Shown here: piece by piece, positions 1 through 64,000 of the stretch
How the letters are laid out: each line of letters starts with the position of its first letter
Position numbering within the stretch: position 1 is the first letter of the stretch
Assembly (NCBI GenBank): GCA_963705305.1
Contig: OY970067.1
Span: 5,581,312 to 5,645,311 of the forward strand
Direction: 5' to 3'
From: an uncultured Methylomirabilota bacterium
Lineage (GTDB): Bacteria > Methylomirabilota > Methylomirabilia > Methylomirabilales > 2-02-FULL-66-22
DNA: 64,000 bases
Position numbers and translations under genes: made by a program
Notes under the pieces: model-generated
Databases searched by the model: none
What the model saw: the letters and a program-made list of their open reading frames with translations, nothing else
What the model was told of the DNA's origin: nothing

Positions 1-72
1 AACCAGCGTGAACGAGACAAGAACGAGAGCCACAGCCGCAACCCCCGCGAGCCACCCCCTGTACGTGCTCAT
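1..72 (-). CDS. 5' end of a secreted or membrane protein, running off the left edge
   Basis: ATG at 72 with GGAGGACAGGAG upstream; reads MSTYRGWLAGVAAVALVLVSFTLV, signal-peptide-like. Confidence 0.6.
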   Translation of the reverse strand, partial: MSTYRGWLAGVAAVALVLVSFTLV

Positions 73-406
73 GGTCTCCTGTCCTCCAATCCCCCTTCCG
101 GGTCCACTGCGTTTGCCGCCGAGCCCCTGACTCGGCATCTAAAAAGGCAGGGCGGGTGTAGGATGAGGCCGGGAAAATGCTCCCCCTGGACGGACTAGGC
201 GTGGTGGAAGTTCCGTCATATCGTCTTCGGTGTCAAGGGGAAGATGGGGGACGGCAGGGAAATGTCTCCCTTATGGAACCACTGGCGCGGACGTCGCGCT
301 CTGCAGGTCCGTCGCCGGTACGCCTGGACCGGCGCCGCCCGGCCTTGGGCGTGCGGTGCGCCCGGAGTATCCCCCCGGCCGAGGCCGGCGCTTCCTTCCG
401 TGCAGG

Positions 407-748
407 TTAGGGTTTGGTCGGAGACTCTTGGTCGCTTTCTTTCTTGTTCTCCGGTGCCTTTGGAGGTTTGTCCGCTTCCCCCCCCACGAAGCGATTCCAA
501 TCGTCTATCGCGCTCTGGGCGGCCTTCCGGTGAGCCTCGATTGCCTTCTCCTGCTCCTTGACAAATGATTCGAGGCAGGACCGGTACAGATCTACGGAGG
601 CCTTATAGCGGTCAAGTTGGGCCTGGGTCACGAAATCCCGCTGCTTCAGCGGAGCAATGCAGTTGTGGGACGGGATATCCGGGCCGCTGGAGGCGGCAGC
701 GGGTGAAAGCAGGAGAGCAATCAGAATGATTCCACCGACTCCTCGCAT
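407..748 (-). CDS. Small secreted hypothetical protein (113 aa)
   Basis: AAGGAGG before ATG at 748; signal peptide MRGVGGIILIALLLSPAAA; helical body with two Cys. Confidence 0.7.
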   Translation of the reverse strand: MRGVGGIILIALLLSPAAASSGPDIPSHNCIAPLKQRDFVTQAQLDRYKASVDLYRSCLESFVKEQEKAIEAHRKAAQSAIDDWNRFVGGEADKPPKAPENKKESDQESPTKP

Positions 749-1169
749 GCGGCCTACCTCCTTCTCCTTCGGACTCTTTTCGTCCCATCGACTTCGGCTA
801 CTCCTCCATGCGGGGGCGTCTGGGCCGTTCCCTCCCGTGCAGCCCAGGTGCCCGATCCGCGAGCCGCAGGGCAGCAGCGTTCGCGATCGGGCATGCAAGG
901 CGCGTCCGGCAGCCCGTATGCCGCCGGCAGTCGTGGACGCTGGCCGGGACCCCCGTGGCTGTGAGTCTCGACCGGGCCGCCCCTCTGCGGGAGATACCCC
1001 AGAGTGTAGCACACTCACCCCCTTAGGTCCGGAGGGCCCCACGTCCTCCGATGGCAGACTCTCGGAATTCACGGGGAGCCGGATCCGGCGCTCGGCAGGG
1101 GGCCGGGCCGGCTCTTGGCCGCGCACAAACGGGTGGCACCATCGGGCCGTCCGCTTTCGGTCATCGTGA

Positions 1170-1198
1170 TTGACAGCCGGCGGTACCTCCGATAGGCT
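1170..1198 (+). promoter_or_regulatory. Sigma70-like promoter of the DAHP synthase gene
   Basis: TTGACA-N17-TAGGCT. Confidence 0.5.
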
Positions 1199-1279
1199 TC
1201 TATTGATCACTCCAAAGGTCGCGGGCCGGGAATCTTCGATCGTGCCAGAGGCACCCTTGCTATCCAGGGCGTTCCCATC

Positions 1280-2356
1280 ATGACAATCGACCGCTTGGAA
1301 AACATCAACGTCGCCGCCTTCGATCTGATGCCCTCACCCGAGGAGATCCAGGCACGGCACCCGATCACGGAGGCCGCGGCGGCGGCGGTCCTTGGGGGGC
1401 GCGAGACCATTCGCCGCATCCTGGATCGAGCGGACCTTCGGCTCTTCATCATCGTCGGCCCCTGCTCGATCCACGATCTCGCCGCCGGCTACGACTATGC
1501 CCAACGGCTGCGGCACCTTGCCGAACAGGTTCGGGAGACGCTGGTCCTAGTCATGCGGGTCTACTTCGCCAAGCCCCGCACCGCCACCGGCTGGAAGGGG
1601 TTCATCAACGATCCCTACCTCGACGATTCCTTCCGCATCGACGAAGGGATGGAGAAGGCCAGGGCCTTCCTGCTGCAGGTGGCGGCGCTGGGCCTCCCGA
1701 TAGCTACGGAGGCCCTCGACTCTATCACCCCGCAATACCTGGGCGATCTCATCGCCTGGACGGCCATCGGGGCCCGTACCGCGGAATCGCAGACCCACCG
1801 CGAGATCGCAAGCGGGCTGTCGACCCCGGTGGGGTTCAAGAACGGCACGGACGGCGACATCCAAGTGGCGATCAACGCGATCCGTGCGGCCGCCCGGCCC
1901 CATAGCTTCCTCGGCCTGAATGCCCACGGGCGATCGACGATCGTCCGGACCCGGGGGAATGCCTACGGCCACCTCGTGCTGCGGGGGGGCGGGGGGCGGT
2001 CAAATTACGATACGGTGAGCATTTCCCTGGTGGAGCGGGCGCTGGCAAGCGCGAGCCTCCCTCGGAACGTCGTCGTCGACTGCTCGCATGAGAATTCCTC
2101 CAAAGATCCGGAATTGCAGCCGCTGGTGCTCTCCGACTGCGTACACCAAATCCGGGAGGGCAACCGATCCATCGTAGGTCTGATGGTCGAGAGCAATATC
2201 GAAGGGGGCAATCAGCCGATCCCGGCCGACCTGTCGACCCTCAAGTACGGCTGTTCCGTAACCGACCCGTGCGTCGATTGGCCCACCACGGACCGCATGC
2301 TTCGCAAGGCCTGCCAGGCCCTGCGCAACGTCCTCCCCCATCGCGGAACCCCCTGA
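1280..2356 (+). CDS. aroG: 3-deoxy-7-phosphoheptulonate (DAHP) synthase, class I-alpha
   Basis: Motifs GPCSIHD, KPRT..GWKG, IGARTAESQTHRE, DCSH, SVTDPC; feedback specificity (aroF/G/H) not determinable. Confidence 0.93.
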   Translation: MTIDRLENINVAAFDLMPSPEEIQARHPITEAAAAAVLGGRETIRRILDRADLRLFIIVGPCSIHDLAAGYDYAQRLRHLAEQVRETLVLVMRVYFAKPRTATGWKGFINDPYLDDSFRIDEGMEKARAFLLQVAALGLPIATEALDSITPQYLGDLIAWTAIGARTAESQTHREIASGLSTPVGFKNGTDGDIQVAINAIRAAARPHSFLGLNAHGRSTIVRTRGNAYGHLVLRGGGGRSNYDTVSISLVERALASASLPRNVVVDCSHENSSKDPELQPLVLSDCVHQIREGNRSIVGLMVESNIEGGNQPIPADLSTLKYGCSVTDPCVDWPTTDRMLRKACQALRNVLPHRGTP

Positions 2357-2675
2357 GCGTTGCCCCCTGCCTTCTGCGAAATCGTCCTGTTATTGATCAT
2401 TGTATAAGTAATGGGCCACATGAAAGGGCAAGGGGGTCGGGCCGGGGTGCCCTGGAGCGCCGCGCCCGCGGGCGAGCCCGGCCCCGGCCCGGAGGGCGCC
2501 GTCCTGTGGCGGCCGACCCGGGGTAAGGGCGAGCCGGCATCGGGTACCCGCTTGAAGAGTGGGTGCAGGCGCCAGGCGTCGAGAGGGCGCCCCGGCCTGA
2601 CCCCAATCGGTCCGCCACTTTACTTTCGCAAGAATCAGTAGTCAAAAACGTCCCCTATTTCGAGCGCCGGCGACT

Positions 2676-3911
2676 TCATCGGGGCTCCAGGGAACTGATC
2701 CGAGCCAGCTCGGGAAAGAGACGCAGCCAGGCGAGGCTCACGAGAATCGTCCCCACCCCCCCGAGGAGCACGGCGGGCACGGTGCCGAACAGGGCGGCCG
2801 TCACGCCGGACTCGAACTCCCCGAGTTGGTTCGAGGTCCCGATGAACATCGAGTGCACCGCGCTCACCCGGCCCCGCATCGCGTCGGGGGTTTCGATCTG
2901 AACAAGCGAGTTGCGGATAACCACGCTGATGACGTCCGCAGCCCCGAGGACCGTCAGCGCGCCCAGGGAGAGGCCGAACGAGGTCGAGACCGCAAACACG
3001 ACCGTGGCGAGACCGAAGGTCGCCACGGCGCCGAACATGATTCGCCCAACCCGACGGCGGAGCGGACACCGTGCCAGAACCACCGACGTGGTCAGCGCCC
3101 CGACGGCGGGCGCCGAGCGCAGCAATCCCAAGCCCCAGGGGCCGGTGACCAGAATGTCCCGCGCGTAGATCGGGAGCAGCGCTGTGGCCCCGCCCAGCAA
3201 CACGGCGAACAGGTCGAGAGAGATGGCCCCCAAGATCGCCGGCTGGCGGCGGATGAAGGCGATGCCGGCGAACAGCGACCGGACGCTCACAGGCTCGTGT
3301 GTGGCCGGTGTCCGCTCCATGCGGATGCCAGCCACGAGGAGGCTGGCACCGAAAAACAGGATGCCGGCCGTCGAGTAGACGGTGGTGGAGCCGGCCGCAT
3401 ACAGCAAACCGCCGAGCGCCGGCCCGAGGATCGAGGCCGTCTGGCCTGCCGACGCCGCCCAGGCGACAGCGCGCGGGATGAGCGCGGGGGGCACCAGGCC
3501 GGGGACCAGCGCCTGCAGGCTCGGCCCCTCGAAGGCCCGGGCCGCGCCCACCACGAAGACAATCGCCAGGAGGCTCTCCCCGCTTAGCCGCCCGCTGGTG
3601 CTCCCGAGGGCCAGCGTGCCGGCCGCCGTCGCCTCCACGAGTTCGCACGCCCGCGCCACCAGGCGGCGGTCGTAGCGGTCGGCCACCTGGCCCACCACGA
3701 GGGTCAGGAGAAACATCGGCAGGAACTGCGCCAGCCCGATCAGCCCGAGGTAAAATGGGCTTCCGGTGAGGGCATACCCCTGCCAGCCGACGGCGACCGC
3801 CTGCATCTGAAAGGCAATCGTGGTCGCCATGCGCCCGAACCAATAGAAGGCGAACGGCTTCTGGCGCAGGAGCGCGGGCGCTGGAAGCGGGCGTGGAGAT
3901 GAGGAGTGCAT
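2676..3911 (-). CDS. MFS transporter (EntS/YbdA-like)
   Basis: About 12 hydrophobic segments; motif A GQVADRYDRR; TPDAMRGRV; start chosen at ATG 3911. Confidence 0.88.
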   Translation of the reverse strand: MHSSSPRPLPAPALLRQKPFAFYWFGRMATTIAFQMQAVAVGWQGYALTGSPFYLGLIGLAQFLPMFLLTLVVGQVADRYDRRLVARACELVEATAAGTLALGSTSGRLSGESLLAIVFVVGAARAFEGPSLQALVPGLVPPALIPRAVAWAASAGQTASILGPALGGLLYAAGSTTVYSTAGILFFGASLLVAGIRMERTPATHEPVSVRSLFAGIAFIRRQPAILGAISLDLFAVLLGGATALLPIYARDILVTGPWGLGLLRSAPAVGALTTSVVLARCPLRRRVGRIMFGAVATFGLATVVFAVSTSFGLSLGALTVLGAADVISVVIRNSLVQIETPDAMRGRVSAVHSMFIGTSNQLGEFESGVTAALFGTVPAVLLGGVGTILVSLAWLRLFPELARISSLEPR

Positions 3912-4122
3912 GGTGGATTGCGACGTGTCCACGGGGTTACCAGTCAATCGCATCCGTCGAGGGCGCTTCAAACGACGGGATGAGCGCCTGCCGCACCTCC
4001 GCCCGACGCTCCCGGGGCGCCGCTGGCATGCCGGCGGGACAGCTCGCGTGCGGCTCCGCAGGGCTTTCGGCTTCCGGAAAGTCAGCGCAGCAAACAACGC
4101 CCCCCGTCTTGTGGCGGGCAGA

Positions 4123-4332
4123 TTATCGCCGCCGGGAGGGCTGCCAGACGTACTCGCTCGCTTTCATGCGGAGGCTGCGCGGGGGGAGACACCCGGGGTC
4201 GCTTCGCGTCACGATCACCTGGCACCACTCCCCCTCCAGCAAGGCGTGCAGGTAGGTGTGGGTCCCATTCCGCTCGCCACGCCAGCGGGTCACCCGTCCC
4301 ACATTGTCGCGTGTGATGACGACGACGTTCAT
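4123..4332 (-). CDS. Small hypothetical protein (69 aa)
   Basis: GCAGGGGAC before ATG at 4332; protein-like composition (MNVVVITRDNVGRV...). Confidence 0.45.
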   Translation of the reverse strand: MNVVVITRDNVGRVTRWRGERNGTHTYLHALLEGEWCQVIVTRSDPGCLPPRSLRMKASEYVWQPSRRR

Positions 4333-4522
4333 GTCCCCTGCAGGTCCACGAAATAAGCCCTCGGCCATCGGAGTTCAGCCTGGGGCCTCACCTTCTTGCA
4401 CCAAGCCGAAGCCTTGGTCGAAGGATACAACAAGAAGGCCTGTGGGACGAGGCTGGAGTTCCACCTCTTCTTTTGTCGACTTGCCGAGGACGCCCTGAGC
4501 CGAACGGCGCGAGAAGAAGCGC

Positions 4523-4551
4523 TTGACTCGGTTGGATTCATGAAGGAAAAT
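4523..4551 (+). promoter_or_regulatory. Putative promoter for fluoride riboswitch 1
   Basis: TTGACT-N17-GAAAAT, 13 nt before the aptamer. Confidence 0.45.
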
Positions 4552-4564
4552 ACACCAAAGAAAT

Positions 4565-4612
4565 GGCGATGGAGTTCGCGGGTCCCCGTCTGCGCGGGGT
4601 GATAACTCCTAC
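4565..4612 (+). ncRNA. Fluoride (crcB) riboswitch 1
   Basis: GGCGATGGAGTTCGC...CCCCG/CGGGG stem...TGATAACTCCTAC; GGAGT/ACTCC pseudoknot pairing. Confidence 0.85.
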
Positions 4613-4640
4613 TGGCAAAGCCAGTGGGGGTTTTTTATTT
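4605..4640 (+). terminator. Intrinsic terminator overlapping the 3' end of riboswitch 1 (expression platform)
   Basis: AACTCCTACTGGC-AAA-GCCAGTGGGGGTT hairpin followed by TTTTATTT. Confidence 0.85.
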
Positions 4641-4800
4641 CGGGGGTTTGACGGCAATTGCCATCGCCTCCCTCCAGACCGCAGGGCGCGAGGAGGACCG
4701 GTGGGCCGTGGCCGCCGGGGGTTCCGCCCCGCCGGACTACCGACCGCCGACTCCGGCCGAGAATCCGACGCCCGTGGACGCCTGAGCCGGGAGTCGCACT

Positions 4801-5214
4801 GTGCAGCGCAAGCAGCCGACGGTCCGCGATTTGAACAGTCTCGGCGTCCATTTCTACAGCGTCGAGGCCTATGACCTGGCCATCGTTCAGCTCGAGCAGG
4901 CGACCCGCCTGGCGCCGGACGTGGCCTCCATTCACTTCAACCTGGGGGGCGCCTACTACGGGAAGGGGCGTATCGAGGACGCGGAGCGCGAGTTCCAGGA
5001 GGCGCTTGATCTCGACCCCGGCCACGCGCGCGCCCACTGGTTCCACGGCCTCTGCCTGGAGCGGATGGCCCGTCTGGGCGAAGCCCTGGCGGAATTCCAC
5101 TGGGTGCGGGAGCATTCGCCGGGGACTCGCGAGGCACGATCCGCTCTCGAGGAGATCCAGGCCATCGCCGCCCTTTCCGGACGGGAAGGCCGCGGGGCCT
5201 CCCTTACCGGATAG
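4801..5214 (+). CDS. TPR-repeat protein
   Basis: TPR signatures LNSLGVHFY, HFNLGGAYY..G..EDAEREFQEALDLDP; GTG start. Confidence 0.85.
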   Translation: MQRKQPTVRDLNSLGVHFYSVEAYDLAIVQLEQATRLAPDVASIHFNLGGAYYGKGRIEDAEREFQEALDLDPGHARAHWFHGLCLERMARLGEALAEFHWVREHSPGTREARSALEEIQAIAALSGREGRGASLTG

Positions 5215-5216
5215 CC

Positions 5217-5798
5217 ATGAAGACGGACACTCCTTCATCTCCGACGACTCTGGAACGGGCCGGGTCCGTCCATCCGGATGGATCCCGGTTGCCGGCGGGG
5301 TCTTCGAGCCCGACCCTGAATTCTGAGAGCGTTTCCGGCGCTCTCAACGCCGCCCAAGTCCGCGCGGTGGCGGCCGCGCTCCGAACGTTGGAGTACGCAC
5401 TGGATGAGGTCGAGCGCCTGCTGGCCTCGACCACTTCAGGGGTCACGATCCGCTGGCGAGTCGACCTGACCGTCGAGGAGCACCGCCTCCTCCGGCAACT
5501 CACGGCCCAACTCCGGGGGCGGCTGGCCGTCGCCTGCCTCGACCTGGGAATCGGCGCCGACGAACGGTCTGTTCGAGGCGCGATCCGGGGAACCCTGGCG
5601 GTCCTATGGGCCACACTCGAGGACAGTCGGGCAGTGAGTCTCCGCAGCTACGGTCCGCTTCCGGCCGGGGCGGGCTTGGGCCTGGATGCGACGATGGCGG
5701 CGCTCGCGGCGGACGTTGGCCGGATCCTTCGGATAGTGGAAGGAACGGAAGCAGGAGCGCGGGGCCGAGACCGGGGTGCCGCCGGCGCGGAGGCCTGA
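5217..5798 (+). CDS. Hypothetical all-helical protein with an LRSYG motif
   Basis: Starts 2 nt after the TPR gene stop; amphipathic helices. Confidence 0.7.
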   Translation: MKTDTPSSPTTLERAGSVHPDGSRLPAGSSSPTLNSESVSGALNAAQVRAVAAALRTLEYALDEVERLLASTTSGVTIRWRVDLTVEEHRLLRQLTAQLRGRLAVACLDLGIGADERSVRGAIRGTLAVLWATLEDSRAVSLRSYGPLPAGAGLGLDATMAALAADVGRILRIVEGTEAGARGRDRGAAGAEA

Positions 5799-5802
5799 GG
5801 AG

Positions 5803-6597
5803 ATGGACTTCGGAACCTTCGACGGCTTCTGGCATAGGCTCGCCCGGACGCGTCTGCACATGCCCGAGGTGTCGGACCTCGAGGCTGTCCTGGGACAGGC
5901 GATGGGCGCGTGGCGAAGCTGCGTGGTTTGCAACCTTCTCTGGGAGCGGGCCTTTGACCTGACCTCGCGCTGGCAGCAGCTCCTCGCTTCTGACGCCGCC
6001 GCCCAGGCGGACTTCCTGTGCGGGCAGACTTGGTGCAACCGGCATGCCTGGTTCTTCAGCCAGATGATGGCCCCGGTGTCCCAGGCGCGCTTGCAGCGCC
6101 GACTGCACGAGGAGGTGGCGGCCCGGATTCGGGAGCACCTCCAGTCCATCCCGGAGCGTCCGATGGGCGGGGACGCCCGCACGATTCTTGAATCGCTCAT
6201 CGGCAGGCGTACCTGTCCCCTGTGCGACGACGAGTCCGCCTTGCTGACGCTGGTCCTGGCCGCGATAGTGCGCGGCCTGACCGCGGGATCGCTCCGGCCG
6301 GCCTTCGCCGCATCCGCCGGCTGCTGTCTCCCCCATCTGGCCGCCCTGCTGTCCCGCGTCGCCCACAGCGACACCGCCCGTTTCCTGTTGGAGGCGACCC
6401 AGGATCGCCTGGCACGGCTGACGGCGGAGTTGGACTACTACCAGGCGGAGAGCGAAAGCCGGCGGCGGCGGTACGAATCGGCCGCCGACGCCCCGGCCCG
6501 GGCCCTAGCCGCCTGGGCGGGCCTGCGGGACATGGTGCGGGATTGGGAGGGGACACCGACCGAGTCCCGCCCGCAGCCGGAAGGAGTTACGCCGTGA
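5803..6597 (+). CDS. DUF6062-like protein with duplicated CxxC...CxxH modules
   Basis: GAGGAG RBS; CVVC...CNRH and CPLC...CLPH. Confidence 0.75.
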   Translation: MDFGTFDGFWHRLARTRLHMPEVSDLEAVLGQAMGAWRSCVVCNLLWERAFDLTSRWQQLLASDAAAQADFLCGQTWCNRHAWFFSQMMAPVSQARLQRRLHEEVAARIREHLQSIPERPMGGDARTILESLIGRRTCPLCDDESALLTLVLAAIVRGLTAGSLRPAFAASAGCCLPHLAALLSRVAHSDTARFLLEATQDRLARLTAELDYYQAESESRRRRYESAADAPARALAAWAGLRDMVRDWEGTPTESRPQPEGVTP

Positions 6598-6679
6598 CCG
6601 CTCCGCTCGAACCAAACAGGGGGCGGTGGGCAGCCGACGAAGCCCTCGCTTCCGCTGATGTCCCCCACGGGATGCGACG

Positions 6680-7936
6680 ATGAACGATCTCAACGGGAAG
6701 GCCGCTGTCGTCTCATCGGTTCCGGCCGATGACCGGTGGTTGAATCGCAATGTCGCGGGGATGGGGATCACCAGCCTGCTGAGCGATTGGGGACACGAGA
6801 TGGCCACGGCAATCCTCCCCGGGTTTCTGGCCGCCATCGGCGCTCCGGCCGCGGCCCTGGGCGTCATCGAAGGGGTGGCCGACGCCGTGTCCAGCTTCGT
6901 GAAACTCGGCGCCGGATGGTACACGGATCGGATCGGCCACCGGAAGGTCATCTGCGTAGGCGGTTATTTCCTGACGGGGGTCTCGCAGGCCATCTTTGCG
7001 TTTGCATACAGCTGGCCGCTGGTGCTCGCCGGCCGGACCCTCGGCTGGCTCGGTCGGGGCGTCCGCAGCCCTCTGCGGGACGCCATCCTGGCGGAGTCCG
7101 CGTCCGAGGAGGCGCGTGGGAAGGCCTTCGGCTTTCACCGGGCGGGCGACACGCTGGGCGCTGTTATTGGACCTCTCTGCGCCGTGGGGCTTCTGGCCCT
7201 GCTCCAGGGGCACGCCACCGGCGATCCCTCGTCACCCTTTCGTCTGGTATTCCTCCTGACCATCATCCCGGGTGTCGGATCGGCCCTGGCCTTCGGCACG
7301 GCGGTCCGCGAGCGGCGGCGCGCCCCGAACCGCGGGGTCCGGCTCTGGGCTACGATCCGTAGCCTGCCCCGGGCCTATCGGCGCTGGCTGGCGGGGGTGG
7401 GGATCTTCGGCATCGGGGACTTCGCGCACACCCTGATGATCCTGGCGGCCACGGAACTCCTCACCCCGGCGTACGGCGTGGTGGCGGCGGCCCAGATGGC
7501 TGCCCTGTTCTATGTGGTGCGGAATGTCCTGTACGCCGCCGCCTCTTACCCGATCGGCGCCTTGAGCGACCGCCTGGGTCGCCTCGGGATCCTGGTGCTC
7601 GGGTATGTCGTCGGCTCCCTGACGGCCGCCGGCCTCGTGGCCGCCTTCGCCTTCTCCTGGCGCCACCCCGTCTACCTTCTCGGGCTCTTCTGCCTGGGCG
7701 GAATCTACATCGCGGCCGAGGATGCCCTGGAGGGCGCCATGACCGCCGACTTCGTCCCTGCCGCGGAATGGCGGGGGATCGCGTACGGGGTGCTGGGGAC
7801 GGTCAACGGCGTCGGGGACCTGGCGGCCAGCGTGATCGTCGGCGTCCTCTGGACGGCGGTCTCGCCGGTCCTCGCATTCGCCTATGCGGCGGCGGCAATG
7901 GGCGCGGGCGCCCTGGTTGTCGCCCGCCCGTGCTGA
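6680..7936 (+). CDS. MFS transporter
   Basis: About 12 TM segments; GWYTDRIGHRK, GRGVRSPLRDA, RGKAFGFHRAGD, GALSDRLGR. Confidence 0.9.
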   Translation: MNDLNGKAAVVSSVPADDRWLNRNVAGMGITSLLSDWGHEMATAILPGFLAAIGAPAAALGVIEGVADAVSSFVKLGAGWYTDRIGHRKVICVGGYFLTGVSQAIFAFAYSWPLVLAGRTLGWLGRGVRSPLRDAILAESASEEARGKAFGFHRAGDTLGAVIGPLCAVGLLALLQGHATGDPSSPFRLVFLLTIIPGVGSALAFGTAVRERRRAPNRGVRLWATIRSLPRAYRRWLAGVGIFGIGDFAHTLMILAATELLTPAYGVVAAAQMAALFYVVRNVLYAAASYPIGALSDRLGRLGILVLGYVVGSLTAAGLVAAFAFSWRHPVYLLGLFCLGGIYIAAEDALEGAMTADFVPAAEWRGIAYGVLGTVNGVGDLAASVIVGVLWTAVSPVLAFAYAAAAMGAGALVVARPC

Positions 7937-7944
7937 GGACTGCG

Positions 7945-8958
7945 ATGCGCCTGGAAAATCTGGCGGCGGGATTGGACGATCTCTCGCGCAACCGGGAGGC
8001 GCTCGCCCTGTTGATCCTGCAGGGCGAACGGGCGGTCCCGGCCCTGGCGCGGATGCTCCTGGGGCCGCCCTCCTCTATCCCGGAGGCGCGCTGTCTCGCC
8101 GCGGAGGGCCTCGGATCGATCGGAGGGGAGGCGGCCGTCAGCGCCCTGATCCGGGTCCTCAGCCTGCACGATCCCCGACGGCTCGACCCGGTCCTCCGCC
8201 TGGCGGAGGAGGCGGTACAGAACCGGGCCGCAGAGCAGCTCGGCAGGATGGGAGACCGGCGGGCCGTCGAGCCGCTGCTGTACGGTCTGGCACAGGACGG
8301 GCTCCGCGAGGCGATGGGCGCGCTGGCCAGGCTCCGGGAGCCGCGGGCCATCCCCCACATCGTTCGGCGCCTGGAAGATCCGTGCGACCGCGCGGCAGCC
8401 GCGGACGCGCTGCTGGCATTCGGCAGCACGGCGGTTCCGGCCCTGACGGCGACACTGACCGAGCAGCACCCCTCTTCCGAGGATGAATCGCCCATGAGCG
8501 CGGAGCGACGCGCCGAGGCCGCACGCCTTCTCGGTACGCTGGGAGCTTCGCAGGCCCTGGAGGCGCTCCGGTCCCGCCTCGATGATCCGGCTGCGGCTGT
8601 CCGGCTCGAGGCCGGCCTCGCACTGGCGGCCCTCACCGGTGGCGACACACCCGATCGGGCGCTGGCGGTCATCGCACAGGGGCTGAACCATCCTGGCCCA
8701 CCGACGGCCCTGCGGTGCATGGACGCAGCTGTCGAGGCCGCCGACCGGAGTATTCCCCATCTCCTTTCTGTCGCTCCACCGAGACGGACCGCGGCAGTCG
8801 GTCCGCGCCGTCCGGGGGATGATGCGCTCCAGGTGAGCGTGATCGAGACCTTGGAGCGGATCGGCTCGGAAGCAAGCACACGGGCTATCGAGGAATTCCT
8901 TCACGACCGGAGCCCCCTCGTGCGCGAGCGAGCACAGCGGGCGCTGCGGCATCCTTGA
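7945..8958 (+). CDS. HEAT/PBS-lyase repeat protein
   Basis: Repeated AAEGLGSIG, AAEQLGRMGDRRAVEPLL, LDDPAAAVRLEA. Confidence 0.85.
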   Translation: MRLENLAAGLDDLSRNREALALLILQGERAVPALARMLLGPPSSIPEARCLAAEGLGSIGGEAAVSALIRVLSLHDPRRLDPVLRLAEEAVQNRAAEQLGRMGDRRAVEPLLYGLAQDGLREAMGALARLREPRAIPHIVRRLEDPCDRAAAADALLAFGSTAVPALTATLTEQHPSSEDESPMSAERRAEAARLLGTLGASQALEALRSRLDDPAAAVRLEAGLALAALTGGDTPDRALAVIAQGLNHPGPPTALRCMDAAVEAADRSIPHLLSVAPPRRTAAVGPRRPGDDALQVSVIETLERIGSEASTRAIEEFLHDRSPLVRERAQRALRHP

Positions 8959-8976
8959 AGGAGAGATAGGCTCCCC

Positions 8977-10512
8977 ATGGCTTTCCACAGCATACTCTTC
9001 AAACGGGCCGAGGACACGCCAACGCAGGACACAATCCAGCCGCCGGTCTTCTGCGTTGACTTGAATCTTGATCAGATCATAAACGCCGTCACCGCCGGCA
9101 GGCAGGAATACAACCTGAAGCCGTATTTCTACACTCCCTTGAGGCAGAAGGACGCGATTGCCTACCGGCATGAAGTATTCCGGGATCTCGAAGATCCACA
9201 CCTGCTCGAGAGCGTCGAGTCGTTCGCCCGGAGCATGCGGGTCATGCGCGACCATCTCGCCCAGGCGGAAAAGCTTTATTACACGTATCAGAAGGAACGC
9301 TGGTTCCTGGAGGCGGTGGAGATCTATTGTGACGCGGTGAACCGCCTGATGCAGGAGCTTGCGCTGGTCGACCTGAAATCGCGAGGTTTTCTGGGCTTCC
9401 GGGATTACCTGGCAACGTACGCCCGGTCCGAGGGTTTTACCGCCCTCCTGGCGGACACGAAACAGCTCCTGGCCGACCTGTCTTCCATCCGCTACTCTCT
9501 GATCATCAAGGGGACGTCCGTCACGGTCTGGAAATACGAATCGGAATCCGACTACAGCGTAGACGTTGAGCGGACCTTCGAAAAATTCAAGCAGGGGGCA
9601 CCCAAGGACTACCGGGCGAAATTTTCCAGCTCGCCGCAGATGAATCATGTGGAGGCGGCGATTCTGGATCTGCTCGCCAAGCTGTATCCCGACATCTTCC
9701 GACATCTTGACGTGTACTGCGCGAAGAACGCCGAGTATCTGGACGCAACGCTCGCCACCTTCGACCGTGAAGTGGAGTTCTACCTGGCCTACCTGGCGCA
9801 TCGCGGCATCTTCACCCGAGCGGGATTGCCGTTTTGCTACCCGGAAGTCTCCGACTCCTCCAAGGACGTCTATGAGCACGAGGGGTTCGATCTGGCGCTG
9901 GCCGACAAGCTCGTCAAGGAAAAGGCCTCCGTTGTCTGCAACGACTTCTACCTGAAAGACAAGGAGCGCATCCTCGTCGTCACGGGTCCGAACCAGGGCG
10001 GGAAGACCACTTTCGCCCGCGCCTTCGGCCAGCTGCATTTCCTGGCCAGCATCGGCTGCCCGGTGCCGGGCAGGGAGGCGCAGCTCTTTTTGTTCGACAG
10101 GCTCTTTACCCATTTCGAAAAAGAAGAGGACATCCGAAATCTCCGGGGCAAGATGGAAGATGACCTGATCAGGATTTCCGAGATTCTGGCCCAGGCAACC
10201 TCGAACAGCATCGTCATCCTGAACGAGAGCTTCACGGCGACGACGTTGAGCGATGCGATCTTCTTGAGCACTCGAATCCTGGAACGAATCCTCCAGCTCG
10301 ACCTGCTGTGCGTCTGCGTGACCTTCATCGATGAATTGGCGTCGTTGAGCGAGAAGACCGTCAGCGTGGTCGCGGGGGTCGCGCCCGACAATCCGGCAGT
10401 GCGGACGTACCGAATCATGCGACGGCCCGCGGACGGCGTGGCGTACGCACTGTCTATCGCCGAGAAGTACCGGCTCACGTACGAGTCCGTCAAGGAGCGC
10501 ATCCGGCCATGA
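8977..10512 (+). CDS. MutS-domain-V ATPase (MutS4-like, copy A)
   Basis: TGPNQGGKTT Walker A; DRLFTHF; ILNESF at Walker B; no N-terminal mismatch-binding domain. Confidence 0.88.
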   Translation: MAFHSILFKRAEDTPTQDTIQPPVFCVDLNLDQIINAVTAGRQEYNLKPYFYTPLRQKDAIAYRHEVFRDLEDPHLLESVESFARSMRVMRDHLAQAEKLYYTYQKERWFLEAVEIYCDAVNRLMQELALVDLKSRGFLGFRDYLATYARSEGFTALLADTKQLLADLSSIRYSLIIKGTSVTVWKYESESDYSVDVERTFEKFKQGAPKDYRAKFSSSPQMNHVEAAILDLLAKLYPDIFRHLDVYCAKNAEYLDATLATFDREVEFYLAYLAHRGIFTRAGLPFCYPEVSDSSKDVYEHEGFDLALADKLVKEKASVVCNDFYLKDKERILVVTGPNQGGKTTFARAFGQLHFLASIGCPVPGREAQLFLFDRLFTHFEKEEDIRNLRGKMEDDLIRISEILAQATSNSIVILNESFTATTLSDAIFLSTRILERILQLDLLCVCVTFIDELASLSEKTVSVVAGVAPDNPAVRTYRIMRRPADGVAYALSIAEKYRLTYESVKERIRP

Positions 10513-12011
10513 AGGCGTTTCTCATGTTTCGGGATCGCGATTTCGACCTCCAGGAGGCATTGCCTTGGAACGAGCAGGCCTTGACCCAGGATCTCGAGCT
10601 GGGGACGCTGTTCGATGCCATAGCCTGCCAGGACAAGCTGATCTGGGAGGTGGTCCGAAGGGCCATGCTACGGGGCGTGGAGGACGTGGATACCATCCTG
10701 TACCGTCAGGATATCCTCAAGGACTGCCTGAACGATCCTTCCGTGGTCCGGACGATGTATGCGATCGCCGGGGAGGCGATTGACGCCGAGCGGAAGGTGT
10801 GGTGGAGCTTTTTCCGAAATTCCCCGTCCGCGCTCCTGCACCGGTCGATCGAGGTCCTGACGCTGCTCGTCCGCGCGCTGAAGCAGCTGAGAAGTATCGC
10901 CGATGCGCACGCCCACACCTGTACTTCCGCCGGCCTGACGCGGTTGTTCAGGATGCTCGCCGCCGAGCTGGAGGACGAGTACTTCGCCCGCGTGGAGAGC
11001 CATCTGGGGGAGCTGAGCTTTCGGGACGGGGCGCTCATCAGCGCGGAATTGGGGCAGGGGAACAAAGGGACCGATTACCGGCTGCGGAAGCAGCCGGAAA
11101 AGAAGAAGCAGACCTGGATGGGGCGACTCTTCGGACCAAAACCGCTCGCCTACACCTATCACATCCCCGAGCGCGACGACAGCGGCCCGAGGTATCTCTC
11201 CGAGCTGCAGGACCGGGGCATCAACCTCGCCGCGAACGCGGTGGGCCAGTCGGCGGATCACATTCTCAGCTTCTTCGCCATGCTGCGCACCGAGCTGGCC
11301 TTCTACGTCGGCTGTGTGAACTTGCACGAGCACCTGGTCCGATTGGGCCAGCCAACCTGCTTTCCCGTGCCCGTGCCCTCCGGCAAGCGGAGCCACTCGT
11401 ACACGGAATTGTACGACGTGTGTCTCGCGCTCAGCATGGGGCGGAGCGTGGTGGGGAATGACGGGACCGCCGACGACAGAGAGCTCGTGATGATCACGGG
11501 CGCGAACCAGGGCGGAAAATCGACATTTTTGCGGAGCATCGGAATCGCCCAGCTGATGATGCAGTGCGGGCTGTTTGCGCCGGCGGATGCCTTCTGTGCG
11601 AACATCTGCACGGGCCTGTTCACGCACTACAAGCGGGAAGAGGACACGACCATGCAGAGCGGAAAATTCGATGAAGAGCTCAGCCGGATGAGCGAGATCG
11701 TAGAGCATCTGAGGCCCGACGCCATGCTGTTGTTCAACGAATCGTTCGCGGCGACAAACGAGCGGGAAGGCTCGGAGATCGCCCGGCAGATCGTGAGCGC
11801 CTTGCTGGAGCGGCGCATCAAGGTCTTCTTCGTGACCCACCTGTACGACCTTGCCCACCGGTTTTTCGCCAAGAGCATGGAGAGCGCCCTCTTTCTGCGC
11901 GCGGAGCGGCAGGCCGACGGAACGCGAACCTTCAAGTTGACCGAGGGCGAGCCGCTCGAGACCAGCCATGGCGAGGACCTGTATGTGCGCATATTCGGAG
12001 GCGCCAATTGA
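10509..12011 (+). CDS. MutS-domain-V ATPase (MutS4-like, copy B)
   Basis: TGANQGGKST; LFNESFAATNEREG; FVTH; ATGA overlap with copy A. Confidence 0.88.
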   Translation: MKAFLMFRDRDFDLQEALPWNEQALTQDLELGTLFDAIACQDKLIWEVVRRAMLRGVEDVDTILYRQDILKDCLNDPSVVRTMYAIAGEAIDAERKVWWSFFRNSPSALLHRSIEVLTLLVRALKQLRSIADAHAHTCTSAGLTRLFRMLAAELEDEYFARVESHLGELSFRDGALISAELGQGNKGTDYRLRKQPEKKKQTWMGRLFGPKPLAYTYHIPERDDSGPRYLSELQDRGINLAANAVGQSADHILSFFAMLRTELAFYVGCVNLHEHLVRLGQPTCFPVPVPSGKRSHSYTELYDVCLALSMGRSVVGNDGTADDRELVMITGANQGGKSTFLRSIGIAQLMMQCGLFAPADAFCANICTGLFTHYKREEDTTMQSGKFDEELSRMSEIVEHLRPDAMLLFNESFAATNEREGSEIARQIVSALLERRIKVFFVTHLYDLAHRFFAKSMESALFLRAERQADGTRTFKLTEGEPLETSHGEDLYVRIFGGAN

Positions 12012-12116
12012 GCTCGGAAGGGCGCGTATGCGGCCACATGGCTGCGGAATGGTCCACAGGCCGCAGAGGAGCTACGTTGTAGGTCGACGCGCCGATCGGC
12101 ACAAGGTGCGACGCGA

Positions 12117-13073
12117 ATGCCCCACATCGGGACGATCACCATGCGGAAAGGAGCCGGTAAGTGTCCGGCGCTCGGCTGGGTCGCCGTCGCAGCGGGGGGG
12201 CTGCTCTTGGCCCTCGTGGCCGCGCAGGGTTCGGGTGGGCAGGCGAGCGGCCGACCCGCAGTGCGCCTGGTGGTGTCTATCCCAACGCCACTCGAGGCGG
12301 CGATCTTCGGGCTCTTTGGCTTGGCCGCCCTCTTCGTCCTGTGGCTGCTGATGCCCCGACATCTCCGACATGGAAAGAAAGACCCGGATGCCATCGAGAT
12401 GGTCTACGAGAACCCGAAGATCTCGCCCTGGTTCACCGTCGGCATGCTGGTCCTGAGCGCCGCGCCCTTGGCGCTGGTGGGGTATCTCCTCTGGCGCGGG
12501 TGGCCGCCCTTTGAGAAGGGGGTCGCTCGCGTCTCCCTTGCGGCCGGATTTTCCGCTCCCGGGGCTCCCCTCCACCAAGGGAGCGTCGTGCCATATGCGT
12601 CGGAGCCATGGTTCAGCGGCGTGGTCACGGTTCTGGCACTGGTGGTGGGAGCGGGGTGTCTGGCGGCGACCCTCTGGATCCTCTTCGGCGATCGCCTGAT
12701 CGGGACGTGGAAAGGCCTGACGCCCCGGACCTCCGAGCCGCTGCTGGAGGCGATCGACGACAGCCTGGAGACCCTCCGACAAGAGTCGGATGCCCGCCGG
12801 GCGATCATCCGGTGCTATCGGCACTTCGAGCATGCCCTGACCCGACGGGGACTGCCGCGCGATCCCTGGGAAACCCCGACAGAGTTCATGCGGAAAGCCT
12901 TGGGCCGCCTCCCGCTCCCGCCGGAGATCGTGAAGGGTCTCATCGACCTGTTTCACCTGGCGCGCTTCAGCGATCACCCATTGGGGCCGAGGGAGCGCAA
13001 CGTCGCAGTGGACTCGCTGGTGGAAATCCGCACTGCACTGGAAGGGGAGACGGCCCATGCTTCCGCCGTCTGA
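12117..13073 (+). CDS. DUF4129-domain membrane protein
   Basis: N-terminal TM helices; C-terminal RRAIIRCY...ETPTEF...LF..ARFS. Confidence 0.8.
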   Translation: MPHIGTITMRKGAGKCPALGWVAVAAGGLLLALVAAQGSGGQASGRPAVRLVVSIPTPLEAAIFGLFGLAALFVLWLLMPRHLRHGKKDPDAIEMVYENPKISPWFTVGMLVLSAAPLALVGYLLWRGWPPFEKGVARVSLAAGFSAPGAPLHQGSVVPYASEPWFSGVVTVLALVVGAGCLAATLWILFGDRLIGTWKGLTPRTSEPLLEAIDDSLETLRQESDARRAIIRCYRHFEHALTRRGLPRDPWETPTEFMRKALGRLPLPPEIVKGLIDLFHLARFSDHPLGPRERNVAVDSLVEIRTALEGETAHASAV

Positions 13074-13539
13074 TCCGCGCTGGTGGAGATTCTTTCTGGG
13101 GTACCTCCTCTTCGCTGGGCTGCTAGCCCTGGCCCTGACGCCCCTCTATTTCTTGGCGGAGCCTACGCACCGACCGCTGGTCGTCCGCCTTGGCGCCACC
13201 CTGCTTGCCGTGAGCGTCTTGGTCCACCTCCGACGGTTCGTCCGGGCGGCGATCACGTCGCAACCCGCCTCGGCCTTCGACCGGGCGCTCCGGCCGCTGC
13301 CGCCCGAGCGCCACATCGCACCTCTCTTCCTGAAGCTCCGGAACGAGCTGCGGTTCAGCAGAGCCGATTTCGGGTACTTCCAGCGAAACCTCTGGCCTCG
13401 GATCCTCCGTTTGTCGCGGAGGCGGGTCGGGGGCTCCCTGTCAAAGGCGCCTGAGATGCCGCGGGGAGGATTCTTCCGGCGGGGGCCGTCGCTGGCTGCC
13501 TTTCGCCAGCTTATCTCGCAGATCGAGGAGCGTCCATGA
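13057..13539 (+). CDS. Hypothetical membrane protein of the MoxR module
   Basis: Two N-terminal TM helices; overlaps both neighbours. Confidence 0.7.
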   Translation: MLPPSDPRWWRFFLGYLLFAGLLALALTPLYFLAEPTHRPLVVRLGATLLAVSVLVHLRRFVRAAITSQPASAFDRALRPLPPERHIAPLFLKLRNELRFSRADFGYFQRNLWPRILRLSRRRVGGSLSKAPEMPRGGFFRRGPSLAAFRQLISQIEERP

Positions 13540-14492
13540 AGCTGGAAATGGTGGCCGATCGCTGCCGGGAGATCCTGGCAACTCTCTCCCGGGTGATCGT
13601 CGGCAAGGAGGCGGTACTCCAGCGGATCCTGGCGGGAATCCTGTGCAACGGGCACGTCCTGATCGAGGACTACCCCGGCCTGGCCAAGACCCTCATCGCG
13701 CAGCTCTTCGCCCAGACGTTGGATCTCGGCTTCAAGCGCATCCAGTTCACCCCGGACCTCTTACCGAGCGACATCACCGGCAGCTTCCTCTACGACCAGC
13801 GTCAGGGGCAATTCGAGTTCCGGCGAGGGCCTATCTTCACGAATCTGCTCCTGGCGGATGAGATTAACCGGGCCACCCCCAAGACGCAGGCCGCCATGCT
13901 GGAGGCGATGCAAGAGGCCCAGGTGACTGTGGAGGGGGAACTCTTCGCTCTGGAGCCGCCATTCCTGGTGATCGCCACCCAGAATCCGATCGAGCTGGAG
14001 GGGACCTATCCCCTCCCCGAGGCGCAGGTGGACCGGTTCCTCCTGCGACTGGCCGTGGGGTATCCGACCCCTGAGGAGGAGCGGGAGATCCTCGTGCGGC
14101 GCCGCGAGCGGCGGACGGATGCTGCGTCCGTCCCCCGTGTGATCTCCCGAGCGGAGATCCTGGCCATGCAGGCCGCGCTGGAGGAGGTCTTCGTGAGTGA
14201 GGCCATCGAGCGCTACATCGTGGACCTAGTCCAGGCCACACGGGGCGACGCCCGGGTGGCGCTCGGCGCCTCGCCGCGGGGGGCACTGGCGCTCCTCAAG
14301 CTGGCCCGGGCCGAGGCGGTTCTGGCGCGGCGGAACTTCGTGATCCCGGATGATGTGAAGGGGATGGCGGTCCCAGCTCTGGCCCACCGGCTCATCCTCA
14401 AGCCCGAGCTATGGGTGCGCAAGATCTCGGCGGAGCAAGTCCTCACCGATCTACTGGCAGAGGTACCGGCTCCTGCCACGGAGAGCCGATGA
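13536..14492 (+). CDS. moxR: MoxR-family AAA+ ATPase
   Basis: PGLAKT, RIQFTPDLLPSDITG, LADEINRATPKTQAAMLEAMQE, ATQNPIE, GASPR. Confidence 0.95.
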   Translation: MKLEMVADRCREILATLSRVIVGKEAVLQRILAGILCNGHVLIEDYPGLAKTLIAQLFAQTLDLGFKRIQFTPDLLPSDITGSFLYDQRQGQFEFRRGPIFTNLLLADEINRATPKTQAAMLEAMQEAQVTVEGELFALEPPFLVIATQNPIELEGTYPLPEAQVDRFLLRLAVGYPTPEEEREILVRRRERRTDAASVPRVISRAEILAMQAALEEVFVSEAIERYIVDLVQATRGDARVALGASPRGALALLKLARAEAVLARRNFVIPDDVKGMAVPALAHRLILKPELWVRKISAEQVLTDLLAEVPAPATESR

Positions 14493-15766
14493 TTAGGCGG
14501 ATTCCCCCCCTGGCGCTTTCCCTACTCACGCTCTGCGGGGTGACCCTGATCCTTGGCCTTCTTTCCGGCCGGTCAGAGCTGTTCCTGGTGGCCCTCCCCC
14601 TGGTGGCATCCCTCTGCCGAGCAGCCATGGCGACCGAGGTCCCTGAGTACGGCGTGACGCACGAAATCTCGCAGGAGCGGCTCTTCGAGGGCGATACGCT
14701 TCGCGTGACGGTGACCCTCACGGCCCGTTCCCAGACCCCCCTCCTGGAGCTGTGTGAGTCGATTCCCCCCGGGACCGCCCTCGCCGCGGGGAGCAACCGG
14801 GCTCTGTTCAGCCTGCGCCCCGGCCAGCAGGTCCGGTGGAGCTACGGCCTCCGGTGTCTGCGGAGGGGTCGGTTCCAGGTCGGACCCCTGTATGCGCGGG
14901 CCTGGGGATGCTCGGGGCTGGAAACGGCCGAGGGAGAACACGCGGACGCGACCCCGGTGCGAGTTTACCCGCACTCCCTTCCCCTCCGCGCCCTGCCCCA
15001 GCCTCGCCGCACGCAGACCTCGGTGGGAAACTACGTGTCGCCGGTCTTAGGGGAGGGGCTGGAGCCAGGGGAGGTCCGGCCCTTCGCCCCCGGCGACCGG
15101 GTGAAGCACGTGAACTGGCGAGCCTCACTTCGGCTCGGCCGGCTCTACGTCACCCAGTGTCACCAGGAGCGGAACGCCGATGTCGTCCTGATGCTGGATA
15201 CGCTCGGGCATGCGGGCCTTTCGCCCAGGAGCAGCCTCGACCTGTGCGCGCGGGCGGCGGCCTCGCTGGCCGGGGCCTACCTGTCGCGGAAAGACCGGGT
15301 GGGCCTCATCGAGTACGGCGGGGTGCTCCGCTGGGTGCGCCCGGGATCGGGGCGGGTCCAGCTCGAGCGGATCCTAGAGGCATTGCTGGCCGCGGAGGTG
15401 ATCTTCACTTACGTGGCCAAGGATCTCACCCTGGTGCCGCCGCGGATCCTGCCGCCCCAGGCGCTCGTCCTGGCGCTGAGTCCGCTCCTGGACGACCGGT
15501 TCGTCACGGCGGTGCGGGATCTCGCCGCCCGCGGGTTCGATGTGGTGGTGGTGTGGGTCTCGCCGGTGGCCCTGTCCCGCGAGCTGCTCTCCGGATCGCT
15601 TCTGGACGATCTGGCCTGTCGCCTGTGGACCCTGGAAAGTGAGGAGCAGCTTGCCGCGCTACGCCAAGAGGGCCTCACGATCATCGAGTGGCACCCCGAT
15701 CAGCCGCTGGAGCTGGCGCTCAGCCCCTTCGCACGCCATCGTCGGCCGAGGGCGCTGGTAGGATGA
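14489..15766 (+). CDS. DUF58 (VWA-like) protein
   Basis: VRPFAPGDRVKHVNWRAS; DRVGL; ATGA coupling to moxR. Confidence 0.88.
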   Translation: MIRRIPPLALSLLTLCGVTLILGLLSGRSELFLVALPLVASLCRAAMATEVPEYGVTHEISQERLFEGDTLRVTVTLTARSQTPLLELCESIPPGTALAAGSNRALFSLRPGQQVRWSYGLRCLRRGRFQVGPLYARAWGCSGLETAEGEHADATPVRVYPHSLPLRALPQPRRTQTSVGNYVSPVLGEGLEPGEVRPFAPGDRVKHVNWRASLRLGRLYVTQCHQERNADVVLMLDTLGHAGLSPRSSLDLCARAAASLAGAYLSRKDRVGLIEYGGVLRWVRPGSGRVQLERILEALLAAEVIFTYVAKDLTLVPPRILPPQALVLALSPLLDDRFVTAVRDLAARGFDVVVVWVSPVALSRELLSGSLLDDLACRLWTLESEEQLAALRQEGLTIIEWHPDQPLELALSPFARHRRPRALVG

Positions 15767-16299
15767 TTCGATACCTGGGCGGCATCTTGGTGATGGCCCT
15801 TCTAGGGGTCCCGCTTCTGCGGGCGCCCTCCGGGCTGGTCGGCGCCGTGGGAGCGCTGGCGGGTCTATTCTGTATCGGCGGCGTTGTGATGCTCTCGATT
15901 CCGCTCCTGACGTTCGGTGCGTCGCTGGCACTGACAGAGTACACTCTGGCCCTGTGGCTGGCCGGATCCCCGCCGGATCTCCTCGGCGCGATTGGCCTCG
16001 GTGTGACGCTCTGGCTCCTCTTCGAGGTCACCGGGTTCGCCCAGCGCATCCAGGGTGTCGCCGTGGCTCCGGGGGTGCTCCGCAGGCAGGCGCGTTCTTG
16101 GATCGGGACCGGGATTGCTTTGATTGTCCTCGGCGGCATGGTCGCAATCGCCACAAGTGCCGTGAGGCTTCGGCTTCCCCCATCGGCGTGTCCGGTCGTG
16201 GTTGCGCTCGGCGCCGTGAGCGCTTTTCTCGGTGTGGCGCGCGCCCTGCTGTGCGGCGCAACCCGGTCGGCTCCCGTCCCCTTTGACGAAGAGCGATGA
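15763..16299 (+). CDS. Hypothetical integral membrane protein
   Basis: About 6 hydrophobic segments; overlaps the DUF58 stop. Confidence 0.7.
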   Translation: MIRYLGGILVMALLGVPLLRAPSGLVGAVGALAGLFCIGGVVMLSIPLLTFGASLALTEYTLALWLAGSPPDLLGAIGLGVTLWLLFEVTGFAQRIQGVAVAPGVLRRQARSWIGTGIALIVLGGMVAIATSAVRLRLPPSACPVVVALGAVSAFLGVARALLCGATRSAPVPFDEER

Positions 16300-16310
16300 C
16301 TCGATGTGAC

Positions 16311-16600
16311 ATGATTGGATGGGGTTGCATGGGGACGGGGAAGTCGATGCCGGCGGCGTTGAAACGTGTGCAGCAGTGGGTAAATTGGATCGCGACCTTC
16401 TATCGCGCCAATGGTGCCGGCCGGCCAGCGGGCCTCCCCCTTCGGCGTGTTCACCGCGGATTACGGGCTATCTTGGTTTCTGGAGAGCGCAGCGATCGGA
16501 GTCCTCTACGACATCTCGATACCGGCCACGATTGCATTCTGTGTGACGCTCCAGTGGGCCGCCATTCCGATCTTTGCGTCGGTGCGTCGTCAGGATAACC
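16311..16600 (+). pseudogene. C-terminal remnant of an MFS transporter
   Basis: MVPAGQRASPFGVFTADYGLSWFLESAAIGVLYDISIPATIAFCVTLQWAAIPIF resembles MFS TM11-12; upstream part missing or out of frame. Confidence 0.55.
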
Positions 16601-16702
16601 GACCGAAAGCCGAGTTATGCTTCAACCTGAGAGACGACGACCGAGACGGCAGGATCGACCGGCACGGTCGCTTCACGCTTCCCAGGACTCTCCTTCGGAA
16701 GT

Positions 16703-16732
16703 TGCGTGGAATGGGTGTGCGTGGAATGGGTG
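16703..16732 (+). repeat. Perfect 15-bp tandem duplication
   Basis: TGCGTGGAATGGGTG x2, directly abutting the -35 box. Confidence 0.85.
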
Positions 16733-16761
16733 TTGACGGGCTGGCGACATAGTGCTAGATT
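16733..16761 (+). promoter_or_regulatory. Promoter for fluoride riboswitch 2
   Basis: TTGACG-N17-TAGATT with extended -10 TG; aptamer starts at 16768. Confidence 0.75.
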
Positions 16762-16767
16762 TATTTT

Positions 16768-16814
16768 GGCGACGGAGTCTGCCTAGGCGCTGATCCGGCG
16801 ATGATGACTCCTAC
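16768..16814 (+). ncRNA. Fluoride (crcB) riboswitch 2
   Basis: GGCGACGGAGTCTGCC...CGCTG/CGGCG...TGATGACTCCTAC; downstream competing hairpin ACTCCTACCGGAG/CTTCGGGAGGGGT. Confidence 0.82.
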
Positions 16815-17176
16815 CGGAGTGTAGCCAGCTTCGGGAGGGGTTCTCGGATGTTCACGACGCGACTAGCGGCGATCGACCACCCCCCAGAACCTCTGTCTTA
16901 TGTCTTATAGCCCCCCTATCACGATCCCGGGTCTAGAACTATCTTCCGACAAGTTCGGGAGAAGGAGGACCACTCCCTTCTGGCGAGGCCGCCCCAGCCG
17001 CGCTTTCCCTCGTTTGGCACCGTGAGACGGGCGCTCTTTGGACTTATGAAGGGCGGCACAGTTATCGTTGATTGCCTGGCCGAGCGTTGGCTTAAGGGGA
17101 GGGGGGGCCAGCGCTGGGGAAGCCGAGGGGGAGGCTGGATTGAGTCCGGAGATGATCGTGCTCCGCACCTTCAAAT

Positions 17177-17593
17177 GCTGAAGATCGACGCGGCCATCTT
17201 TTCGCCCGGCTGGAGGAACATCCGGGCGTCCAACTGGAGGTCCTGCGGTCGGCGTTGGTCGAGGCCTGCGCCGGATGGCGGGGCGCGCTGTTTCTTGGGC
17301 GAGGGGTGGAGGAACTCCTTCGCGGCCGGGTTGCCTCTGGGCGCGTGCACGTCATCGCCCCTTTCGAACTGCGGGTCGGACGGATCGAGCGGCAGGTGAA
17401 TGTCTCGCGGTCGCGAGCCGAGGAGCGCGTGCGCCGGAGTGACGAGGAGAACGCCTGGTTCTACCGGACATTCTTCGGAATCGATTGGGGTGACCTACGG
17501 CGGCCGGACATCGTGATCGACACGGGGACGGTCTCCGTCGCGGAGGGGACGAGCCTGCTCATGGATGGGCCCATGCTTCGCCAGCCCCGATGA
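17177..17593 (+). pseudogene. 5'-truncated cytidylate-kinase-like protein
   Basis: LFLGRG...HVIAPFELRVGRI...SDEENAWFYRTFFGIDW...DIVIDTG; in-frame TGA upstream and no N-terminal P-loop (compare intact paralog 52985-53629). Confidence 0.65.
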
Positions 17594-17691
17594 TGTGCCG
17601 AGTCGGCCGAGCGACGGACCTCATTTCCCCAGGCGTCTTCCTTTGCGGCGGGCAGAAATCCTCCAGCCCGCAGTACACGAGGTAGAGTGGA

Positions 17692-19188
17692 ATGACAGCA
17701 CAATCCCTAGAGGGCCGTCTGCGCGATCTCCTGGCCGCGAAGACACCCGTTTTGCTGGTCGTTTCAGACGATGAGGAGCGAGTTGACGAGGCGATCCGGA
17801 CAAGCCTCGCCACCTTGCCTGCGGGAATCGAGGCCTGGTCGTGGACGGTTACCGAGGGCCTGCGGACGAGTCAAACCATCATTCAGGGCACCGCGGGTGT
17901 CGCAGACGCGCTGAATGCTGCCACCCGGTTGGATCGGTCCGCCGTCTTCTTTTTCAAGGACCTTCATCTCCTGCTGGACAAGCACGACCCCTGGCTGATC
18001 CGCCGGCTAAAGGATCTGGCCGCCTCCTTCCGTGTCCAAGGAAAGGCCCTTGTTTTCCGGTCGCCGAGCATCGTCCTCCCCGACGATCTGGTCCCCACGG
18101 TGGTGGTGGTGGAGGATGCACCCCCGACGCGGACCGAGCTGATGGCTTTGCTCCGGGAATGGAAGGGATCGGCGAAGCAAGATCAGGGGCCCCCGGCCCC
18201 GGATCTTGCCGAGGGCTTCCTTCGAGCTGCCGCGGGCCTCCGACTGTACGAGGTTCGCCGCATCCTGAATCGAGCCCAGCCACAATCACCCGGCGCGGAG
18301 GATTGGCTTCTCGCCGGACTCGTGGAGGAAAAGGCCCGGTTCGTCAATCGGAGCGGCCTCCTCGAATATGTCCCCTCCGATCTCACCCTCGAGCGGGTGG
18401 GGGGGCTGCAGAACTTCAAGGGGTGGTTGCAGCAGGAGAACACGTCTTCACTGAGGCGGCTCAGCGAGTGGGGCTGAGTCCCCCCCGGGGCGTTCTCCTA
18501 ATGGGCATCACGGGCTATGGGAAGAGTGTCGCCATCAAGGCCGCGGCCAGCTTTTGGAAGCTGCCGCTTCTCAGGTTGGACATGACGCGGCTCTATGGGG
18601 GAGAATTTGGCGCGCCGGAAGAGGCTGTCCGCCAGGCCATGCAGCGCGCCGAATCCCTGGCACCGTGCGTCCTGGATGGACGAGATGGAAACAGGGATCA
18701 GCCTGGCCGGCCACAAGGCCGATGGGGGGGCCGCTTCTCGCATCCTGGGATACTTCCTCACCTGGATGCAGGAACGGCGCGCCCCGGTCTTCGTCGGCGC
18801 GACCGCCAACGCCATTGACCTTCTTCCAGCCGAGGTCTTCCGCAAGGGCCGCTTTGATGAGATCTTCTACGTCAGCCTGCCAGGTAAGGCAGAACGGCAA
18901 GAGATCTTCCAGACCCACCTGGCAAGGCGCGGAATCAATCCGGGGGGGATGGATCTGGACCTTGTCGTCTACGGGTCCAAAGGCTACAGTGGGTCTGAGA
19001 TCGAGCAGATCGTGGCCGCCGCCCTGATCGCTGCCCAGTCTGAGGGCCGCGCCCCCACCGATTCGGACTTGGCGACCTCGCTTTCGCGGACCGTCCCGAT
19101 GTCCGTCACCATGGCCGAGCAGATCAAGCGCATAGAGGCATGGGCCTTCCATCGCGCCGTGCGGGCCTCGCCCGAAGACCGGAGCTGA
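17692..19188 (+). pseudogene. Ycf46-like AAA ATPase with two frameshifts
   Basis: Three-frame mosaic: ...VGGLQNFKGWL / [15 protein letters not shown]...APCV / WMDEME...[11 protein letters not shown]; shifts near 18439 and 18672. Confidence 0.85.
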
Positions 19189-19249
19189 CCGATGCGCTGC
19201 CATTGCGGTCAACAGCTGGTCGCTGTGAGTGAACTGTTCGGAATGAGTA

Positions 19250-19278
19250 TTGACGAGGTGGGGACAGGATGCTAAATT
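19250..19278 (+). promoter_or_regulatory. Promoter for fluoride riboswitch 3
   Basis: TTGACG-N17-TAAATT with extended -10 TG. Confidence 0.75.
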
Positions 19279-19284
19279 TCATTT

Positions 19285-19332
19285 GGCAATGGAGTCTGCC
19301 TGAGTGCGTTCCCCGACGCTGATGACTCCTAC
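19285..19332 (+). ncRNA. Fluoride (crcB) riboswitch 3
   Basis: GGCAATGGAGTCTGCC...GCGT/ACGC...TGATGACTCCTAC; GACTCCT can alternatively pair with AGGAGTC at 19357-19363. Confidence 0.88.
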
Positions 19333-19764
19333 CGAACTCGACCGGGTTACGGCAGGAGGAGTCGGATAGTTGCAGCGCAATCGGGGAAAGCGCGTTTCTG
19401 TGTTTACCTCTTCCCTCCCTGCTTTCCCGTTGGAAGCGTAATCCGTCTGCCCGGCCGCATGGGTTGTCCTGCGCATGATCCGAAGGAGGATCGGCGAACC
19501 CCTGTGCGCTGGCAGTCTTGCCGGAGCTGATCACGGACCGGGCGATGATTGCGAAATGGCTCGGGGCTGTCGAAGCGCTTCTGTCCGACTGCAATGAGGT
19601 GCTCGCGCCCACCGGGGGGAGGCACATCCTTTTTCGTAGCCAGCCGAGGCGCGGCCTTTCAGATTCCACCCGAGCCATGATTCCTCTGCCAATGATGCCG
19701 GCAAACTGGCGGCCGCCGGATGGCGCCGCTCGCTCACTCGGGGCTGTATAGAAAGGAGACGCAG

Positions 19765-21033
19765 ATGGGAGACAAGATCAAATCTGTCCGCGCACTGGAG
19801 ATTCTCGATTCGCGCGGGAACCCCACGCTTCGCGTGCAGGTGGGGCTGGAGAGCGGCATCCTCGCCTCGGCCTCGGTGCCCTCCGGCGCCTCGACCGGAG
19901 AGAACGAGGCACTGGAGCTCCGCGACGGCGACAAGAAGCGCTACGGCGGGAAGGGCGTCCTCAAGGCGGTCTCGCACGTCACCGAAAGGATTGCCCCGGC
20001 GCTGCGTGGCATGGATCCCACCCGCCAGGCGGAGATCGATGCCCGGATGATCGAGTTGGACGGGACCCCCAACAAGGGCGCACTGGGGGCCAATGCCATC
20101 CTGGGGGTCTCGATGGCCGTGGCCCGCGCGGCCGCCCTGAGCGCCGGCCTGCCGCTCTACGCCTACCTGGGAGGGCCCGGCGCCGTCCGGCTTCCGGCCC
20201 CGATGATGAACATCCTCAACGGGGGAAAGCACGCGGACAACAGCGTGGACTTCCAGGAGTTCATGGCGATGCCCGTCGGCGCGCCGACCTTCGCCGAGGC
20301 CCTGCGGTACGGCGCGGAGACCTTCCACGCGCTCAAGGCCATCCTGCATCGGAAGGGGTACGCTACCAGCGTCGGGGACGAAGGGGGGTTCGCCCCCAAC
20401 CTCAAGAGCAACGAGGAGGCCTGTGAGGTCATCCTGGAGGCCATCCAGGCGGCAGGCTACACGCCTGGGAAGGACGTTGCCATCGCCCTGGATCCGGCGG
20501 CCAGCTCCTTCTTTGAGGGAGGCGCCTACAACCTGGTCAAGTCGGGCCAGGGAAAGAAGACCAGCACGGAGATGACGGCGCTGTATCGCTCGTGGCTGGA
20601 CAAGTACCCCATCGTCTCCATCGAGGATGGCCTGGCGGAAACCGACTGGCACGGATTCCGCGAGCACACTGCCGCGCTGGGTGGCCGCGTCCAGATCGTG
20701 GGCGATGACATCTACGTCACCAACACCCGGTTCATCGCGCGGGGCATCCAGGAGCGCACGACGAACGCCGTGCTCATCAAGCTGAACCAGATCGGGACGG
20801 TCACCGAGACGATTCGGGCGATCGAGATGTGCCGGAAGGCCGGGTGGGGCTACGTGGTCTCCCACCGGTCCGGCGAGACCGAGGATGCCTTCCTGGCGGA
20901 TTTCGCCGTGGCCATGGGCGGGGGCCAGATCAAGACCGGCTCGGCCTGCCGGAGCGAGCGGATCGCCAAGTACAACCGCCTCCTGGAGATCGAGGCGGAG
21001 CTGGGAAAGACTGCGGTGTATGGAAAGGCATGA
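19765..21033 (+). CDS. eno: Enolase (phosphopyruvate hydratase)
   Basis: [52 protein letters not shown]. Confidence 0.97.
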
Positions 21034-21256
21034 GCGGGCGGTCTCCGCTGGGGATACCGTGGACCCGACACCCCTGGAGGATCACGCAGCCCTGATCAAG
21101 GTGGTCGACAGGCGCAGCGGCTGAGATCATCCACGGCGCGGCCAAGTCGGATAGATTCGTGCGACAGCTCTGGCGGCGCGACGGACGTGAACGGGTGTCT
21201 GCCGGCCGCCGCGCGGCCGGACGATTCCGGGCACCTGAACGGAGGCAGACATCCTG

Positions 21257-21553
21257 ATGGCGATCTCGATCGAGTGGGTCCAGACCCAGGTCAAGGCATG
21301 GGTCGTGGGCGAGGATCCCGAGGTGGAGGTGCAGACGCTGCCGCCTCGCGACGATTCTCGGCAGACTGGCCAAATCGTCCCTGTCCGCCTCCAGCGCCAT
21401 GGTTATCGGATGACCGTGGCTTTTCCCGAGGATACCTTCTCGGGATCGCCGCTTCCGGAAGCCACGCGCCGGACACTCGGACAGATCATCCGACTCCTCC
21501 GATACATGGAAAAACGGCATCTGCCTCGCCCCGGGACAACCGACCACGAATGA
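21257..21553 (+). CDS. Hypothetical protein (98 aa)
   Basis: GGAGG upstream; protein-like composition. Confidence 0.6.
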   Translation: MAISIEWVQTQVKAWVVGEDPEVEVQTLPPRDDSRQTGQIVPVRLQRHGYRMTVAFPEDTFSGSPLPEATRRTLGQIIRLLRYMEKRHLPRPGTTDHE

Positions 21554-21668
21554 CGAAACCGGGCACCATACCGCCTACGGGGTCGGCCAACGCCCTTTAG
21601 TACAATACAGCCACAGACCGTCCGCCAGGCCGGGGTGACCCCACGCCGCGGCCAGGGGAGAACAGCGT

Positions 21669-22619
21669 ATGACAAACCGGATCCTTTTCAACCTCTTGCA
21701 ACTCCTCGTCGTCGGGGGTTTTGCGCCGCTGGTCGCCGGCGTCCTCAGTCGCGGGAAGGAGATCGTCCAGTCCAAGCGCGGTCCCAGCATCTTCCAGCCG
21801 TACCGGGACCTGTGGAAGCTGTTTCACAAGGACGAGGTGGTCTCCGAGCATAGCTCGTGGATCTTTCGCTTCACGCCGTATCTGGTCTTCGTGACGCCGC
21901 TCTTCGTCACGCTGCTGATCCCCGTGCTGACCAGCTATCCGCTCTTCTTCGCCTTCATGGGGGATATGCTGGGCGGCGGGTTCGTCCTGGCCTTGGGCGG
22001 CTTCTTTGCCGCGTTGGCCGCCGTGGACACGGCCAATTCGTACGGCCCCGTCGGCGCCAGCCGCACGCGCATGGTCGGCTTCCTGGCCGAGCCGGTGTTC
22101 ATGATCGTCTTCTTCACCGTCTCGTTCGTCGCGAATTCCACCATTCCCTACATCGTCCAGCAGCGGTGGGTCACGCCCCTGGCCAATTTCTTCGCCCCGT
22201 CACACGTGCTGCTCCTGCTGGCGTTTCTCATGCTGATCCTCGCCGAAGGCGGGCGCATCCCTGTGGACAACCCGACCGGCCATTTCGAGCTGGCCATGAT
22301 CGACGAATCGAAAGGGCTCGAGTACTCGGGGCGCGGCGCGGCGCTGATGAAGTGGGGAGGCCAGATGAAGTTCTTCGTGCTGCTCTGCATCTTTCTCAAT
22401 GTGCTCGTGACCCCCTGGGGCCTGGCCGCCGGACAGGCATGGGGCGAGGTGCTGCTGGCGATTCCCCTGGTGCTGTTCAAGCTCCTCCTCCTGGCGGGGG
22501 TGCTGATCGTCATCGAATCCTCGCTGGCCAAGCTCCGGCTGTTTCGCATCGCCGAGTTCCTGGGCGCGGCCTTCATCACGTCGGTGCTGGCGATGACCGC
22601 CAGCATCTTTGCCTTCTGA
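21669..22619 (+). CDS. hyfC: HyfC/HycD-like (NuoH family) membrane subunit
   Basis: GPSIFQPYRDLWKLFHK; GRIPVDNP..HFELAMI; EYSG. Confidence 0.9.
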   Translation: MTNRILFNLLQLLVVGGFAPLVAGVLSRGKEIVQSKRGPSIFQPYRDLWKLFHKDEVVSEHSSWIFRFTPYLVFVTPLFVTLLIPVLTSYPLFFAFMGDMLGGGFVLALGGFFAALAAVDTANSYGPVGASRTRMVGFLAEPVFMIVFFTVSFVANSTIPYIVQQRWVTPLANFFAPSHVLLLLAFLMLILAEGGRIPVDNPTGHFELAMIDESKGLEYSGRGAALMKWGGQMKFFVLLCIFLNVLVTPWGLAAGQAWGEVLLAIPLVLFKLLLLAGVLIVIESSLAKLRLFRIAEFLGAAFITSVLAMTASIFAF

Positions 22620-22631
22620 CGAGGAGACCCC

Positions 22632-23324
22632 ATGTTCAGCGATCCCGCATCTGCGGCATGGCTCAGCCACCTCAACGCCCTTGCCGGCGGGCTGTTCCTA
22701 CTGGCCACCTTCGGCATGGTGGCCACGCGTCAGGTGCAGGCCTGCCTGCGCATTTTCATCGCCCAATCGCTCTGTCTCGCCGCGTCCGCGTTCCTCCTGA
22801 GCCTTGGACTCCAGTCGTGGCATGTCTTCGCCGTAGGGATGATCGACGTCATCAGCAAGCCGCTGGCAATCCCCTGGCTGCTCCGACGGACGGTGCGGGG
22901 AGAGGTGTACAGCCGGCGCGAGATCGACCAGCTGGTGAACATCCCCACGTCGCTGCTGATCGCCCTGGCGCTGGCCATCGCCGCGTATTTCTTGGCGCTG
23001 CCCCTCCTCACCGTGGCGGACGGGGCATACGTGCGCGTCAACCTGCCCATCGCCATCGCGGGCCTGCTGGTGGGCGCATACACCGCCTCCGTGCGGCGTG
23101 AGGCCGTCCCGCTGCTGCTGGGCTTGCTGGCGATGGAGAACTCGGCCTTCTTTGCGGGGATCGCCATCGCCCCGGGGCTGCCCCTGATCGCCGAGCTGGC
23201 CTTCACCTTCGACGTGCTGATCCTGTCGTTCATCGCGGGCGTATTGACCCGCACCATTCACCAGCACATCGGCACCACGGAGGTCGGCACGCTCGCCGCC
23301 CTCAGAGAGGGACCCAAACCATGA
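22632..23324 (+). CDS. hyfE: HyfE-like membrane subunit
   Basis: About 7 TM segments; KPLAIPWLL; LGLLAMENS. Confidence 0.85.
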   Translation: MFSDPASAAWLSHLNALAGGLFLLATFGMVATRQVQACLRIFIAQSLCLAASAFLLSLGLQSWHVFAVGMIDVISKPLAIPWLLRRTVRGEVYSRREIDQLVNIPTSLLIALALAIAAYFLALPLLTVADGAYVRVNLPIAIAGLLVGAYTASVRREAVPLLLGLLAMENSAFFAGIAIAPGLPLIAELAFTFDVLILSFIAGVLTRTIHQHIGTTEVGTLAALREGPKP

Positions 23325-24754
23325 GTCTGCCCATCATCTTGGGCTTGCCGCTCTTGGCGGCGGCGGTGTCCTGGCTGCCGTTCGGCTGGCGCGTGGTGGC
23401 ATCCGCCACACTCGCATCCGCCGTCGCGGTCCTGGTCCTGGCCGTCCGCGCGGCGCTGACCGTCGCCGGCGGCACGCCGCTCGTCGCCGTTCCGGACTGG
23501 ATCGCGCTGGATGGCTTCGGCGCCCTCCTGCTGGTCCTGGTTGCCGTGGTCGGGGCGACCGCGGCACTGTTTTCGTGGGGATACATGGGCCGGCACGATC
23601 ACACGGCTGGTCGGTTACGCTCGTACTACCTCCATTTCAACCTGTTCCTGTTCGCCCTCGTCGCCGCGCCGGTCGTGGCCGAGCCGAACCTGGCGTGGAT
23701 CGCCGTCGAGCTGACCGCGCTCTTCTCGGTGCTGCTGGTGGCCTTCGAGAACACGCACGAGGCGCTGGAGGCGGGCTGGAAGTACATCGCATTGATGTTC
23801 ATGGGGGCCGCGATCGCGCTGCTGGGCTTCCTCATTCTCTTCTGGGCCTTTCAGCAGGGTGGGGGCGGGCCGTATTCCTGGGCGACGCTGCGCGCCGCCG
23901 CCCCCCGGTTGCCGCCCACGCTGGTCGAGGCCGCCTTCCTGTTGATTCTCGTCGGCTTCGGCACCGAGGTGGGGTTCGTGCCGCTTCATACCTGGCTGCC
24001 CGACGCCCACAGCCAGGCCCCGTCCCCCGTCTGCGCCCTGCTCTCGGGGGTCAAGACCACGGTCTCCCTCTACGTGATCCTGCGCCTGGTGCCTTTGCTG
24101 CCGGAACGCCAGGCGCAGCCATGGCTCCTGGCCGTGGGGCTCATCTCCGTGGGTGCCGCGGCCTTTCTCCTGCTCCAGGTGGACGATTACAAGCGCCTGT
24201 TCGCCTTTTCCACCGTGGAGCACATGGGAATCATCGCCGCCGCCGCCGGGCTAGGCACGGCCGGCGGCTACTACGGGGCCATGTTCCAAATGCTCACCCA
24301 TTCCCTGGCCAAGTCCTTCTGCTTCCTCGCCTCCGGGGCGGCCTTGCTGGCGGTGCGGACTCGGCGGATCGGCGCCGTCCGCGGATTGGCCCGGACGTCG
24401 CCGCCGGCCGCTGTGGCCATGCTGTTTGGGGGGCTCGTGGTGGCCGGGGCGCCGCCGTTCGCCGTCTTCCTGAGCGAGCTCACGATCTTCAGGGCCGGCC
24501 TGGCGGCCGGGCGCTACGTCGTGACGGGGCTCCTGGCCCTCTTCATTGCCATCGCCTTCTTCGCCACGCTTTTGCACCTGAACCGCATGGTGTTCGGTCC
24601 TCCCGCGGCCAGTTCGACGGCGCCGCCGCGCCTACCCGGAAGCTGCTTCCTGGCGCTCATCCTGGCTGCGATGCCCCTGGCGCTGCTGGGCGTCTACCTC
24701 CCGGCGCCCATTCATCAACTCTTGCAGGCGGCCGCGGCCGCCCTGACGAGGTGA
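23321..24754 (+). CDS. hyfF: HyfF-like antiporter-family subunit
   Basis: WIAVELT, LEAGWKY, PLHTWLPDAHSQAP, KRLFAFSTVEHMG. Confidence 0.9.
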   Translation: MSLPIILGLPLLAAAVSWLPFGWRVVASATLASAVAVLVLAVRAALTVAGGTPLVAVPDWIALDGFGALLLVLVAVVGATAALFSWGYMGRHDHTAGRLRSYYLHFNLFLFALVAAPVVAEPNLAWIAVELTALFSVLLVAFENTHEALEAGWKYIALMFMGAAIALLGFLILFWAFQQGGGGPYSWATLRAAAPRLPPTLVEAAFLLILVGFGTEVGFVPLHTWLPDAHSQAPSPVCALLSGVKTTVSLYVILRLVPLLPERQAQPWLLAVGLISVGAAAFLLLQVDDYKRLFAFSTVEHMGIIAAAAGLGTAGGYYGAMFQMLTHSLAKSFCFLASGAALLAVRTRRIGAVRGLARTSPPAAVAMLFGGLVVAGAPPFAVFLSELTIFRAGLAAGRYVVTGLLALFIAIAFFATLLHLNRMVFGPPAASSTAPPRLPGSCFLALILAAMPLALLGVYLPAPIHQLLQAAAAALTR

Positions 24755-24761
24755 GCCGCCG

Positions 24762-26339
24762 ATGAACCTGACCGAGGTACAGACGCACATCGCCCGGCGC
24801 TGGTCGGGGCTGGCCGAGAGTCGGCTGGAGGGCTGCCCGCCCCTTTTGGAGGTGACCTCCGCGCCCCGGGCTCTCCCCGACATCTGCGGATGGCTCTTCA
24901 GCGACTTGGGGTACAGCTTCGCCGGCTTGATCGTCGAGGAGGGGCCGTCCCAGTGGGAGCTGCGCTACCCGTTCTACGGCGAGGGGGAGGCCGCCTGGGT
25001 CCACGTGCTCGTCCGCCGGCCGCTGGACGAGGCCAGGCTTCCCAGCATCAGCGAACCCGTCCACGCAGCGGACTGGCATGAGCGCGAGGCGGAGGACCTG
25101 TTCGGTCTGGTCTTCGAAGGCCATCCCCGGCTGGGGGACTTCGTGCTGCACGATGACCGGTGGCAGGAGGGCGTGGAGCCCATGCGCCGCTCCTTTTCCG
25201 CGCACCGACCCCTGGCGGAGCGCCACCCCAACGTCAAAAGGCGGCCGCGCCGGATTGTGCGGGCCCCGGGCGCGTTTGCGATGCCGATTGGGCCGGTGTT
25301 CGCCGGCCAGGCCGAGGCTGTCCACTTCCTGCTGGAAACGGTGGGGGAGGATGTGATCCGCGCCATCCCTCGCCTCTTCTACAAGTATCGCGGCATCGAG
25401 AAGCTTGCCGAGGGGCGTTCGCTGGAGGAGACCCTGCTGCTGGCGGAGCGGTTCTGCGCCACCTCCGCCTTCGCCCACGCCCTGGGGTTCTGCCTGGCCG
25501 TCGAGGCGATCGCCGGCGCGGCGGCGCCGGCGCGCGCCCAAGCCCTGCGTGTCATGCTGGCAGAGCTGGAGCGCTTCCGCCATCATGTGGCGGCGATCCA
25601 GGCGATCTGCGAATCCACGGCGCTCGCCGTCGCCGCCAGCCAGGCGGCCATGCTCGAAGAGGATCTGCTGCGGCTCAGCGGGGCGCTCTCCGGCCATCGA
25701 TACCTGTTCGGTCTGCTGACGCCCGGCGGGCTCACGCGCGACTTCGAAGACGCCGCCTGCCGGACGGCGGTCGGTGGCGTCCGGGTGGTCCTGAGCCGCC
25801 TGGTGGAGATTCAGCAGATGCTCCAGTTCTCCAGCAGCTTTCTCGACCGGATCGAGCAGGTCGGCATCACCCCGGAGAAGGAGGTGCGCCTGCACGGCCT
25901 CGTGGGTCCGGTGGCGCGCGCCGCCGGCGTGGCCCGCGATCTCCGACGGGCCCAGCCCTACTGCGGCTACGATGCGCTCCCCTTCGAGGTGCCCTGCGAG
26001 TCCGAGGGAGATGGCTACGCGCGACTTCGGGTGCTGTTCGCCGAGGCCGCCCAGTCGGTGCGGCTGATGGAGCAGGCGGCGGCCTTGCCGGGAGGGCCGG
26101 TGCTGGCCCCTGTACAGATGCGGCCAGGGGCCGCCATGGGCTGGACGGAGGCGCCTCGGGGCGCAGCGCTTCACTGGGTACGTATCGGGGAGGACGGCCA
26201 GGTGGCTCGCTACCGGATCATGCCGCCCTCGTTCGCGAACTGGCACGGATTTCACGTGGCCGCCGAGAACTTCGCCTTCCAGGACTTCCCCATCATCCTG
26301 GCCACCTTCGATCTGTCGGTGGCGGAAAACGACCGGTGA
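24762..26339 (+). CDS. HyfG/HycE-like large subunit without NiFe ligands (Ehr type)
   Basis: NuoC+NuoD architecture (WHEREAEDLFG..F.GHP; EAPRG); ERFCATSAFAH and C-terminal FDLSVAENDR lack both CxxC pairs. Confidence 0.88.
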   Translation: MNLTEVQTHIARRWSGLAESRLEGCPPLLEVTSAPRALPDICGWLFSDLGYSFAGLIVEEGPSQWELRYPFYGEGEAAWVHVLVRRPLDEARLPSISEPVHAADWHEREAEDLFGLVFEGHPRLGDFVLHDDRWQEGVEPMRRSFSAHRPLAERHPNVKRRPRRIVRAPGAFAMPIGPVFAGQAEAVHFLLETVGEDVIRAIPRLFYKYRGIEKLAEGRSLEETLLLAERFCATSAFAHALGFCLAVEAIAGAAAPARAQALRVMLAELERFRHHVAAIQAICESTALAVAASQAAMLEEDLLRLSGALSGHRYLFGLLTPGGLTRDFEDAACRTAVGGVRVVLSRLVEIQQMLQFSSSFLDRIEQVGITPEKEVRLHGLVGPVARAAGVARDLRRAQPYCGYDALPFEVPCESEGDGYARLRVLFAEAAQSVRLMEQAAALPGGPVLAPVQMRPGAAMGWTEAPRGAALHWVRIGEDGQVARYRIMPPSFANWHGFHVAAENFAFQDFPIILATFDLSVAENDR

Positions 26340-26358
26340 TTGTGAGAGAGGACGGGAC

Positions 26359-27129
26359 ATGACTCAATGGGTTCGCAAGGGGATCTCCAGCGGGGTGAAG
26401 ACCACGCGCTATCCTGATGCCGCAGATACGACGCCGGGCCTGTCCCCGGGACTGCCGCTGGGCGGCGGATATCCGGCGGCCGAGATTTCCTCGCTCGTCG
26501 ATCGCTGTCCGACCAAGGCGATCAGCGCGAGGGACGCTGGCGGCGTCGCCGTGGATTACCGTCGCTGCATTCACTGCTTCCGGTGCGCCCGCGGACCGGG
26601 CGCGCCGTTGGCCTGGACTCCGGGCTACGAGTGGGGTGCGCGGGGAGGCGAGGTCTCGCCCGATCCTCTGGGCGCCGCCTTCGAGCGGTCGCTGTACATT
26701 CTGGTCGTGGACGCCGGCGACTGCGGGGCCTGCCTGAGCGAGGTCAGACAGCTCAACAATCCCTACTACAACATGCACCGCCTCGGTTTCTTCATCACCC
26801 CGACCCCCCGGCTGGCGGATGTGCTCCTGGTGGTGGGTCCCGTGACCGACCACATGCGGCGCCCCCTGCAGAAGACGTATGAGGCGATGCCGACGCCGAA
26901 GCGGGTGATGGCCGTGGGGGCCTGCGCCCTCTCGGGCGGCGTCTTCGGACCGAGCTTCGTCTCGGGCGCGGGGGTGGCGGAAGTGCTGTCCGTCGACGTG
27001 GCGGTGCCAGGCTCGCCGCCCCCCCCACTGGCCATCCTGCATGGTCTGCTGGTCCTGGCCGGCCGGAGACCCCCCGCCTCGCTTCTGTCCCCGGCGCAGA
27101 CAGCGGGTACGGACGGAGGAGGCCGATGA
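26359..27129 (+). CDS. HyfI/HycG-like small subunit fused to an N-terminal ferredoxin-like domain
   Basis: CPTKAI...CIHCFRC, then DCGAC, ADVLLVVGPVT, VGACALSGG, PGSPPPP. Confidence 0.88.
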   Translation: MTQWVRKGISSGVKTTRYPDAADTTPGLSPGLPLGGGYPAAEISSLVDRCPTKAISARDAGGVAVDYRRCIHCFRCARGPGAPLAWTPGYEWGARGGEVSPDPLGAAFERSLYILVVDAGDCGACLSEVRQLNNPYYNMHRLGFFITPTPRLADVLLVVGPVTDHMRRPLQKTYEAMPTPKRVMAVGACALSGGVFGPSFVSGAGVAEVLSVDVAVPGSPPPPLAILHGLLVLAGRRPPASLLSPAQTAGTDGGGR

Positions 27130-29288
27130 ACACCCCTGCCGCCGCCTCGATCGGCCTGTTCCTCGCGCTGTGTGCCGCCGGCATTGGGCTGACGGCCGCG
27201 GTCCCGTCGCAGCGCGTCCCGCGGCTCCTGGCCTGGATCGGCGCGATCGCCTCGCTGCCGGTTCTCTGGGCCGGGGGTGCGGTGCTGGCAACCGGGCAGG
27301 TGCTCAGCATGCGCCTGTGGACGATCCCCGCGTGGGGACCGCTGATGTTACAGATGGACCGGCTGGGAGCCGTTTTCGTCATGGTAGCCGGGATGGTCTT
27401 TCTGCCCGTCTCGATCTTCTGTGCGGGCTATCTGCCTCGCTACCTGGGGCGATACAGCCTTCGGATGTTCGGCGGGATGTATCTGGCCCTGTATGCGTCC
27501 ATCGTGTTGATTTTCATCGCCGGCGACGTCCTCCTGTTCCTGTTCGCTTGGGAGGCGATGTCGATCCTTACGTATCTCCTCGTGAATTATGAGCACGAGG
27601 AGGAAGGACACTCCCAAGCCGGTTATGCCATGCTGGCCATCGGCGAGGCGGGAACGGTTGCCATAGCGCTGGGGCTCCTGCTGCTGGCGGTCGCGGCGGG
27701 CTCGTCGGAATTCGCCGCGATGAAGGCGGGCGCGGCTGTACTCGGTCCTGGTGCTCGATGGGGGGTGTTCCTGCTCACGTTCTTCGGATTCGGCGTCAAG
27801 GCCGGCCTGGTGCCCACGAACTCCTGGCTGCCACGCGCTCATCCCGTGGCGCCGGGAAATGTCTCGGCGCTCCTCTCAGGTGTGGTCTTGAACCTGGGGA
27901 TCTATGGAATTGTGCGCGTCAACCTCGACCTCTTGCCCACCAGCGCAATAGGAATGGGGCTCATTGCGCTGACCATCGGAACGATCTCTGCCGTTTTGGG
28001 TATTCTCTACGCCACCACAGAAAACGATCTCAAAGTGATGCTGGCGCACAGCTCGATCGAGAACATCGGCATCGTGACTGCCGGGCTGGGGGCAGGCTTT
28101 GTATTTACCGCCACCGGGCATTCGAGCTTGGCCGTCATCGCCCTTGTCGCTGCGCTCTACCACATGGTGAACCATTCGATCTACAAGTCGCTCCTCTTCC
28201 TCGGGACGGTAACTGTCGATTCGCAGACCGGAACGCGCGACCTGGACTTGCTCGGAGGGCTCATTCGTCGTATGCCATGGACGGCTCTGCTTTTCCTGGT
28301 CGGGGCACTCTCGATTGCGGCCATGCCGCCGTTCAACGGGTTTGTGAGCGAATGGCTGATGTTGCAGACGGTGCTGCGCAGCGTGGAGCTGTCATCCGTC
28401 GGCGCGAAGCTGGTGTTTGCCGTGTGCGGCGCGGGCCTGGCATTGACCGCCGCACTGGCAGTGACCTGTTTTGTGAAGGCGTTTGCCATGGGGTTCCTGG
28501 GCATGTCCCGCTCTCCTCAGGCTCGGCGGGCCACGGAAGCACGTGTGTCCGCTCTGGCGCCGATGGCGCTGCTGGCAGCGCTCTGCCTTGGATTGGGCGT
28601 GTTGCCGACCTACGTCATCCCGGTCCTCAGCGAGGCACTGGCGCCTCTGGCGCAAGCCAGCGCAGCGGACGCGCTGGTGCCTCCGTTCTTCGCCGGCAGT
28701 CCGGGACATGCGAGCCTCCCGCGAGGGTTTGCGGTGGAATTCCATGACCTGGGCGCCCAGGTGGGGCAGCACCTCCTGCCGGGCCGCGGGCTGGTGGTGC
28801 TTCATCGGGGCGGACCCGAAAATCCCGTGGTATTCGCCATGTCCACCTCGTACTCCCTGGTGGTCCTGGCACTGCTGCTGGGGCTGGTGTATGGCCTGGT
28901 GGGAGTCTGGGCGGCGCGACGCCGCCGGCTGGTCCGACGGGCGTGCTGGGACGGCGGCGTCGACCGCTTGCTGCCGGAAATGACGTACACCGCCACGGGC
29001 TTCTCGAATCCGGTGCGAGTCATTTTCGACGCCGTATTCCGCCCCACGATGGCCAGGGAGGGACCAGAGACCGTAGCCAGCCACTTCCGGATGGCCATCC
29101 AGAAGGGGCGCCAGGAGACCTATATCGTCGACCGGCTCTTCCTTCATCCGGTCCGGCGCGGGGCCATGGCGGTCGCCCGCCAGTTGGCGAGGATGCACAA
29201 CGGCCGAGTCAACGCGTATATCGGGTACGTCCTCGCCGCCCTGCTGCTGGTCTTGCTGGCGGCCTGGCTCGGAGGGGCCGCGGGCTGA
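27126..29288 (+). CDS. hyfB: HyfB-like antiporter-family subunit
   Basis: FAWEAMS, GVKAGLVP..WLPRAHP, AHSSIENIG, PPFNGFVSEW, MTYTATGFSNP. Confidence 0.9.
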   Translation: MNTPAAASIGLFLALCAAGIGLTAAVPSQRVPRLLAWIGAIASLPVLWAGGAVLATGQVLSMRLWTIPAWGPLMLQMDRLGAVFVMVAGMVFLPVSIFCAGYLPRYLGRYSLRMFGGMYLALYASIVLIFIAGDVLLFLFAWEAMSILTYLLVNYEHEEEGHSQAGYAMLAIGEAGTVAIALGLLLLAVAAGSSEFAAMKAGAAVLGPGARWGVFLLTFFGFGVKAGLVPTNSWLPRAHPVAPGNVSALLSGVVLNLGIYGIVRVNLDLLPTSAIGMGLIALTIGTISAVLGILYATTENDLKVMLAHSSIENIGIVTAGLGAGFVFTATGHSSLAVIALVAALYHMVNHSIYKSLLFLGTVTVDSQTGTRDLDLLGGLIRRMPWTALLFLVGALSIAAMPPFNGFVSEWLMLQTVLRSVELSSVGAKLVFAVCGAGLALTAALAVTCFVKAFAMGFLGMSRSPQARRATEARVSALAPMALLAALCLGLGVLPTYVIPVLSEALAPLAQASAADALVPPFFAGSPGHASLPRGFAVEFHDLGAQVGQHLLPGRGLVVLHRGGPENPVVFAMSTSYSLVVLALLLGLVYGLVGVWAARRRRLVRRACWDGGVDRLLPEMTYTATGFSNPVRVIFDAVFRPTMAREGPETVASHFRMAIQKGRQETYIVDRLFLHPVRRGAMAVARQLARMHNGRVNAYIGYVLAALLLVLLAAWLGGAAG

Positions 29289-29364
29289 GCCCGCGAGGCT
29301 TTGCGGGGCAGGGCGGCCGGTCGCGAAGTGCGCCCACGATCGCGGCCGGACAATCCGCGAAGGG

Positions 29365-29393
29365 TTGACATGCCCCAGACCGGCGCCTAAACT
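29365..29393 (+). promoter_or_regulatory. Promoter for fluoride riboswitch 4
   Basis: TTGACA-N17-TAAACT. Confidence 0.75.
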
Positions 29394-29403
29394 CTTGATG
29401 GGT

Positions 29404-29449
29404 GGGGATGGAGTCCCCCGTAACCGCCTCACCGGCTGATGACTCCTAC
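29404..29449 (+). ncRNA. Fluoride (crcB) riboswitch 4
   Basis: GGGGATGGAGTCCCCCGTAACCGCC...GGCTGATGACTCCTAC; closest of the four to consensus; compensatory P1 GGGG/CCCC. Confidence 0.92.
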
Positions 29450-29525
29450 CGAGGCCTTTGTCGGCCGGAGTTTCGACCTGTGAGGAAGAGCAGCTCCTGC
29501 AGGCGACGGCCTGGAGGAGTTTTTT

Positions 29526-31220
29526 ATGGACGCGATCAGGTCCGCACCGCCTGCATCCCTGGGAGGCCCGCTCCACCCCTCACCGCCATCGGCGCTGGAG
29601 GAGGTCGGGGCGATCTGCCGCCGGTTTCGCCTCGACGCCCTGCGGCCACAGCTCGACGCCTGCACCGCGCTCCTGCAGGATGGGGAGGTGGTCGACGTCG
29701 CCGTGGTGGGACGCTTCAAGGCCGGGAAGAGCTCCTTCCTGAACAGCGTCGTAGGCGGGGACTTGTTGCCGGTGGCCGCCCTGCCTCTCACGGCCGTGAT
29801 CACCCGCCTGCGCTATGGTGCGAGCGACCGCTCGGTGGTCAAACATTTGGATGGCACCGAGCGGGAGATCCCCGTGGACGACCTCCGCGAGTACGTCACG
29901 GAACAGCGGAACCCCGCCAACACCAAGGCCGTCGCCATGGTCGAGGTGGAGCTATCCTCCCTACGGCCCTACCAGGGGATCCGCTTCGTGGACACGCCGG
30001 GCCTGGGCAGCGTCTTCACCCACAACACCCGCGCCTCGATGGATTGGCTGCCGCGGATCGGGGCGGCGCTCCTTGCGATCAGCGCCGACCAGCCCCTGTC
30101 GGAGCATGATATGACCTTGCTGGCCGAGCTGGCCAAGCACACGCCGGAGATCTCGATCCTTCTCACCAAGGCGGATCTGGTGAGCTCCGGCGAGCTCGCG
30201 GACATCATCCGCTTCATCAGGGATCAGGTCGGCTCGACAATCCCCGGTGCGGTGCGCGTACTGCCTTTCTCCGTACGGCCCGGGTTCGAGCCCCAGCGTG
30301 CCGGGGTCCGGGAGTACCTGCTTGGGCGAGTTGCCGAGCACCACGAAGAGACCTCCAGGAGCATCCTCCGGTACAAACTCCAGCGGCTGACGGCTGACTG
30401 CCGGCAGTACCTGGAGGTGGCGCTGGCAGCGGCCTCGGCGGCGGCGGAGGCGCGGACGCGGCTGCAGGAAGCGCTCCGGCGGGAACGGACCCAGCTGGAG
30501 GCCGTGGGGAATGAGATCCGGATCGTGGCGCAGGACCTCAAGGGTCGGCTGATGGCAGACGCGCTGGAGCGATACGTCGCCCACACCCGCGAGCTCGTGG
30601 CGAGTTTGACGGCCGGGCTGCGGGCCGCCATGCCCGGGTGGAGAGGCGACCTGCGTAAGACGGCCGAACAGTTCGCCCAGTGGACCTATGAGGCCATCGA
30701 AGAACAGCTTGGCCCGCATTCCCACCAACACGGAGAGGAGCTGATCGCGCGGCACCTGACGTCCGCCCAGGCCAGCCTTTCCCGTGTGGTGCAGGCCTTC
30801 CAGGACCGATTGGCACAGGCGGTCGCGGAGGCGCTCCATACGCCATTCGCGGGGGCCCGCTTCGATGCCGCGGTCCGGTCCCCCGAGCGGCCGGACGTCC
30901 GGGTGAGCCGGGTCTTCGACATTCCGTTCGAGATCCTCTGGTTCCTGATCCCCATGACCGTCTTCCGCCCCCTGGTGAACCGGCACTTCGTCCGCAGGCT
31001 CCCCTGGGAGGTTGAGAAGAATCTCCACCGATTGGCGATGCAGTGGGCGCAAGCCATCGGAGCCTCCATCGACGATCTGGCCCGCCAGGCGCGGGAGTTC
31101 ATGTGGGAGGAGCTGGCCACCATCGACCGGTTGGTGTCCGAGAGCCAGGACCAGCGACCGGCCCTGGAGGGCGCCCTGGCGACGCTGGAGGCCGTCGGGC
31201 GAGCGGGTGAGGAGCAATAG
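29526..31220 (+). CDS. Bacterial dynamin-like GTPase
   Basis: G1 GRFKAGKS, G3 DTPG, G4 TKAD; helical C-terminal half with a hydrophobic paddle (FEILWFLIPM). Confidence 0.88.
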   Translation: MDAIRSAPPASLGGPLHPSPPSALEEVGAICRRFRLDALRPQLDACTALLQDGEVVDVAVVGRFKAGKSSFLNSVVGGDLLPVAALPLTAVITRLRYGASDRSVVKHLDGTEREIPVDDLREYVTEQRNPANTKAVAMVEVELSSLRPYQGIRFVDTPGLGSVFTHNTRASMDWLPRIGAALLAISADQPLSEHDMTLLAELAKHTPEISILLTKADLVSSGELADIIRFIRDQVGSTIPGAVRVLPFSVRPGFEPQRAGVREYLLGRVAEHHEETSRSILRYKLQRLTADCRQYLEVALAAASAAAEARTRLQEALRRERTQLEAVGNEIRIVAQDLKGRLMADALERYVAHTRELVASLTAGLRAAMPGWRGDLRKTAEQFAQWTYEAIEEQLGPHSHQHGEELIARHLTSAQASLSRVVQAFQDRLAQAVAEALHTPFAGARFDAAVRSPERPDVRVSRVFDIPFEILWFLIPMTVFRPLVNRHFVRRLPWEVEKNLHRLAMQWAQAIGASIDDLARQAREFMWEELATIDRLVSESQDQRPALEGALATLEAVGRAGEEQ

Positions 31221-31467
31221 GCGTGAGGCGCGGCCGGCCTGTACGTCCGCGCTTCGGTGCCCGCCGAGGAATGCGCGCAGACCGCATGGATGGCCACGCC
31301 GGAGAAGTCCCGCGTCCGAAATGAACTACCCCGCGGCAAGTCGCGGGGGATGAACCCTCATGGATTCACCCGGTCCCGCAAGTCCCAGAATTCTTCACCA
31401 TAGGCCCCGTCCGGCGATTCTCCCCCGTGCCCCTCTGATCGGATTCACGATGTGATATGATCCCCGC

Positions 31468-33081
31468 ATGACCAACCAGATGCTCTTCACGCTCTTCGGC
31501 GGGACGGCCCTCCTGCTCTACGGGATGCAGCTCGTCCGCGAGGGCCTCCAGACCGTGGCCGGCGGGCGGATGCGCCAGATCCTCGGATCCATGACCGGGA
31601 ACCGCGTGAAGGGGGTGCTGGCAGGCGCCTTCGTCACGGCCGTCGTGCAATCCTCCGGTGCGACGACCCTCATGCTGGTGGGATTCGCCAATTCCGGCCT
31701 GATCAGTCTTGCCCAGAGCATCGGCGTGATCCTGGGCGCGGACATCGGCACCACCTTCACCGTCCAACTGATCTCGTTCCAGATCTTCGAGTATGCCCTC
31801 CTCCTGACGGGCGTGGGCTTCCTCCTGATCTTCGTCTGCAAGCGCAGGATCCTGAAGTCCACCGGTCAGGCGATCCTGGGGTTCAGCCTGATCTTCCTGT
31901 CTATCGAGTACATGGCCAAGGCCATGGCGCCGCTCCGCGACAGCGAGGTGGTCCGCATCCTCCTCGCTTCGCTTGGGCAGCAGCCGATCCTTGGCGTGTG
32001 CGTGGGGGCGGCCCTCGCCGCGCTGGTCCTCAGCTCCGCCGCCACCATCGGCCTCGTCCTCACCCTGGCCCTACAGGGGATCCTGAGTCTCCAGTCGGCC
32101 ATCCCGATCGTCCTCGGAGCCAACATCGGCACCTGCGCCACGGCGCTGGCCGGCTCCATCGGAACGACGACCGTGGCGCGGCGGGTGGCCCTCGCCCACA
32201 TCCTGTTCAAGGTGGCGGGGACCCTGGTGTTCCTGCCGTTCCTCGGCCCGTTTGCCCGTGCGGTGCAATGGACCGCGGCCGATACGGCGCGGCAGATCGC
32301 CAACGCCCACACGCTCTTCAACCTCGTGATCACTGTCGCCTTCCTCCCCTTCACCCCGCTCTTCGCCACCCTGCTCGCGCATCTGGTGCCCGAGGCGCAG
32401 GCGAGGGACGGCGTTTTCGGCGCAAGATACCTCGAGGAGCGGATGCTGGACACGCCGGCGCTGGCCCTCGGGCAGGCAACGCGCGAGGCGCTCCGTGTGG
32501 GGGATATCGTCTCGGAGATGCTCGCCCAGAGCCTACCGGCCCTGTCCCGGAACGATCCCGATCTCGTGGAATTCATCAAGGAGAAAGACAATCAGGTGGA
32601 TGCCCTCTACCGGGATATCAAGCACTACCTCACCCGGCTCTCCGGAGAGCGGCTCACCGACACCCAGGCGCGGCGCAAGATGACCATCCTCGCCTTCGCC
32701 GACAACATGGAGAGCATCGGCGACATCGTGGACCGTAACCTCATGGAGCTGGCCAAGAAGCGACTGCGGAGGGGCGTGCGCTTCTCCGACCCCGGGATCC
32801 AGGAGATCGGGGCGCTGCACAAGCAGGTGCTCGAGAGCGCGGAGCTGGCGATCGCCGCCTTCGGAAGCAGCGATATGATCCTGGCTCGGCGCGTCCTGGA
32901 TCAGAAGCAGGAAATCGGGCGGAACGGACGGATGCTCCGTCAGGCGCACATCCAGCGGCTGCACGACGGGCTGCGGGAGTCGATGGAGACCAGCGAGATC
33001 CACCTGGACATCCTCACCAACCTCCAGCGGATCAGCTCGCACCTCGGCGCGATCGCCGTCCCAATCCTGGAAAGCGCCTAG
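31468..33081 (+). CDS. Na/Pi cotransporter family protein with C-terminal PhoU domains
   Basis: VQSSGATT, LGADIGTT, LGANIGT, QIANAHTLFN; ESIGD; HIQRL. Confidence 0.93.
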   Translation: MTNQMLFTLFGGTALLLYGMQLVREGLQTVAGGRMRQILGSMTGNRVKGVLAGAFVTAVVQSSGATTLMLVGFANSGLISLAQSIGVILGADIGTTFTVQLISFQIFEYALLLTGVGFLLIFVCKRRILKSTGQAILGFSLIFLSIEYMAKAMAPLRDSEVVRILLASLGQQPILGVCVGAALAALVLSSAATIGLVLTLALQGILSLQSAIPIVLGANIGTCATALAGSIGTTTVARRVALAHILFKVAGTLVFLPFLGPFARAVQWTAADTARQIANAHTLFNLVITVAFLPFTPLFATLLAHLVPEAQARDGVFGARYLEERMLDTPALALGQATREALRVGDIVSEMLAQSLPALSRNDPDLVEFIKEKDNQVDALYRDIKHYLTRLSGERLTDTQARRKMTILAFADNMESIGDIVDRNLMELAKKRLRRGVRFSDPGIQEIGALHKQVLESAELAIAAFGSSDMILARRVLDQKQEIGRNGRMLRQAHIQRLHDGLRESMETSEIHLDILTNLQRISSHLGAIAVPILESA

Positions 33082-33287
33082 CATCCTGCGAGGCGACGCC
33101 GCGGCAACCTATCCGCGAGGGACGCGCCCCTGTGCCCGCCGGGGCGCGGGGGATTAATTCACCTCAATCCGAGATTCTTCAACCGCCAGGGCGTCATGGG
33201 AAAAATTCAAATTCCGAAGTTCGAATTTCGAAATTGAAAGGCGTGATCCTGGCGTCATGGCGGTCAACGTCTTTCCCGGATCAGGGC

Positions 33288-34025
33288 TCACAGAACCCAT
33301 TTTCGCTTCACATTCGTCAGAGTAATCAAGAACAACGCGGCGCAGAAGGCGGCCACCACGAGGAAGTCGAGAGAGAGGGAGAGCGCATTGGCCCGGCGAA
33401 CCGCCCCGTGCAGGATGTCCGTCCCATAGGTGAGGGGCAGGGCATATGCCAGTGGTCGGAGCCACGTCGGAAGCTGGGCGACGGGAAAGAACAGGCCGCA
33501 CAGGAAGATCATCGGAAAGCGAAAGAAGTTGGAGAGCGTCTGCGCCTCGAACACTTCCTTGACCGCCACAGCCACGAACAGGCCCAGGAAAGCGGAGACC
33601 ACGGCGATCAGGACGATGCCGGGAACCATGACCACCCACGCGACACCCAGGAGTCTCCCCAGGCAGGCGGCCATCAGGATGGGGACGAACGCATTGGCCA
33701 CGCCGAAGAGGATCGCCCCCGCCGTCTTGGCCAGCATGAGCAGCTCCAGCGGGATCGGCGCCAAGAGCAGGCGCTCGAAGGACCGGCCCCGCTTTTCGAA
33801 TGTGACCGTGACGGCCAGCAGGGAGGTCGTGCCGAAAAGGATGGAGATCGCCACCACTCCGGGCAGAAGGGCCGGGATCCCCTCCAGGCCCGTGCCCGAC
33901 TTGATGAAGAACATCCCGGTCCACGCCAGGGGGAACAGCAATCCCCAGCTCACGTTCGGCGGTTTGAGATAGTAGGTGCGCGCATCTTTCCAGAGGATCT
34001 GCCAGAAGGCGATCCATATCCTCAT
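33288..34025 (-). CDS. ABC-2 type exporter permease
   Basis: 6 TM segments; FERLLLAP; FLCGLFFP...LP.WL...LPLTY. Confidence 0.9.
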   Translation of the reverse strand: MRIWIAFWQILWKDARTYYLKPPNVSWGLLFPLAWTGMFFIKSGTGLEGIPALLPGVVAISILFGTTSLLAVTVTFEKRGRSFERLLLAPIPLELLMLAKTAGAILFGVANAFVPILMAACLGRLLGVAWVVMVPGIVLIAVVSAFLGLFVAVAVKEVFEAQTLSNFFRFPMIFLCGLFFPVAQLPTWLRPLAYALPLTYGTDILHGAVRRANALSLSLDFLVVAAFCAALFLITLTNVKRKWVL

Positions 34026-35008
34026 GCCGCGGCCCCCTGCTTCTCCCGCTCCTTCCGCATCTCCTCGGCGGCAATCCCGGTGACCCTGATGAAGACTTCC
34101 TCCAGGGACTGTCGCACGACCCGTGCCTCGAAGACTTCCACGCCGCGCTCGTCGAGGAAGCGCAGCAGCGGGAAGAGGTTGACCGGTTCAGAAGAGGTGA
34201 GCCGGAGGCGAATGCCCGCCGCCTGGCAGCTCACGCCGGGAAAGGCGTCACGGATGTCCCCGCAGACCTCCGGATGCTCAACGCCGAGGAGCAGCTCGAC
34301 GGCATGCCGGCCCTTGGCCTCCTGCAGCAGGCTCTCCACCCTGTCCAGAGTGACGACCCGCCCGGAGACGATGAAGGCAATCCGCTGGCAGAGGCGCTCC
34401 GCCTCTTCGATGTAGTGCGTGGTGAGGAAGATCGTCGTCCCGTTCCGATTCAATCCTGCCAGGAGCTGCCGGATCTGGCGGGCGCTGGCCACGTCGATGC
34501 CCGTGGTCGGCTCGTCCAGAAAGAGGACGGGCGGCCGGTGCATGAGTCCGGCCGCAATGGCGAGCTTCCGCTTCATGCCCTTCGAGTACTGTCCGAAGCG
34601 CCGCGGACCGACCTCGGCCAGGCCGAAGGTCTCGAGCAGCTCCCGCGCCCGCGTCTCGCGGTTGGCGCGGCGCATGCCGTACAGGGCCCCGCAGAAGCAC
34701 AAATTCGCGAAGCCGTCCAGTTCCGGATAGAGGTTGCTCTCGTCCGGGACCACCCCCATGAGATGCTGGGCAGCCTTCACGCGGCGCGTGTAATCCCGGC
34801 CGAAGTACCGGATCGTGCCTGCCGAGGGCCGGGCCAGGCCCGTCAGCATGTTGATGGTCGTGGTCTTCCCGGCCCCGTTGGGTCCCAGGAAGCCGAAGAC
34901 CTCCCCCGGGGGGACGGCGAAGGAGATCCCGTCCACCGCCGTGACGTCCCCGAAGCGCTTGGCCAGGCCCTCTGCTTCGATGGCGGAGGGCTCATCCATA
35001 GAGGTCAT
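34022..35008 (-). CDS. ABC transporter ATP-binding protein (DrrA-like)
   Basis: GPNGAGKTT, YSKGMKRK, LFLDEPT, TTHY; start at ATG 35008 overlapping the small-ORF stop. Confidence 0.93.
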   Translation of the reverse strand: MTSMDEPSAIEAEGLAKRFGDVTAVDGISFAVPPGEVFGFLGPNGAGKTTTINMLTGLARPSAGTIRYFGRDYTRRVKAAQHLMGVVPDESNLYPELDGFANLCFCGALYGMRRANRETRARELLETFGLAEVGPRRFGQYSKGMKRKLAIAAGLMHRPPVLFLDEPTTGIDVASARQIRQLLAGLNRNGTTIFLTTHYIEEAERLCQRIAFIVSGRVVTLDRVESLLQEAKGRHAVELLLGVEHPEVCGDIRDAFPGVSCQAAGIRLRLTSSEPVNLFPLLRFLDERGVEVFEARVVRQSLEEVFIRVTGIAAEEMRKEREKQGAAA

Positions 35009-35142
35009 TCTTTCTTTCCGCTGGGTGCGCACGGGTGATCCTTCCCCGTGCCATGCCATTTCTGGATTTGCTCCGGTGTGCATTTCTGCGCGATTCCCTT
35101 GAGCTGGTCGGGTTTCTGACACGTCGTCTTGCGCTGGGACAT
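35005..35142 (-). CDS. 45-aa Cys/His-containing small protein (below the ORF-track cutoff)
   Basis: GGAGGAG RBS; MSQRKTTCQKPDQLKGIAQKCTPEQIQKWHGTGKDHPCAPSGKKE; ATGA coupling to the ABC ATPase. Confidence 0.7.
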   Translation of the reverse strand: MSQRKTTCQKPDQLKGIAQKCTPEQIQKWHGTGKDHPCAPSGKKE

Positions 35143-35153
35143 GACGCTCCTCC

Positions 35154-35441
35154 TCAGGATGGGCGCAGCAGGCGGTCCGCCAATTCCCGCCAGCGCGCCA
35201 GGGTCGCCTCGTTGACCACGTAGTGGACGAAATAGCCCCGCTTGTCGGCCGTCACCAGATCGCAGTCCCGCAGCACCCGAAGGTGCTGAGAGACAGCCGC
35301 AGGAGTGATCCGCAGCTCCCGCGCGAGCGCGTTAACGCAGAGGGCGCGGGCCTTCAGCAGCTCCAGCATCCGCACTCGCGTATTCACCGAGAGCGCCTTG
35401 AACACCCGCGCCAGTTCCGCGGGCTGGCTCGCTTGTGACAT
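35154..35441 (-). CDS. ArsR/SmtB-family transcriptional regulator
   Basis: FKALSVNTRVRML...LCVNALA...AVSQHLRVLR...KRGYFVHY. Confidence 0.92.
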   Translation of the reverse strand: MSQASQPAELARVFKALSVNTRVRMLELLKARALCVNALARELRITPAAVSQHLRVLRDCDLVTADKRGYFVHYVVNEATLARWRELADRLLRPS

Positions 35442-35467
35442 GCCTGCCCCCAGCCATGAACTGATTA

Positions 35468-35487
35468 AGTATGTACGCGGATACTTT
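35468..35487. promoter_or_regulatory. Palindrome, candidate ArsR operator
   Basis: AAGTAT-N8-ATACTT lying between a minus-strand TTGACA (35505-35510) and the arsR start. Confidence 0.45.
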
Positions 35488-35697
35488 ATACCCTCCGTCT
35501 CTCTTGTCAAGCCGTTCGATATGGCGGTCTGCAAGGACGCGCGAGGGATGGGGAAACCGCAGGTGTGGCGGGAACGGGGTTCTCCTTGTAATATAGCTGC
35601 GCGGACGGTCCCGCCGGCGATCGACAGCTTGCCCGCCCCGCGTCGGGGCGGATGGATGAGCGCCTGCCTGGGCCACGCACGTCTCGGGGGAGGGGTG

Positions 35698-37044
35698 ATG
35701 ATCAGCATCAGCAAGCTATTTTGCGGCGGTGCGGCGGAGAGCGACGGCCTGCGCTACGGCCACAGTGGCCAGGGCCCGGTGGTGACCGCCGCTGCTCCGC
35801 CCGCCTCCGGCACCGCTGCGGAGCGGCGGCCGGTGACGGTCTGGAACGTTACACGGACATGCAACCTGCGCTGCATCCACTGCTACACCGATTCCGAGGC
35901 CAGGAAGTACAGCGGCGAGCTGACGACCGATGAGGGCCGGGCCCTCATCCGGGATCTGGCCAACTTCCGGATTCCCGCCCTGCTCTTCTCCGGCGGCGAG
36001 CCCCTGGCCCGGCCCGATCTCTTCGAGCTGGTTGCCTTCGCCCGCTCCCTCGGGGTTCGTCCCACCCTGTCCACAAACGGCACGCTGATCGCCGACGAGA
36101 CGGCCCGGCAGATCAAGGAAGCGGGGTTCACCTACGTCGGGATCAGCCTGGATGGAATCGGGGAGGTCAACGACCGCTTCCGCGGAGTGGGTGGCGCCTT
36201 CGACCGGGCCGTGCGCGGTTTCAAAGCCTGCGTCCGGGCCGGTCAGCGCGTCGGCCTTCGCCTGACTCTCACCCGGCACAACTTCGCCAACCTTCACGGG
36301 ATCTTCGATTTTATCGAGCGCGAGCAGATCGACCGGGCCTGTTTCTATCACCTGGTGTACTCGGGACGCGGCGGGCAGATCTCGGCCGACGACCTCTCGC
36401 GGGAGGAGACCCGGCGGGCCGTGGACATCATCCTCGAGCGCACGGCGGATTTCCACCGCCGGGGCCTCAACAAGGAGATCCTGACCGTCGACAACCACGT
36501 GGATGGGATCTACCTGTACCTGAAGCTCCGGGAGCGTTACCCCGAACGCGCAGAGCAGGTGCTGAAGCTCCTGACGTGGAACGGGGGCGGGATGTACAGC
36601 TCCGGGGTCGGGATCGCGGACATCGACTTCCAGGGGAATGTCCACGCCGACCAGTTCTGGATGCACCACTCCTTCGGCAATGTGCGACAGCGCCCGTTCA
36701 GCCAGATCTGGAACGATACCAGCGACCCCCTCATGGCCGGACTCAAGAACCGGCGGGCCATGATCAAGGGCCGCTGTGCGCCCGGGATCTGCAAGTGGTT
36801 CGACGCCTGCGGGGGGGCCATGCGGGTGCGGGCCGACCTTGTCTACCACGATCCCTGGGCGCCCGAGCCGGCCTGTTACCTCACCGACGAGGAGATCGGC
36901 CTTACCCCAGAAAAGCAGGCCGTTGTGAAGGCCAGAGTGGAGGACTTTGCTCTGCCGGAGTTCGCGCGGCCCTCTTCCGCCGCCAACCCCCAGGCCCCTC
37001 CGGACCCGCCGGTGATTCCATGCACCGGCGGAACGGAGGCGTGA
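35698..37044 (+). CDS. ahbC: Radical SAM/SPASM protein, AhbC/NirJ1-like (siroheme-dependent heme pathway)
   Basis: WNVTRTCNLRCIHCY; YHLVYSGRG; EILTVDNHVDG; ADQFW; C-terminal PACYLTDEEI. Confidence 0.8.
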   Translation: MISISKLFCGGAAESDGLRYGHSGQGPVVTAAAPPASGTAAERRPVTVWNVTRTCNLRCIHCYTDSEARKYSGELTTDEGRALIRDLANFRIPALLFSGGEPLARPDLFELVAFARSLGVRPTLSTNGTLIADETARQIKEAGFTYVGISLDGIGEVNDRFRGVGGAFDRAVRGFKACVRAGQRVGLRLTLTRHNFANLHGIFDFIEREQIDRACFYHLVYSGRGGQISADDLSREETRRAVDIILERTADFHRRGLNKEILTVDNHVDGIYLYLKLRERYPERAEQVLKLLTWNGGGMYSSGVGIADIDFQGNVHADQFWMHHSFGNVRQRPFSQIWNDTSDPLMAGLKNRRAMIKGRCAPGICKWFDACGGAMRVRADLVYHDPWAPEPACYLTDEEIGLTPEKQAVVKARVEDFALPEFARPSSAANPQAPPDPPVIPCTGGTEA

Positions 37045-37138
37045 TCGGACGTTCGGCGATCGTCCCCGCTCCATCCGTCTTCCGAGCCGCCCGGAAACGG
37101 CGGCGCCGCCACTTCCCGAAACATGTCTCCCGCCGCGT

Positions 37139-37298
37139 CTAGCCGGCTGCTGAAAAACTCATTTTCGCTGAGGCTGCTCAAAAAGGTCCACATGCAAGGC
37201 GGCCCGCAAAGGGCCGAGTGAGGCGTACTTCCGGTACGCCGCAGCGAGTGTCCGAGCGGGCCAACGCCGCAGATGGGCCTTTTTCAGCAGCCTGCTAG
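37139..37298. mobile_element. MITE-like element, family 1, copy A
   Basis: CTAGCCGGCTGCTGAAAAA ... TTTTTCAGCAGCCTGCTAG inverted ends (18/19); non-coding; second copy at 53786. Confidence 0.8.
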
Positions 37299-38317
37299 CC
37301 GGGGGGCTGTTCGGTCGTTACCGCCGGGTAGGGAATCTTCCCCTTCAAGAGTCCCACCTTCTCCAACACTGCCTCGGTCGCCTCGACCGCCTCTTCGGTG
37401 ACGCGCCCCTGGTGGCTGAGCGCCGGCTGGAGGGCCTCCACCCCTTGCAGCAACTGCTGCGGGCCCATCCCTCCCAGGAAAGGCTGGAGAGCGTCTGCCA
37501 CCTTCTGCGGAGGATTCGTCAGGGCCCAGCGAGTGGCGCGGTCCATGACTTGCACCATCTTGGCGACCGTGTCGGGGTGTGCGCGCAGGTAGTCCCGGCG
37601 CACGACCAGGGTCCCCATGAGGAATCCCCTCAGGGAAGGATCCTCACCCCCGGCGTTGTTGAGGAAGACCATGGCGTTGCCCTGCCGCGCGGCCGTCTCC
37701 GCCAGCGGCACCACGCCGAGGGCCGCATCCACCGTTCGACCCTCCACGGCGCGGAGCCACGAGACGCTGGCGGACCCGATGGGCACGATTCTCATACCTT
37801 CCTCAGCCTTCAGCCCGGCCTGGCGCAGGGCAAACTCGGCCAGATGATGGGCGGTGTTGCCAAGGTGTGGGACGCCGAGCCTCAGGTTCCCAAGGGCCTT
37901 AAGCTTCTGGGCCAGCGGACTCCCCGCGACGAGCCCCCGCGCTTCTGCCGTTTCCAGGTTCATGGCCCAGTTGATGATCGGCCGTGTGAACCCGGAATAG
38001 ACCATGACGATCTCGGGATCGCGCTGGAAGGCCAAGAGAACGGCGTCCCCAGGACTGAACGCAAAATCCACCTGGCGGGACAGGAGCGCCTTCAGGGCCA
38101 GCCCGCTCCCCTCGGTGACAACCAGGTTCACGTCCAGCCCCCGGCCCGCAAAGAGGTTGAGAGACCGAGCCAGGAACACCGGCGCCATGCTCAGATCGGT
38201 TGCCGGTATGGCCAGGCGGATCTCGCTGGCGCCGGCCGGCCCGGAGGCAAGAACCAGCAGGATCGCCCCCCAGAGCATCACGCGTGCGGCATGCCTGACC
38301 GTCACTGTCCCCTCCAT
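37295..38317 (-). CDS. ABC substrate-binding protein (NMT1/SsuA-like)
   Basis: Signal peptide; GLDVNLV; ALLSRQVDFA; YLRAHPDTV. Confidence 0.85.
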   Translation of the reverse strand: MEGTVTVRHAARVMLWGAILLVLASGPAGASEIRLAIPATDLSMAPVFLARSLNLFAGRGLDVNLVVTEGSGLALKALLSRQVDFAFSPGDAVLLAFQRDPEIVMVYSGFTRPIINWAMNLETAEARGLVAGSPLAQKLKALGNLRLGVPHLGNTAHHLAEFALRQAGLKAEEGMRIVPIGSASVSWLRAVEGRTVDAALGVVPLAETAARQGNAMVFLNNAGGEDPSLRGFLMGTLVVRRDYLRAHPDTVAKMVQVMDRATRWALTNPPQKVADALQPFLGGMGPQQLLQGVEALQPALSHQGRVTEEAVEATEAVLEKVGLLKGKIPYPAVTTEQPPG

Positions 38318-38480
38318 CCTCTTTCAGAGCGTCATCACAGGAGTTCGAACGACCCGACCGGACTGGGAGGATTCTAGCAGGCTCAAGACCAGGCCGACAA
38401 CCGGTCGTTGCTGGGGGGCTTCCCGTCAGGGAGGCAAGAGATGTCGCGCGGGCTGAAGCGCCGATGGAGCGGCCTCTGGA

Positions 38481-41099
38481 TCACGAGAAGTAGGCCCGAA
38501 GCGCGGCCGCCTCGCGCCGGCCCAGGGCCACCGCGATCTGCAGCTGCTCCAGGTACTGCTCGAGCGTCTTGCCGCCCAAAGAGATGGGGTTGGACGCGAA
38601 GAACTGCCGCACCTCCGCTTCCAGCGCGGGGGTGGCCAGGCCGATGACCCCTTCCCACATCCGACGGAATCCTCCCTGCGGGAACTGCCGCTCCATCGCC
38701 TGCCAGTGGTCGGTGACGAATCGCCAGACCTGCTGTCGGGCCTCCACGCTCATCAGGAGTCCCCGCACGAGGAAGGGCGCGTCCTGGCTGCGCACCTCGC
38801 CGCTCAGGCAGAGCGCGAGCGTCCGGCGCAGCAGGCCCGGATCGCGGAACCCCGCCAGGGAGTGGAGATACCGCTGCTCTTCCTGGGGGGTCCTAGCGGC
38901 CTTGAAACGCCCAAAGAACGCCTCGTAGTCCGCGGGGCCGCCCACGTGGGCCAGGATGGCCACCAGCGCCGGAAGGAGATTGGGATCAACCGCGGAGGGG
39001 TCGGCCAGAGTCGCCTCATACAGCTTCCGCGCCTCGGCCTGAATCGTGCCGTCGTTTCCCAGGGTGCCGGCCGCCCGCAGCAGGTCCCCGCGGAGCTGCC
39101 GCTGCAGCTCTCCCTCGCCCGACCCCGGCATCCAGCCGAGACGCACGACCGCGGGGCCCAGCCGATCCCGCACCAAAGCCTCGAGTTCCGGCCGGAGCGC
39201 GGAGTCGATCACCCGGTTCAGAGAGGCGAAGGATGCCAGCAGCACGGTCCAGACGTTCCGGTCGGTTTCCTCGCGGAACCTGGCGGTGAGATCCAGGTAG
39301 GCCGTGATGGGCGCGACTCCCGCCAGGCAGGCCGCCCAGACATCGTTCACGAGATTGAACCGCTCGATGGGCGCCAGGATCTCGAGCGGGGCGGCCAGCA
39401 GCCGCTCCAGCAGCTTTGCCCCGTAGCGCACGCGGTAGAATCCATGGCCGCCGGCGTTGACGACGACCCAGTCGGGCCTGTCCGGCAGTTCCACCGAGGC
39501 CTCATCCGTTGAAAGTAGGAGGCGCATATCCTGGGCTCCACCCCGCACCCCCACGCGAAACGTCACCGGAACCGGCCAGCGGGCCGTCCCATCCCCCGCC
39601 CCCTGCGTGTAGCTGAATCGTTGCTGGGAGAAGCGCAGCCTCCGGCCTCCGTCTTCGGCGTCCACGCTGACCAGGGGATACCCGGGGCGGAAGATCCAGC
39701 CGTGCATCACGGAGGGAATCGGCTGCCCCGAGGCCTCGCCCAGCGATGCCCACAGATCCGAGGTCTCGGCGTTCCCGTACTGGTGGGCGCGCAGATACCT
39801 CCGGACGCCGTCGCGGAAGACGGCGGGGCCGAGGTACGTCTCGAACATGCGCAGCACCGCCCCGCCCTTCTCGTAGGTGAGCACGTCGAACATGGCGTCG
39901 GCGTCCTTGGGAGCCACCACCGGAAACTCCACCGGACGGCTGGACTGTAGCCCGTCTACCACCAGGGCGGCGGCACGGGACACGCCAAAGGTGGTCCAGC
40001 GTTGCCAGGCCGGCCGCCAGGCGTCCACGGCCTGCACCTCCATGAAGGTGGCGAAGGCTTCGTTCAGCCAGAGGCCGTTCCACCACGCCATGGTCACGAG
40101 GTCGCCGAACCACATGTGGGCGATCTCGTGGGCGACCACGTCGGCCACCCGCTCCATCTCCGCATGGGTGGCGGCCGTTTCGTCCACCAGGAGGGCTGTC
40201 TCGCGGAACGTGATGGCTCCCAGATTCTCCATGGCCCCGAAGGCGAAATCGGGGATGGCGATGAAGTCCAGCTTGTCCCCGGGATACGGGAGCCCGTAGT
40301 ACTCTTCGAAGAACCGGAGCGAGAAAGCGGCAATCTTCTGGGCAAATCGGGCCAGGTGCCGTTTCCCAGGCACGCACCAGATCCGGATCGGCGTCTTGCC
40401 GACCATGGTCGGATCCGTCGCCTCCAGCTCTCCCACCACAAAGGCGACCAGGTAGGTGGACATGCGGATGGTCGGGGAGAAGACAACCGCCTTCTTGCCG
40501 CCCGGAAGCGGCCGCTCTTCGGCGACGCGGGTGTTGGAGACGGCCGACAACCCATTATCTACGACCAGCGTGATCTGAAAGACCGCCTTGAACGCCGGCT
40601 CGTCCCAGCAGGGAAACGCTCGTCGGGCCTCCGTGGCCTCGAACTGCGTCACCGCCAGGACTTTCCTTTCGGGCACGGCGGACGGACCGGACTCGCCGGC
40701 CCCCGAGGTGGGGCCGCTCGGGACCATGAAGGTACTGCGGTAGAATCCGCGCAGCTTGTCGTTCAGGCTCCCCGTGAAGCGGAGGGACAGCTTCCACGGC
40801 CCGGGCCGGAGGGCCTCCGGGAACCCAAGCCGGGCCCGCTCCGTCGCCTCCTCCATAACTACGGAACCCGGGAGCCGCTTTCCCTCGTCGCCCGCGATCG
40901 CCACCTCCTGGATCGCCAGCTCTGCGGCGTTCAGGACGATCTCGCGCACCGGCTCGCGCAGCACGACCTCGACCGTTTCGGCGCCGCTGAAGGTGCCGGC
41001 CGCCAGGTCGATTTCCAGCCGGATCTCGTACCGCTCCGGCGCCGCGGTCTGCGGAAGTCGATACGCATCCTGCCCTGTGTCGGCCATCACCGTTCTCAT
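38481..41099 (-). CDS. pepN: M1-family aminopeptidase (ERAP1-like C-terminus)
   Basis: GAMEN; HEIAH-x18-E (WLNEAFA); YEKGG. Confidence 0.93.
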   Translation of the reverse strand: MRTVMADTGQDAYRLPQTAAPERYEIRLEIDLAAGTFSGAETVEVVLREPVREIVLNAAELAIQEVAIAGDEGKRLPGSVVMEEATERARLGFPEALRPGPWKLSLRFTGSLNDKLRGFYRSTFMVPSGPTSGAGESGPSAVPERKVLAVTQFEATEARRAFPCWDEPAFKAVFQITLVVDNGLSAVSNTRVAEERPLPGGKKAVVFSPTIRMSTYLVAFVVGELEATDPTMVGKTPIRIWCVPGKRHLARFAQKIAAFSLRFFEEYYGLPYPGDKLDFIAIPDFAFGAMENLGAITFRETALLVDETAATHAEMERVADVVAHEIAHMWFGDLVTMAWWNGLWLNEAFATFMEVQAVDAWRPAWQRWTTFGVSRAAALVVDGLQSSRPVEFPVVAPKDADAMFDVLTYEKGGAVLRMFETYLGPAVFRDGVRRYLRAHQYGNAETSDLWASLGEASGQPIPSVMHGWIFRPGYPLVSVDAEDGGRRLRFSQQRFSYTQGAGDGTARWPVPVTFRVGVRGGAQDMRLLLSTDEASVELPDRPDWVVVNAGGHGFYRVRYGAKLLERLLAAPLEILAPIERFNLVNDVWAACLAGVAPITAYLDLTARFREETDRNVWTVLLASFASLNRVIDSALRPELEALVRDRLGPAVVRLGWMPGSGEGELQRQLRGDLLRAAGTLGNDGTIQAEARKLYEATLADPSAVDPNLLPALVAILAHVGGPADYEAFFGRFKAARTPQEEQRYLHSLAGFRDPGLLRRTLALCLSGEVRSQDAPFLVRGLLMSVEARQQVWRFVTDHWQAMERQFPQGGFRRMWEGVIGLATPALEAEVRQFFASNPISLGGKTLEQYLEQLQIAVALGRREAAALRAYFS

Positions 41100-41444
41100 C
41101 CTCCTGTCCGTCAGTCGCGTCCGGCGCCCCGGCCCGGCAGTCGGTCACGCCCCCGGCCTGCCTCTTCGCGCTCACGCCATTCTATGCGACCACCGCTCCT
41201 CTCACAAGTCGCCCCCGAGGTCATGTCGCCTCCGGGATCAGCACCATGTATGTAGGACGATTCGAGTCCGACCCTCGGGGATGTTTGACACAGCGGGGAT
41301 GGAGTGGAAGAAACCGTGGGATTCGCCTGACGCGCATTCTGCGCGGCCACACGCCTCAAGAGCGGATCCCGGAGGGGCCTGGTGAAGTTGCCCGGTCCGA
41401 TGAACTTCCCAGGCTCCCCCGGGACCCGGTTGGTGCGGCGCGTG

Positions 41445-42761
41445 CTACGACTTCGCGTAGATCTCCTTCATCTCCGCCTCGGCCTGCTTGATCGTCTCGG
41501 CGGTGGACATCCCCTTGCAGGCCCGGGCGAACATGTTCACGATGACGTACTTGACCATCGCCTCGGCCGCGTGGCGGGTCGGCGGCCCGGGGTAGCCGGG
41601 CATCCGCACGTACTTCGGGATCTCCCGGATGACCTCCAGCTTGGGGTCTTTCTTCCAGACGGGGTCGTTTTCGTAGAAGTTAGCCAGGCCGGCGATCTGC
41701 CCCTCCCCCACGCCGATCCAGGCGGAGTATTGCTTGGGCTGGATCAGCCAGGTGATGAACGCTTTGGCCTCCTTGGGGAACTTGGAGAACTTGAAGATCC
41801 CCAAGCCCATGGCCGTGGAGTAGCCGAAGCGTCCCGCCGGACCCTTCGGCCAGAGGGCGTGGTTCGTCACCTCGCGCAGCTGCGGGGCGTTTTTCGTCTC
41901 GGCCCAGTAGATGCTCGCGGCGTTCCCGGTGACTGCCAGCTCCCCGGCCAGGAAGGCGCGGTTGTTGCTGGAGTCGTCCCAGGAGAACACGTCCGGGGTC
42001 TCGCCGTCCTTGAACAGGTTGCGAACATAGTCAACGGCCTTGGCCGTCCCCGGGGAATTGATGGCCACCGTCTTCCCGTCGGCCTTGCACTCGGCTCCCC
42101 CGTGCGCCCAAAACATGGGATAGTGGGACTGGTTCGCGTCGCCGATGGCCCGACCGAGGGCGAACCCGGAGTAATGACCCTTGTCCTTGATCTTTCGGCA
42201 GAGGACCAGCATCTCGTCGTACGTGTCGGGGAACTTGTCGAATCCCACCTCTCTCGCCCAATCGGAGCGATACACGACGGCGATCGGGATGATCCCCCAG
42301 GGCACCGATTTCCACACCTTGTTGACGATGCCGATATCCTTGGCGATGTTGGTCCAGCCATTGAGTTGTTTGCCCAGAGGTTCTGCAACGTCGCCCACGT
42401 TGATGAGGGACTTGTCGAACAGGTGGGCGCCGTCACTCCAGGTGGTGATGATGTCGGGACCGGCCCCGCTTTCCACCGCGGCGGCGGTCTTGCTCGGCAG
42501 ATCGCTCTGGTTCACGAATTCGAAGGCGATTTCGACTCCCTTTTCCTTGGTGTACTGCTGGGCCTGCTCCCGCAGGGTGTCATCCATGGCGTTCAGAGTG
42601 TTGGACCAGGTCAGGATGCTGAGCCTGGCCGCCCCCAGACCGCTGCGGATGAAGGTCCCGAAGGAGAGGGCTGCGGTGGCGCCGGCGGTCACGCCGATGA
42701 ACCGGCGGCGGCTGATTCCGTTCCCCCTTCCGGAGTGCGTCGATTTCTTCTTGTGTTGCAT
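41445..42761 (-). CDS. Extracellular solute-binding protein (carbohydrate family) with Tat signal
   Basis: SRRRFIG twin-arginine signal; GPDI; WDDSSNNRAFLAG. Confidence 0.88.
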   Translation of the reverse strand: MQHKKKSTHSGRGNGISRRRFIGVTAGATAALSFGTFIRSGLGAARLSILTWSNTLNAMDDTLREQAQQYTKEKGVEIAFEFVNQSDLPSKTAAAVESGAGPDIITTWSDGAHLFDKSLINVGDVAEPLGKQLNGWTNIAKDIGIVNKVWKSVPWGIIPIAVVYRSDWAREVGFDKFPDTYDEMLVLCRKIKDKGHYSGFALGRAIGDANQSHYPMFWAHGGAECKADGKTVAINSPGTAKAVDYVRNLFKDGETPDVFSWDDSSNNRAFLAGELAVTGNAASIYWAETKNAPQLREVTNHALWPKGPAGRFGYSTAMGLGIFKFSKFPKEAKAFITWLIQPKQYSAWIGVGEGQIAGLANFYENDPVWKKDPKLEVIREIPKYVRMPGYPGPPTRHAAEAMVKYVIVNMFARACKGMSTAETIKQAEAEMKEIYAKS

Positions 42762-43060
42762 GATTCATCACCTCCGAGAACATCGGGTTGAAGCGAAGGG
42801 GAGCACCGCGCAGCACGGAGGCAGGGGTGGAGGCCGAGCATCGAGATGAGCGCTCGACGCCTCGTGAAGCGTTCTGGTCGGCGGGCAGGCCTTTCGTCGC
42901 ACCAGAGGTCGCCACCGCCCCGCTTAGGGACAGGCTGAGGCCGATAACAGCGCACTGAAACACGGCCAACGGGACCGGCTGCCATATACCACGGCAGCCC
43001 CGCATTGTCCACAAGAAGGGCTGAGAGTCTGCTGGCGGCCCCGCGGAAGCGCCCCAGGGA

Positions 43061-43984
43061 TCAGCGTCTGAGGCCCCGCAGGAAAGCTTCTACCTGCGAG
43101 CGGGTTGGAAACGAGGTCTGGGCCCCTTGCCGGGTGCAGGTCAGGGCCGCTGCGGCGTTGGCCAGAGGGAGTGCCTCCTCCCAGGTGCCTCCCGCCGCCA
43201 GCCCCACCGCCAGGGCGCCATTGAAGGCATCCCCCGCCCCCGTGGTGTCCACCGCATCCACCGGAAATGCCGGGAAGTGGAATGCGGACTCCCCATCGCA
43301 AGAGAGGACGCCCTGCTCCCCGAGGGTGACGATGACGCGCTTGACGCCCCGCGCCAACAGCCGCTGGGCGGCTTGCGTCGCGTTCTCCGGTCCCCTGACG
43401 GGGAGACCGGAGAGCACCTCCGCCTCGCCGGCATTGGGGGTCAGGCAATCCACCAGGGGCAGGAGATCGTCGGGCAGCTCCTGGGCCGGCGCCGGGTTGA
43501 GGATGGTGAGGGCACCGTGCTCGCGAGCGGCGGCCAGGGTCCAGCGGACCGTCGCCAGCGGGATCTCCAGCTGGCACAGCACCACCCGGGCCCACATCAG
43601 GTCCACCTCGTGCTGCCGGACCAGATCCGGGAGGAGCCGGAGATTGGCCCCCGAGGCGACGGCGATCTGGTTCCGGCCGGCGCCGTCCACCACGATCAAC
43701 GCCACACCGGTCGCGGCATCCTTGGACTGGATCAGGCCGTCGGCGGAGATCCCCTCGGCGGCAAGCTGCTCGGCGATCTGATCACCCTGAGGGTCCCGCC
43801 CGACGCACCCGATGAAGCGGACGTCCCCGCGCAGCCGCCGCGCCGCCACCGCCTGGTTGGCGCCCTTGCCGCCGTGGCTCACGTAAAACTGGCCGCCGGT
43901 GACGGTCTCCCCGGCCGCGGGAAGCCGGTCCACCGCCACGGTGAAATCCATGTTCGCGGAGCCGACCACTAGCACCCTCGGCAT
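43061..43984 (-). CDS. rbsK: Ribokinase (PfkB family)
   Basis: VVGSANMD, GGKGANQAVAA, ILNPAPA, DTTGAGDAFNG. Confidence 0.92.
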   Translation of the reverse strand: MPRVLVVGSANMDFTVAVDRLPAAGETVTGGQFYVSHGGKGANQAVAARRLRGDVRFIGCVGRDPQGDQIAEQLAAEGISADGLIQSKDAATGVALIVVDGAGRNQIAVASGANLRLLPDLVRQHEVDLMWARVVLCQLEIPLATVRWTLAAAREHGALTILNPAPAQELPDDLLPLVDCLTPNAGEAEVLSGLPVRGPENATQAAQRLLARGVKRVIVTLGEQGVLSCDGESAFHFPAFPVDAVDTTGAGDAFNGALAVGLAAGGTWEEALPLANAAAALTCTRQGAQTSFPTRSQVEAFLRGLRR

Positions 43985-44084
43985 GACCCACCTCGATCTG
44001 GAATTGAAAAGGCTCACTCGTTCCGCCGCCAAGCGCCTGCCGTCCAGCCGGGGCCGCCGTCGTTGGAGCGGCTATGCCTTCCTG

Positions 44085-44330
44085 CTATCCTGCCGGGTAG
44101 AGGTGGCAGCTGACCGTATGGCCGGGCGCCATGGCGATCGGGGTCGGCTTGATCTCCCGGCAAACGTCCGTGGCTCTGGGGCAGCGCGGATGGAAGCGAC
44201 ACCCCGCGGGCGGGGTGATGAGGTTGGGGATGGTGCCAGCAATCCCCTCCAGCGCCTCCTGCCGCCGCGCGTTGTGAGGAATGGAGCGCAGCAGGCCCTG
44301 GGTGTAAGGGTGCAGGGGAATGCGGAAGAG
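44085..44330 (-). pseudogene. C-terminal remnant of an oligopeptide ABC ATPase (OppD/F oligo-HPY domain)
   Basis: LFRIPLHPYTQGLLRSIP...PPAGCRFHPRCPRATDVC...HTVSCHL*; preceded by an in-frame TAG, no start codon. Confidence 0.85.
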
Positions 44331-44357
44331 CTAACCTCCGCGCAGGGGAAGGTGAAA

Positions 44358-44386
44358 CTTATAATACAGGCTGTGGGAAAGGTCAA
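44358..44386 (-). promoter_or_regulatory. Sigma70-like promoter upstream of the remnant, rbsK and the SBP gene
   Basis: TTGACC-N17-TATAAG on the minus strand. Confidence 0.55.
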
Positions 44387-44408
44387 CCGTGCGGGATGGC
44401 CATCGGCG

Positions 44409-44765
44409 CTATTTCGGCGGAGTCTTCTGGCTCTGCTCCATCAGTTCGCGCCGGACCTTGTCGGTCATCTGCTGGGTGATTCCCTGATACGTCTCGGCCG
44501 GATTGGAGGAGCCCGTCGAAGGTTGCTGGGAAGGATACGGGTGGACGGACAGGATATCGGATCCGGGGATCTCCACCGTGTTGCCGGCCGGAAGTGTCAC
44601 GCGGACGCGGTCGCCGATGATCTGCGTGCCCTCCGCCTGGACGGTCTCCCCGCTATGCAGGAAGATGATCTCCGTCGCCACGGCGGACGGCACCGGCCAG
44701 CAACACAGCAGCACCAGGAGCGCCCGCGCGGCACGGCGGAGGCGCCCTGTCGCCGCGGCATCCAC
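44409..44765 (-). CDS. Small secreted hypothetical protein
   Basis: GTG start overlapping the upstream stop; signal peptide, then EIIFLHSGETV beta-rich domain. Confidence 0.65.
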   Translation of the reverse strand: MDAAATGRLRRAARALLVLLCCWPVPSAVATEIIFLHSGETVQAEGTQIIGDRVRVTLPAGNTVEIPGSDILSVHPYPSQQPSTGSSNPAETYQGITQQMTDKVRRELMEQSQKTPPK

Positions 44766-45082
44766 TAGCTGCCTCCTGAGGAAGCAGAGGCAGCCGCGGC
44801 CTCCGAGAGCAGCAGCTTCGCATCCCGCCAGGCCGCCTCCATGGCGGTCAGCGCCTCCTCGAAGGCCTGCACGTCCGCTGACTCCGGGCCATAGACGCCG
44901 CGGATCTGCTCCCAGCGGGACTTGATGACTTCCTTCCGGCGGTACAGCGCTGCAAAATCCGCGGATCGGGCCTGATGCAGCGCCTCGGGGGCACTGGCCA
45001 GGGCCAGGCGCACTTGCTCCAGGTCCCGCTCCCATCCTTTGATCCGCTCGTCGATTGCTTCGCGTCCTTCGTCCGTGGCCAT
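44765..45082 (-). CDS. Hypothetical coiled-coil protein (105 aa)
   Basis: GGAGGAG RBS; helical composition. Confidence 0.7.
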   Translation of the reverse strand: MATDEGREAIDERIKGWERDLEQVRLALASAPEALHQARSADFAALYRRKEVIKSRWEQIRGVYGPESADVQAFEEALTAMEAAWRDAKLLLSEAAAASASSGGS

Positions 45083-45332
45083 GCGTCTCCTCCGCCTCGG
45101 AGAATGCCGGACACCACCTCCACCCCGTTTGCGTGCCCCACCTATACCACGCCTAGGCGGGTTCGTCGAGCCGGGGGTCCCCAGGCCCGGTGGAGGAACT
45201 GCTTGCGGCGGGCTTGCGTCTCATCTACTCTTGCACCGGATAGGGTGCCTGCCTGGCCCCTCACATCCGGGGGAGGGAGCGCCGCGGGCGCTGCTCCCGC
45301 CGACCGGCGAAACGACCATTGAGGAGAAGACC

Positions 45333-46010
45333 ATGTCCTCGCCCTACCAGATCAATCAGCTCGAAAAGGAAGACTCGTGGCGGATGTTCCGGATCATCGG
45401 GGAATTCGTCGAGGGCTTCGACGCCCTCTCCCAGATCACCCCGGCGGTCACCGTCTTCGGCAGTGCCCGGGCGCGACCGGGGGATTTCGCCTACGACACG
45501 GCCGAGGCCATCGGCCGCGAAATCGCCCGAGCCGGCTTCACCCTGGTGACCGGCGGCGGCCCGGGGGTCATGGAAGCGGCCTGCAAGGGGGCCGCCGAGG
45601 CGGGAGGCAGGACGGTCGGCCTGAACATCGATCTGCCCATGGAGCAGAAGGCCAATCCATATGCCGGCCTGTCGATGCACTTCCACTACTTCTTCGTTCG
45701 CAAGGTGATGTTGGTGAAGTACGCCACAGCCTTCGTCCTGCTGCCGGGGGGCTTCGGCACGCTGGACGAGCTGTTCGAGACCGTCACGCTCATCCAGACC
45801 CACAAGATCCGGCCCTTCCCCGTGATCCTGGTGGGCTGGGACTACTGGCGGGGGCTGGTGGACTGGCTGCACGAACAGGCGATCGCGCGGGGGTACCTGG
45901 GGGCGACCGAGCTGGACTTCCTGACGGTCACAGACGAGCCGGCGGAGGTCGCGCAGCGGATCACCCGCTTTTACAATGGCGAGGTGGGGGATCTCAGCGT
46001 CTCGGCCTGA
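45333..46010 (+). CDS. LOG-family (TIGR00730-like) nucleotide phosphoribohydrolase
   Basis: VFGSAR, TGGGPGVMEA, FFVRKVML, PGGFGTLDELFE. Confidence 0.92.
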   Translation: MSSPYQINQLEKEDSWRMFRIIGEFVEGFDALSQITPAVTVFGSARARPGDFAYDTAEAIGREIARAGFTLVTGGGPGVMEAACKGAAEAGGRTVGLNIDLPMEQKANPYAGLSMHFHYFFVRKVMLVKYATAFVLLPGGFGTLDELFETVTLIQTHKIRPFPVILVGWDYWRGLVDWLHEQAIARGYLGATELDFLTVTDEPAEVAQRITRFYNGEVGDLSVSA

Positions 46011-46099
46011 TGCCGCGGCCGGCCGTCCCCCCGAGCCGTTCGGCCGCAGCACCGCAGGGAGCCCGGCAGGGCCGCGGCTCTGATCGGGCCGGCAGCCAG

Positions 46100-46834
46100 T
46101 TACTCGACCCGGACGACGGCCGCGGCCGGCAGCCGCGACAGGAGGGATTGCAGGCCGCGCTCGACCTCTTCCGCCCGGCGGGACTCAAGCGTGAGCATGA
46201 CAGTGTGGTCGGACGCATGCAGGACGGGGTACGAGCCGAGCCGCAGCCCCGGAACGTCCCGCAGGACCACCCGGAGATCCTCCGCAATCTCTCCTTCGTC
46301 GCACCGCAGGAACACGCGGCGCAGCACGTAGGGGACTCCCCGGAACCGCTCCCGGATCCACTCGAACTTCCGGCGCAGCGCCTCCGGGATGCCGGGAAAG
46401 AGATACACGTTTCCACACACGACCACCGGAAAGCTGAGCCCTTCGCCCCCCACGAGCTCGCTCCCTTCCGGAACTTCCGCCATCCTGAGCTGCGCCGGCG
46501 TGATTCCGGCCCCATAGTGCCGGCGCAGGACCGCCTCCAGAACGGGGTGGCGCACCACGGATCGTCCAAAGGCCTGCGCCACGGCCCCGATCGTGACGTC
46601 ATCGTGCGTCGGGCCGATCCCGCCCGTCGAAAAGACCAGGTCGTACGCGGCGGCCAGAGACCGGACCTCCGCGGCGATGGCCTCGGCCTCGTCCGGGACG
46701 GTGACGATCCGCCGGGTATCCACACCCAGGCGCCGCAACTCGTGAACCAGATACGGGGAATTCTGGTCGGCCACCTTGCCGCTGAGGATTTCATCCCCGA
46801 TGATCAGGATCGCCGCGGTCTGTGCCACGCCCAT
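46100..46834 (-). CDS. CinA-like molybdopterin-binding domain protein
   Basis: IIGDEILSGK, TGGIGPTHDDVT, FPGIPE. Confidence 0.88.
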   Translation of the reverse strand: MGVAQTAAILIIGDEILSGKVADQNSPYLVHELRRLGVDTRRIVTVPDEAEAIAAEVRSLAAAYDLVFSTGGIGPTHDDVTIGAVAQAFGRSVVRHPVLEAVLRRHYGAGITPAQLRMAEVPEGSELVGGEGLSFPVVVCGNVYLFPGIPEALRRKFEWIRERFRGVPYVLRRVFLRCDEGEIAEDLRVVLRDVPGLRLGSYPVLHASDHTVMLTLESRRAEEVERGLQSLLSRLPAAAVVRVE

Positions 46835-46869
46835 CTCCCGTTGCCCGGCCTCCCGCCCTTTCTCCTCCG

Positions 46870-47314
46870 TCAGAAATAGCTCGCCATCACCCGCGAGACC
46901 CACTCGGGCGTCCGAGGGGATTGCACCGTGTCGTACTCTGGGACGTAGGGCTTGAACGTCCACCACGGGGGTGCCGTTGATGGCATCCAGACCCTGGACG
47001 AACAGACGGTTCCCCTCGCGCCGGAGCAGCTTCACCGCCGTCACGCCGATGGGGTTTGGCCGGTGACGGGCTCGCTGGGCGAAGATGCCGACCTCCGGCA
47101 GATCCTGGCGCCCCCGGGGACGCCGGCGCATCCGCACCGGCTCGGCCTCGGCGGCCCGGTGCATCCAGTAGAGGATCAGGACGTGCGAGAACTCCTCGAT
47201 GCCGTCCAGGCCATCTGCCAGTGTCTCGTCAAGCACCACTTCGGAAACCACGGCCCCCCAGCCTTCGTCCGTCGGCTCCTTGACCTGATTGTAGACCACG
47301 CCGATCCATTCCAC
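46870..47314 (-). pseudogene. tsaA: TsaA/TrmO-like tRNA methyltransferase with one extra base near 46955
   Basis: GIFAQRARHRPNPIGVT, GLDAINGTPVVDV, then KPYVPEYD...PEWV...YF* in another frame; span is 3n+1. Confidence 0.8.
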
Positions 47315-47457
47315 GGAAGCTGCTCCTTTCTTCCCCCGGTCCCCTCCCGAGGGGGGCATCCGGAGCGGATCCGAAGGCGAACCATCAACGGCCGGGAGGC
47401 CTCCACTCCGGAGGAGATCCGATGGACCCGTCGGCGCTGCCCGGCAGAGTGGCGCCC

Positions 47458-48681
47458 CTACAAGCAGCAGCGCGCGAAGGCCGCCACGGCCTGCCGTGCC
47501 TGCTCCGTATCGGAAGGGAGGCCGGTGACGTTGAGCCGGCAGCGGCCCTCTGTAAAAACGGGGTAGAGGTGGGCGCCGTACAGCTCCCGGGCGGCGTCGG
47601 GTTTCGCTTTCGGGTTTCGGAACAACCCCGCATAGCGCTCCGAGAACAGTTCTGCGATCGGCGTGCCCCCGGCCAGCGCGCTCCACTGGGTCTCGGCCCC
47701 CGCACACCGGCGCAGTGCCGCCGCATGCTCCGCCTCGAGCCGGCCGCGGTCCTTGATCAGGGCCTTCACGAAGGCCCGCGTGACGGGATGCTCGAAAGAG
47801 CTTCCCCGCGCTCGGACGAGGGTCGTCAGCTTCTGCCCGACCGCCGCCCGGCTGGACGGGTCGGCCTGGAAGACGAGCAGCAGCCCGCAGGGGCGGAGCG
47901 CGAAGGCGACGAAAGCCTTGGTCGGGCTGATGGCCAAGGCGAACGGCACGCCCGCTTCGGCGAATGGCAGGACTTGCGCCCGGAAACTGTCCGCCATCAG
48001 CGCCGGATACGGCGTGCTGGCCACGCGCCGGGCGTACTCAAAGCCGGAATAGGCCCGATCCAGCACGACGAACGCGCCGGATGCGGCGGCGGCCTTTGCT
48101 CGGGCCTTCACCAGCTCGGCGGACGGCACCCGACCCGTCGTATTCATGGGACCCGCCTGGTAGACGGGCAGGACCCCTTCACCCGCGGCGAGGGCGTCGG
48201 CGGCAAACGTCTGAAACCGGAGCCGCGCGGACACCGCCACTGCGCGGTAGGCAGGCCAGCCCAGCTCCTCCACGGCCAGAGCGGAAAGGCCTTCCTTCAA
48301 CAGGGCCGCCGCCTGGACGGCCATCTGAACGGCGCCCGTCCCGGCGTCGGACGGCAGCAGCAGCTCGAAATGGGGCCAGAGGGATTCGGGCACTCCCTGC
48401 CAGCGCAGCACGGCTTCGGTCAGCTCTTGCTTGGCCGCATCCGAGTTCAAATAGGAGCCACTCCCGCTCTCCTGGAGCTCGCGCTGGACGTATTCCAGCA
48501 GCGTCGGCGAGGTGGGCAGCGGCTTTCCGTCGCCCCCCAGCAGGATGCCGATGCCGTAGTTCTTCCCCTGGGGGTCCCGCTTGCAGAGGATGCCGGCAAT
48601 CTGATTGGCGTCAAGCCCCGTCTCGCGCAGTCGCGCCGCTTCCGCGATCACCGCGTCACCGAAACTTTCCTGGGTCACCAT
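47458..48681 (-). CDS. PLP-dependent aminotransferase class I/II-like protein
   Basis: NYGIG, AGTGAV, PMNTTG, LDRAYSGF, SPTK; GGGAGG RBS. Confidence 0.75.
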   Translation of the reverse strand: MVTQESFGDAVIAEAARLRETGLDANQIAGILCKRDPQGKNYGIGILLGGDGKPLPTSPTLLEYVQRELQESGSGSYLNSDAAKQELTEAVLRWQGVPESLWPHFELLLPSDAGTGAVQMAVQAAALLKEGLSALAVEELGWPAYRAVAVSARLRFQTFAADALAAGEGVLPVYQAGPMNTTGRVPSAELVKARAKAAAASGAFVVLDRAYSGFEYARRVASTPYPALMADSFRAQVLPFAEAGVPFALAISPTKAFVAFALRPCGLLLVFQADPSSRAAVGQKLTTLVRARGSSFEHPVTRAFVKALIKDRGRLEAEHAAALRRCAGAETQWSALAGGTPIAELFSERYAGLFRNPKAKPDAARELYGAHLYPVFTEGRCRLNVTGLPSDTEQARQAVAAFARCCL

Positions 48682-48927
48682 TGTGCGATACCTCCCTTCG
48701 CGCCGGGGCGTTACCACGGAGCTGTGTTCGACGGCCATGCCTTCCCCCAAAATGTTCGGGCTACCCACACTCAAGCCGGAAGGAGCCGGAAACCTGCTGA
48801 GCAGGGTGGGTTCAGGCTCGACGCTCGCACGGGTAGGCCGGTTAGCCGCCGGAGCATACAACGAAATTCCGTTTCGGGACATGCGAAAGGCGCATCGGGG
48901 CCAGGCCAGGCCGCGAGGGCGCCGGCC

Positions 48928-49476
48928 TTACTCCAGCAGGCCGATCCGCCCCAACGGCCAGTAGCGCGCGAAAGCCTTGGCTACCAGCGCACTTCGCGGG
49001 ACGAACCCCCAGATGTGGGAATCGGAGCTCAGGTTCCGATTGTCGCCCAGGACGAACAGCATCCCGGGCGGCACGGGCGTGGGAGGCAGAGAGTACTGCG
49101 GGCGGTCCTTCAGGTACGGCTCGCCGAGCGGCACTCCGTTCACGATCACGCGGCCGTCACGGACCTCCACCACATCTCCCTCCATGCCAATGACGCGCTT
49201 GATCAGGTCGCCTGGCACCTGCGCGTTGGGGGGGGCCGAGAAGATCACGATGTCTTTGCGGTGGGGCTCGGCAAACCAGAACCAGAACTTGTTTCCCAGG
49301 ACACGGTCCCCGATCTCGAGCGTCGGCTCCATCGATCCCGATGGGATCACGAAGGCTTCCACCACCGCCGTCCGGATGCCAAGCGCCAGGAGCACGGCGA
49401 TGGCGAGGCTCTTTGCCCACTCCCAGGCCATCGCCCGTCCGCTCCGAGGACGAGAGCCTTTCGGCTGTCCCATCAC
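48928..49476 (-). CDS. lepB: Signal peptidase I
   Basis: IPSGSMEPTL, LIKRVIG, GDNRNLSSDSH. Confidence 0.95.
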   Translation of the reverse strand: MMGQPKGSRPRSGRAMAWEWAKSLAIAVLLALGIRTAVVEAFVIPSGSMEPTLEIGDRVLGNKFWFWFAEPHRKDIVIFSAPPNAQVPGDLIKRVIGMEGDVVEVRDGRVIVNGVPLGEPYLKDRPQYSLPPTPVPPGMLFVLGDNRNLSSDSHIWGFVPRSALVAKAFARYWPLGRIGLLE

Positions 49477-49874
49477 ATGCTCCTCTTCGCCGGCAGGGGG
49501 ATCCCGGCCCGCTCCAGGACCACCTCGCCGATCTTCTCATGAACCCCCAGGGGGGCGGTCACGCAGTACTCGACCCCCGGAAAGCCCTGCGCCGCCTCGG
49601 CCACCATCCGCGGAATGTCCGTGGTTGAATGGCGACCCGGCGAGAGGAAGTAGGGATGGACGACCACCGCCGTCGCCCCCTCTCGGACGCAGGCGGCGAA
49701 ACCTTGTTCAATCGTCGGCTCGACCAGCTCCATGTGGGCGTACTGGACGCACTCCAGCCCCCCCTGTGCCTTCACCATGCCCGCCACGCAGGCCAGCATG
49801 TCGTTGGCCTCCTGGAATCGGCTCCCGTGGTCCACCAGCAGAAGGGCGATCTTCCTCTTTTCCTGGGCAGGCAT
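49473..49874 (-). CDS. CbiX/SirB single-domain chelatase-like protein
   Basis: VDHGSR, HMELVEPTI, PYFLSPGRH, PLGVH. Confidence 0.88.
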   Translation of the reverse strand: MPAQEKRKIALLLVDHGSRFQEANDMLACVAGMVKAQGGLECVQYAHMELVEPTIEQGFAACVREGATAVVVHPYFLSPGRHSTTDIPRMVAEAAQGFPGVEYCVTAPLGVHEKIGEVVLERAGIPLPAKRSM

Positions 49875-49924
49875 CGGGCGCACCTCTCGGCGAATCTGAC
49901 GGTCGCGGCGAGCCTCCCGCCGGA

Positions 49925-50497
49925 TCATGACAGCCGGGCCCGGAGGTCGGCCAGGCGGGCCGCGAATTCCGCCTCGCCGAGGACGGGCGCGCACCCGGCC
50001 GTGTCGAGCGGCTCATCCAGCTCCACCCAGGAGACGCACCCGTCGTACCATGGGCTGGCTTTCAGGCAGAAGGCTTCCGGCCGGCGGCGAACCCGGAGGG
50101 CCAGTACGTGCACCCCCGGCTTGTTGCGGTAGTGGAACCGAGAAGTCACGCAATCCCAGGAAAGGATGTGCAGGCCGTCCAGGGCGCGCAGGCGATCGAG
50201 GTCGGTCACCCGCACCACCTCTTCCACGGTTGCGTACAGCTGTACCTCCAGTGAGCCGGCCGGCGGCTGGGCCGACTGTACGGCCTCGAACTCCGCCTGA
50301 ACGGCGGATACGAGATCTCCCGCGCGTTGGTGGACATAGGTCGGGAACAGCCAGAAGTCCCGGTGCACCACCTCAAAGCCGTTCTTGATCTCCTCGATGC
50401 CGCCCTTTCGGAGCAACAGGATCTGCCGCCCGTCGGCCAGGGCACGGCACACGATGGCCCATTCTTTCAGGGCTGCCTTGGTCTGTGCCACAGCCAT
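49925..50497 (-). CDS. DUF1802-family protein
   Basis: ALKEWA, LLRKGGIEE, FPTYVHQ, YDGCVSWV. Confidence 0.85.
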   Translation of the reverse strand: MAVAQTKAALKEWAIVCRALADGRQILLLRKGGIEEIKNGFEVVHRDFWLFPTYVHQRAGDLVSAVQAEFEAVQSAQPPAGSLEVQLYATVEEVVRVTDLDRLRALDGLHILSWDCVTSRFHYRNKPGVHVLALRVRRRPEAFCLKASPWYDGCVSWVELDEPLDTAGCAPVLGEAEFAARLADLRARLS

Positions 50498-50688
50498 GGT
50501 TTCTCTCATGGAGGCCAGCTGCATGGGAACGCCCCCGGCCGGCCGGGGGAACATCGCGCGCCTGGGGCCGGCGCAGCCCGTATTATAGGGGACGAACCGC
50601 CGATCGCAAAGCGCGTCCCGCCCCTCCAGACGGAGTGCCGCGGCCGGATCACCGCGGCCCCCCGCCGGCTTCGGTCGCTTTCCGTATC

Positions 50689-51456
50689 TCACTCCAGACC
50701 GAATCCTTGCTGCCTGAGCACCCCCCGCAGGTCCGTCCGCGCCGCCTGTGCCAGCCGCCGCGCCGTGTGCTCCAGCCACCCGTAGTCCTCCATCCGGTCC
50801 GGCTTCCTCGGAACGGGCACCTGGCGGCCTTCGTAGATGCCCGTCGCCACCATCGTCCGGTCATAGTCGTGCAGTTCGCTGTCTTTGTGGTTGGGGTCGT
50901 ATGTCTCCCAGTGCAGGACGGCGGAGGGGGCCAGGCGCGGCCGGACGATGGGACGCGCGGCGGGCCTGCCGACGGTCATCCCGACGACCGGAAAGACCAG
51001 GCGCGGGAGCTTCAGCAGATCGATGACCGCCTGGGTGTTGTTGCGGATGCTGCCCAGGTAGCAGATCCCCAGGCCGAGGGACTCGGCGGCCAGGGCGGCG
51101 TTCTGGGCGGCGATGCCGACATCCAGGACGCAGATCAGAAAATTCTCGACGTAGGCCGTGACCTGGGTGTACCCGCGCAGCTCACAGGCTCGGTCCAGGC
51201 GTCGGAGGTCGGCGCACCAGACCAGGACGACCGGCGCCTGGGCGACGTGCTCCTGCTTGCCGCAGATCTCCGACAAGCGGGCCCGGGTTGCGGCATCCCT
51301 CACGGCCACGACGCTCACCACCTGCATATTCGACGACGTGGAGGCGCGCTGTGCGGCGACGACCAGGGTCTCGATCGCCTCCTGCGAGACCGCATCCGGC
51401 CGGTACTTTCTGGCAGAGCCGTGCTGGTGAATGAGCTCGATGATCGGTGTGTGCAT
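50689..51456 (-). CDS. NfsA/NfrA-like NADPH-dependent nitroreductase
   Basis: ASTSSNMQ, AAESLGLGICYLGSIRN, RPRL...HWETY. Confidence 0.9.
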   Translation of the reverse strand: MHTPIIELIHQHGSARKYRPDAVSQEAIETLVVAAQRASTSSNMQVVSVVAVRDAATRARLSEICGKQEHVAQAPVVLVWCADLRRLDRACELRGYTQVTAYVENFLICVLDVGIAAQNAALAAESLGLGICYLGSIRNNTQAVIDLLKLPRLVFPVVGMTVGRPAARPIVRPRLAPSAVLHWETYDPNHKDSELHDYDRTMVATGIYEGRQVPVPRKPDRMEDYGWLEHTARRLAQAARTDLRGVLRQQGFGLE

Positions 51457-51989
51457 GGTCGCTCCTTGGCTGATGAGGGATGAGCAGGGACCGCCTTCGC
51501 CCGGAAAAACGGCCTGGGGCTCCCGGCACCCGCACGCAGCCGTCGAGACCCCGACCGCCCCCGCCGCAATGTGCCGGGGTTCGGGAGTCCTCCCGGGATG
51601 GATTCCGAATGCAGCGAGGCTACCAGGAGCGCCGACAGCCGTCAACCGGGCGGTCCCAGCAGCCGCCATCTTCGTTCTCCCGCGGCCGCGGGGGCCTTTC
51701 CGGAGTCAGGCCAAGCCCGCCTTTCGCGGGACTAGCACGCCACGCAGCGGAGATGCGTCTTCTCCTCCTGCCGGATGGTCCACAGGGGACACAGGGAGAA
51801 GGGAAAACTTTGCCACGGCCGGGCCGGAAGTCCGCCCTCGGGCCTCGGGGGATCTGCGGACCAGTTGCGGGATACGCTCCGTTTCGGGGGCGGTTCTTAT
51901 TCGCGGTTGATTTCCTCCCTCATAGCCAAGTAGAATGCCGCCCGTTCGAGGTGCGCGTGGTGTTTTCTGCACTCAGAAGGAGTCTTGAA

Positions 51990-52805
51990 TTGAGCCAACA
52001 GCAGCAGGCGACGCTTCACGGGTGGGGATTAATCCTGGGCGCCTCCAGCGGCTTCGGGGAGGCCACCAGTCTGGAGCTGGCGAGGCGCGGCTTGAACATC
52101 TTCGGGGTCCATCTGGACCGCAAGGCCACGCTGGAGAACGTGGAGCGTATCACGGCTGAGATCAAAGGCATGGGGCGCCAGACGGTCTTCTTCAACGTGA
52201 ACGCCTCCGATGCCGAGAAGCGGCAGGAGGTGCTGAGCCAGATCGACCGGCTCCTCGCGGAGCGCGGCGAGCCCGGGGCGGTGACCGTTTTGCTCCACTC
52301 GCTGGCCTTCGGGGCGCTCCGGCCGTACATCACCGAGGATCCCAAGGAGGCCTTGACGCAGTCCCAGATGGAGATGACGCTGGACGTCATGGCCAACAGC
52401 CTGGTGTATTGGGTCCAGGATGTGGTGCGGCGGAAGCTGATGGGGGCTGGGGGCAGGATCTTCGCCATGACCAGCTCGGGCGGAACCCACGTGTGGCCGT
52501 CGTATGGGGCGGTTTCGGCCGCCAAGGCCGCCCTGGAGTCCCATATCCGCCAGCTGGCCTTCGAGCTGGCGCCGCTTCGGATCAGCGCTAACTCCATCCG
52601 TGCCGGCGTGACCGATACACCCGCCCTCCGCAAAATCCCCGGCAACGAGAACCTCATTCGCGGCGCGCTGACCAAGAATCCCCACGGCCGCCTCACCACC
52701 CCCGAGGATGTTGCCGCCGCCATTGCGACGCTCTGCGCCGAGGGGACCCACTGGATCACCGGGAACGTCATCGGCACGGATGGCGGGGAAGACCTCACAG
52801 GATAG
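51990..52805 (+). CDS. SDR oxidoreductase, FabL-like enoyl-ACP reductase
   Basis: GASSGFG; YGAVSAAKAALE (Yx6K); TDTPAL..IPG; TTG start with AAGGAG. Confidence 0.85.
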   Translation: MSQQQQATLHGWGLILGASSGFGEATSLELARRGLNIFGVHLDRKATLENVERITAEIKGMGRQTVFFNVNASDAEKRQEVLSQIDRLLAERGEPGAVTVLLHSLAFGALRPYITEDPKEALTQSQMEMTLDVMANSLVYWVQDVVRRKLMGAGGRIFAMTSSGGTHVWPSYGAVSAAKAALESHIRQLAFELAPLRISANSIRAGVTDTPALRKIPGNENLIRGALTKNPHGRLTTPEDVAAAIATLCAEGTHWITGNVIGTDGGEDLTG

Positions 52806-52984
52806 GCCATCGCCGACACTCCGTTCTGCCGCTCGTCGTCGCGCTTTCCCGCCTGTCCGGACAGGACTCGTATCCGCTCCCGACGATCGCCAGCTGCTCG
52901 ACGCGCCGCGGCCCGCGGACCATTCAGATCCGCGGGCCGTTGCAGTGCTCCGCTCCCTTGGAGAACGGCAGGCTCGGCTGCCGG

Positions 52985-53629
52985 TCAGGCGGATCCGGCA
53001 GGCCTCGCGCTAGCTGCCGCCAGCCCCGCAGCGCTTAGGATGGTAGACGCCACCGTCTCCTCCCCCAGGGTCGAGCTGATCATGAGATCGTAGAGGTGGG
53101 GGTCCTGCCGATCCTGGTGGAAGTACCGACGGGTGAAGGCGGCCCGCTGCTGATCGACCTCGCGAATGTCCGCCTCGATGTCCCTGTCGTCCCCGAACGC
53201 TGCGCGGGCCCGAGTGATCCGCTCCCGCCACGGGGCGTAGACGAAGACGTGGAGCGCATCATCGCGCTCCTGAAGGATGCATTGTCCGCCTCTCCCCACG
53301 ATGACGCAATTCCCGATCGTCGCCGCTTCCGTGATCACCTGCCGCGCGAGAATCGCCATTCTTTCGCAGTCAAAATAATCGGCCGTCGTGGCGAAACCCA
53401 CTCCCTCAAAGGCCCCCTTCGTGAAGCCGTGCTTCATCAGCCGATACCCCCAGGAGTCGACGCGTTCGTCATGCTCTTGGGCCACGCTGGAATCCACCTG
53501 CGCCGCCCGGGCGATCTCGCCGATCAGCGCCTTGTCGAGCAGTCTCCACCCCAGCCGCTCTGCCACCAGCGCTCCGATCCGTGCTCCACCGCTTCCATAC
53601 TCCCGGGCAATAGTGATCACACGAATCAT
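52985..53629 (-). CDS. Cytidylate kinase-like family protein
   Basis: ITIAREYGSGG; CVIVGRGG; YDLMISS. Confidence 0.9.
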   Translation of the reverse strand: MIRVITIAREYGSGGARIGALVAERLGWRLLDKALIGEIARAAQVDSSVAQEHDERVDSWGYRLMKHGFTKGAFEGVGFATTADYFDCERMAILARQVITEAATIGNCVIVGRGGQCILQERDDALHVFVYAPWRERITRARAAFGDDRDIEADIREVDQQRAAFTRRYFHQDRQDPHLYDLMISSTLGEETVASTILSAAGLAAASARPAGSA

Positions 53630-53785
53630 GGCCGCTCCTCCCATAGATGAACGACCAACCCACCCGGGTTTATTTGCATTCTGGGGGCCAGGTGCCTCCC
53701 GCGCTGACCCGCGCAACTTTCTGATTATTATGGGCGCGCATCTGTTCTTTCCGCCGACCCATTGCATTCGTGGGGCATTCTGTCC

Positions 53786-53984
53786 CTAGCAGGGTACTAA
53801 AAAACCCGCTTTCCCCCAGGCTGCTCAAAAAGGCCCAGATGCAAGGCGGCGTCACCCATCCCTCGGGATGGGTACCCGGGGCCGAGCACCCGCCACTGGC
53901 AGGTCAAGGCGTACTTCCGGTACGCCGCAGCGAGCGCCCGAGCGCGCCAACGAAGCGGATGGGCCTTTTTCAGCAGCCTGCTAG
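53786..53984. mobile_element. MITE-like element, family 1, copy B
   Basis: CTAGCAGGGTACTAAAAAA...AGGCTGCTCAAAAAGG...GGCGTACTTCCGGTACGCCGCAGCGAG...TTTTTCAGCAGCCTGCTAG, shared with copy A. Confidence 0.8.
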
Positions 53985-54142
53985 GAGAATCAAGAAATGG
54001 GGCGGGGAGTTACGTGATCATGAGGAAGGCAGGATGACGCACAGATGGAGGAACCACCCACCCTGGAGCCGGCCTTGCGAATCCGCAAGGCCCGTTCGGC
54101 TCCAGGGCAGGTACGTATCCGATCAACGGAGGCCGGGCTGTG

Positions 54143-54574
54143 TTATTGCGCAGGAGGCGCCGTTCGAGTTGGCGGCGCCGCTTGGGCAGGTGGTGCTGTC
54201 TGCGGAACCACCTTCAACCATCCGCTCGGACAGGTATTAACGTACGGATAGTAGGCCTTGGATTCCTGGCAATAGTACCAGTAATTCTCAGGCGGGGATT
54301 GCGGTGCCTGCTGGATATAGACAGGCGGATTCGGCTGTACCACCACGGGCGGCTGGGCATAATCATAATATGGATAGTAGGGGGATCCCCAAGGACCCCA
54401 CCAGTACGGACCCGGGCCCCACCAGCCGCCCGGGCCGATATAGACCCCCACTCCGCCGTGTGAATGCCACCCACCGCGATACCCACCGTGATCCCATGCA
54501 GAGGCAGGAAGCGCGGTGCTCAAGAGCAAAATAAGCACGGCCAGGATCGCATAAACGGTCTTTTTCATGTTCAT
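54143..54574 (-). CDS. Secreted Gly/Pro/Tyr-rich protein
   Basis: Signal peptide; YWYYCQESKAYYPYVNTCPSGWLKV motif. Confidence 0.8.
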   Translation of the reverse strand: MNMKKTVYAILAVLILLLSTALPASAWDHGGYRGGWHSHGGVGVYIGPGGWWGPGPYWWGPWGSPYYPYYDYAQPPVVVQPNPPVYIQQAPQSPPENYWYYCQESKAYYPYVNTCPSGWLKVVPQTAPPAQAAPPTRTAPPAQ

Positions 54575-55002
54575 GGGATCTTTCCTCCTCTCCCCGGCGG
54601 CCCCGAGGGGCCATGCCCAGCCCGGCGTGATGTCTGGGGGTTATTATAGTGCCCCAACGGGGGCGCGGCAAATGACCGGTGTCACACGTCGCCCCACTTT
54701 CTTGGCTACCCAGTATTACGGGGGGAAGAGCCGAAGCGTTTCGGAGGCCTTCGGTTGGACGAATCGATAGCCCGCCAGGAATCCCACAATAACCGCCCGC
54801 TCGATCCTCCCGGCTCTGCCGCCCCTCGCGGTGGCACGAGGCAGGCCTCCGGAACCCATCGGCACGCTCGCAGGTTCGAGCCCTGCCCGGCTCCCCAAGC
54901 GGGGCGAATGTCTAGCCGTTGCACAAAGGTGTTGAAGCAGCGCTCAAAGGGACGCAACTCCGCAACAGCAATACGTCACGAGTGAATGGTTGTGCGGCCA
55001 AC

Positions 55003-55308
55003 CTAATTATGAGCGATTTGTTTGAGGAGAACGGGTAACACTTCCTTGTTTTGGGTGATAGTGATCACCCCCTTGCTCTGTAACCAGGTCTCGACCGCCA
55101 GCCGCCGGGCGGTTTCGGTTTGGCGTGGGGTGGGAACCGCCTGGGTCTGGACGAGCGCCCGGGTCAGGGCGTCGATCTCCTCGAAGATCTCCCTCCGCTT
55201 GCGGCGAGTATACGCCTGCAGCGCTCGCCGCGCATCCTGGAACACCTGGCAGGCCATGCGCCCCTTGAGACAGCGGCGGGGGCGATGGTTCAGGTCGTGC
55301 GCCAACAC
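55003..55308 (-). CDS. Hypothetical protein (about 100 aa)
   Basis: Helical composition; GGAG before the GTG start; no recognisable motif. Confidence 0.45.
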   Translation of the reverse strand: MLAHDLNHRPRRCLKGRMACQVFQDARRALQAYTRRKRREIFEEIDALTRALVQTQAVPTPRQTETARRLAVETWLQSKGVITITQNKEVLPVLLKQIAHN

Positions 55309-55584
55309 CTCCGCACCGCCTTGCGCCGGGTCTCAAACGGGTAGGCGTACGCGTGCGGCCGCCCCACCCGCCGTGTTCCCTTCCGCGGGGCGGGGTTCCT
55401 CTTCCTCTTTCCTCCCGCCTTGCCGATCCTCTCCATGGGTCACACTCCTTTCGGGTCCTTCGGGGACCCTCGGTGCCGGAGTGTTACCCATTTTCCTCAC
55501 GGGTTTTCGCTCAAGATCTGGTCGTTAGCCCAGCTGTCAATGCGTGCGTAGGGCCAACGTTAAACAGTCCCCCGTTCCAGTAAC

Positions 55585-55805
55585 CTAGCCGTTCACCCAG
55601 GGTGTTGATCTCTCGAGTTGGTCGGCCGATGGCAAAGGAGAAATGGCAGTCTTTATCGAGGGTTTTGTTGATCTTGGTCGACTGGGTGAGCGTCGGAGGG
55701 TGGAGAAGAATTCTTGCGGAGATTACAACTCCGCTTTGGTCAATTATTTCGCGGTCTTATCATCGCATGAGCGCGTCATTTTCAACACCTTTGGTGAACG
55801 CCTAG
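55585..55805. mobile_element. MITE-like element, family 2
   Basis: CTAGCCGTTCACCCAGGGTGTTGA ... TCAACACCTTTGGTGAACGCCTAG (21/24 inverted match); AT-richer interior. Confidence 0.7.
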
Positions 55806-56271
55806 TCCAGTAACACGGGGGGCTACGGATACAAGACCAGGGAGGGGTGAGGTCCGGTCCGAAAAGGGGGGTACTGCCGACCAGGGCCGGGCGGAGATCG
55901 GGCAAGCTGAGCCAACGTCGCCCGCCGAAGTCTCTCCCGGCGGGCCTCCTCGCGGCCATGCCACGGTCGGCCCGCTTCAGGGTCCACCTGACAACAGGGC
56001 CACCGCTTTCCCTGACTACCAAGGTGCCGGCGTCGGCGGCAAGTGTCAGCAAATACCGCCCGCGGCCTCCCCAGGAGGGCCGGCCGTCCGGAAGCGCCCG
56101 CGCCAGAACCCACACCCGTCCGCGGCCCTCTTGGCCCGCTCTTCCTGTCTTCCTGTGCGCGGGAGGGAGTGGCGCGGGTGCGGCACCTCCTGCCCTGCGG
56201 GAGGCCGATCATCGGGACCCCTTGCCCCGCCGGACGGTGGTGGGGTCGCCCGGGCGCGCCCCAGGAGCCCG

Positions 56272-57657
56272 TCATTTTCCGAATCGTGCCCAGTGGGCGC
56301 CAAAGAGGTCGTCTTCGCTGGGGGGCACGGGCGCAATGGGCAGGGACACCCAGGTCGTATTGATGAAGTGCTTCCATGCGATGTTCTCGCTGGCGATGTT
56401 GCCCCCCCAGGTCCCGCAGCCGAGCGTGAGCGAGAAGGGCATCCCGTTGCCGTAGTCCCCGCTATTGGCGTAGCACTGCGCCTGGCGGACCATGATGCGG
56501 CTGACGGGAGCTTGGAGAGCCAGCTCCCGAATGCGGTCCTCGCGGGTGGTGTGGATGCCACACGAGTGGCCCCGCCCGACGAACCCGGTGAGCCGCTGGA
56601 CGTACGCGATGGCCTCGGGGAAATCCGCACACCGCCAGAGCGTCAGGACCGGGGAGAGCTTCTCGCCCGAGAAGGGATCCGCGGGGCCGACGGCCTCCCC
56701 GTGCACCATCAGGAAGCGCGTGGCGGGCGGCACGGCGATGCCCGCCGCATCCGCAATCAGCCGGGCTGTCTGGCCGGGAGCCTGCCGGTTGAGATGGAGG
56801 CCGTCGGGCCACAGGAAACGCCGGAGCTTCTCGCGCTCGGCGGCGCTGCACAGATGGCCCCCCTCGGCCTCGAGGCAGCCAATCATGCGATCGAAGACGG
56901 CTGCATGAATGACCGCGGAGTTCTCGCTGGAGCAGGAGGTGGCATTGTCGAAGGTCTTGCTCTGGGCGATCTTGCGGGCCGCGTCGGCGAGGTCCGCCGT
57001 CTCATCGACGATGCACACGGCATTGCCGGCCCCCACGCCGTAGGCGGGCGTGCCGCTGGAGTACGCCGCCTTCACCATGGCCGCGCCGCCCGTGGCGACG
57101 ATGAGATCCACGGCCGCCATCAGCGCCTGGGCGTGTGCGACGGAGGGCTCGGGGATGCTCTGGACGAGATCCTCGGGCGCTCCCACCTGGCGGAGGCCGG
57201 CCCGCATGTAGCCGCAGGTGAGCGCGGCCGTCTCCTTGGCGGCCGGGTGGGGGGCGAAGATCACGGCGCTCCGGCCCTTCAGGATGGAGAGACCGTTGCA
57301 GCAGAGCGTCGAGGAGGGGTTGGTGACCGGAGTGAGCGCTCCCACCACCCCGACCGGTTTGGCGAACTTCAGGAGGCCTCGCGCCCGGTCTTCTTCGATG
57401 AGTCCGACGCTCCTCACGCCCTGGAGATCCCGCAGGGTCCCCAGCGTCTTCTTCCGATGCTTGAGCACCTTGTCCTCATACACGCCCATCCCGGTCTCTT
57501 CGCAGGCCAGACGGGCACACGTCTCGGCGTGCTCGCGGCGGTAGACCGCCCAGCCCACGGCCGCGACCAGCGCGTCCACCTGCTCCTGGGTCCAGCCTGC
57601 GACGGCGGCCTGGGCGACCCTGGCCCCGACCACCATCTCGTGCACGCTCGCCGTCAT
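56272..57657 (-). CDS. CoA-acylating aldehyde dehydrogenase (SauS / AdhE-N-like)
   Basis: AKPVGVV..TPVTNP, ATGG, GVGAGN, SKTFDNATSCSSE, SLTLGCGTWGGN. Confidence 0.88.
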   Translation of the reverse strand: MTASVHEMVVGARVAQAAVAGWTQEQVDALVAAVGWAVYRREHAETCARLACEETGMGVYEDKVLKHRKKTLGTLRDLQGVRSVGLIEEDRARGLLKFAKPVGVVGALTPVTNPSSTLCCNGLSILKGRSAVIFAPHPAAKETAALTCGYMRAGLRQVGAPEDLVQSIPEPSVAHAQALMAAVDLIVATGGAAMVKAAYSSGTPAYGVGAGNAVCIVDETADLADAARKIAQSKTFDNATSCSSENSAVIHAAVFDRMIGCLEAEGGHLCSAAEREKLRRFLWPDGLHLNRQAPGQTARLIADAAGIAVPPATRFLMVHGEAVGPADPFSGEKLSPVLTLWRCADFPEAIAYVQRLTGFVGRGHSCGIHTTREDRIRELALQAPVSRIMVRQAQCYANSGDYGNGMPFSLTLGCGTWGGNIASENIAWKHFINTTWVSLPIAPVPPSEDDLFGAHWARFGK

Positions 57658-57730
57658 ATGCGCCTCCGTCGTGTCGCTACTCTCCCGCGACGCGCATGTG
57701 AAGGATATCCGTTTCCGATGCGCGCGCGCG

Positions 57731-59179
57731 TCACTTCTTGCCCCGGTCGTACTGCAGGTACACCACATGCGTCTGCAGGTACTCCTCGAGGCCGTGCTTC
57801 CCGTCGGCCCCGCCGATTCCGGACCTCCGGCAGCCCGCATGGAACCCCTGCTTCGCCTCGCGATGCTCGCGATTGATATAGGTCTCGCCGAATCTGAACT
57901 CCCGGCACGCCCGCATGGCCACATCCAAATCTCGGGTATAGATGGAGGAGGCCAGCCCGTACTCGCAATCGTTGGCCAGCTCGATCGCCTCGTCGAGATC
58001 GCTGAAGGTGGCGATCGGGAGGACCGGCCCGAAGATCTCCTGCCGCATGATTGCGGTCTGGTGCCGGCACTGCGCCAGGACGGTCGCAGGATAATAGAAT
58101 CCCTTGAGTCGGTCGGGCCGCCGTCCGCCCAGTACGAGGGTCGCCCCGTCCTTCACTGCCTGCTGGACGGCGGCGTCCACGTGATCGCGCTGCTGCCGGC
58201 TCACCAGCGGTCCCATGTCCACACCCGGTTCGGCGAGTGGGTCCCCGTAGGTCGTGCGCTCCATGGCCTCCGCGATCTTGCCCAGGAAGATTCCGGCGAC
58301 GGCCTCGTGCACGTAGACGCGCTCCGGACACGTGCAGACCTGCCCGGCGTTCCGGATGCGGGCATTCCGAATGCACCGGGCAGCCAGGTCCAGGTCGGCG
58401 TCCGGCATGACGATGGCGGGCGCCTTTCCCCCCAGCTCCAGCGACACCTTCGTGACCTGCGCCGCCGCGGCCCGCATCACCGCCACGCCGCCCTCGACGC
58501 TCCCGGTGAAACTCACAATCCCCACCTTGGGATGCCCCGCCAGGGCAGTGCCGACCGTCGATCCGGAGCCCGACACCACGTTGACCACCCCGTTCGGCAG
58601 CGACGAGGCGGCAACAAGCTTCGCAAACTCGAAGGCGGCATTGGGGGTCTCGCTGCTCGGCTTGATGACGATGGCGTTTCCGGTGATCAGGGCCGGCGCC
58701 AGTTTCCGGACAATCATGAAGAAGGGAGAATTCCAGGGGAGGATGCCGGCGGCCACGCCGCACGGCTGCTTGAACACGAGGATGGTTTCATTCGACCGGT
58801 CGCTTTCGACGATCTCCCCCTCCACGCGGCGCGCGAATTCCGCATGGTACTCCAGATACTCGGCCGCGCTGGCAACCTCGGCCAGCGCCTGGGCGAGGGG
58901 CTTGCCCTGCTCCTCCGAGATCGTCCGCGCCAGCATCTCCTGCTGGGCGCGCGTGCCCTGGGCCAGCTCGCGCAGGAACCCGGCCCGCTCGATGGCAGGC
59001 CGCCTGGCCCAGGCACGCTGCGCTGCCTCTGCGGCCAGGACGGCAGCATCCACCTCCGCCGCGGTGGCGGCGGGAACCTCGGAGATCACCTCCTCGGTGG
59101 CCGGGTTGATGACCGGGGCCATCGTGCCGGCCGCGTTCCCCGCGAACTCCCCGTTGATGAACAGCTGATACCGTCGCAT
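57731..59179 (-). CDS. aldA: NAD-dependent aldehyde dehydrogenase, AldA-like
   Basis: PWNSP, FTGS, LELGGKAP, NAGQVCTC, EIFGP, FGETYINRE, GGADGKHG. Confidence 0.85.
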   Translation of the reverse strand: MRRYQLFINGEFAGNAAGTMAPVINPATEEVISEVPAATAAEVDAAVLAAEAAQRAWARRPAIERAGFLRELAQGTRAQQEMLARTISEEQGKPLAQALAEVASAAEYLEYHAEFARRVEGEIVESDRSNETILVFKQPCGVAAGILPWNSPFFMIVRKLAPALITGNAIVIKPSSETPNAAFEFAKLVAASSLPNGVVNVVSGSGSTVGTALAGHPKVGIVSFTGSVEGGVAVMRAAAAQVTKVSLELGGKAPAIVMPDADLDLAARCIRNARIRNAGQVCTCPERVYVHEAVAGIFLGKIAEAMERTTYGDPLAEPGVDMGPLVSRQQRDHVDAAVQQAVKDGATLVLGGRRPDRLKGFYYPATVLAQCRHQTAIMRQEIFGPVLPIATFSDLDEAIELANDCEYGLASSIYTRDLDVAMRACREFRFGETYINREHREAKQGFHAGCRRSGIGGADGKHGLEEYLQTHVVYLQYDRGKK

Positions 59180-59294
59180 CGTGCGTCGTCCCCTTTCATT
59201 GTGTGCACATTGCTCGGCGCATGGCGCAGGGCGGCGTTGGGTGGAGATCGAAATGGCAACCGATCAACGACCTGCGAAGGCAAGTAGGACTATA

Positions 59295-59312
59295 TATGCT
59301 TTAGAAAGCATA
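59295..59312. promoter_or_regulatory. Perfect palindrome, candidate operator upstream of aldA
   Basis: TATGCTTT-AG-AAAGCATA within an AT-rich patch. Confidence 0.6.
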
Positions 59313-59390
59313 ATAAAGGAAAAAAGAAAAGCGGGCCTCGCCCCGCTTGCTGCGCGCCCGCCCGTTTCTCCTGCCGGATTGTCTGTCGAG

Positions 59391-59726
59391 TCAGCCGCTC
59401 CGGAAGATGCGCACATACTCTCGCTGGGCCGCCGCATCCATCCGCCGATGGAACTCCCGGTATTTGGCCAGAAACTCCTTCCCCCGTGGTGTGAGGGCGG
59501 CCCCGCCGGTCTCCCCGCCCCCGCGCTGCCGGACAATGAATGGAAACCCAGCCGCCGCTTCCAGCTCTCGCAGGTACCCCCACACATACCGGTACGACAT
59601 CTGGAAGCGATCCGCGGCTGCCTTGATCGAGCCGAGCTCGTCGATGGCCCCCAGCAATGCGGCCCGCCCGGCCCCCAATTTTACCTCGTCCCGGAAGATG
59701 AGCCACACGCGGAGCTTCGGTGTCAT
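59391..59726 (-). CDS. ModE N-terminal-type winged-helix regulator (no molybdate-binding domain)
   Basis: LGAGRAALL.AIDELGSIKAAA....MSYRYVW...RGGGETGGAALT. Confidence 0.88.
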   Translation of the reverse strand: MTPKLRVWLIFRDEVKLGAGRAALLGAIDELGSIKAAADRFQMSYRYVWGYLRELEAAAGFPFIVRQRGGGETGGAALTPRGKEFLAKYREFHRRMDAAAQREYVRIFRSG

Positions 59727-60039
59727 GGCCGCACTCCCCTCACAGGCCTGTTCCCATATCTGCCGATGCGGTCTCGGCCTTAAGTCTAGCGCACACCGGC
59801 ATGCCCGTGAAAGCCCTTCGCGCGTGAGCGGGCCTCCGCGCGGCCGTGTCGCGAGCCGGCGCCCAATCCCTCCATTCCAGGCGGGAGCGGCCAGGCACGC
59901 GGCACGCTCTCGCATCCGGCCGCTGGGCCGACCCCCCTATGCGACCCAGGAGGACTCGGCCGTACGCATTCACTGCCGGCCTCAGAACAGGTCGGCCCGC
60001 ACGGCCGAGTGAGGGCTTGCTCGTACCGGCGGACCTTTT

Positions 60040-60306
60040 CTATTTCGCCGCCTTGTCAGCCGTTGCCTTCCGCCGGTTTGCCCAATACGCCTTCATCCGC
60101 AGGCTGAGGGCTTTCCGGGCCTTGGCGCTCATCGCTCTTCGGGTCCGCTTGGTTCGCGCCGCTGCCCGCCTGCCCACCCGCGATCGCCTCGGCCCCTCAG
60201 CGGCCAGCACTCGCTGGATGGCTGCAATCTGCCGGGAGATCTTCGTCCGTTCCGCCTGGAGCTCCGCCAACGCCTTCCGCAAGGTGATTCCGAGTTCGAT
60301 GGCCAT
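60040..60306 (-). CDS. Small, very basic protein, possibly nucleic-acid binding
   Basis: AGGAGG RBS; N-terminal coiled coil and C-terminal MSAKARKALSLRMKAYWANRRK. Confidence 0.75.
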   Translation of the reverse strand: MAIELGITLRKALAELQAERTKISRQIAAIQRVLAAEGPRRSRVGRRAAARTKRTRRAMSAKARKALSLRMKAYWANRRKATADKAAK

Positions 60307-60584
60307 GCGTCCTCCTGTAGATGGAGACCCTCAGCTGTTAAGTACCCGGGCCAGCCCGCAAAGCGGTAGCCCAGTTGACCTGGAGACTACCAGCAACCGA
60401 GCCCAACTGCCAGAGTTTCCGGTTGACAGGCCCACTTCACAGGAAGTACGTTAACTTTGTTAAAAAGAGTAAGCACGGCCTTGCTTTTGCGAAAGCCCGT
60501 CAAGCTCGCGGACATCCAGGCGGTCCTGGAGATCCTGTTCAAGCACGAACGAGCCCATTGACGGACAGCGAGAGGGGGCTCCCC

Positions 60585-61010
60585 ATGCGGCCTCCAGCCA
60601 GTCAGGATCCGGGCGGCCGCGGAGGTTCTCACGGCAACGTCCCCCGGTCGTTCCGTATCCTGGTTGCCGAGGACAACCTGCTCCTGCGGGAACTTCTGGC
60701 CGAGTACCTCCGGATCGTGGGCTGGGAGGCCGAGACCGTGGCCGACGGTTCGAGCGCCCTTGCCACCGTAGCCGCCCGCCCGCCGGACCTCCTCGTTTGC
60801 GATGTCGGATTACCCGGGCTGGGCGGGCTCGATGTCTGCCGCCGACTGAAGGCGGATCCGGCCACTCGGCGGATACTGGTGATACTCACCATCGGGGCAG
60901 ATGCGGAGATCCTCCCGCGCATTGATGCGTTCGTTGCGGACGGAGTCTTGATCAAGCCGTTCGGCCTGGCCCAACTTCAGAATCTAATTCAAACCCTTAC
61001 CCGGGGCTAG
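60585..61010 (+). CDS. Single-domain response regulator
   Basis: ILVAEDN, PDLLVCDVGLPG, LIKPF. Confidence 0.88.
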   Translation: MRPPASQDPGGRGGSHGNVPRSFRILVAEDNLLLRELLAEYLRIVGWEAETVADGSSALATVAARPPDLLVCDVGLPGLGGLDVCRRLKADPATRRILVILTIGADAEILPRIDAFVADGVLIKPFGLAQLQNLIQTLTRG

Positions 61011-61151
61011 CACCAAGGCAGGAAAGACGAACGGCGTCAGCATCCCATCTTGGGCCGGCATGGTGCAGATGGCCGCTCACTGGAAGCCGGGACGAGTATG
61101 GTGGAGGTAAGCAGGCCGGTGATCGACCATCGCACTTTGGGAGGCGGAAAC

Positions 61152-61586
61152 ATGAAAGCGCCGTGTCGATCCTGCCTGAAGGTGATCGGGGTGGGGTTCT
61201 TGTCCCTCATCCTCCTCGGGTGCGCCATCGGACGCTATTACGGCGGCTCCCGCATCCCGGAAGACCGGATCAAAGATATCCAGCCAGGGATCACCACGCG
61301 ACAGGAGATCCTGGCCTGGTTTGGTCCGCCGCAGAATTATTCGAGCCCAACACTCCTCAACCAGATCCTCCGCGAGTACGAGGTGACGCAAGAGCCCCTC
61401 ACCAGCTATCCGTTTGCAGACATTCTCTCCTACGAGTTCACCCAGGGCAATTTCAGGTTGCTCCTCCTTATCCTGTTCAATTACGTTGACGCCACCGTCA
61501 AGACGGATCACCTGGTAATCTTCTTCGGTCAAGACGGACGCGTGAAGTACTATGGCTTCCACAAAGGGACGGATGAACTGCGGTAG
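61152..61586 (+). CDS. BamE/SmpA-like lipoprotein
   Basis: Lipobox ILLGC; IQPGITTRQEILAWFGPP; LVIFFGQDGRV. Confidence 0.75.
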   Translation: MKAPCRSCLKVIGVGFLSLILLGCAIGRYYGGSRIPEDRIKDIQPGITTRQEILAWFGPPQNYSSPTLLNQILREYEVTQEPLTSYPFADILSYEFTQGNFRLLLLILFNYVDATVKTDHLVIFFGQDGRVKYYGFHKGTDELR

Positions 61587-61965
61587 GCGCGTCATCCCCG
61601 CGCTCCTGCTGGCGGTGCTGATTCCAGGCTGCACGATCGAGCGGGTCTACCTGGGGTCTGAGCTCCCCACCGCTCTCCAGGGGAAGATTACCGTGGGCTC
61701 CACCACCAAGGGCGAGATCCTGCAGATCCTCGGCCCCCCCGCCACCGTCCGCCGGCAGTACGACGGCGATCTGTTCATTTATAGCTACATCCAGCAGAAC
61801 TCGTCCCGCATCGATATCGCGGAACCGGTCGTGACGCACCTGACGGTCTTCTCCTACTCCCGCGTGCAGCAGAAGGACGACAGCCTGGTGATCCTGTTCG
61901 ATAAGAACGGCGTGGTGAAGAGCTTCGGGTTTCACCGCGGGACAAAGGAGATGACCCCATTTTGA
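61573..61965 (+). CDS. BamE/SmpA-like lipoprotein (paralog)
   Basis: Lipobox LIPGC; ITVGSTTKGEILQILGPP; LVILFDKNGVV. Confidence 0.75.
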   Translation: MNCGRRVIPALLLAVLIPGCTIERVYLGSELPTALQGKITVGSTTKGEILQILGPPATVRRQYDGDLFIYSYIQQNSSRIDIAEPVVTHLTVFSYSRVQQKDDSLVILFDKNGVVKSFGFHRGTKEMTPF

Positions 61966-62459
61966 GGGCTCCTGCGTGTGGAACAACAGGTACGCCTCGA
62001 CGGCTTGTCGGCCTGATTGCCGATACCCACGGACTGCTCCGGCCCGCCTCCGTCCAGGCGCTCCAGGGGGTCGATGCGATCATTCACGCCGGGGATATCG
62101 GGAGCCCCGAAATTTTGCGCGACCTCCGGGCCATCGCACCGGTCACCGCCGTGCGGGGAAACATCGATACGGGGGCCTGGGCAGAGGACCTTCCCCGGAC
62201 GGCTGCCATCCAGGTTGGCCAGGTGGGAATCTACATCGTGCACACGCTTCCGAGCCTCGACCTCATACCGGAGGCGGCCGGTTTTCAGGTGGTCGTCAGC
62301 GGCCACTCCCACCGCCCGGCGATTGAAGAGCGCAGCGGCGTGCTCTTCGTCAACCCCGGAAGCGCGGGGCCGCGGCGCTTCAACCTTCCGGTCACCCTTG
62401 CCGTGATGTCCGTCCAGGGGAGCGCCCTCGAAGCGAATCTGGTAGCGCTGGATCCCTGA
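61962..62459 (+). CDS. YfcE-like metallophosphoesterase
   Basis: DTHG, HAGDIG, VRGNID, GHSH, NPGSAG; exact start uncertain. Confidence 0.9.
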   Translation: MRAPACGTTGTPRRLVGLIADTHGLLRPASVQALQGVDAIIHAGDIGSPEILRDLRAIAPVTAVRGNIDTGAWAEDLPRTAAIQVGQVGIYIVHTLPSLDLIPEAAGFQVVVSGHSHRPAIEERSGVLFVNPGSAGPRRFNLPVTLAVMSVQGSALEANLVALDP

Positions 62460-62638
62460 GCGTCCGGACAGTCCTGTCTCACACGAACCGGCCCTCACCC
62501 CTGCTGTCAACGCTTGCAGGGAGGATGGCCCTCACGGAACGGGATGGGGAGCAGGCCAAGAGGCGGCTGGCGAGCCGCCCCGGGTATGATAGACTTGCCT
62601 CTTGACGGTGCACTCTTGCGCGGGGGGAGCATCATTCC

Positions 62639-63310
62639 ATGTGCGGCCGCTTCACCCTCAGTGCCTCGGCCACGGCCCTTGTGGAGCAGTTCGACCTGGC
62701 CAACCTGCCGAACTGGACGCCACGGTACAACATTGCCCCGACCCAGGAGGCGCTGACCGTTGCGATGCTGCCCGGTTTTCCCGGTCGGTACGGCCGCCTG
62801 CTCCGCTGGGGGTTGATCCCGCGTTGGGCGAAGGGACCCCGAAGCGGGTCCAGCCTGACCAACGCCCGGGCGGAGACCGTGGCGGGCAAGGCCGCGTTTC
62901 GCCACGCCTTCCGCCAGCGCCGCTGCCTCATCCTCGCGAACGGCTTCTATGAGTGGCAGCGGCAGGACCATCGCAAGCAGCCGTACTACATTCGCCTTCG
63001 TGACGATAGGCCCTTCGCATTTGCCGGCCTCTGGGAGCGCTGGGTCCCGGAGGACGGCCAGCCGCTCGACTCCTGCGCCATCCTCACCACCGCAGCGAAC
63101 ACGCTCATGAAGCCGCTACACCTCCGCATGCCGGTGATCCTGTCGTCGGCGGACGCCGAGGTGTGGCTGGACCCTGGCGTTCACGACCCGGATCGAGTCC
63201 AGCCGCTCCTTCGCCCCTACCCCGCCGAAGAGATGGTCGCCTACCCGGTGGGCCCGCTGGTGAACGATCCGGCGCACGACTCGCCGGAATGCATCGCCCC
63301 ACTGGCCTAG
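62639..63310 (+). CDS. SRAP/YedK abasic-site protecting protein
   Basis: N-terminal MCGRF; RYNIAPTQ; NARAET; FYEW; H.RMPVIL. Confidence 0.93.
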   Translation: MCGRFTLSASATALVEQFDLANLPNWTPRYNIAPTQEALTVAMLPGFPGRYGRLLRWGLIPRWAKGPRSGSSLTNARAETVAGKAAFRHAFRQRRCLILANGFYEWQRQDHRKQPYYIRLRDDRPFAFAGLWERWVPEDGQPLDSCAILTTAANTLMKPLHLRMPVILSSADAEVWLDPGVHDPDRVQPLLRPYPAEEMVAYPVGPLVNDPAHDSPECIAPLA

Positions 63311-63405
63311 CCTTCGCTCTCACCAGTGGCCTAATTTCGAGGTCGCCGTGCGGTGATATCCTGTTGCAAAGGAGGAAGGGACGTGGTTAAATATGTCTCC
63401 TTTAC

Positions 63406-63482
63406 GGGGTCGTAGTTCAGTTGGCTAGAACGCCGGCCTGTCACGCCGGAGGTCGCGGGTTCGAGTCCCGTCGGCCCCGCCA
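63406..63482 (+). tRNA. tRNA-Asp (GTC)
   Basis: Cloverleaf with CCGGC-CTGTCAC-GCCGG anticodon arm, GGTTCGAGTCC T-arm and encoded CCA. Confidence 0.97.
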
Positions 63483-63488
63483 ACAAAT

Positions 63489-64000
63489 TCAGCACTTACG
63501 TGGCTCCCCTCTCCCTTCTCCTACGCTATTGTGCGGGTTTTGTGCGGGACCCGAGCGGGTCTCGGTCGCCGGGCTCGCCGCGTTCGCCTTCGTCGGCTGA
63601 CTGCCGAGGTACACTGCCAGCCGGTCGGCCGCCTGCCGTAGATCCCCCTCGGAGACAATGTTGTAGCGGTCGAAGATGTTCCGCGTCCGGTGGCCGAGCA
63701 GGGTCATTGCCACCCGTTCGGGGACGCCACTGCGGACGAGGTTCCGCGCCGCCGTCCGCCGGCAGTCGTGTATGAGCTTGCCGGGGAGCTTCGCCGCCTT
63801 GCACGCCTTCGCCCAGGTCTTCCGCCAGTCGCCCACCGGGAGCCCGTCGCGGTAATGGAACACCAGGGGGCAGTCTTCCCGCCGGGCTGCGAGACGACGT
63901 TCGAGTACCTCTCGGAGCGCTGGAGACAGCGGGAGCAGCCGCCCGGCCTTCGTCTTCGACCGCTGCGGGCTCAGGCGCACAACACCGCCGGCAAGGTCCA
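63489..64000 (-). CDS. Tyrosine recombinase/integrase, C-terminal part (runs off the right edge)
   Basis: KTK...HDCRRT...LGHRT...FDRY catalytic residues; stop 6 nt from the tRNA 3' end. Confidence 0.92.
   Translation of the reverse strand, partial: DLAGGVVRLSPQRSKTKAGRLLPLSPALREVLERRLAARREDCPLVFHYRDGLPVGDWRKTWAKACKAAKLPGKLIHDCRRTAARNLVRSGVPERVAMTLLGHRTRNIFDRYNIVSEGDLRQAADRLAVYLGSQPTKANAASPATETRSGPAQNPHNSVGEGRGEPRKC

Follow-up and report, generated by a model that had tools for sequence, protein, structure and literature searches.

A predicted fluoride regulon with four riboswitch-family aptamers and a mosaic of gene modules in a Methylomirabilota bacterium

The window, the whole stretch of 64,000 nucleotides that was analysed, comes from the genome of a soil or sediment bacterium of the Methylomirabilota. 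Between positions 4523 and 31220 it holds a compact block of genes, for which an earlier note on this DNA had counted about 24 co-oriented members. All are indeed on the same (plus) strand, but the count is 22, of which 20 are intact and two broken. No convincing minus-strand ORF was found in the block by codon-position GC. The features discussed below are as follows.

4523..4551, plus strand: promoter-like site P1, TTGACT-N17-GAAAAT (promoter scan)
4556..4618, plus strand: aptamer R1, a genus-specific variant whose P1 is 3 bp long and whose P3 is GC-rich (26.1 bits)
4604..4640, plus strand: R1 intrinsic terminator, its 5' arm being the pseudoknot strand ACUCCUAC of the aptamer (fold; pairing in 15 copies)
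4801..5214, plus strand: small TPR protein, first gene of operon 1 (Pfam TPR_16, 55.8 bits)
5217..5798, plus strand: hypothetical 193-aa protein (no family match; orthologues in three genus loci)
5776..6597, plus strand: DUF6062-like all-helical protein with Cys/His positions CxxC, C-x2-H, CxxC, C-x2-H (DUF6062, 23 bits)
6680..7936, plus strand: MFS transporter (MFS_1, 98.7 bits; 10 hydrophobic segments)
7942..8958, plus strand: HEAT-repeat protein, start revised from 7768 (HEAT_2, 83.4 bits)
8977..12011, plus strand: two adjacent MutS-domain-V ATPases, 8977-10512 and 10509-12011 (MutS_V, 72 and 74 bits)
12117..16299, plus strand: membrane/AAA+ module of DUF4129 membrane protein, 160-aa membrane protein, MoxR AAA+ ATPase, DUF58 protein and 203-aa membrane protein
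16733..16820, plus strand: promoter-like site P2 and aptamer R2 (16759-16820; 24.0 bits)
17255..17593, plus strand: cytidylate-kinase-like remnant covering only profile positions 82-175 of 176 (profile match)
17692..19188, plus strand: AAA ATPase gene with two frameshifts, near 18440-18480 and near 18674 (three-frame reading)
19250..19338, plus strand: promoter-like site P3 and aptamer R3 (19276-19338; 38.6 bits)
19321..19363, plus strand: R3 alternative hairpin between ACUCCU and the AGGAGGAGU box, after which comes a 23-codon ORF starting at UUG (fold)
19765..21033, plus strand: second enolase, of the island type; its revised start, 19765, follows AAGGAG (TIGR01060, 646 bits)
21669..29288, plus strand: Ehr/Hyf-like six-subunit membrane complex (Pfam/NCBIfam profiles)
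29365..29455, plus strand: promoter-like site P4 (TTGACA-N17-TAAACT) and aptamer R4 (29395-29455; 57.4 bits)
29442..29527, plus strand: R4 expression platform, a long hairpin closed at its base by ACUCCUACC and the Shine-Dalgarno GGAGGAGU, then U6 and AUG (fold)
29526..31220, plus strand: dynamin-like GTPase (Dynamin_N, 77.8 bits; cut-off 27)
31468..33081, plus strand: Na/Pi cotransporter-PhoU fusion (Na_Pi_cotrans, 194.9 bits)

The enolase paralogue, Ehr complex, MutS-like pair, MoxR/DUF58 proteins, MFS transporter and dynamin-like GTPase named in the earlier note were all identified by their profiles. The DUF6062-like protein, absent from its list, is a core member of the island. It falls below the DUF6062 (PF19538) cut-off of 27 bits, while a paralogue in the genus reaches 68.6 bits; three DUF6062 clusters match it with an atlas score of 0.95, it agrees with the alignments at their invariant Cys/His columns, and its structure model has a pLDDT of 81. 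Orthologues of the TPR protein in genus islands are 60-75% identical. The MFS transporter is a candidate anion exporter, and the simplest candidate exporter predicted here. Only domain V of the MutS-like pair is matched, no mismatch-binding domains being detected with Pfam or NCBIfam profiles. Identity with the DNA repair proteins MutS1 and MutS2 was rejected on scores of 85.6 against a cut-off of 480 (MutS) and 68.6 against 400 (MutS2), as was KamC (a KamC-like score of 73 against 300). The MoxR assignment is supported by both AAA_3 (214 bits) and AAA_lid_2 (71.9 bits). The order of the membrane/AAA+ module is kept in four genus islands, and an actinobacterial MAG (locus L131) also has the module downstream of a riboswitch.

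The island enolase scores more than twice the TIGR01060 equivalog cut-off of 300 bits, contains both Pfam enolase domains, and is 61.5% identical to the other enolase of the genome. It groups in a cross-phylum island clade apart from the housekeeping enolases of the genus (SH-aLRT 100), which supports the earlier suggestion of a replacement glycolytic enzyme. The complex that follows comprises HyfC/NuoH-like, HyfE-like, HyfF-like, NuoC-D fusion, NuoB-like and HyfB-like subunits. Ehr complexes are energy-converting-hydrogenase-related kin of group 4 hydrogenases and complex I that have no NiFe site. The 525-aa NuoC-D-like subunit has eight cysteines and no CxxC; its N-terminal motif reads C-A-T-S and its C-terminus is devoid of cysteine. 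With both NiFe-binding CxxC pairs missing from the large subunit, identity as a group 4 [NiFe] hydrogenase or formate hydrogenlyase was rejected, and the earlier assignment to the Ehr group stands. The Na/Pi transporter gene, which the earlier note does not mention, is possibly the last of operon 4: no strong terminator was found in the 248-nt gap that separates it from the dynamin-like gene, and a Na/Pi transporter also adjoins the dynamin orthologue in genus genome G016.

The positions given for the four aptamers in the earlier note (4565, 16768, 19285 and 29404) are the first bases of the aptamer P1, all on the plus strand. The four switches are packed into 25 kb. A whole-window Rfam scan, in which the gathering score of RF01734 is 34 bits, returned R4 (57.4 bits) and R3 (38.6 bits); R1 (26.1 bits, E 4.2e-5) and R2 (24.0 bits, E 2.1e-4) are RF01734-like elements below gathering that were found by targeted scans. 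The genome of 5.65 Mb has no RF01734 match at E<=1 besides these four, whose E-values at that scale are 5.8e-15, 8.1e-9, 9.5e-5 (R1) and 4.7e-4 (R2); the last two are thus still significant. All carry AUGGAGU in the P1 loop, which reads ACGGAGU in R2, and UGAU-R-ACUCCUAC at the 3' end. Their sequences place all four in the fluoride aptamer family, and such membership predicts a response to fluoride. As the earlier note had described, each is preceded by a promoter-like TTGACx-N17 site (4523-4551, 16733-16761, 19250-19278 and 29365-29393), which ends 2-5 nt ahead of the aptamer match in all four cases. In 4300-20000 there are seven such sites, where shuffled sequence gives 1.4 +/- 1.2; the scan that gave the fourth, P4, has three, where shuffles give 1.5 +/- 1.3.

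A competing helix downstream of each aptamer had also been claimed, and the four differ in this respect. At R1 it is a 13-bp intrinsic terminator (4604-4632) that is followed by a U-run and overlaps the 3' pseudoknot strand of the aptamer. R1 and 14 genus orthologues, 15 copies from 14 species, have aptamer and terminator in common: aptamer pairing is 95.1% against 49-58% in slid controls, and 98.3% of terminator cells are paired against 30-57%. Because no pair is altered on both sides among the 15 copies, support for the class comes from conservation and likeness to RF01734, not from covariation. R1 belongs to a genus-wide variant class with an overlapping intrinsic terminator. It would act as a classical transcriptional ON switch, in which fluoride holds ACUCCUAC in the aptamer pseudoknot and so blocks the terminator; whereas this anatomy is read directly from the pairing, the ligand response is predicted from the family. 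At R4 the competing helix is likewise present: in the ligand-free fold ACUCCUACC is the partner of the Shine-Dalgarno GGAGGAGU, directly ahead of U6-AUG, so the pseudoknot strand would close the base of the long hairpin and bury the ribosome-binding site beside the U-tract. Even when the pseudoknot strand is kept out of the fold, a compact terminator can form at -32.5 kcal/mol, next to the open form at -31.7 kcal/mol, and for this reason the ON state of R4 would be kinetic at best. At R2 and R3 the claim stands in part. An alternative hairpin joins ACUCCU to a G-rich Shine-Dalgarno-like box 25-30 nt downstream, but it has no U-tract, and no recognisable terminator was found at either element. 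The pseudoknot strand of R3 may pair with the Shine-Dalgarno-like box before the short upstream ORF, about 430 nt ahead of the enolase start, an arrangement that points to translational and/or Rho-type control.

The likeness between R2 and the R3 cassette begins upstream of the -35 box and extends to the end of the aptamer, and R2 is probably a paralogue of the P3/R3 cassette that persists as a relic. Its core has C where T stands in 22 of the 23 aligned genus aptamers. It looks like a relic because of this core substitution, the want of a clear platform, and the broken genes downstream. The N-terminal half of the kinase-like gene is not detectable in any of three frames, and the AAA gene is frameshifted twice. 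These frameshifts could be assembly errors, in which case all four switches and both operon-2 genes would be functional. We consider this unlikely, though it has points in its favour: the genome is a single contig of about 5.6 Mb with many G/C homopolymers in the operon-2 stretch, the second AAA frameshift cancels the first and restores the frame, and the AAA orthologue in G013 is an intact 503-aa open frame. Against it, the 20 other island genes are unbroken while the 2.4-kb operon 2 has two frameshifts in its AAA gene, the kinase-like gene has lost half of its length, R2 itself has a core substitution and no platform, and no riboswitch match at E<=0.01 accompanies the AAA gene of G013. Short-read contigs, possibly from the same sample and so not independent, agree with the assembly and show no indels in 16850-17185 and 17325-17582, which are not the frameshift sites. 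Most likely R2 is a decaying duplicate of the R3 cassette that now stands ahead of a kinase remnant and a frameshifted AAA gene.

Outside the island, the dynamin-like GTPase and the DUF6062-like family are both strongly linked to riboswitches, a linkage that is new here; a literature search found no paper joining the fluoride riboswitch with dynamin, and none on DUF6062. Dynamin loci were gathered by protein similarity to the GTPase only, 80 being kept of 501 relatives, 77 of them from outside the genus. A same-strand upstream riboswitch match was obtained with our own model in 66 of the 77, within 400 nt in 26 of those 66, and Rfam at gathering confirmed the riboswitch in 15 of 16 loci checked. 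Multi-riboswitch islands are common, with at least two matches in 24 of the 77 unrelated loci. The neighbours include CrcB (19 loci), DUF190 (26), Na/H exchangers (29) and enolase (about 20), which is the canonical fluoride set. For the DUF6062-like family, 16 loci were checked in other families of the phylum; 14 of them have RF01734 above gathering, upstream on the strand of the gene.

RF01734-like matches at E<=0.01 occur in 15 of 21 genus genomes, and island modules of 42-92% identity adjoin riboswitches in G009, G013, G015, G016 and G017. In other phyla, modules with their own riboswitch match include MutS pairs (L072, L113), the MoxR module (L131) and Ehr subunits (L125, L134). The earlier note would have been refuted by a gene set that does not accompany fluoride riboswitches elsewhere; this clearly does not apply, since the set is conserved in the genus and every module is riboswitch-linked in other phyla. 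Its reading of the region as a fluoride-riboswitch regulon is upheld. The same note had further proposed one integrated fluoride-stress system, taken here to mean that the roughly 24 gene products cooperate physically or in a fixed pathway. The genes are contiguous on one strand behind one kind of sensor, and the whole set recurs in several genus species, as such a machine would suggest. Even so, the proposal is improbable and is not supported by comparison between species, in which module order and riboswitch assignment vary: in G009 the enolase belongs to the TPR/MFS operon and the MutS pair has its own riboswitch, while the dynamin gene comes first in G013, G015 and G016. In other phyla single modules turn up, each behind a riboswitch of its own and in the company of CrcB, DUF190 and Na/H exchangers, and the 80 dynamin loci contain Ehr subunits in two cases, the MutS pair in two and MoxR in one. 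The island is better described as an apparent co-regulated mosaic of independently mobile fluoride-response modules.

That R1-type sub-threshold aptamers sense a ligand other than fluoride, so that operon 1 would be in a different regulon, is very improbable: specificity variants do occur in other riboswitch classes, which counts in favour of this reading, as do the Rfam scores of the R1 class (21-34 bits, mostly below gathering) and its deviations from the family consensus in the junction and P3, but all 15 copies have kept the core (AUGGAGU ... UGAU-R-ACUCCUAC) and the complementarity of the pseudoknot, and the class drives dynamin-like and DUF6062-like genes, as do canonical above-threshold RF01734 aptamers in other lineages.

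The genome encoding this island has no match to CrcB/Fluc (PF02537) in a profile search of its single contig (98.9% complete). Profile searches of the MAGs found CrcB/Fluc missing from 20 of the 21 genus genomes; among the 20 others of the genus, one has a match, split across two frames. In the sister families CrcB/Fluc is present in 88 of 159 and 14 of 21 genomes, and in the phylum in 114 of 251. The search for exporter-type genes also gave no match to DUF190. In CLC-F proteins, according to PMC4113899, Asn or Met takes the place of the helix-D serine, and the gating Glu is followed two residues on by Thr or Val. The genome encodes four CLCs, for which CLC-F identity was rejected, as all have E-G-P against E-G-V in the solved CLC-F chain. 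The helix-D position was read in one of the four, a 485-aa CLC: aligned to 6d0j, in which the CLC-F chain has E-G-V and Met, it has E-G-P and neither Asn nor Met. This protein scores 69 bits to CLC-F against 75 to ClcA, and the whole-genome RF01734 scan placed no riboswitch at any of the four CLC genes. By these sequence criteria the genome has neither CrcB/Fluc nor a CLC-F-type CLC, a point absent from the earlier note. With Fluc apparently lost and no CLC-F-type CLC in the lineage, the accessory modules must carry fluoride tolerance.

We therefore regard the region as very probably a fluoride regulon, in which four promoter-aptamer-platform units drive same-strand genes arranged as a mosaic of modules. 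Four sigma-70-type promoters, each with a fluoride aptamer and expression platform, would switch on their units as cytoplasmic fluoride rises. These would comprise (i) the TPR, 193-aa, DUF6062-like, MFS and HEAT proteins, (ii) the MutS-domain-V ATPase pair, (iii) the DUF4129, MoxR and DUF58 proteins with two small membrane proteins, (iv) the island-type enolase, (v) the Ehr complex, and (vi) the dynamin-like GTPase, perhaps with the Na/Pi transporter. The roles proposed for the MFS, Ehr, dynamin-like and MutS-like proteins are predicted from family and context. The MFS transporter would be the simplest candidate exporter in a lineage that has lost the Fluc channel. The dedicated enolase would replace or supplement the fluoride-sensitive housekeeping enzyme, and the hydrogenase-4-like, NiFe-less Ehr complex may translocate ions, probably for pH or ion homeostasis. 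More tentatively, the genus might survive without Fluc and CLC-F by an exporter-independent or new-exporter response made up of accessory modules only. The dynamin-like and DUF6062-like proteins might then be core cross-phylum factors, MFS or Ehr a new route for removing fluoride or offsetting its proton load, and the island enolases an intrinsically fluoride-tolerant isozyme travelling with the islands. With the usual export channel absent, the island is a natural system in which to test what the 'other', poorly understood genes of the fluoride response do.

Several parts of the island have known relatives. The GTPase matches the profiles of bacterial dynamin-like proteins and IniA (E 1e-16 to 1e-19), its best solved relatives being 5owv, 2j68 and IniA 6j72. 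It shares with them Dynamin_N, a long helical C-terminal part, and the G1, G3 and G4 residues (GKS, DTPG, TKxD), which are invariant in the family alignment. Unlike the solved proteins it is shorter (564 aa) and belongs to a distinct family that is controlled by fluoride riboswitches across many phyla; no hydrophobic paddle segment was found in it by a simple hydropathy scan. The island also resembles MoxR-DUF58(-DUF4129) chaperone modules, with a single block that encodes AAA_3 (214 bits), DUF58 and DUF4129 together with small membrane partners, but here and in the one actinobacterial MAG the block is riboswitch-controlled. With Ehr complexes it has in common the Hyf-like membrane subunits, the NuoB-like and NuoC-D-like subunits, and the absence of both NiFe CxxC motifs. 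It differs from them in standing behind a fluoride riboswitch with an enolase paralogue, and in a NuoB-like subunit that keeps three of the four expected cluster cysteines and adds an N-terminal ferredoxin-like motif.

Regulons of the fluoride (crcB-motif, RF01734) riboswitch were reportedly the subject of a 2012 study by Baker. The island shares with known regulons the aptamer family, the ON-switch terminator design and several gene associations that were already in print (Weinberg 2010, PMC2864571; Stockbridge & Wackett 2024, PMC11139923), namely those with enolase, 'formate hydrogen lyase', mutS-like genes and phosphate transporters; the first three had also been listed in the earlier note. 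Exporters are given as the most common proteins of fluoride-riboswitch operons in PMC11139923. In contrast to known regulons, the present one lies in a genome without CrcB/Fluc and without a CLC-F-type CLC, has four switches within 25 kb, uses a clade-specific aptamer variant that falls under the Rfam cut-off, and gives prominence to dynamin-like GTPase and DUF6062-like genes. The kind of system is known already, and the island is an exporter-less variant of it.

Four plus-strand fluoride aptamers (crcB motif, RF01734), here named R1 to R4, lie in the window. Its Rfam scan at the gathering cut-off (34 for RF01734) returns R4 (29395-29455, 57.4 bits) and R3 (19276-19338, 38.6 bits), the sole other match being a tRNA gene at 63406-63479 on the plus strand (70.9 bits), near the contig end. 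R1 (4556-4618; 26.1 bits, E 4.2e-5) and R2 (16759-16820; 24.0 bits, E 2.1e-4) are found below gathering in permissive scans of 600-nt stretches, their genome-wide E-values being 9.5e-5 and 4.7e-4. Across the whole genome, a single contig of 5,645,311 bases (98.9% complete) of which the window is the final 64 kb, the model finds no places at E<=1 beyond these four, and a search of the window for a fifth aptamer with our own covariance model, filters off, gives nothing further above 10.7 bits. The earlier note's four positions, which proved to be the first bases of stem P1, are thus borne out by the Rfam scans and the whole-genome search, with R3 and R4 passing the RF01734 cut-off and R1 and R2 falling short of it. 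The promoter it placed ahead of each aptamer is likewise recovered by a consensus scan, as a TTGACx-N17 site directly in front of all four:

4523-4551, plus strand, promoter-like site of R1, TTGACx-N17
16733-16761, plus strand, promoter-like site of R2, TTGACx-N17
19250-19278, plus strand, promoter-like site of R3, TTGACx-N17
29365-29393, plus strand, promoter-like site of R4

The scan gives seven sites over the 15.7 kb holding R1 to R3, against 1.4 +/- 1.2 in shuffles, and three around R4, against 1.5 +/- 1.3. The four-aptamer observation is real and far above chance, and two of the four miss the Rfam cut-off.

R1 belongs to a variant class found across the genus. RF01734-like matches at E<=0.01 occur in 15 of 21 genus genomes (our own included), only five above gathering, and 15 of the 26 aptamer places, from 14 species, have the R1 design: a TTGACg promoter, a 3-bp P1, a AUGGAGUU loop, a GC-rich P3 and UGAU-R-ACUCCUAC, followed by a hairpin and U-run in which the 5' arm of the terminator is the same ACUCCUAC strand used by the aptamer. 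Pairing in the 15 copies reaches 95.1% of aptamer cells (49-58% in slid controls) and 98.3% of terminator cells (30-57%). No pair is altered on both sides, the copies being too alike for a covariation test, so the support is conservation and not covariation. In the window the R1 terminator spans 4604-4632, and when the pseudoknot strands are withheld in folding only a 6-bp stub of it is left. R1 would on this reading be a textbook fluoride ON switch, of a clade-specific variant that scores below Rfam gathering and is missed by routine annotation. The genus alignment holds 23 of the 26 places: L022 (G011) was dropped as an apparent false positive by eye, and L012 (G013:C56:6570-6659) and L015 (G004:C81:1-73) were left out because of an unusually long P3 insertion of about 25 nt. 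One of the latter two scores 38.9 bits and lies between a dynamin/DUF6062 pair and a TPR operon.

The other three aptamers have different expression platforms. R4 is the strongest of the four. Its ligand-free minimum-energy fold (29438-29524, -42.8 kcal/mol) pairs ACUCCUACC with the Shine-Dalgarno sequence GGAGGAGU, directly 5' of U6 and the AUG at 29526. Withholding the ACUCCUACC strand leaves two folds of nearly equal energy, a compact terminator (-32.5) and a second fold (-31.7) that arises earlier in transcription with the ribosome-binding site accessible, making an ON switch dependent on folding kinetics plausible. R2 and R3 are paralogous cassettes whose likeness extends from 5' of the -35 box across the aptamer. 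The ACUCCU of each pairs with a G-rich Shine-Dalgarno-like box lying 25-30 nt further on, after which come a start codon and a short 21- or 23-codon ORF; there is no U-tract. The true start of the enolase behind R3 is the ATG at 19765, preceded by AAGGAG, which gives R3 a leader of about 430 nt and suggests translational and/or Rho-type control. Of the four, R2 is the weakest candidate given its lowest score, its lack of a terminator, the broken genes behind it and a core substitution, C where 22 of the 23 aligned genus copies have U. A 15-nt unit (TGCGTGGAATGGGTG) is tandemly duplicated at 16703-16732, right before the R2 -35 box, and one related copy occurs in the R3 cassette. As for the earlier claim of four switches, the fluoride reading is well supported, while R2 and its operon look decayed.

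Genes were called from Pfam and NCBIfam matches, codon-position GC and homology within the genus. The blocks behind the aptamers, all on the plus strand, are as follows:

4801-16299, plus strand, operon 1 (behind R1), 12 genes: small TPR protein; 193-aa protein without family; DUF6062-like protein; MFS transporter; HEAT-repeat protein (start revised to 7942); two MutS-domain-V ATPases; DUF4129 membrane protein; 160-aa membrane protein; MoxR AAA+ ATPase; DUF58 protein; 203-aa membrane protein
Operon 2 (behind R2), plus strand: cytidylate-kinase-like remnant and AAA ATPase
Operon 3 (behind R3), plus strand: enolase, then six Hyf/Nuo-like subunits
Operon 4 (behind R4), plus strand: dynamin-like GTPase

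Five ORFs (16296-16598, 16411-16749, 19518-19748, 21187-21600 and 21257-21550) with no family match and weak codon-position GC were not counted. Just upstream of the island, 1280-2356 on the plus strand encodes a DAHP synthase (AroG/H type, 491 bits), a PEP-consuming enzyme, with no riboswitch.

In operon 2, only profile positions 82-175 of 176 of the cytidylate-kinase-like remnant are detectable in any frame, and the AAA ATPase gene reads as three segments, the frame shifting near 18440-18480 and again near 18674. Its orthologue in the congener G013 is an intact 503-aa open frame with 78% DNA identity, on a contig that gave no riboswitch match. Logan contigs agree without indels over 16850-17185, 17325-17582 and 18753-19400, and both AAA frameshift sites lie outside these stretches. 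The genome also holds at least seven full-length cytidylate-kinase-like (PF13189) paralogues, including one in the window at 53069-53620 on the minus strand, the remnant being one further copy.

The operon 3 subunits fit the label Ehr (a hydrogenase-related membrane complex without NiFe ligands) that the earlier note had given them. The NuoC-D-like large subunit contains no CxxC anywhere; its N-terminal NiFe motif lacks the second cysteine and its C-terminal motif has none, which excludes a working [NiFe] hydrogenase. In the NuoB-like subunit one of the four expected cluster cysteines is missing, and the N-terminus carries a ferredoxin-like C...CxxCxxC motif. Between the enolase and the first Ehr gene, a stretch of 635 nt (21034-21668) holds no confident gene and no aptamer; two Acidobacteriota loci, L125 and L134, have a fluoride riboswitch match at the equivalent place.

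In the family alignment the G1, G3 and G4 residues of the dynamin-like GTPase of operon 4 do not vary, and among solved structures its best matches are bacterial dynamin-like proteins and IniA. A Na/Pi-PhoU transporter gene (31468-33081) begins 248 nt past it. It may be part of operon 4, as the gap has no convincing terminator and the same order is found in the congener G016, where the transporter also lies 3' of the dynamin orthologue. A plus-strand ORF at 33132-34412 (427 aa) was rejected as spurious, its DNA being taken by two minus-strand ABC-transporter genes (33291-34025 and 34025-35122) with GC3 of 0.85 and clear family matches, so the same-strand block ends at 33081.

The island enolase shares 61.5% identity with the second enolase of the genome and 76-83% with enolases that neighbour dynamin-like genes in MAGs labelled Phycisphaerae, Nitrospirales, Spirochaetes, Holophagaceae and Goldiibacteriota. 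A quick maximum-likelihood tree of 37 enolases, with SH-aLRT as its only support measure, groups the five island copies of the genus with the cross-phylum dynamin-adjacent enolases (SH-aLRT 100), apart from the genus's ten housekeeping copies. The island enolase is a separate isozyme, and its clade could be fluoride-tolerant.

The dynamin-like family is coupled to fluoride riboswitches well beyond the genus. Loci were drawn by likeness to the dynamin-like protein alone, and the best 80 of 501 relatives include 77 outside the genus, from many phyla. Among these 77, 66 have a same-strand upstream riboswitch match (own model, E<=1e-3), which in 26 lies within 400 nt, and 11 have none; Rfam at gathering confirms 15 of the 16 dynamin loci checked. 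Two or more matches occur in 24 of the 77 and three or more in eight, so multi-switch islands are common. The neighbours at these loci from the best 80 of 501 relatives are canonical fluoride genes: Na/H exchanger (29 loci), DUF190 (26), enolase (about 20), CrcB (19), MFS (7-8) and universal stress protein (5), counts that are approximate because the simple gene caller sometimes took opposite-strand ORFs over the dynamin gene.

The DUF6062-like family, present in 61 of 251 genomes of the phylum, shows the same coupling. At 14 of 16 loci from the phylum's other families an RF01734 match above gathering lies 5' of the gene and on its strand, and several of those genomes also have CrcB on the same contig, at a distance of 0.05-2.4 kb. 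The window protein is confidently predicted to be all-helical (pLDDT 81), with conserved CxxC and C-x2-H positions. A Foldseek search of the PDB with the model returned nothing at E<=0.001, and the best VIA-align Z, 6.0 over 69 residues, is in the noise range for helical proteins. A second DUF6062-like gene (G000:C1:5575513-5576364, minus strand; profile E 2e-59) lies some 5 kb ahead of the window, within a cluster of minus-strand genes and with no riboswitch match nearby. Fluoride islands of relatives hold 3-6 copies of DUF6062-like domains, in tandem or clustered and some of them partial (G013:C56, G009:C300, G017:C6, G004:C226 and G065:C26).

The earlier note read the island as a single integrated system. 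The gene set does co-occur with fluoride riboswitches in the genus and in other phyla, and the same modules stand beside riboswitch matches in five congeners (G009, G013, G015, G016 and G017; protein identity 42-92%). Their order varies within the genus, however, and modules occur singly elsewhere, so that integration is not borne out. The TPR operon of G009 includes the enolase, placed after the MFS gene, and the MutS pair of G009 has a separate riboswitch match about 1.4 kb upstream; in G013, G015 and G016 the first genes after the riboswitch are a dynamin paralogue and a DUF6062 paralogue, and in G016 the dynamin orthologue and Na/Pi transporter close the block. The first downstream gene is dynamin-like (six) or DUF6062-like (six) at no fewer than 12 of the 22 genus riboswitch places outside our own genome. 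Among the surveyed loci, a riboswitch match of its own precedes the MutS-like pair (L072, L113), the MoxR/DUF58/DUF4129 set (L131) and the Ehr subunits (L125, L134). The arrangement points to a regulon of independently mobile, individually riboswitch-controlled modules and not to a fixed machine.

Neither known fluoride exporter was recognised. A profile search of the genome for CrcB (PF02537) found nothing, and a DUF190 search was also negative. CrcB was found in only one of the 20 other genus genomes (G014:C7:2236-2659; loci L010 and L137), behind a 54-bit riboswitch and split over two frames; the MAG is 76% complete, and gene decay, misassembly or a contaminating contig may account for the match. 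CrcB matches in three sister families (88 of 159, 14 of 21 and 10 of 20 genomes) indicate that the search works in this phylum. Four CLC genes are present, none near a riboswitch. After the gating glutamate all four have E-G-P, in contrast to the E-G-V of the solved CLC-F chain. The published defining markers of CLC-F are Asn/Met in helix D and Thr/Val near the gating glutamate (PMC4113899). One atypical 485-aa CLC (genome 5424265-5425719, minus strand), which has no CBS domains and keeps E-G-P and a GxFxP-like motif, has neither marker and also lacks the canonical helix-D serine, scoring 69 bits to CLC-F and 75 bits to ClcA; by these markers it would be neither a canonical CLC nor a CLC-F. 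Judged from gene content, this fluoride regulon is probably an exporter-less variant. Since the lineage keeps a large, conserved set of the accessory riboswitch genes without Fluc or CLC-F, their contribution could be studied with no dominant exporter masking it.

The island highlights two widely riboswitch-coupled, undescribed families, together with a distinct enolase clade. The dynamin-like GTPase and the DUF6062-like Cys/His protein, tightly as well as widely coupled, are two concrete families for testing. We found no paper on fluoride riboswitches with dynamin or on DUF6062, though the Baker 2012 gene census may already list such genes; searches for riboswitch, fluoride and MoxR gave an incidental mention only, those for fluoride riboswitch and GTPase nothing relevant by title, and those for fluoride or riboswitch in this phylum no paper with 'riboswitch'. 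Fluoride riboswitches have been tied to many genes beyond the two exporters since 2010-2012. According to PMC2864571, the crcB motif precedes mutS, K+/Cl- transport and formate hydrogen lyase genes. The list in a 2024 review (PMC11139923) comprises exporters, Na/H antiporters, pyrophosphatase, HAD phosphatases, enolase, formate hydrogen lyase and chorismate mutase, to which a 2022 review adds phosphate transporters (PMC9971707). In the sections of these three papers drawn on here, genes beyond the exporters are described by association only. Tolerance of fluoride released from organofluorines by engineered microbes is a theme of the 2024 review (PMC11139923), and the island enolase clade, if tolerant, would be relevant to engineering microbes that face such fluoride. 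The fluoride reading of the island is well supported, and its fluoride-riboswitch regulon is of a known kind.

Follow-up and report, generated by a model that had tools for sequence, protein, structure and literature searches.

Fluoride riboswitches (crcB motif RNA, RF01734) are described as RNAs in which ligand binding favours read-through (PMC2864571; PMC8004769), and a terminator overlapping the 3' part of the aptamer is the design given for the class (Weinberg 2010, PMC2864571; PMC8004769). This terminator mechanism was published in 2010 (PMC2864571), as was the occurrence of mutS genes downstream of this motif (Weinberg et al., PMC2864571). Enolase, formate hydrogen lyase, Na/H exchanger and Usp genes are named in PMC11139923 as gene classes of the fluoride regulon. 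We analysed a window of 64,000 nucleotides from an uncultured Methylomirabilota bacterium (contig OY970067.1), all features given below being on the plus strand. We consider it fairly likely that positions 4523-4640 comprise a promoter and a lineage-specific, short-linker variant of the fluoride riboswitch, which would act as a transcriptional ON switch of the gene string at 4801-16299.

The aptamer (4565-4612) was delineated by its RF01734 match and by an alignment of 15 copies of the variant. Its P1 helix is made of a 5' strand (4565-4568), a loop (4569-4576, AUGGAGUU) and a 3' strand (4577-4580), with three standard pairs and one G-G. A second hairpin of six pairs follows at 4584-4599, then the 3' strand UGAUAACUCCUAC at 4600-4612, in which a sequence check located ACTCCTAC at 4605-4612, where the preliminary description had placed it. 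Six pairs join 4571-4576 of the P1 loop to 4604-4609 in a pseudoknot. With canonical switches such as the Bacillus cereus crcB leader, the element shares the P1 loop, the pseudoknot, the 3' strand and the terminator laid over the 3' part of the aptamer. Positions 4565-4580 agree with the consensus GAUGGnGUU at all conserved loop positions, and the 3' strand matches the consensus UGAUGACUCCUAC at 12 of 13 positions. The lone change, from G to A, keeps the pair with the loop U (G-U becomes A-U) and is also present in two canonical copies of relatives that score 51-52 bits (L021 and L022). By our own mapping, the pocket and tertiary-pair positions named in PMC8004769 (A5-U35, A37-U45 plus U38, and G39-U12) all have counterparts in 4565-4612.

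Unlike canonical RF01734 RNAs, the variant has a P1 with three standard pairs and a linker without the consensus adenines. The consensus linker between the hairpins (..AACC) is absent and reads GGGUCC, which the covariance model aligns with a 4-nt deletion, here as in all 15 variant copies. The Rfam covariance model matched at 4556-4618 with 26.1 bits, which does not reach the gathering score of 34 bits. Its E-values were 2.1e-5 (301 nt), 0.0045 (whole window) and 9.5e-5 (whole genome), and RF01734 was the sole Rfam family with a significant E-value at this place. We take the match to be real though sub-threshold; with a score below the cut-off and the consensus linker missing, 4565-4612 is a putative binder of fluoride.

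A promoter-like site (TTGACT, a 17-nt spacer and GAAAAT; 9 of 12 matches in a consensus scan) is located at 4523-4551 and sets the transcript start about 5-8 nt upstream of P1, the scan being based on the sigma-70 consensus, which is crude and may not be the host's own promoter type. At the other end of the aptamer, consensus scan, folding and the 15-copy alignment all give an intrinsic terminator (4604-4640), composed of a stem at 4604-4632 with 13 pairs (7 of them G-C) and a loop of three (AAA), followed by the T-run TTTTATTTCG. The proposal that the pseudoknot strand also forms the 5' arm of a 13-bp hairpin with a T-run behind it was thus borne out. The arm takes in all six bases of the pseudoknot 3' strand (4604-4609), and these six are kept in the terminator in every one of the 15 variant copies, which supports the transcriptional ON-switch architecture put forward earlier. 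The hairpin on its own folds with -20.4 kcal/mol and the 96-nt stretch with -41.2 kcal/mol (z = -3.36 versus shuffles). It is by far the strongest of nine terminator-like sites in 4000-17500, a count that is itself uninformative because shuffles average 7.2. In the G+C-rich leader of 160 nt ahead of g01 (4641-4800), we recognised no element, the folding energy was no better than that of shuffles, and no relic was found of the phosphoesterase gene, which in relatives stands ahead of the TPR gene.

The anatomy of the sequence, its conservation and its genomic associations are observed; from them we infer that the RNA binds fluoride, that polymerase reads through and how far the transcript extends. 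Without fluoride, 4604-4616 would pair with 4620-4632 and RNA polymerase would stop transcribing at the T-run. Fluoride, bound as a Mg-F cluster like that of the canonical class, would keep 4604-4609 in the pseudoknot with 4571-4576, so that the terminator could not nucleate and polymerase would read through into 4801-16299.

The short-linker variant with the same overlapping terminator was found in 15 copies in 14 of the 21 genomes of the genus, with a TTGAC -35 box at equal distance in 14 of the copies. In their alignment, 91.8% of the aptamer cells are paired, with 100% in the pseudoknot, where two pairs vary on one side only; the inner three pairs of P1 are invariant in all 15 copies, and 98.5% of the terminator stem cells are paired. 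Covariation gives no support among these copies, which are close kin, because the terminator stem has no compensatory (two-sided) change and the aptamer a single pair changed on both sides, no more than in shuffles. A model of the variant (R1) gave 89-105 bits solely in this genus, all other matches in 150 genomes of the phylum scoring at most 67 bits. In one relative (G020), the variant is the only fluoride-type match found and heads a string ending in enolase; in two others (G019 and G009), the variant-headed strings also carry Na/H exchanger and Usp genes. Variant-headed strings of relatives contain three of the regulon gene classes cited above.

In the 5.65-Mb genome itself, there are four RF01734-type matches in all, within 25 kb of one another. 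One of the two above the cut-off precedes enolase with a formate-hydrogenlyase-like complex, and the other a dynamin-family GTPase with a Na/Pi transporter. A search of the genome for CrcB gave none; four CLC genes, assigned at family level, are present elsewhere in it. Unlike those of the crcB leader, the genes behind the variant switch include no fluoride exporter.

Downstream of the switch, twelve ORFs (g01 to g12) extend from 4801 to 16299. With the likeliest starts, their successive junctions measure 2, 4, 82, 8, 18, -4, 105, -17, -4, -4 and -4 nt, in agreement with the gaps of 105 nt or less and the several 4-nt overlaps given in the preliminary description. The family labels were also right (TPR, MFS, HEAT, two MutS_V, DUF4129, MoxR AAA_3 and DUF58), g03 being DUF6062-like below the cut-off. 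The first gene, g01 (4801-5214), encodes a TPR protein of 137 aa (TPR_16, 55.8 bits) with orthologues of 62-73% identity in G020, G019, G009 and G006. The profile search found no family for g02 (5217-5798, 193 aa), whose Atlas matches are unnamed clusters only and whose orthologues in G020, G019 and G009 share 33-42% identity. The third, g03 (5803-6597, 264 aa; longest ORF from 5776), reaches 23 bits for Pfam DUF6062 (PF19538) and falls short of the cut-off of 27 bits. It has 462 relatives, and those found by phmmer include proteins with 65-119 bits for DUF6062; on these sequence comparisons we regard it as a divergent relative of that family. It contains two CxxC...CxxH sites, with C40, C43, C78, H81, C138, C141, C175 and H178 conserved, and its predicted structure is all-helical (pLDDT 89.8), no solved relative having been found. 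In G020, G019, G009 and G006, which are four of the four relatives with a close g03 orthologue, the TPR-g02-g03 block is inside co-directional riboswitch-headed strings. Of 151 genomes of the phylum, 33 have DUF6062 genes; compared by hand, a copy lies at most 5 kb downstream of a riboswitch match on the same strand in 19 of these 33, and 14 have no linked switch at the thresholds used. Nor is a switch linked to the canonical DUF6062 gene of the present genome, which lies just beyond the window. DUF6062-type proteins are often fused to dynamin-like GTPases.

Next in the string, g04 (6680-7936) encodes an MFS transporter of 418 aa (MFS_1, 98.7 bits), relatives of which occur in 16 of 80 MutS-V loci of other phyla, and g05 (7945-8958), assigned by profile search and start choice, a HEAT/PBS-lyase repeat protein starting at 7945 or 7930 (longest ORF from 7768). 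They are followed by two MutS domain-V ATPase paralogues overlapping by 4 nt, a (g06, 8977-10512, 511 aa) and b (g07, 10509-12011, 500 aa), which with 72.2 and 74.1 bits pass the MutS_V (PF00488) cut-off of 30.2. Compared with MutS1 and MutS2, which have mismatch-binding or Smr domains, the domain-V ATPase part alone matches. MutS1 or MutS2 identity was rejected, with 60-86 bits versus cut-offs of 400-642 (TIGR01070, NF003810 and TIGR01069). The N-terminal 285 residues of g06 belong to no known family, its match to solved MutS proteins being confined to residues 285-506, and g07 weakly resembles the KamC reactivase ATPase (73 bits versus a cut-off of 300).

Relatives of g06 with 52-68% identity occur across many phyla, and in all 80 loci compared the g06 orthologue has a distinct g07 orthologue behind it, at a median offset of 6 nt: the pair is a fixed cassette. 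Using model R2 at E <= 1e-3, we detected a fluoride-type match at 44 of these loci, upstream on the same strand at 43 and within 400 nt at 29; the other 36 have no linked switch at the thresholds used. In 11 hand-picked loci of the 80, Rfam's own cut-off confirmed 36 matches, and 10 of these 11 loci have a match at this level no more than 400 nt upstream. Among relatives, the pair is found in 1 of 40 only; in G009, it is placed behind a 40.6-bit riboswitch and a Na/H exchanger. Like the mutS genes of the 2010 report, g06 and g07 carry MutS domain V, the 2010 'mutS' being possibly of another subfamily, and in many phyla close relatives of theirs immediately follow fluoride riboswitches of Rfam level. 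Unlike those genes, g06 and g07 have no switch of their own and are in mid-string, 18 nt behind the HEAT gene. The earlier idea that the switch gives the string's proteins a first functional clue does not extend to the MutS-like genes, as the 2010 report had already placed mutS behind this motif (Weinberg et al., PMC2864571).

The last five genes form a MoxR module: g08 (12117-13073), a DUF4129 protein of 318 aa (57 bits); g09 (13057-13539, 160 aa); g10 (13536-14492), a MoxR-type AAA+ ATPase of 318 aa; g11 (14489-15766), a DUF58 protein; and g12 (15763-16299). The assignment of g10 as MoxR AAA+ (PF07726) relies on AAA_3 (214 bits) and AAA_lid_2 (71.9 bits), both above their cut-offs, and on its DUF58 neighbour at 60 bits. 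The likely starts of g11 and g12 each give a 4-nt overlap on the preceding gene (longest ORFs from 14411 and 15688). Profile searches gave no family for g09 or g12; both have orthologues in G006, G009 and G013, that of g12 in G006 with 67% identity. The families are those of known MoxR modules, namely AAA_3, DUF58 and DUF4129 with small membrane partners, and such modules are thought to be chaperone-like remodelling systems. In a literature search, none of the matches listed joins 'fluoride riboswitch' with MoxR or DUF58.

Four modules form the mosaic of the string (TPR-g02-DUF6062-like, MFS-HEAT, the MutS-V pair and DUF4129-g09-MoxR-DUF58-g12), and each of them is linked to fluoride switches elsewhere. 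The gene order from the switch to the MoxR module is different in every genome compared; the string is therefore no conserved operon but was put together recently. A 29-kb fluoride island of G009 (contig C300) is likewise headed by the variant switch with its terminator; it contains orthologues of g01-g05 and g08-g12, ordered as they are here, together with the MutS-V pair. It differs by additional genes in between (phosphoesterase, long DUF6062 protein, NUDIX, enolase, deformylase and CBS-Usp), and its MutS-V pair is behind a second, canonical riboswitch and the Na/H exchanger.

All twelve genes are probably read from one promoter as a single transcript. The sigma-70 consensus scan found no promoter-like site on the plus strand in 4551-16359, the terminator-like sites inside the string are weak ones only, and the intergenic gaps fold no better than shuffles. 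The sole candidate for the end of the unit is a weak site from the consensus scan, with 7 pairs and then TTTTCT, inside the 3' end of g12 (16204-16233). The string is bounded downstream because the next unit starts at 16733-16820, where the scan and Rfam gave a promoter-like site (TTGACG, 17 nt, TAGATT, with TG) and a second sub-threshold fluoride-like aptamer (RF01734, 24.0 bits). We also considered that the switch gates the proximal module alone (g01-g03, perhaps to g07), the MFS-HEAT-MutS genes and the MoxR module being under fluoride-independent internal promoters in 6598-6679 and/or 12012-12116. These two gaps, the largest with 82 and 105 nt, sit exactly where relatives join the modules differently, the G009 MutS-V pair has its own riboswitch, and the scan covers sigma-70-like sites only; yet neither gap has a promoter-like or terminator-like site or an unusual structure. 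The MoxR module ends riboswitch-headed strings in three relatives (G006, G009 and G013), where the stretch from the head switch to the module contains no other riboswitch, and in G009 the enolase ORF runs into the DUF4129 gene that follows it, which leaves the module there without a promoter of its own. The gap before g08 has no conserved element in common with relatives and neither supports nor excludes a promoter. We judge internal promoters possible, though on balance unlikely.

A different doubt concerns the ligand. Subtypes with changed ligands exist in other riboswitch classes, and the sub-threshold score together with the replaced linker adenines would fit an RNA that senses something other than fluoride or a decaying relic, with a terminator that is constitutive or otherwise controlled. 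This appears very improbable to us, as all the pocket and tertiary-pair positions named in PMC8004769 are kept, and conservation of the variant with its promoter and terminator in 14 genomes speaks against decay. Fluoride sensing is also favoured by G020, where the sole fluoride-type match heads the enolase string, and by the typical regulon members in the G019 and G009 strings.

As to what the proteins do, we think it most likely that they serve in the fluoride stress response independently of export, as ATP-driven remodelling machines, helper proteins of zinc type and a transporter. A bolder reading, which we regard as improbable, is that the island, in a genome in which no CrcB was found, encodes a tolerance system built on something other than the known exporters. 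In it, the MutS-V heterodimer and the MoxR-DUF58-DUF4129 machine would serve as ATP-driven 'reactivases', stripping Mg-fluoride-phosphate complexes off poisoned enzymes such as enolase or rebuilding those enzymes. DUF6062-type zinc proteins would act in membrane or protein repair, and the g04 MFS carrier would offer a new export route, either for fluoride itself or for a complex of it.

Few genomic features point to function as clearly as fluoride riboswitches do, yet a large share of their regulon, the MutS-like ATPase pair included, is still unexplained. The Rfam cut-off misses a switch variant conserved across this genus, so regulon surveys made at that cut-off undercount. The locus sets twelve mostly uncharacterised genes behind one switch, and links to fluoride switches recur independently for the MutS-V cassette in many phyla, for DUF6062-type proteins and, within the genus, for the MoxR module. 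Genes annotated as 'hypothetical protein' thereby become testable candidates for export-independent fluoride tolerance.

A fluoride-riboswitch aptamer was read from the sequence at 4565-4612 of the + strand, with a P1 helix formed by 4565-4568 and 4577-4580, a conserved loop at 4569-4576, a second hairpin at 4584-4599 and a 3' strand, UGAUAACUCCUAC, at 4600-4612. The Rfam Fluoride family RF01734 was the sole Rfam family with a significant match to this aptamer (E-values of 2.1e-5 in 301 nt, 0.0045 in the window and 9.5e-5 in the genome), with a score of 26.1 bits, under the curated cut-off of 34. The RF01734 alignment places a 4-nt deletion in the linker between the hairpins, which lacks the consensus adenines; the outermost P1 pair is G-G, and the 3' strand carries a single G-to-A change that converts a G-U loop pairing into A-U. 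The score shortfall is mainly due to these three features; the same G-to-A change is present in relatives' copies scoring 51-52 bits. In our mapping, the pocket and tertiary-pair positions given in PMC8004769 were all matched in the aptamer. A consensus scan detected a terminator at 4604-4632 (+), consisting of a 13-pair stem followed by a T-run, with a folding energy of -20.4 kcal/mol for the hairpin alone. Its 5' arm includes all six predicted pseudoknot bases (4604-4609, pairing with 4571-4576). The preliminary description had proposed that the pseudoknot strand doubles as the 5' arm of a 13-bp hairpin before a T-run, and sequence and scan showed this to be correct in every detail. The scan also placed a promoter-like site (TTGACT, 17 nt, GAAAAT) at 4523-4551 (+), from which the predicted transcript start lies a few bases 5' of P1. 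The 4523-4640 element is most likely an ordinary terminator-type ON switch: fluoride would lock 4604-4609 into the pseudoknot, which would block the terminator and let the polymerase continue into the downstream genes. We consider it very probable that the element works as a fluoride-responsive switch.

RF01734 was searched for in 41 genomes, the window's own and 40 relatives, and 22 of them gave a match at E <= 0.01. When the sequences of the matches were read, the short-linker form seen in the window was found in 15 copies, from 14 of the 21 genomes of the genus, with Rfam scores of 22-34 bits. All 15 copies possess the overlapping terminator and 14 have a TTGAC box at equal upstream distance. 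Standard pairs occupy 91.8% of the aptamer and pseudoknot cells of the 15-copy alignment, and 98.5% of its terminator cells. The copies are close kin and too alike; no covariation measure exceeded shuffles in them, so covariation was not used as support. Conservation, but not covariation, supports the element, and 4565-4612 is a conserved variant rather than a chance match. We then built a model, R1, from the 15 copies and searched 150 genomes of the phylum. Scores of 89-105 bits were confined to this genus, while the remaining matches (<= 67 bits) were fluoride riboswitches of the ordinary kind, and the majority of them fit the terminator part of R1 as well. Therefore, a terminator of this design is a general feature of the phylum, and the short linker is specific to the genus. 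This genus-wide variant lying below Rfam's cut-off is new.

Twelve + strand genes, g01 to g12, follow the switch from 4801 to 16299. They encode a TPR protein (g01), a protein without family (g02), a DUF6062-like protein (g03), an MFS transporter (g04), a HEAT protein (g05), two MutS domain-V ATPases (g06 and g07), a DUF4129 protein (g08), another protein without family (g09), a MoxR AAA_3 protein (g10), a DUF58 protein (g11) and a last protein without family (g12). An Atlas search with g02 returned unnamed clusters only, with scores <= 0.90. When the most plausible starts are taken, the junctions measure 2, 4, 82, 8, 18, -4, 105, -17, -4, -4 and -4 nt, which bears out the earlier claim of gaps of 105 nt or less with 4-nt overlaps. 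The consensus scan found no promoter-like site on the + strand from 4551 to 16359, and only weak terminator-like sites inside the gene string, one of them at 16204 within the end of g12. The 82-nt and 105-nt gaps have no T-run and show folding no stronger than that of shuffles, and the gap before g08, aligned with three relatives, contains no conserved element. Beyond g12 lies a 430-nt spacer of lower G+C (0.60 over 16296-16752, vs 0.667 in the operon), after which, from 16733, come another promoter-like site and another fluoride-like aptamer. Two small ORFs without family in this spacer, one of which resembles an MFS C-terminus at chance level (E = 0.2), were left out of the operon; the spacer is perhaps what remains of a gene where two units meet.

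Judging from gene spacing, g01-g12 would form a single transcript. The alternative, in which internal promoters rather than one switch-driven unit serve the gene string, is rather unlikely, and is retained since the two largest gaps, of 82 and 105 nt, coincide with module borders. Control by the switch is probable for at least g01-g03, and the chances that the whole set of twelve is governed by it as a single unit are about even; the combined statement, a fluoride ON switch with twelve-gene control, is somewhat favored.

The gene string is a mosaic, and its assembly of four modules (TPR-g02-DUF6062-like, MFS-HEAT, the MutS-V pair and DUF4129-g09-MoxR-DUF58-g12) behind one variant switch is new. 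Four relatives (G020, G019, G009 and G006) have a metallophosphoesterase gene directly ahead of the TPR gene, which is not first there but lies within longer, co-directional strings with a riboswitch at their head that also carry canonical DUF6062, a dynamin-family GTPase, a Na/H exchanger, Usp and enolase. The possibility that the leader at 4641-4800 is a relic of the relatives' phosphoesterase gene was rejected, as a comparison found no similarity. The DUF4129-to-g12 module terminates a string headed by the variant switch in G006, G009 and G013, and no further switch was found between head switch and MoxR module in these three genomes. Among the papers listed in our literature search, none mentions the fluoride riboswitch together with MoxR or DUF58. 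The MutS-V pair was found in only one of the 40 relatives, G009, where a canonical riboswitch (40.6 bits) and a Na/H exchanger stand before it.

Relatives of g06 were matched in more than 800 stretches, the best 80 of which were kept as MutS-V loci. Among these 80, g06 relatives are 52-68% identical and their hosts are Bacillota, Chloroflexota, Desulfobacterota, Acidobacteriota, Actinomycetota, Verrucomicrobiota, Alphaproteobacteria and an archaeal bin. A distinct g07 orthologue follows the g06 orthologue in all 80 (median offset 6 nt), and therefore the MutS-V pair is a fixed cassette. A second model, R2, which recovered the four known fluoride-type sites of the window and no others, gave fluoride-type matches at E <= 1e-3 in 44 of the best 80 loci. 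The match was upstream on the same strand in 43 and within 400 nt in 29, and six more loci had weaker full-length matches at the equivalent place. Rfam at its own cut-off yielded 36 matches in 11 loci picked by hand from the best 80, and in 10 of the 11 the pair has such a match no more than 400 nt upstream; one of these matches was scored only weakly by R2. Of the best 80 loci, 16 hold a g04-like MFS gene, 4 a HEAT gene and 3 MoxR together with DUF58. Five loci from other phyla (L109, L066, L064, L072 and L112) each hold 4-5 riboswitches above the Rfam cut-off in about 13 kb, on both strands; such multi-riboswitch fluoride islands are common around the MutS-V cassette. Weinberg et al. 2010 (PMC2864571) name 'mutS' among the gene contexts of the crcB motif, the fluoride riboswitch; the MutS-V loci agree with this context, and the 'mutS' named there may be of the same subfamily.

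The g03 protein scores 23 bits for DUF6062, vs a Pfam cut-off of 27. It has eight conserved Cys/His positions in two CxxC...CxxH sets, and its predicted structure is all-helical and confident (pLDDT 89.8). With this model, Foldseek found nothing in the PDB at E <= 0.001, and the best VIA-align wide hit (Z 6.0, 70 helical residues) was in the noise range for helical proteins; when PDB sequences were searched with a profile, no match fell below E = 0.3. The representative library contained 462 relatives of g03, and 7 of 12 scanned were fused to a dynamin-family GTPase. DUF6062 occurs in 33 of 151 sampled genomes of the phylum. Compared by hand, 19 of these 33 have a copy <= 5 kb downstream of a same-strand riboswitch match; counted by rows, 24 of 41 DUF6062 matches lie this close behind a same-strand riboswitch match, and two more at 5.4-5.5 kb. 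The literature search returned no mention of DUF6062. The sole canonical DUF6062 gene of the window's own genome, G000 (75 bits; G000:C1:5575600-5576253, at 6511-7365 (-) of locus L122), lies about 5 kb before the window. It has no riboswitch; its neighbors are a family-B DNA polymerase gene on one side and a set of branched-chain amino-acid ABC transporter genes on the other. Published work already covers the switch class, the terminator overlap and the mutS context; the counts tying the MutS-V cassette and DUF6062-type proteins to fluoride switches are new.

Only four RF01734-type matches with E <= 1 were found in the 5.65-Mb single-contig genome; they all lie in the window, on its + strand and within 25 kb: at 4556 (26.1 bits), 16759 (24.0 bits), 19276 (38.6 bits) and 29395 (57.4 bits). 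The second, a sub-threshold fluoride-like aptamer at 16759-16820, has its own promoter-like site and precedes a cytidylate-kinase-like gene (17022-17399 and 17255-17593) and an AAA ATPase (17841-18818 and 18595-19188) that both look split, which may reflect frameshifts or decaying genes. The 19276 riboswitch, above the cut-off, precedes an enolase gene (19720-21033) and, within 19276-29288, a complex-I/hydrogenase-4-like set (NADHdh, Proton_antipo_M, a 49-kDa/30-kDa fusion and a 20-kDa subunit), which is a formate-hydrogenlyase-like unit. The 29395 riboswitch, the best-scoring of the genome, precedes genes for a dynamin-family GTPase (29526-31220), a PhoU-domain Na/Pi cotransporter (31468-33081) and a protein of 427 aa without family (33132-34415). 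Elsewhere in the window, a mir-486 match at 1416-1479 was rejected as chance (29.8 bits vs a cut-off of 69), and a tRNA (70.9 bits) is located at the far end (63406-63479).

No CrcB family match was found in G000. Four CLC genes are present elsewhere in this genome, and NCBIfam makes no separate class for fluoride-type CLCs; a CLC of 469 aa that lacks CBS domains (G000:C1, about 5424304-5425323) is a possible candidate of that type. In another genome of the genus, a canonical 54-bit riboswitch (locus L034, G010:C7:2236-2297) stands directly before an ORF that starts like a small membrane protein and is possibly CrcB. By type, the products of the g01-g12 string are two ATPase machines, helical proteins of a zinc type, scaffolds made of repeats and one transporter. 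Together with the lack of a CrcB match and with four CLCs that NCBIfam does not sort into fluoride and other types, this gene set suggests a fluoride tolerance function apart from the known export systems.

Follow-up and report, generated by a model that had tools for sequence, protein, structure and literature searches.

Fluoride riboswitches are widely linked to genes for one family of bacterial dynamin-like GTPases, and in the window (the whole 64,000-nucleotide stretch of Methylomirabilota DNA analyzed here) one such riboswitch lies in the leader of a gene of this family. With a probability of roughly 60%, we read that leader as a two-step relay in which a duplicated hairpin would switch the dynamin gene on, mainly at the level of transcription, for the synthesis of a protein that would reshape or repair the inner membrane. 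The features of the locus are collected in Table 1.

Table 1. Features of the riboswitch leader and the dynamin-like gene, in window positions.
Feature	Position	Strand	Detail
Sigma-70-type promoter, TTGACA-17-TAAACT	29365..29393	+	10/12 consensus matches
Fluoride riboswitch aptamer (RF01734)	29395..29455	+	Rfam 57.4 bits, gathering 34; model 1-64 (whole model)
Aptamer P1	29404-29407/29416-29419	+	pairs present
Aptamer pseudoknot	29410-29415/29441-29446	+	six Watson-Crick pairs, top pair C-G, no wobble
Aptamer P3	29426-29428/29434-29436	+	pairs present
Putative linchpin pair	A29439-U29447	+	numbering mapped from the available passages of published work
Hairpin 1	29441..29472	+	aptamer 3' strand b (29441-29452) with arm c (29461-29472)
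Predicted ON fold (antiterminator rod)	29452..29512	+	29464-29472 with 29493-29500 (c-d); 29452-29462 with 29502-29512
Long-range helix of the original prediction	29442..29520	+	ON rod plus 29442-29447 with 29515-29520 (b-e); alternative OFF fold
Hairpin 2	29492..29521	+	arm d (29492-29504) with arm e (29509-29521); GACG loop; -21.7 kcal/mol
Shine-Dalgarno AGGAG	29515..29519	+	6 bases 5' of ATG
U6 tract between hairpin 2 and ATG	29520..29525	+	first T is the last base of the 29505-29520 arm
Dynamin-like GTPase, 564 aa (P0001)	29526..31220	+	G1 aa 62-69, G3 156-159, G4 214-217
Conserved hydrophobic segment, aa 464-484	30915..30977	+	loop between long trunk helices

A profile scan of metagenomes confirmed at least 610 relatives of the protein among at least 622 stretches; the best 80 by protein score were analyzed with flanks of up to 4 kb, riboswitches being called by Rfam at the gathering level only. 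A survey of this kind had been proposed with the original prediction, and it bore the association out: 52 of the 80 loci (the best 80 of at least 610) contain a fluoride riboswitch. More than 350 nt of upstream DNA was available in 72 loci, and 29 of these have a riboswitch on the same strand within 350 nt of the match start, a count that may span a small intervening ORF, as seems to be the case in L071; at any upstream distance the number in this best-80 set is 49 of 72. Nearly all of the riboswitch matches in the set (63/66) are on the strand of the gene. After clustering, the near arrangement was present in 25 of 64 clusters at 90% identity and in 17 of 25 at 70%, and the loci held 66 matches in 0.53 Mb, versus two above the cut-off in the 5.65-Mb genome. 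A regular expression for the aptamer was dropped from the counting: it gave a false match in L034 and missed L030, L060, L065, and L104. By regular expression only, the motif stands upstream in 5 of 13 loci of a more distant dynamin clade. Seven of nine loci taken from genomes have a match just upstream, six of the seven under the gathering score, and the six of the nine that belong to the same genus carry a different aptamer type and a plain terminator, which lies far upstream of the start codon and is separate from the ribosome-binding site (RBS). In a second phylum, the protein was found in 3 of 135 genomes; a plasmid search gave no match to the dynamin-like protein (DLP) at E 1e-30.

The assignment of the gene to the dynamin-like GTPases, already made in the original prediction, was upheld by both sequence and structure. 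Dynamin_N (PF00350) matched at 77.8 bits (cut-off 27), and the core residues of G1, G3, and G4 are invariant or nearly so in 56 sequences; the NCBIfam dynamin equivalogs were not reached by any score (best 35.9 bits versus 1600). An AlphaFold (AF2) model (pLDDT 86.1, pTM 0.80) consists of the GTPase domain with neck and trunk helical bundles, and its top Foldseek matches were IniA and BDLP. VIA-align returned Fzo1 (Z 22.5, rmsd 3.1, 299 aligned), IniA (Z 18.9, rmsd 10.9, 484 aligned), and mitofusin too. Within the hydrophobic segment, W472 is conserved in 54, F473 in 55, P476 in 55, and M477 in all 56 sequences. Its role is suggested by IniA and BDLP, and the lipid-binding loop of IniA lies between trunk helices according to the available text of PMC6715688; the segment is thus a candidate membrane-binding element. 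Most bacterial DLP genes are paired (PMC6104087, in the part available), and some homolog loci do carry a second DLP, but no second full DLP gene is present in the genome, a point against the proposed reading.

A membrane-stress role is plausible by analogy with these proteins, and we infer that the protein counters fluoride damage at the membrane. During fluoride stress it would attach to the inner membrane and remodel or mend it, and its gene would be one member of a recurring fluoride regulon. Neighbors in the 80 loci (the best 80 of at least 610) were metallophosphoesterase (17), enolase (13), AAA-type ATPase (12), Na+/H+ exchanger (10), MFS (9), an FGE-sulfatase domain (9), DLP-DUF6062 (8), Usp (8), a second DLP (7), and MutS-V (6), with HAD also among them. 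These are largely phosphoryl-transfer enzymes, which favors another account of the protein that we consider possible: its induction may have nothing to do with membrane repair and instead make up for the poisoning of phosphoryl-transfer enzymes by metal-fluorides, the cell producing more of the protein, or it may serve another module of the regulon, such as vesicle shedding or the assembly of the neighboring membrane complex. For enolase and the phosphatases, published work interprets overexpression as compensation for inhibition, and mycobacterial dynamin-like proteins mediate vesicle release in the available part of PMC10240201. However, the gene gives the only full Dynamin_N match in the genome (two others cover model positions 1-34 only), and among 20 same-genus genomes seven have a strong match and 13 no full-length match; there is thus no housekeeping copy to back up, which argues against this account, and the Hyf-like operon was absent from the recurring neighbor clusters annotated (27 representatives).

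The window's island places enolase, a Hyf-like complex, a MutS-V pair, and an MFS protein behind riboswitches. RF01734 matched at 4556 (26.1 bits), 16759 (24.0), 19276 (38.6), and 29395 (57.4), the first two under the 34-bit gathering score, and a whole-genome search returned only these four; the last is therefore the fourth match in the window and, at its score, the genuine fluoride aptamer that had been claimed. A mir-486 match at 1416 was disregarded, its score being far under its cut-off. No Fluc was found in the genome (a single contig, 98.9% complete). Within the genus, many of whose genomes are incomplete, Fluc was found in 1 of 21 genomes and a riboswitch match with an E value of 0.005 or lower in 14 of 21. 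The four CLCs of the genome read G-x-EGP, and all four lack the three CLC-F signatures given in the available text of PMC11139923. Judged by sequence, then, the genome is without a recognizable fluoride exporter, and with four fluoride riboswitches present the island is a place to seek another resistance route.

The aptamer sits in the 5' leader, between the promoter and the gene. Two promoter-like sites were observed in the region versus 0.1 in shuffles, and TTGAC is found at the equivalent place in six of the seven homolog leaders compared. Because the promoter ends at 29393, the leader likely starts at about 29400, probably with its first nucleotide near 29399-29400, and separately from the upstream Hyf-like operon, which ends at 29288. 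A C-G top pseudoknot pair impaired switching in fluoride riboswitch constructs of B. cereus and T. petrophila (bioRxiv 10.1101/2023.12.05.570056, in the part available), and the top pair in the window appears to correspond to that position. At the other end of the leader, five or more T in the six bases before ATG occur in only one of the 1116 long ORFs of the genome with a GGAG-ATG start, and that one is the dynamin gene; this rarity supports termination. The U-rich tail recurs in all seven homolog leaders compared (interrupted in L036, L040, and L056), as do the in-frame start codon right behind the U-run and the spacing from AGGAG to the start.

The original prediction was built on a complementarity between 29442-29462 and 29505-29520, and its letters, coordinates, and bulges were correct, as was the placing of the Shine-Dalgarno in the 3' arm ahead of the T-run (six T) and the ATG. 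RNA folding was among the checks proposed, and it confirmed the complementarity but gave two hairpins, which had been missed, as the best fold of the whole leader. Hairpin 1 destroys the pseudoknot; it is worth -13.3 kcal/mol alone and -28.1 kcal/mol with its extension (29427-29432/29480-29485), which in the window copy also opens P3. Two of its stem pairs are broken in the window, where arm c has two substitutions relative to relatives; an earlier idea that arm c is short of four bases was rejected, since the alignments show substitutions instead. In the predicted folds, other helices that open the aptamer make up for these changes. Hairpin 2 has the form of a terminator, being a G+C-rich hairpin followed by U6 and then AUG, and is predicted to be an intrinsic terminator that also covers the Shine-Dalgarno. 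A simple terminator scan of the region missed it, probably because of its G-G mismatch. Hairpin 2 is a sequence copy of hairpin 1. The arms therefore alternate, b resembling d and c resembling e, so that b and d each have both c and e as possible partners.

The long-range helix fared less well. With it forced, the ensemble energy was -59.4 kcal/mol versus -63.6 for the two-hairpin fold, i.e., 4.2 higher, and its outer ACUCCU/AGGAGU pairing had a probability of 0.00 in the full leader at every tested length containing it; only when the leader was trimmed to 29440-29530 was this helix the best fold. The RBS is indeed predicted to be hidden in the OFF state, but mainly by the local hairpin 29492-29521, whose strand 29492-29504 is a better partner for the same 3' arm. 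The lower half of the helix (AGGCC/GGCCU, 29452-29462/29502-29512), which forms without opening the aptamer, survives as part of the predicted ON fold, whereas the complete helix is only a second OFF fold. Switching cannot be explained by the long-range helix on its own: hairpin 2 would hide the RBS even in the bound state unless 29467-29472 pairs with 29492-29497. The hairpin holding the pseudoknot 3' strand has only UUCG behind it, and U6 stands behind the second hairpin; the canonical single-terminator arrangement appears only in the rod fold that includes the b-e pairing.

Switching was examined by a mask that barred the aptamer through U29447 from pairing; the "bound" state defined in this way represents neither the pseudoknot nor fluoride itself. 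At the terminator point, the cost of freeing the RBS was 9.8 kcal/mol unmasked and 0.7 masked, in agreement with the ON logic first proposed. With the middle segment (between b and d) shuffled, the mean was 7.6 kcal/mol, and one of 200 shuffles equaled the real value; with arm c blocked, the masked cost was 6.7 versus 0.7 kcal/mol and the effect was gone. In stepwise folding over ends 29513-29519, the masked RNA formed the rod (c-d plus the lower helix) with probability 0.94-1.00, and in the unmasked RNA hairpin 2 climbed from 0.41 to 1.00. Once the U-run was transcribed, hairpin 2 was back at 0.86-0.89 despite the mask, with c-d at 0.11-0.14. Such a rod, present at 29513-29519 and then lost as hairpin 2 is regained, has the pattern of a kinetic antiterminator and would make a poor equilibrium translation switch. 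Against the relay, the masked state in the window is marginal, c-d standing at 0.06 at end 29505 and 0.40 at 29520. The C-G top pair of the pseudoknot is a further point against it.

We therefore prefer to describe the relay as follows, conditionally on these folds. In the absence of fluoride, strand b would pair with arm c as hairpin 1, leaving hairpin 2 to form; with U6, this would halt RNA polymerase just 5' of the start codon, and in any read-through RNA hairpin 2 would also hide the Shine-Dalgarno. Fluoride would lock the pseudoknot and so free arm c, which would pair with arm d and grow into the rod; hairpin 2 could then not nucleate, and a ribosome would load on the exposed AGGAG. Control thus looks mainly transcriptional in these models, and termination probably takes place in vivo.

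An improbable alternative dispenses with the exchange of hairpins. It holds that a single long rod exists in both states, with c-d and the lower helix formed during synthesis; unbound b would zip onto the Shine-Dalgarno, b-e making one long terminator or sequestering stem whose base fluoride keeps open, and hairpin 2 would be incidental. In such a rod, aptamer and terminator would overlap directly, as in the canonical arrangement (PMC12667848, in the part available). At the terminator point, two of six close relatives (L040 and L056) and also L092 and L099 fold best into this rod when unbound; moreover, the two hairpin loops of L040 contain inserts that pair mutually in the rod. However, L040 and L056 prefer two hairpins once downstream bases are present, hairpin 1 is local and is synthesized first, and the energy and b-e probability given above weigh against the rod in the window. 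The end pair of b-e is also broken in five of the seven sequences, arm e there mostly matching d.

The original prediction put translation first, with termination as a possible addition, and this is probably the reverse of the truth because the RBS is predicted to be hidden again in the full leader, whereas the terminator would be blocked just at the point when it is due to form. That control is mainly translational, hairpin 2 or a rod hiding the RBS and the U-run being a mere spacer, is quite unlikely. AGGAG lies in a stem with its start spacing kept in every homolog compared, the tail is interrupted in the three leaders named above, and translational fluoride riboswitches with sequestering hairpins do exist. 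Nevertheless, with 24 more bases the masked leader of the window left the RBS free with a probability of only 0.02, and the masked full leaders of five of six relatives gave 0.03 or less; the U-run is unique among the 1116 starts, and the terminator of same-genus relatives is separate from the RBS. Similarly unlikely is that the switch is degenerate in the window, either near-always OFF or leaky ON through a strong pseudoknot, with weak expression or read-through from the operon of riboswitch 3: the two arm-c stem substitutions, the marginal ON state, the C-G top pair, and upstream genes on the same strand with no + strand terminator found between them and the promoter would allow it, but the promoter, aptamer, and ORF are intact, the arm-c changes are offset by the alternative helices that open the aptamer, and read-through must still pass hairpin 2.

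The two-step relay was also assessed in relatives. A leader model trained on six leaders was run on 93 sources and gave eight matches over 100 bits (the window, L029, L030, L036, L040, L041, L056, and L106), the next best scoring 62.6; all eight precede close homologs of the window's dynamin-like protein. Of these, only L030 and L041 had not been used for training, and L041 is a repeat of L040. Freeing the RBS cost 4.9-14.1 kcal/mol unbound and 0.0-5.7 masked across the relatives (six distinct sequences), the change having the same direction in 6/6, and each drop was matched by 0 to 3 of 200 shuffles. Against the relay, hairpin 2 still wins in masked L030 and L106 at the terminator point (0.99 and 1.0, respectively); the L030 pseudoknot has two mismatched pairs. 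Five other two-hairpin leaders were put through the relay test, which L092 and L099 passed and L032, L058, and L102 failed. The duplicated platform was found nowhere beyond G000 among 151 genomes of the phylum, nor in viral contigs by exact pattern; a single-sequence scan detected one locus in genomes and none in metagenomes.

Hairpin 1 can be aligned with hairpin 2, and both with the lone hairpin of L089, in which one stem joins aptamer, terminator, RBS, and ATG; L036 retains a U-run behind hairpin 1. These alignments suggest tandem duplication of an ordinary single terminator as the likely origin of the platform. In six sequences, 94% of the cells are paired in the two hairpins and 93% in the rod, versus 33-51% in slid controls, with two and zero two-sided changes, respectively. 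Covariation was not significant with L106 dropped, its score being reached by 78 of 500 shuffles for the hairpins and 356 of 500 for the rod. A significant result with seven sequences (0/500) was rejected: L106 was shifted by one column in both arms, a misalignment that fakes two-sided changes, and the signal was therefore not counted. The outer b-e helix is 81% paired with no two-sided change. Cross-pairing is of course expected after duplication even without selection.

A broader proposal, which we regard as tentative, is that the family forms a dedicated and widespread membrane defense against fluoride where Fluc and CLC-F are lacking, and that this clade acquired a new double-inversion platform by terminator duplication.

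The link between fluoride riboswitches and dynamins was not found in the literature searched by full text, although the gene lists of Baker 2012 and Stockbridge 2012 may name the family. The word "dynamin" is absent from the available main text of Weinberg 2010 (PMC2864571) and its eight supplements, from PMC11139923, and from four supplements of PMC12667848, whose downstream-gene spreadsheet possibly falls outside that material; the available parts of PMC7266159 and PMC10907184 hold nothing on the link or the platform. The literature searched likewise contained no description of a duplicated-terminator platform. Gene associations of riboswitches have earlier served as pointers to protein functions, those of the fluoride exporters for example. 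The link to a dynamin-like family provides a defined and cheap stimulus for bacterial dynamins, whose triggers are mostly unknown, and it suggests a membrane layer of fluoride tolerance of relevance to work on organofluorine biodegradation. If the relay is true, the platform (~130 nt, with L089 as a natural single-hairpin counterpart) shows one route to more complex expression platforms and is a natural example of their gaining a relay step.

The published fluoride regulon (PMC11139923 and PMC2864571, in the parts available) comprises exporters, an Na+/H+ antiporter, enolase, formate hydrogen lyase, MutS, HAD, and pyrophosphatase. The island of the window shares enolase, the Hyf-like complex, MutS-V, and MFS with it and differs by the dynamin and by the genome having no recognizable Fluc or CLC-F. 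IniA (6j72; PMC6715688, in the part available), Nostoc BDLP1 (2j68), and the Campylobacter DLP pair (5owv) share the N-terminal helices, the dynamin GTPase domain, and the neck and trunk with the window protein, at 13-19% identity in structural alignments. The lipid-interacting loop of IniA, the paddle of BDLP, and segment 464-484 occupy the same place between trunk helices, and IniA is likewise induced by stress; unlike those DLPs, the window protein has no partner DLP in its genome and is under fluoride riboswitch control.

Transcriptional riboswitches of the crcB motif (B. cereus crcB; available text of PMC2864571 and Hertz 2025, PMC12667848) have the same aptamer and ON logic, a downstream hairpin taking the pseudoknot 3' strand in the unbound state; this simple form is also seen in riboswitch 1 of the window and in the relatives from the same genus. 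In the dynamin leader, in contrast, aptamer overlap and predicted termination fall to different hairpins: the copy, which carries the U-run and the RBS, lies 20 nt downstream of the first hairpin and does not overlap the aptamer. The available portion of PMC12667848 describes direct overlap only, including variants extending through P3, and its main text, as far as available, uses none of the terms "tandem," "two terminators," and "second terminator." In bioRxiv 10.64898/2026.06.17.733018, the available text covers designs with direct overlap, with one central antiterminator, and with no overlap. Tug-of-war riboswitches among these likewise have a terminator that does not overlap the aptamer, but their spacers are <5 nt and no complementarity is needed, whereas the window's terminator lies ~45 nt past the aptamer and is predicted to depend on arm c. 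Central-antiterminator riboswitches also relay the signal from aptamer to terminator through an intermediate helix; there, one intermediate inverts the logic, whereas in the window ON logic is predicted to survive through two exchanges (b-c to c-d), and the relay parts, unlike those of the central-antiterminator designs, are sequence copies of each other. The parts are thus of known kinds; their combination and the predicted relay are new.

Four fluoride riboswitch matches (Rfam RF01734) occur in the genome to which the window belongs, two of them below the gathering score. A whole-genome search detected no Fluc in it, and CLC-F signatures were absent from all of its CLC proteins (loci L025-L028, whole genome); among the genomes of the genus, 1 of 21 carries Fluc. 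The MFS gene of the window is a candidate alternative fluoride exporter, and its homolog recurs in 9 of the 80 dynamin loci ranked best among at least 610 relatives.

Riboswitch 1 is a variant aptamer, in which P3 is long and G+C-rich and the AAC linker is missing; the same variant was found in relatives L009, L011-L015, and L021. Because it scores only 21-32 bits in the window and in these relatives, under the Rfam cut-off, surveys at gathering level undercount switches of this type. In same-genus relatives, riboswitch 1-type aptamers directly precede a dynamin gene. The DUF6062-like ORF aligns (32% over 189 aa) to the C-terminal region of a fused DLP-DUF6062 protein at relative locus L063, and this fused protein itself adjoins dynamin homologs. 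A protein that combines a metallophosphoesterase with a dUTPase-like domain is the commonest dynamin neighbour, present in 17 of these best 80 loci; in some of them, it adjoins an FGE-sulfatase-domain protein.

TTGAC promoters lie in front of both riboswitch 2 and riboswitch 3, and each has one hairpin, which overlaps the aptamer; in these window leaders no U-run follows the hairpins. Enolase begins ~380 nt downstream of riboswitch 3. The AAA ATPase behind riboswitch 2 is seemingly broken over three frames, and its fragments, together with the cytidylate-kinase-like piece, suggest pseudogenes or assembly errors.

Features in the window and in relative loci (L numbers)
Feature	Location	Strand	Remarks
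Riboswitch 1	window 4556-4618
DUF6062-like ORF	window 5776-6597		behind riboswitch 1
MFS gene	window 6680-7936
Riboswitch 2	window 16759-16860
Cytidylate-kinase-like piece	window 17255-17593
AAA ATPase	window 17692-19188		pieces 17692-18477, 17841-18818, 18595-19188
Riboswitch 3	window 19276-19370
Hyf/Ehr-like membrane complex	window 21669-29288		between enolase and dynamin gene
Perfect 7-bp inverted repeat	window 31329-31348		downstream of dynamin gene
Na+/Pi cotransporter with PhoU domain	window 31468-33081		after inverted repeat
nhaA-I RNA motif (RF03057)	L036 2781-2834	minus	divergent, upstream of fluoride riboswitch
nhaA-I RNA motif (RF03057)	L056 1870-1922	minus	divergent, upstream of fluoride riboswitch
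Metallophosphoesterase-dUTPase-like fusion	L087 783-1898		example; 16 other loci likewise

At one relative locus (L034, 3790-4000), a close dynamin homolog is located behind enolase. No aptamer was found directly upstream of it at that locus, and its RBS is the retained 3' arm of hairpin 2 with a U-rich tail; this arm is likely a relic of the presumably duplicated platform, the two-hairpin type of leader that riboswitch 4 has. The divergent arrangement of RF03057 and a fluoride riboswitch was seen at two loci of the duplicated-platform clade.

Downstream of the dynamin gene, the Na+/Pi cotransporter is not among the recurring neighbours of dynamin homologs in the best 80 of at least 610 relatives; fluoride tolerance is linked to phosphate import in PMC11139923. 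Upstream, the Hyf/Ehr-like complex comprises HyfC, E, and F, a large and a small subunit, and a HyfB-like member, and formate hydrogen lyase genes are an association of fluoride riboswitches given in PMC2864571.
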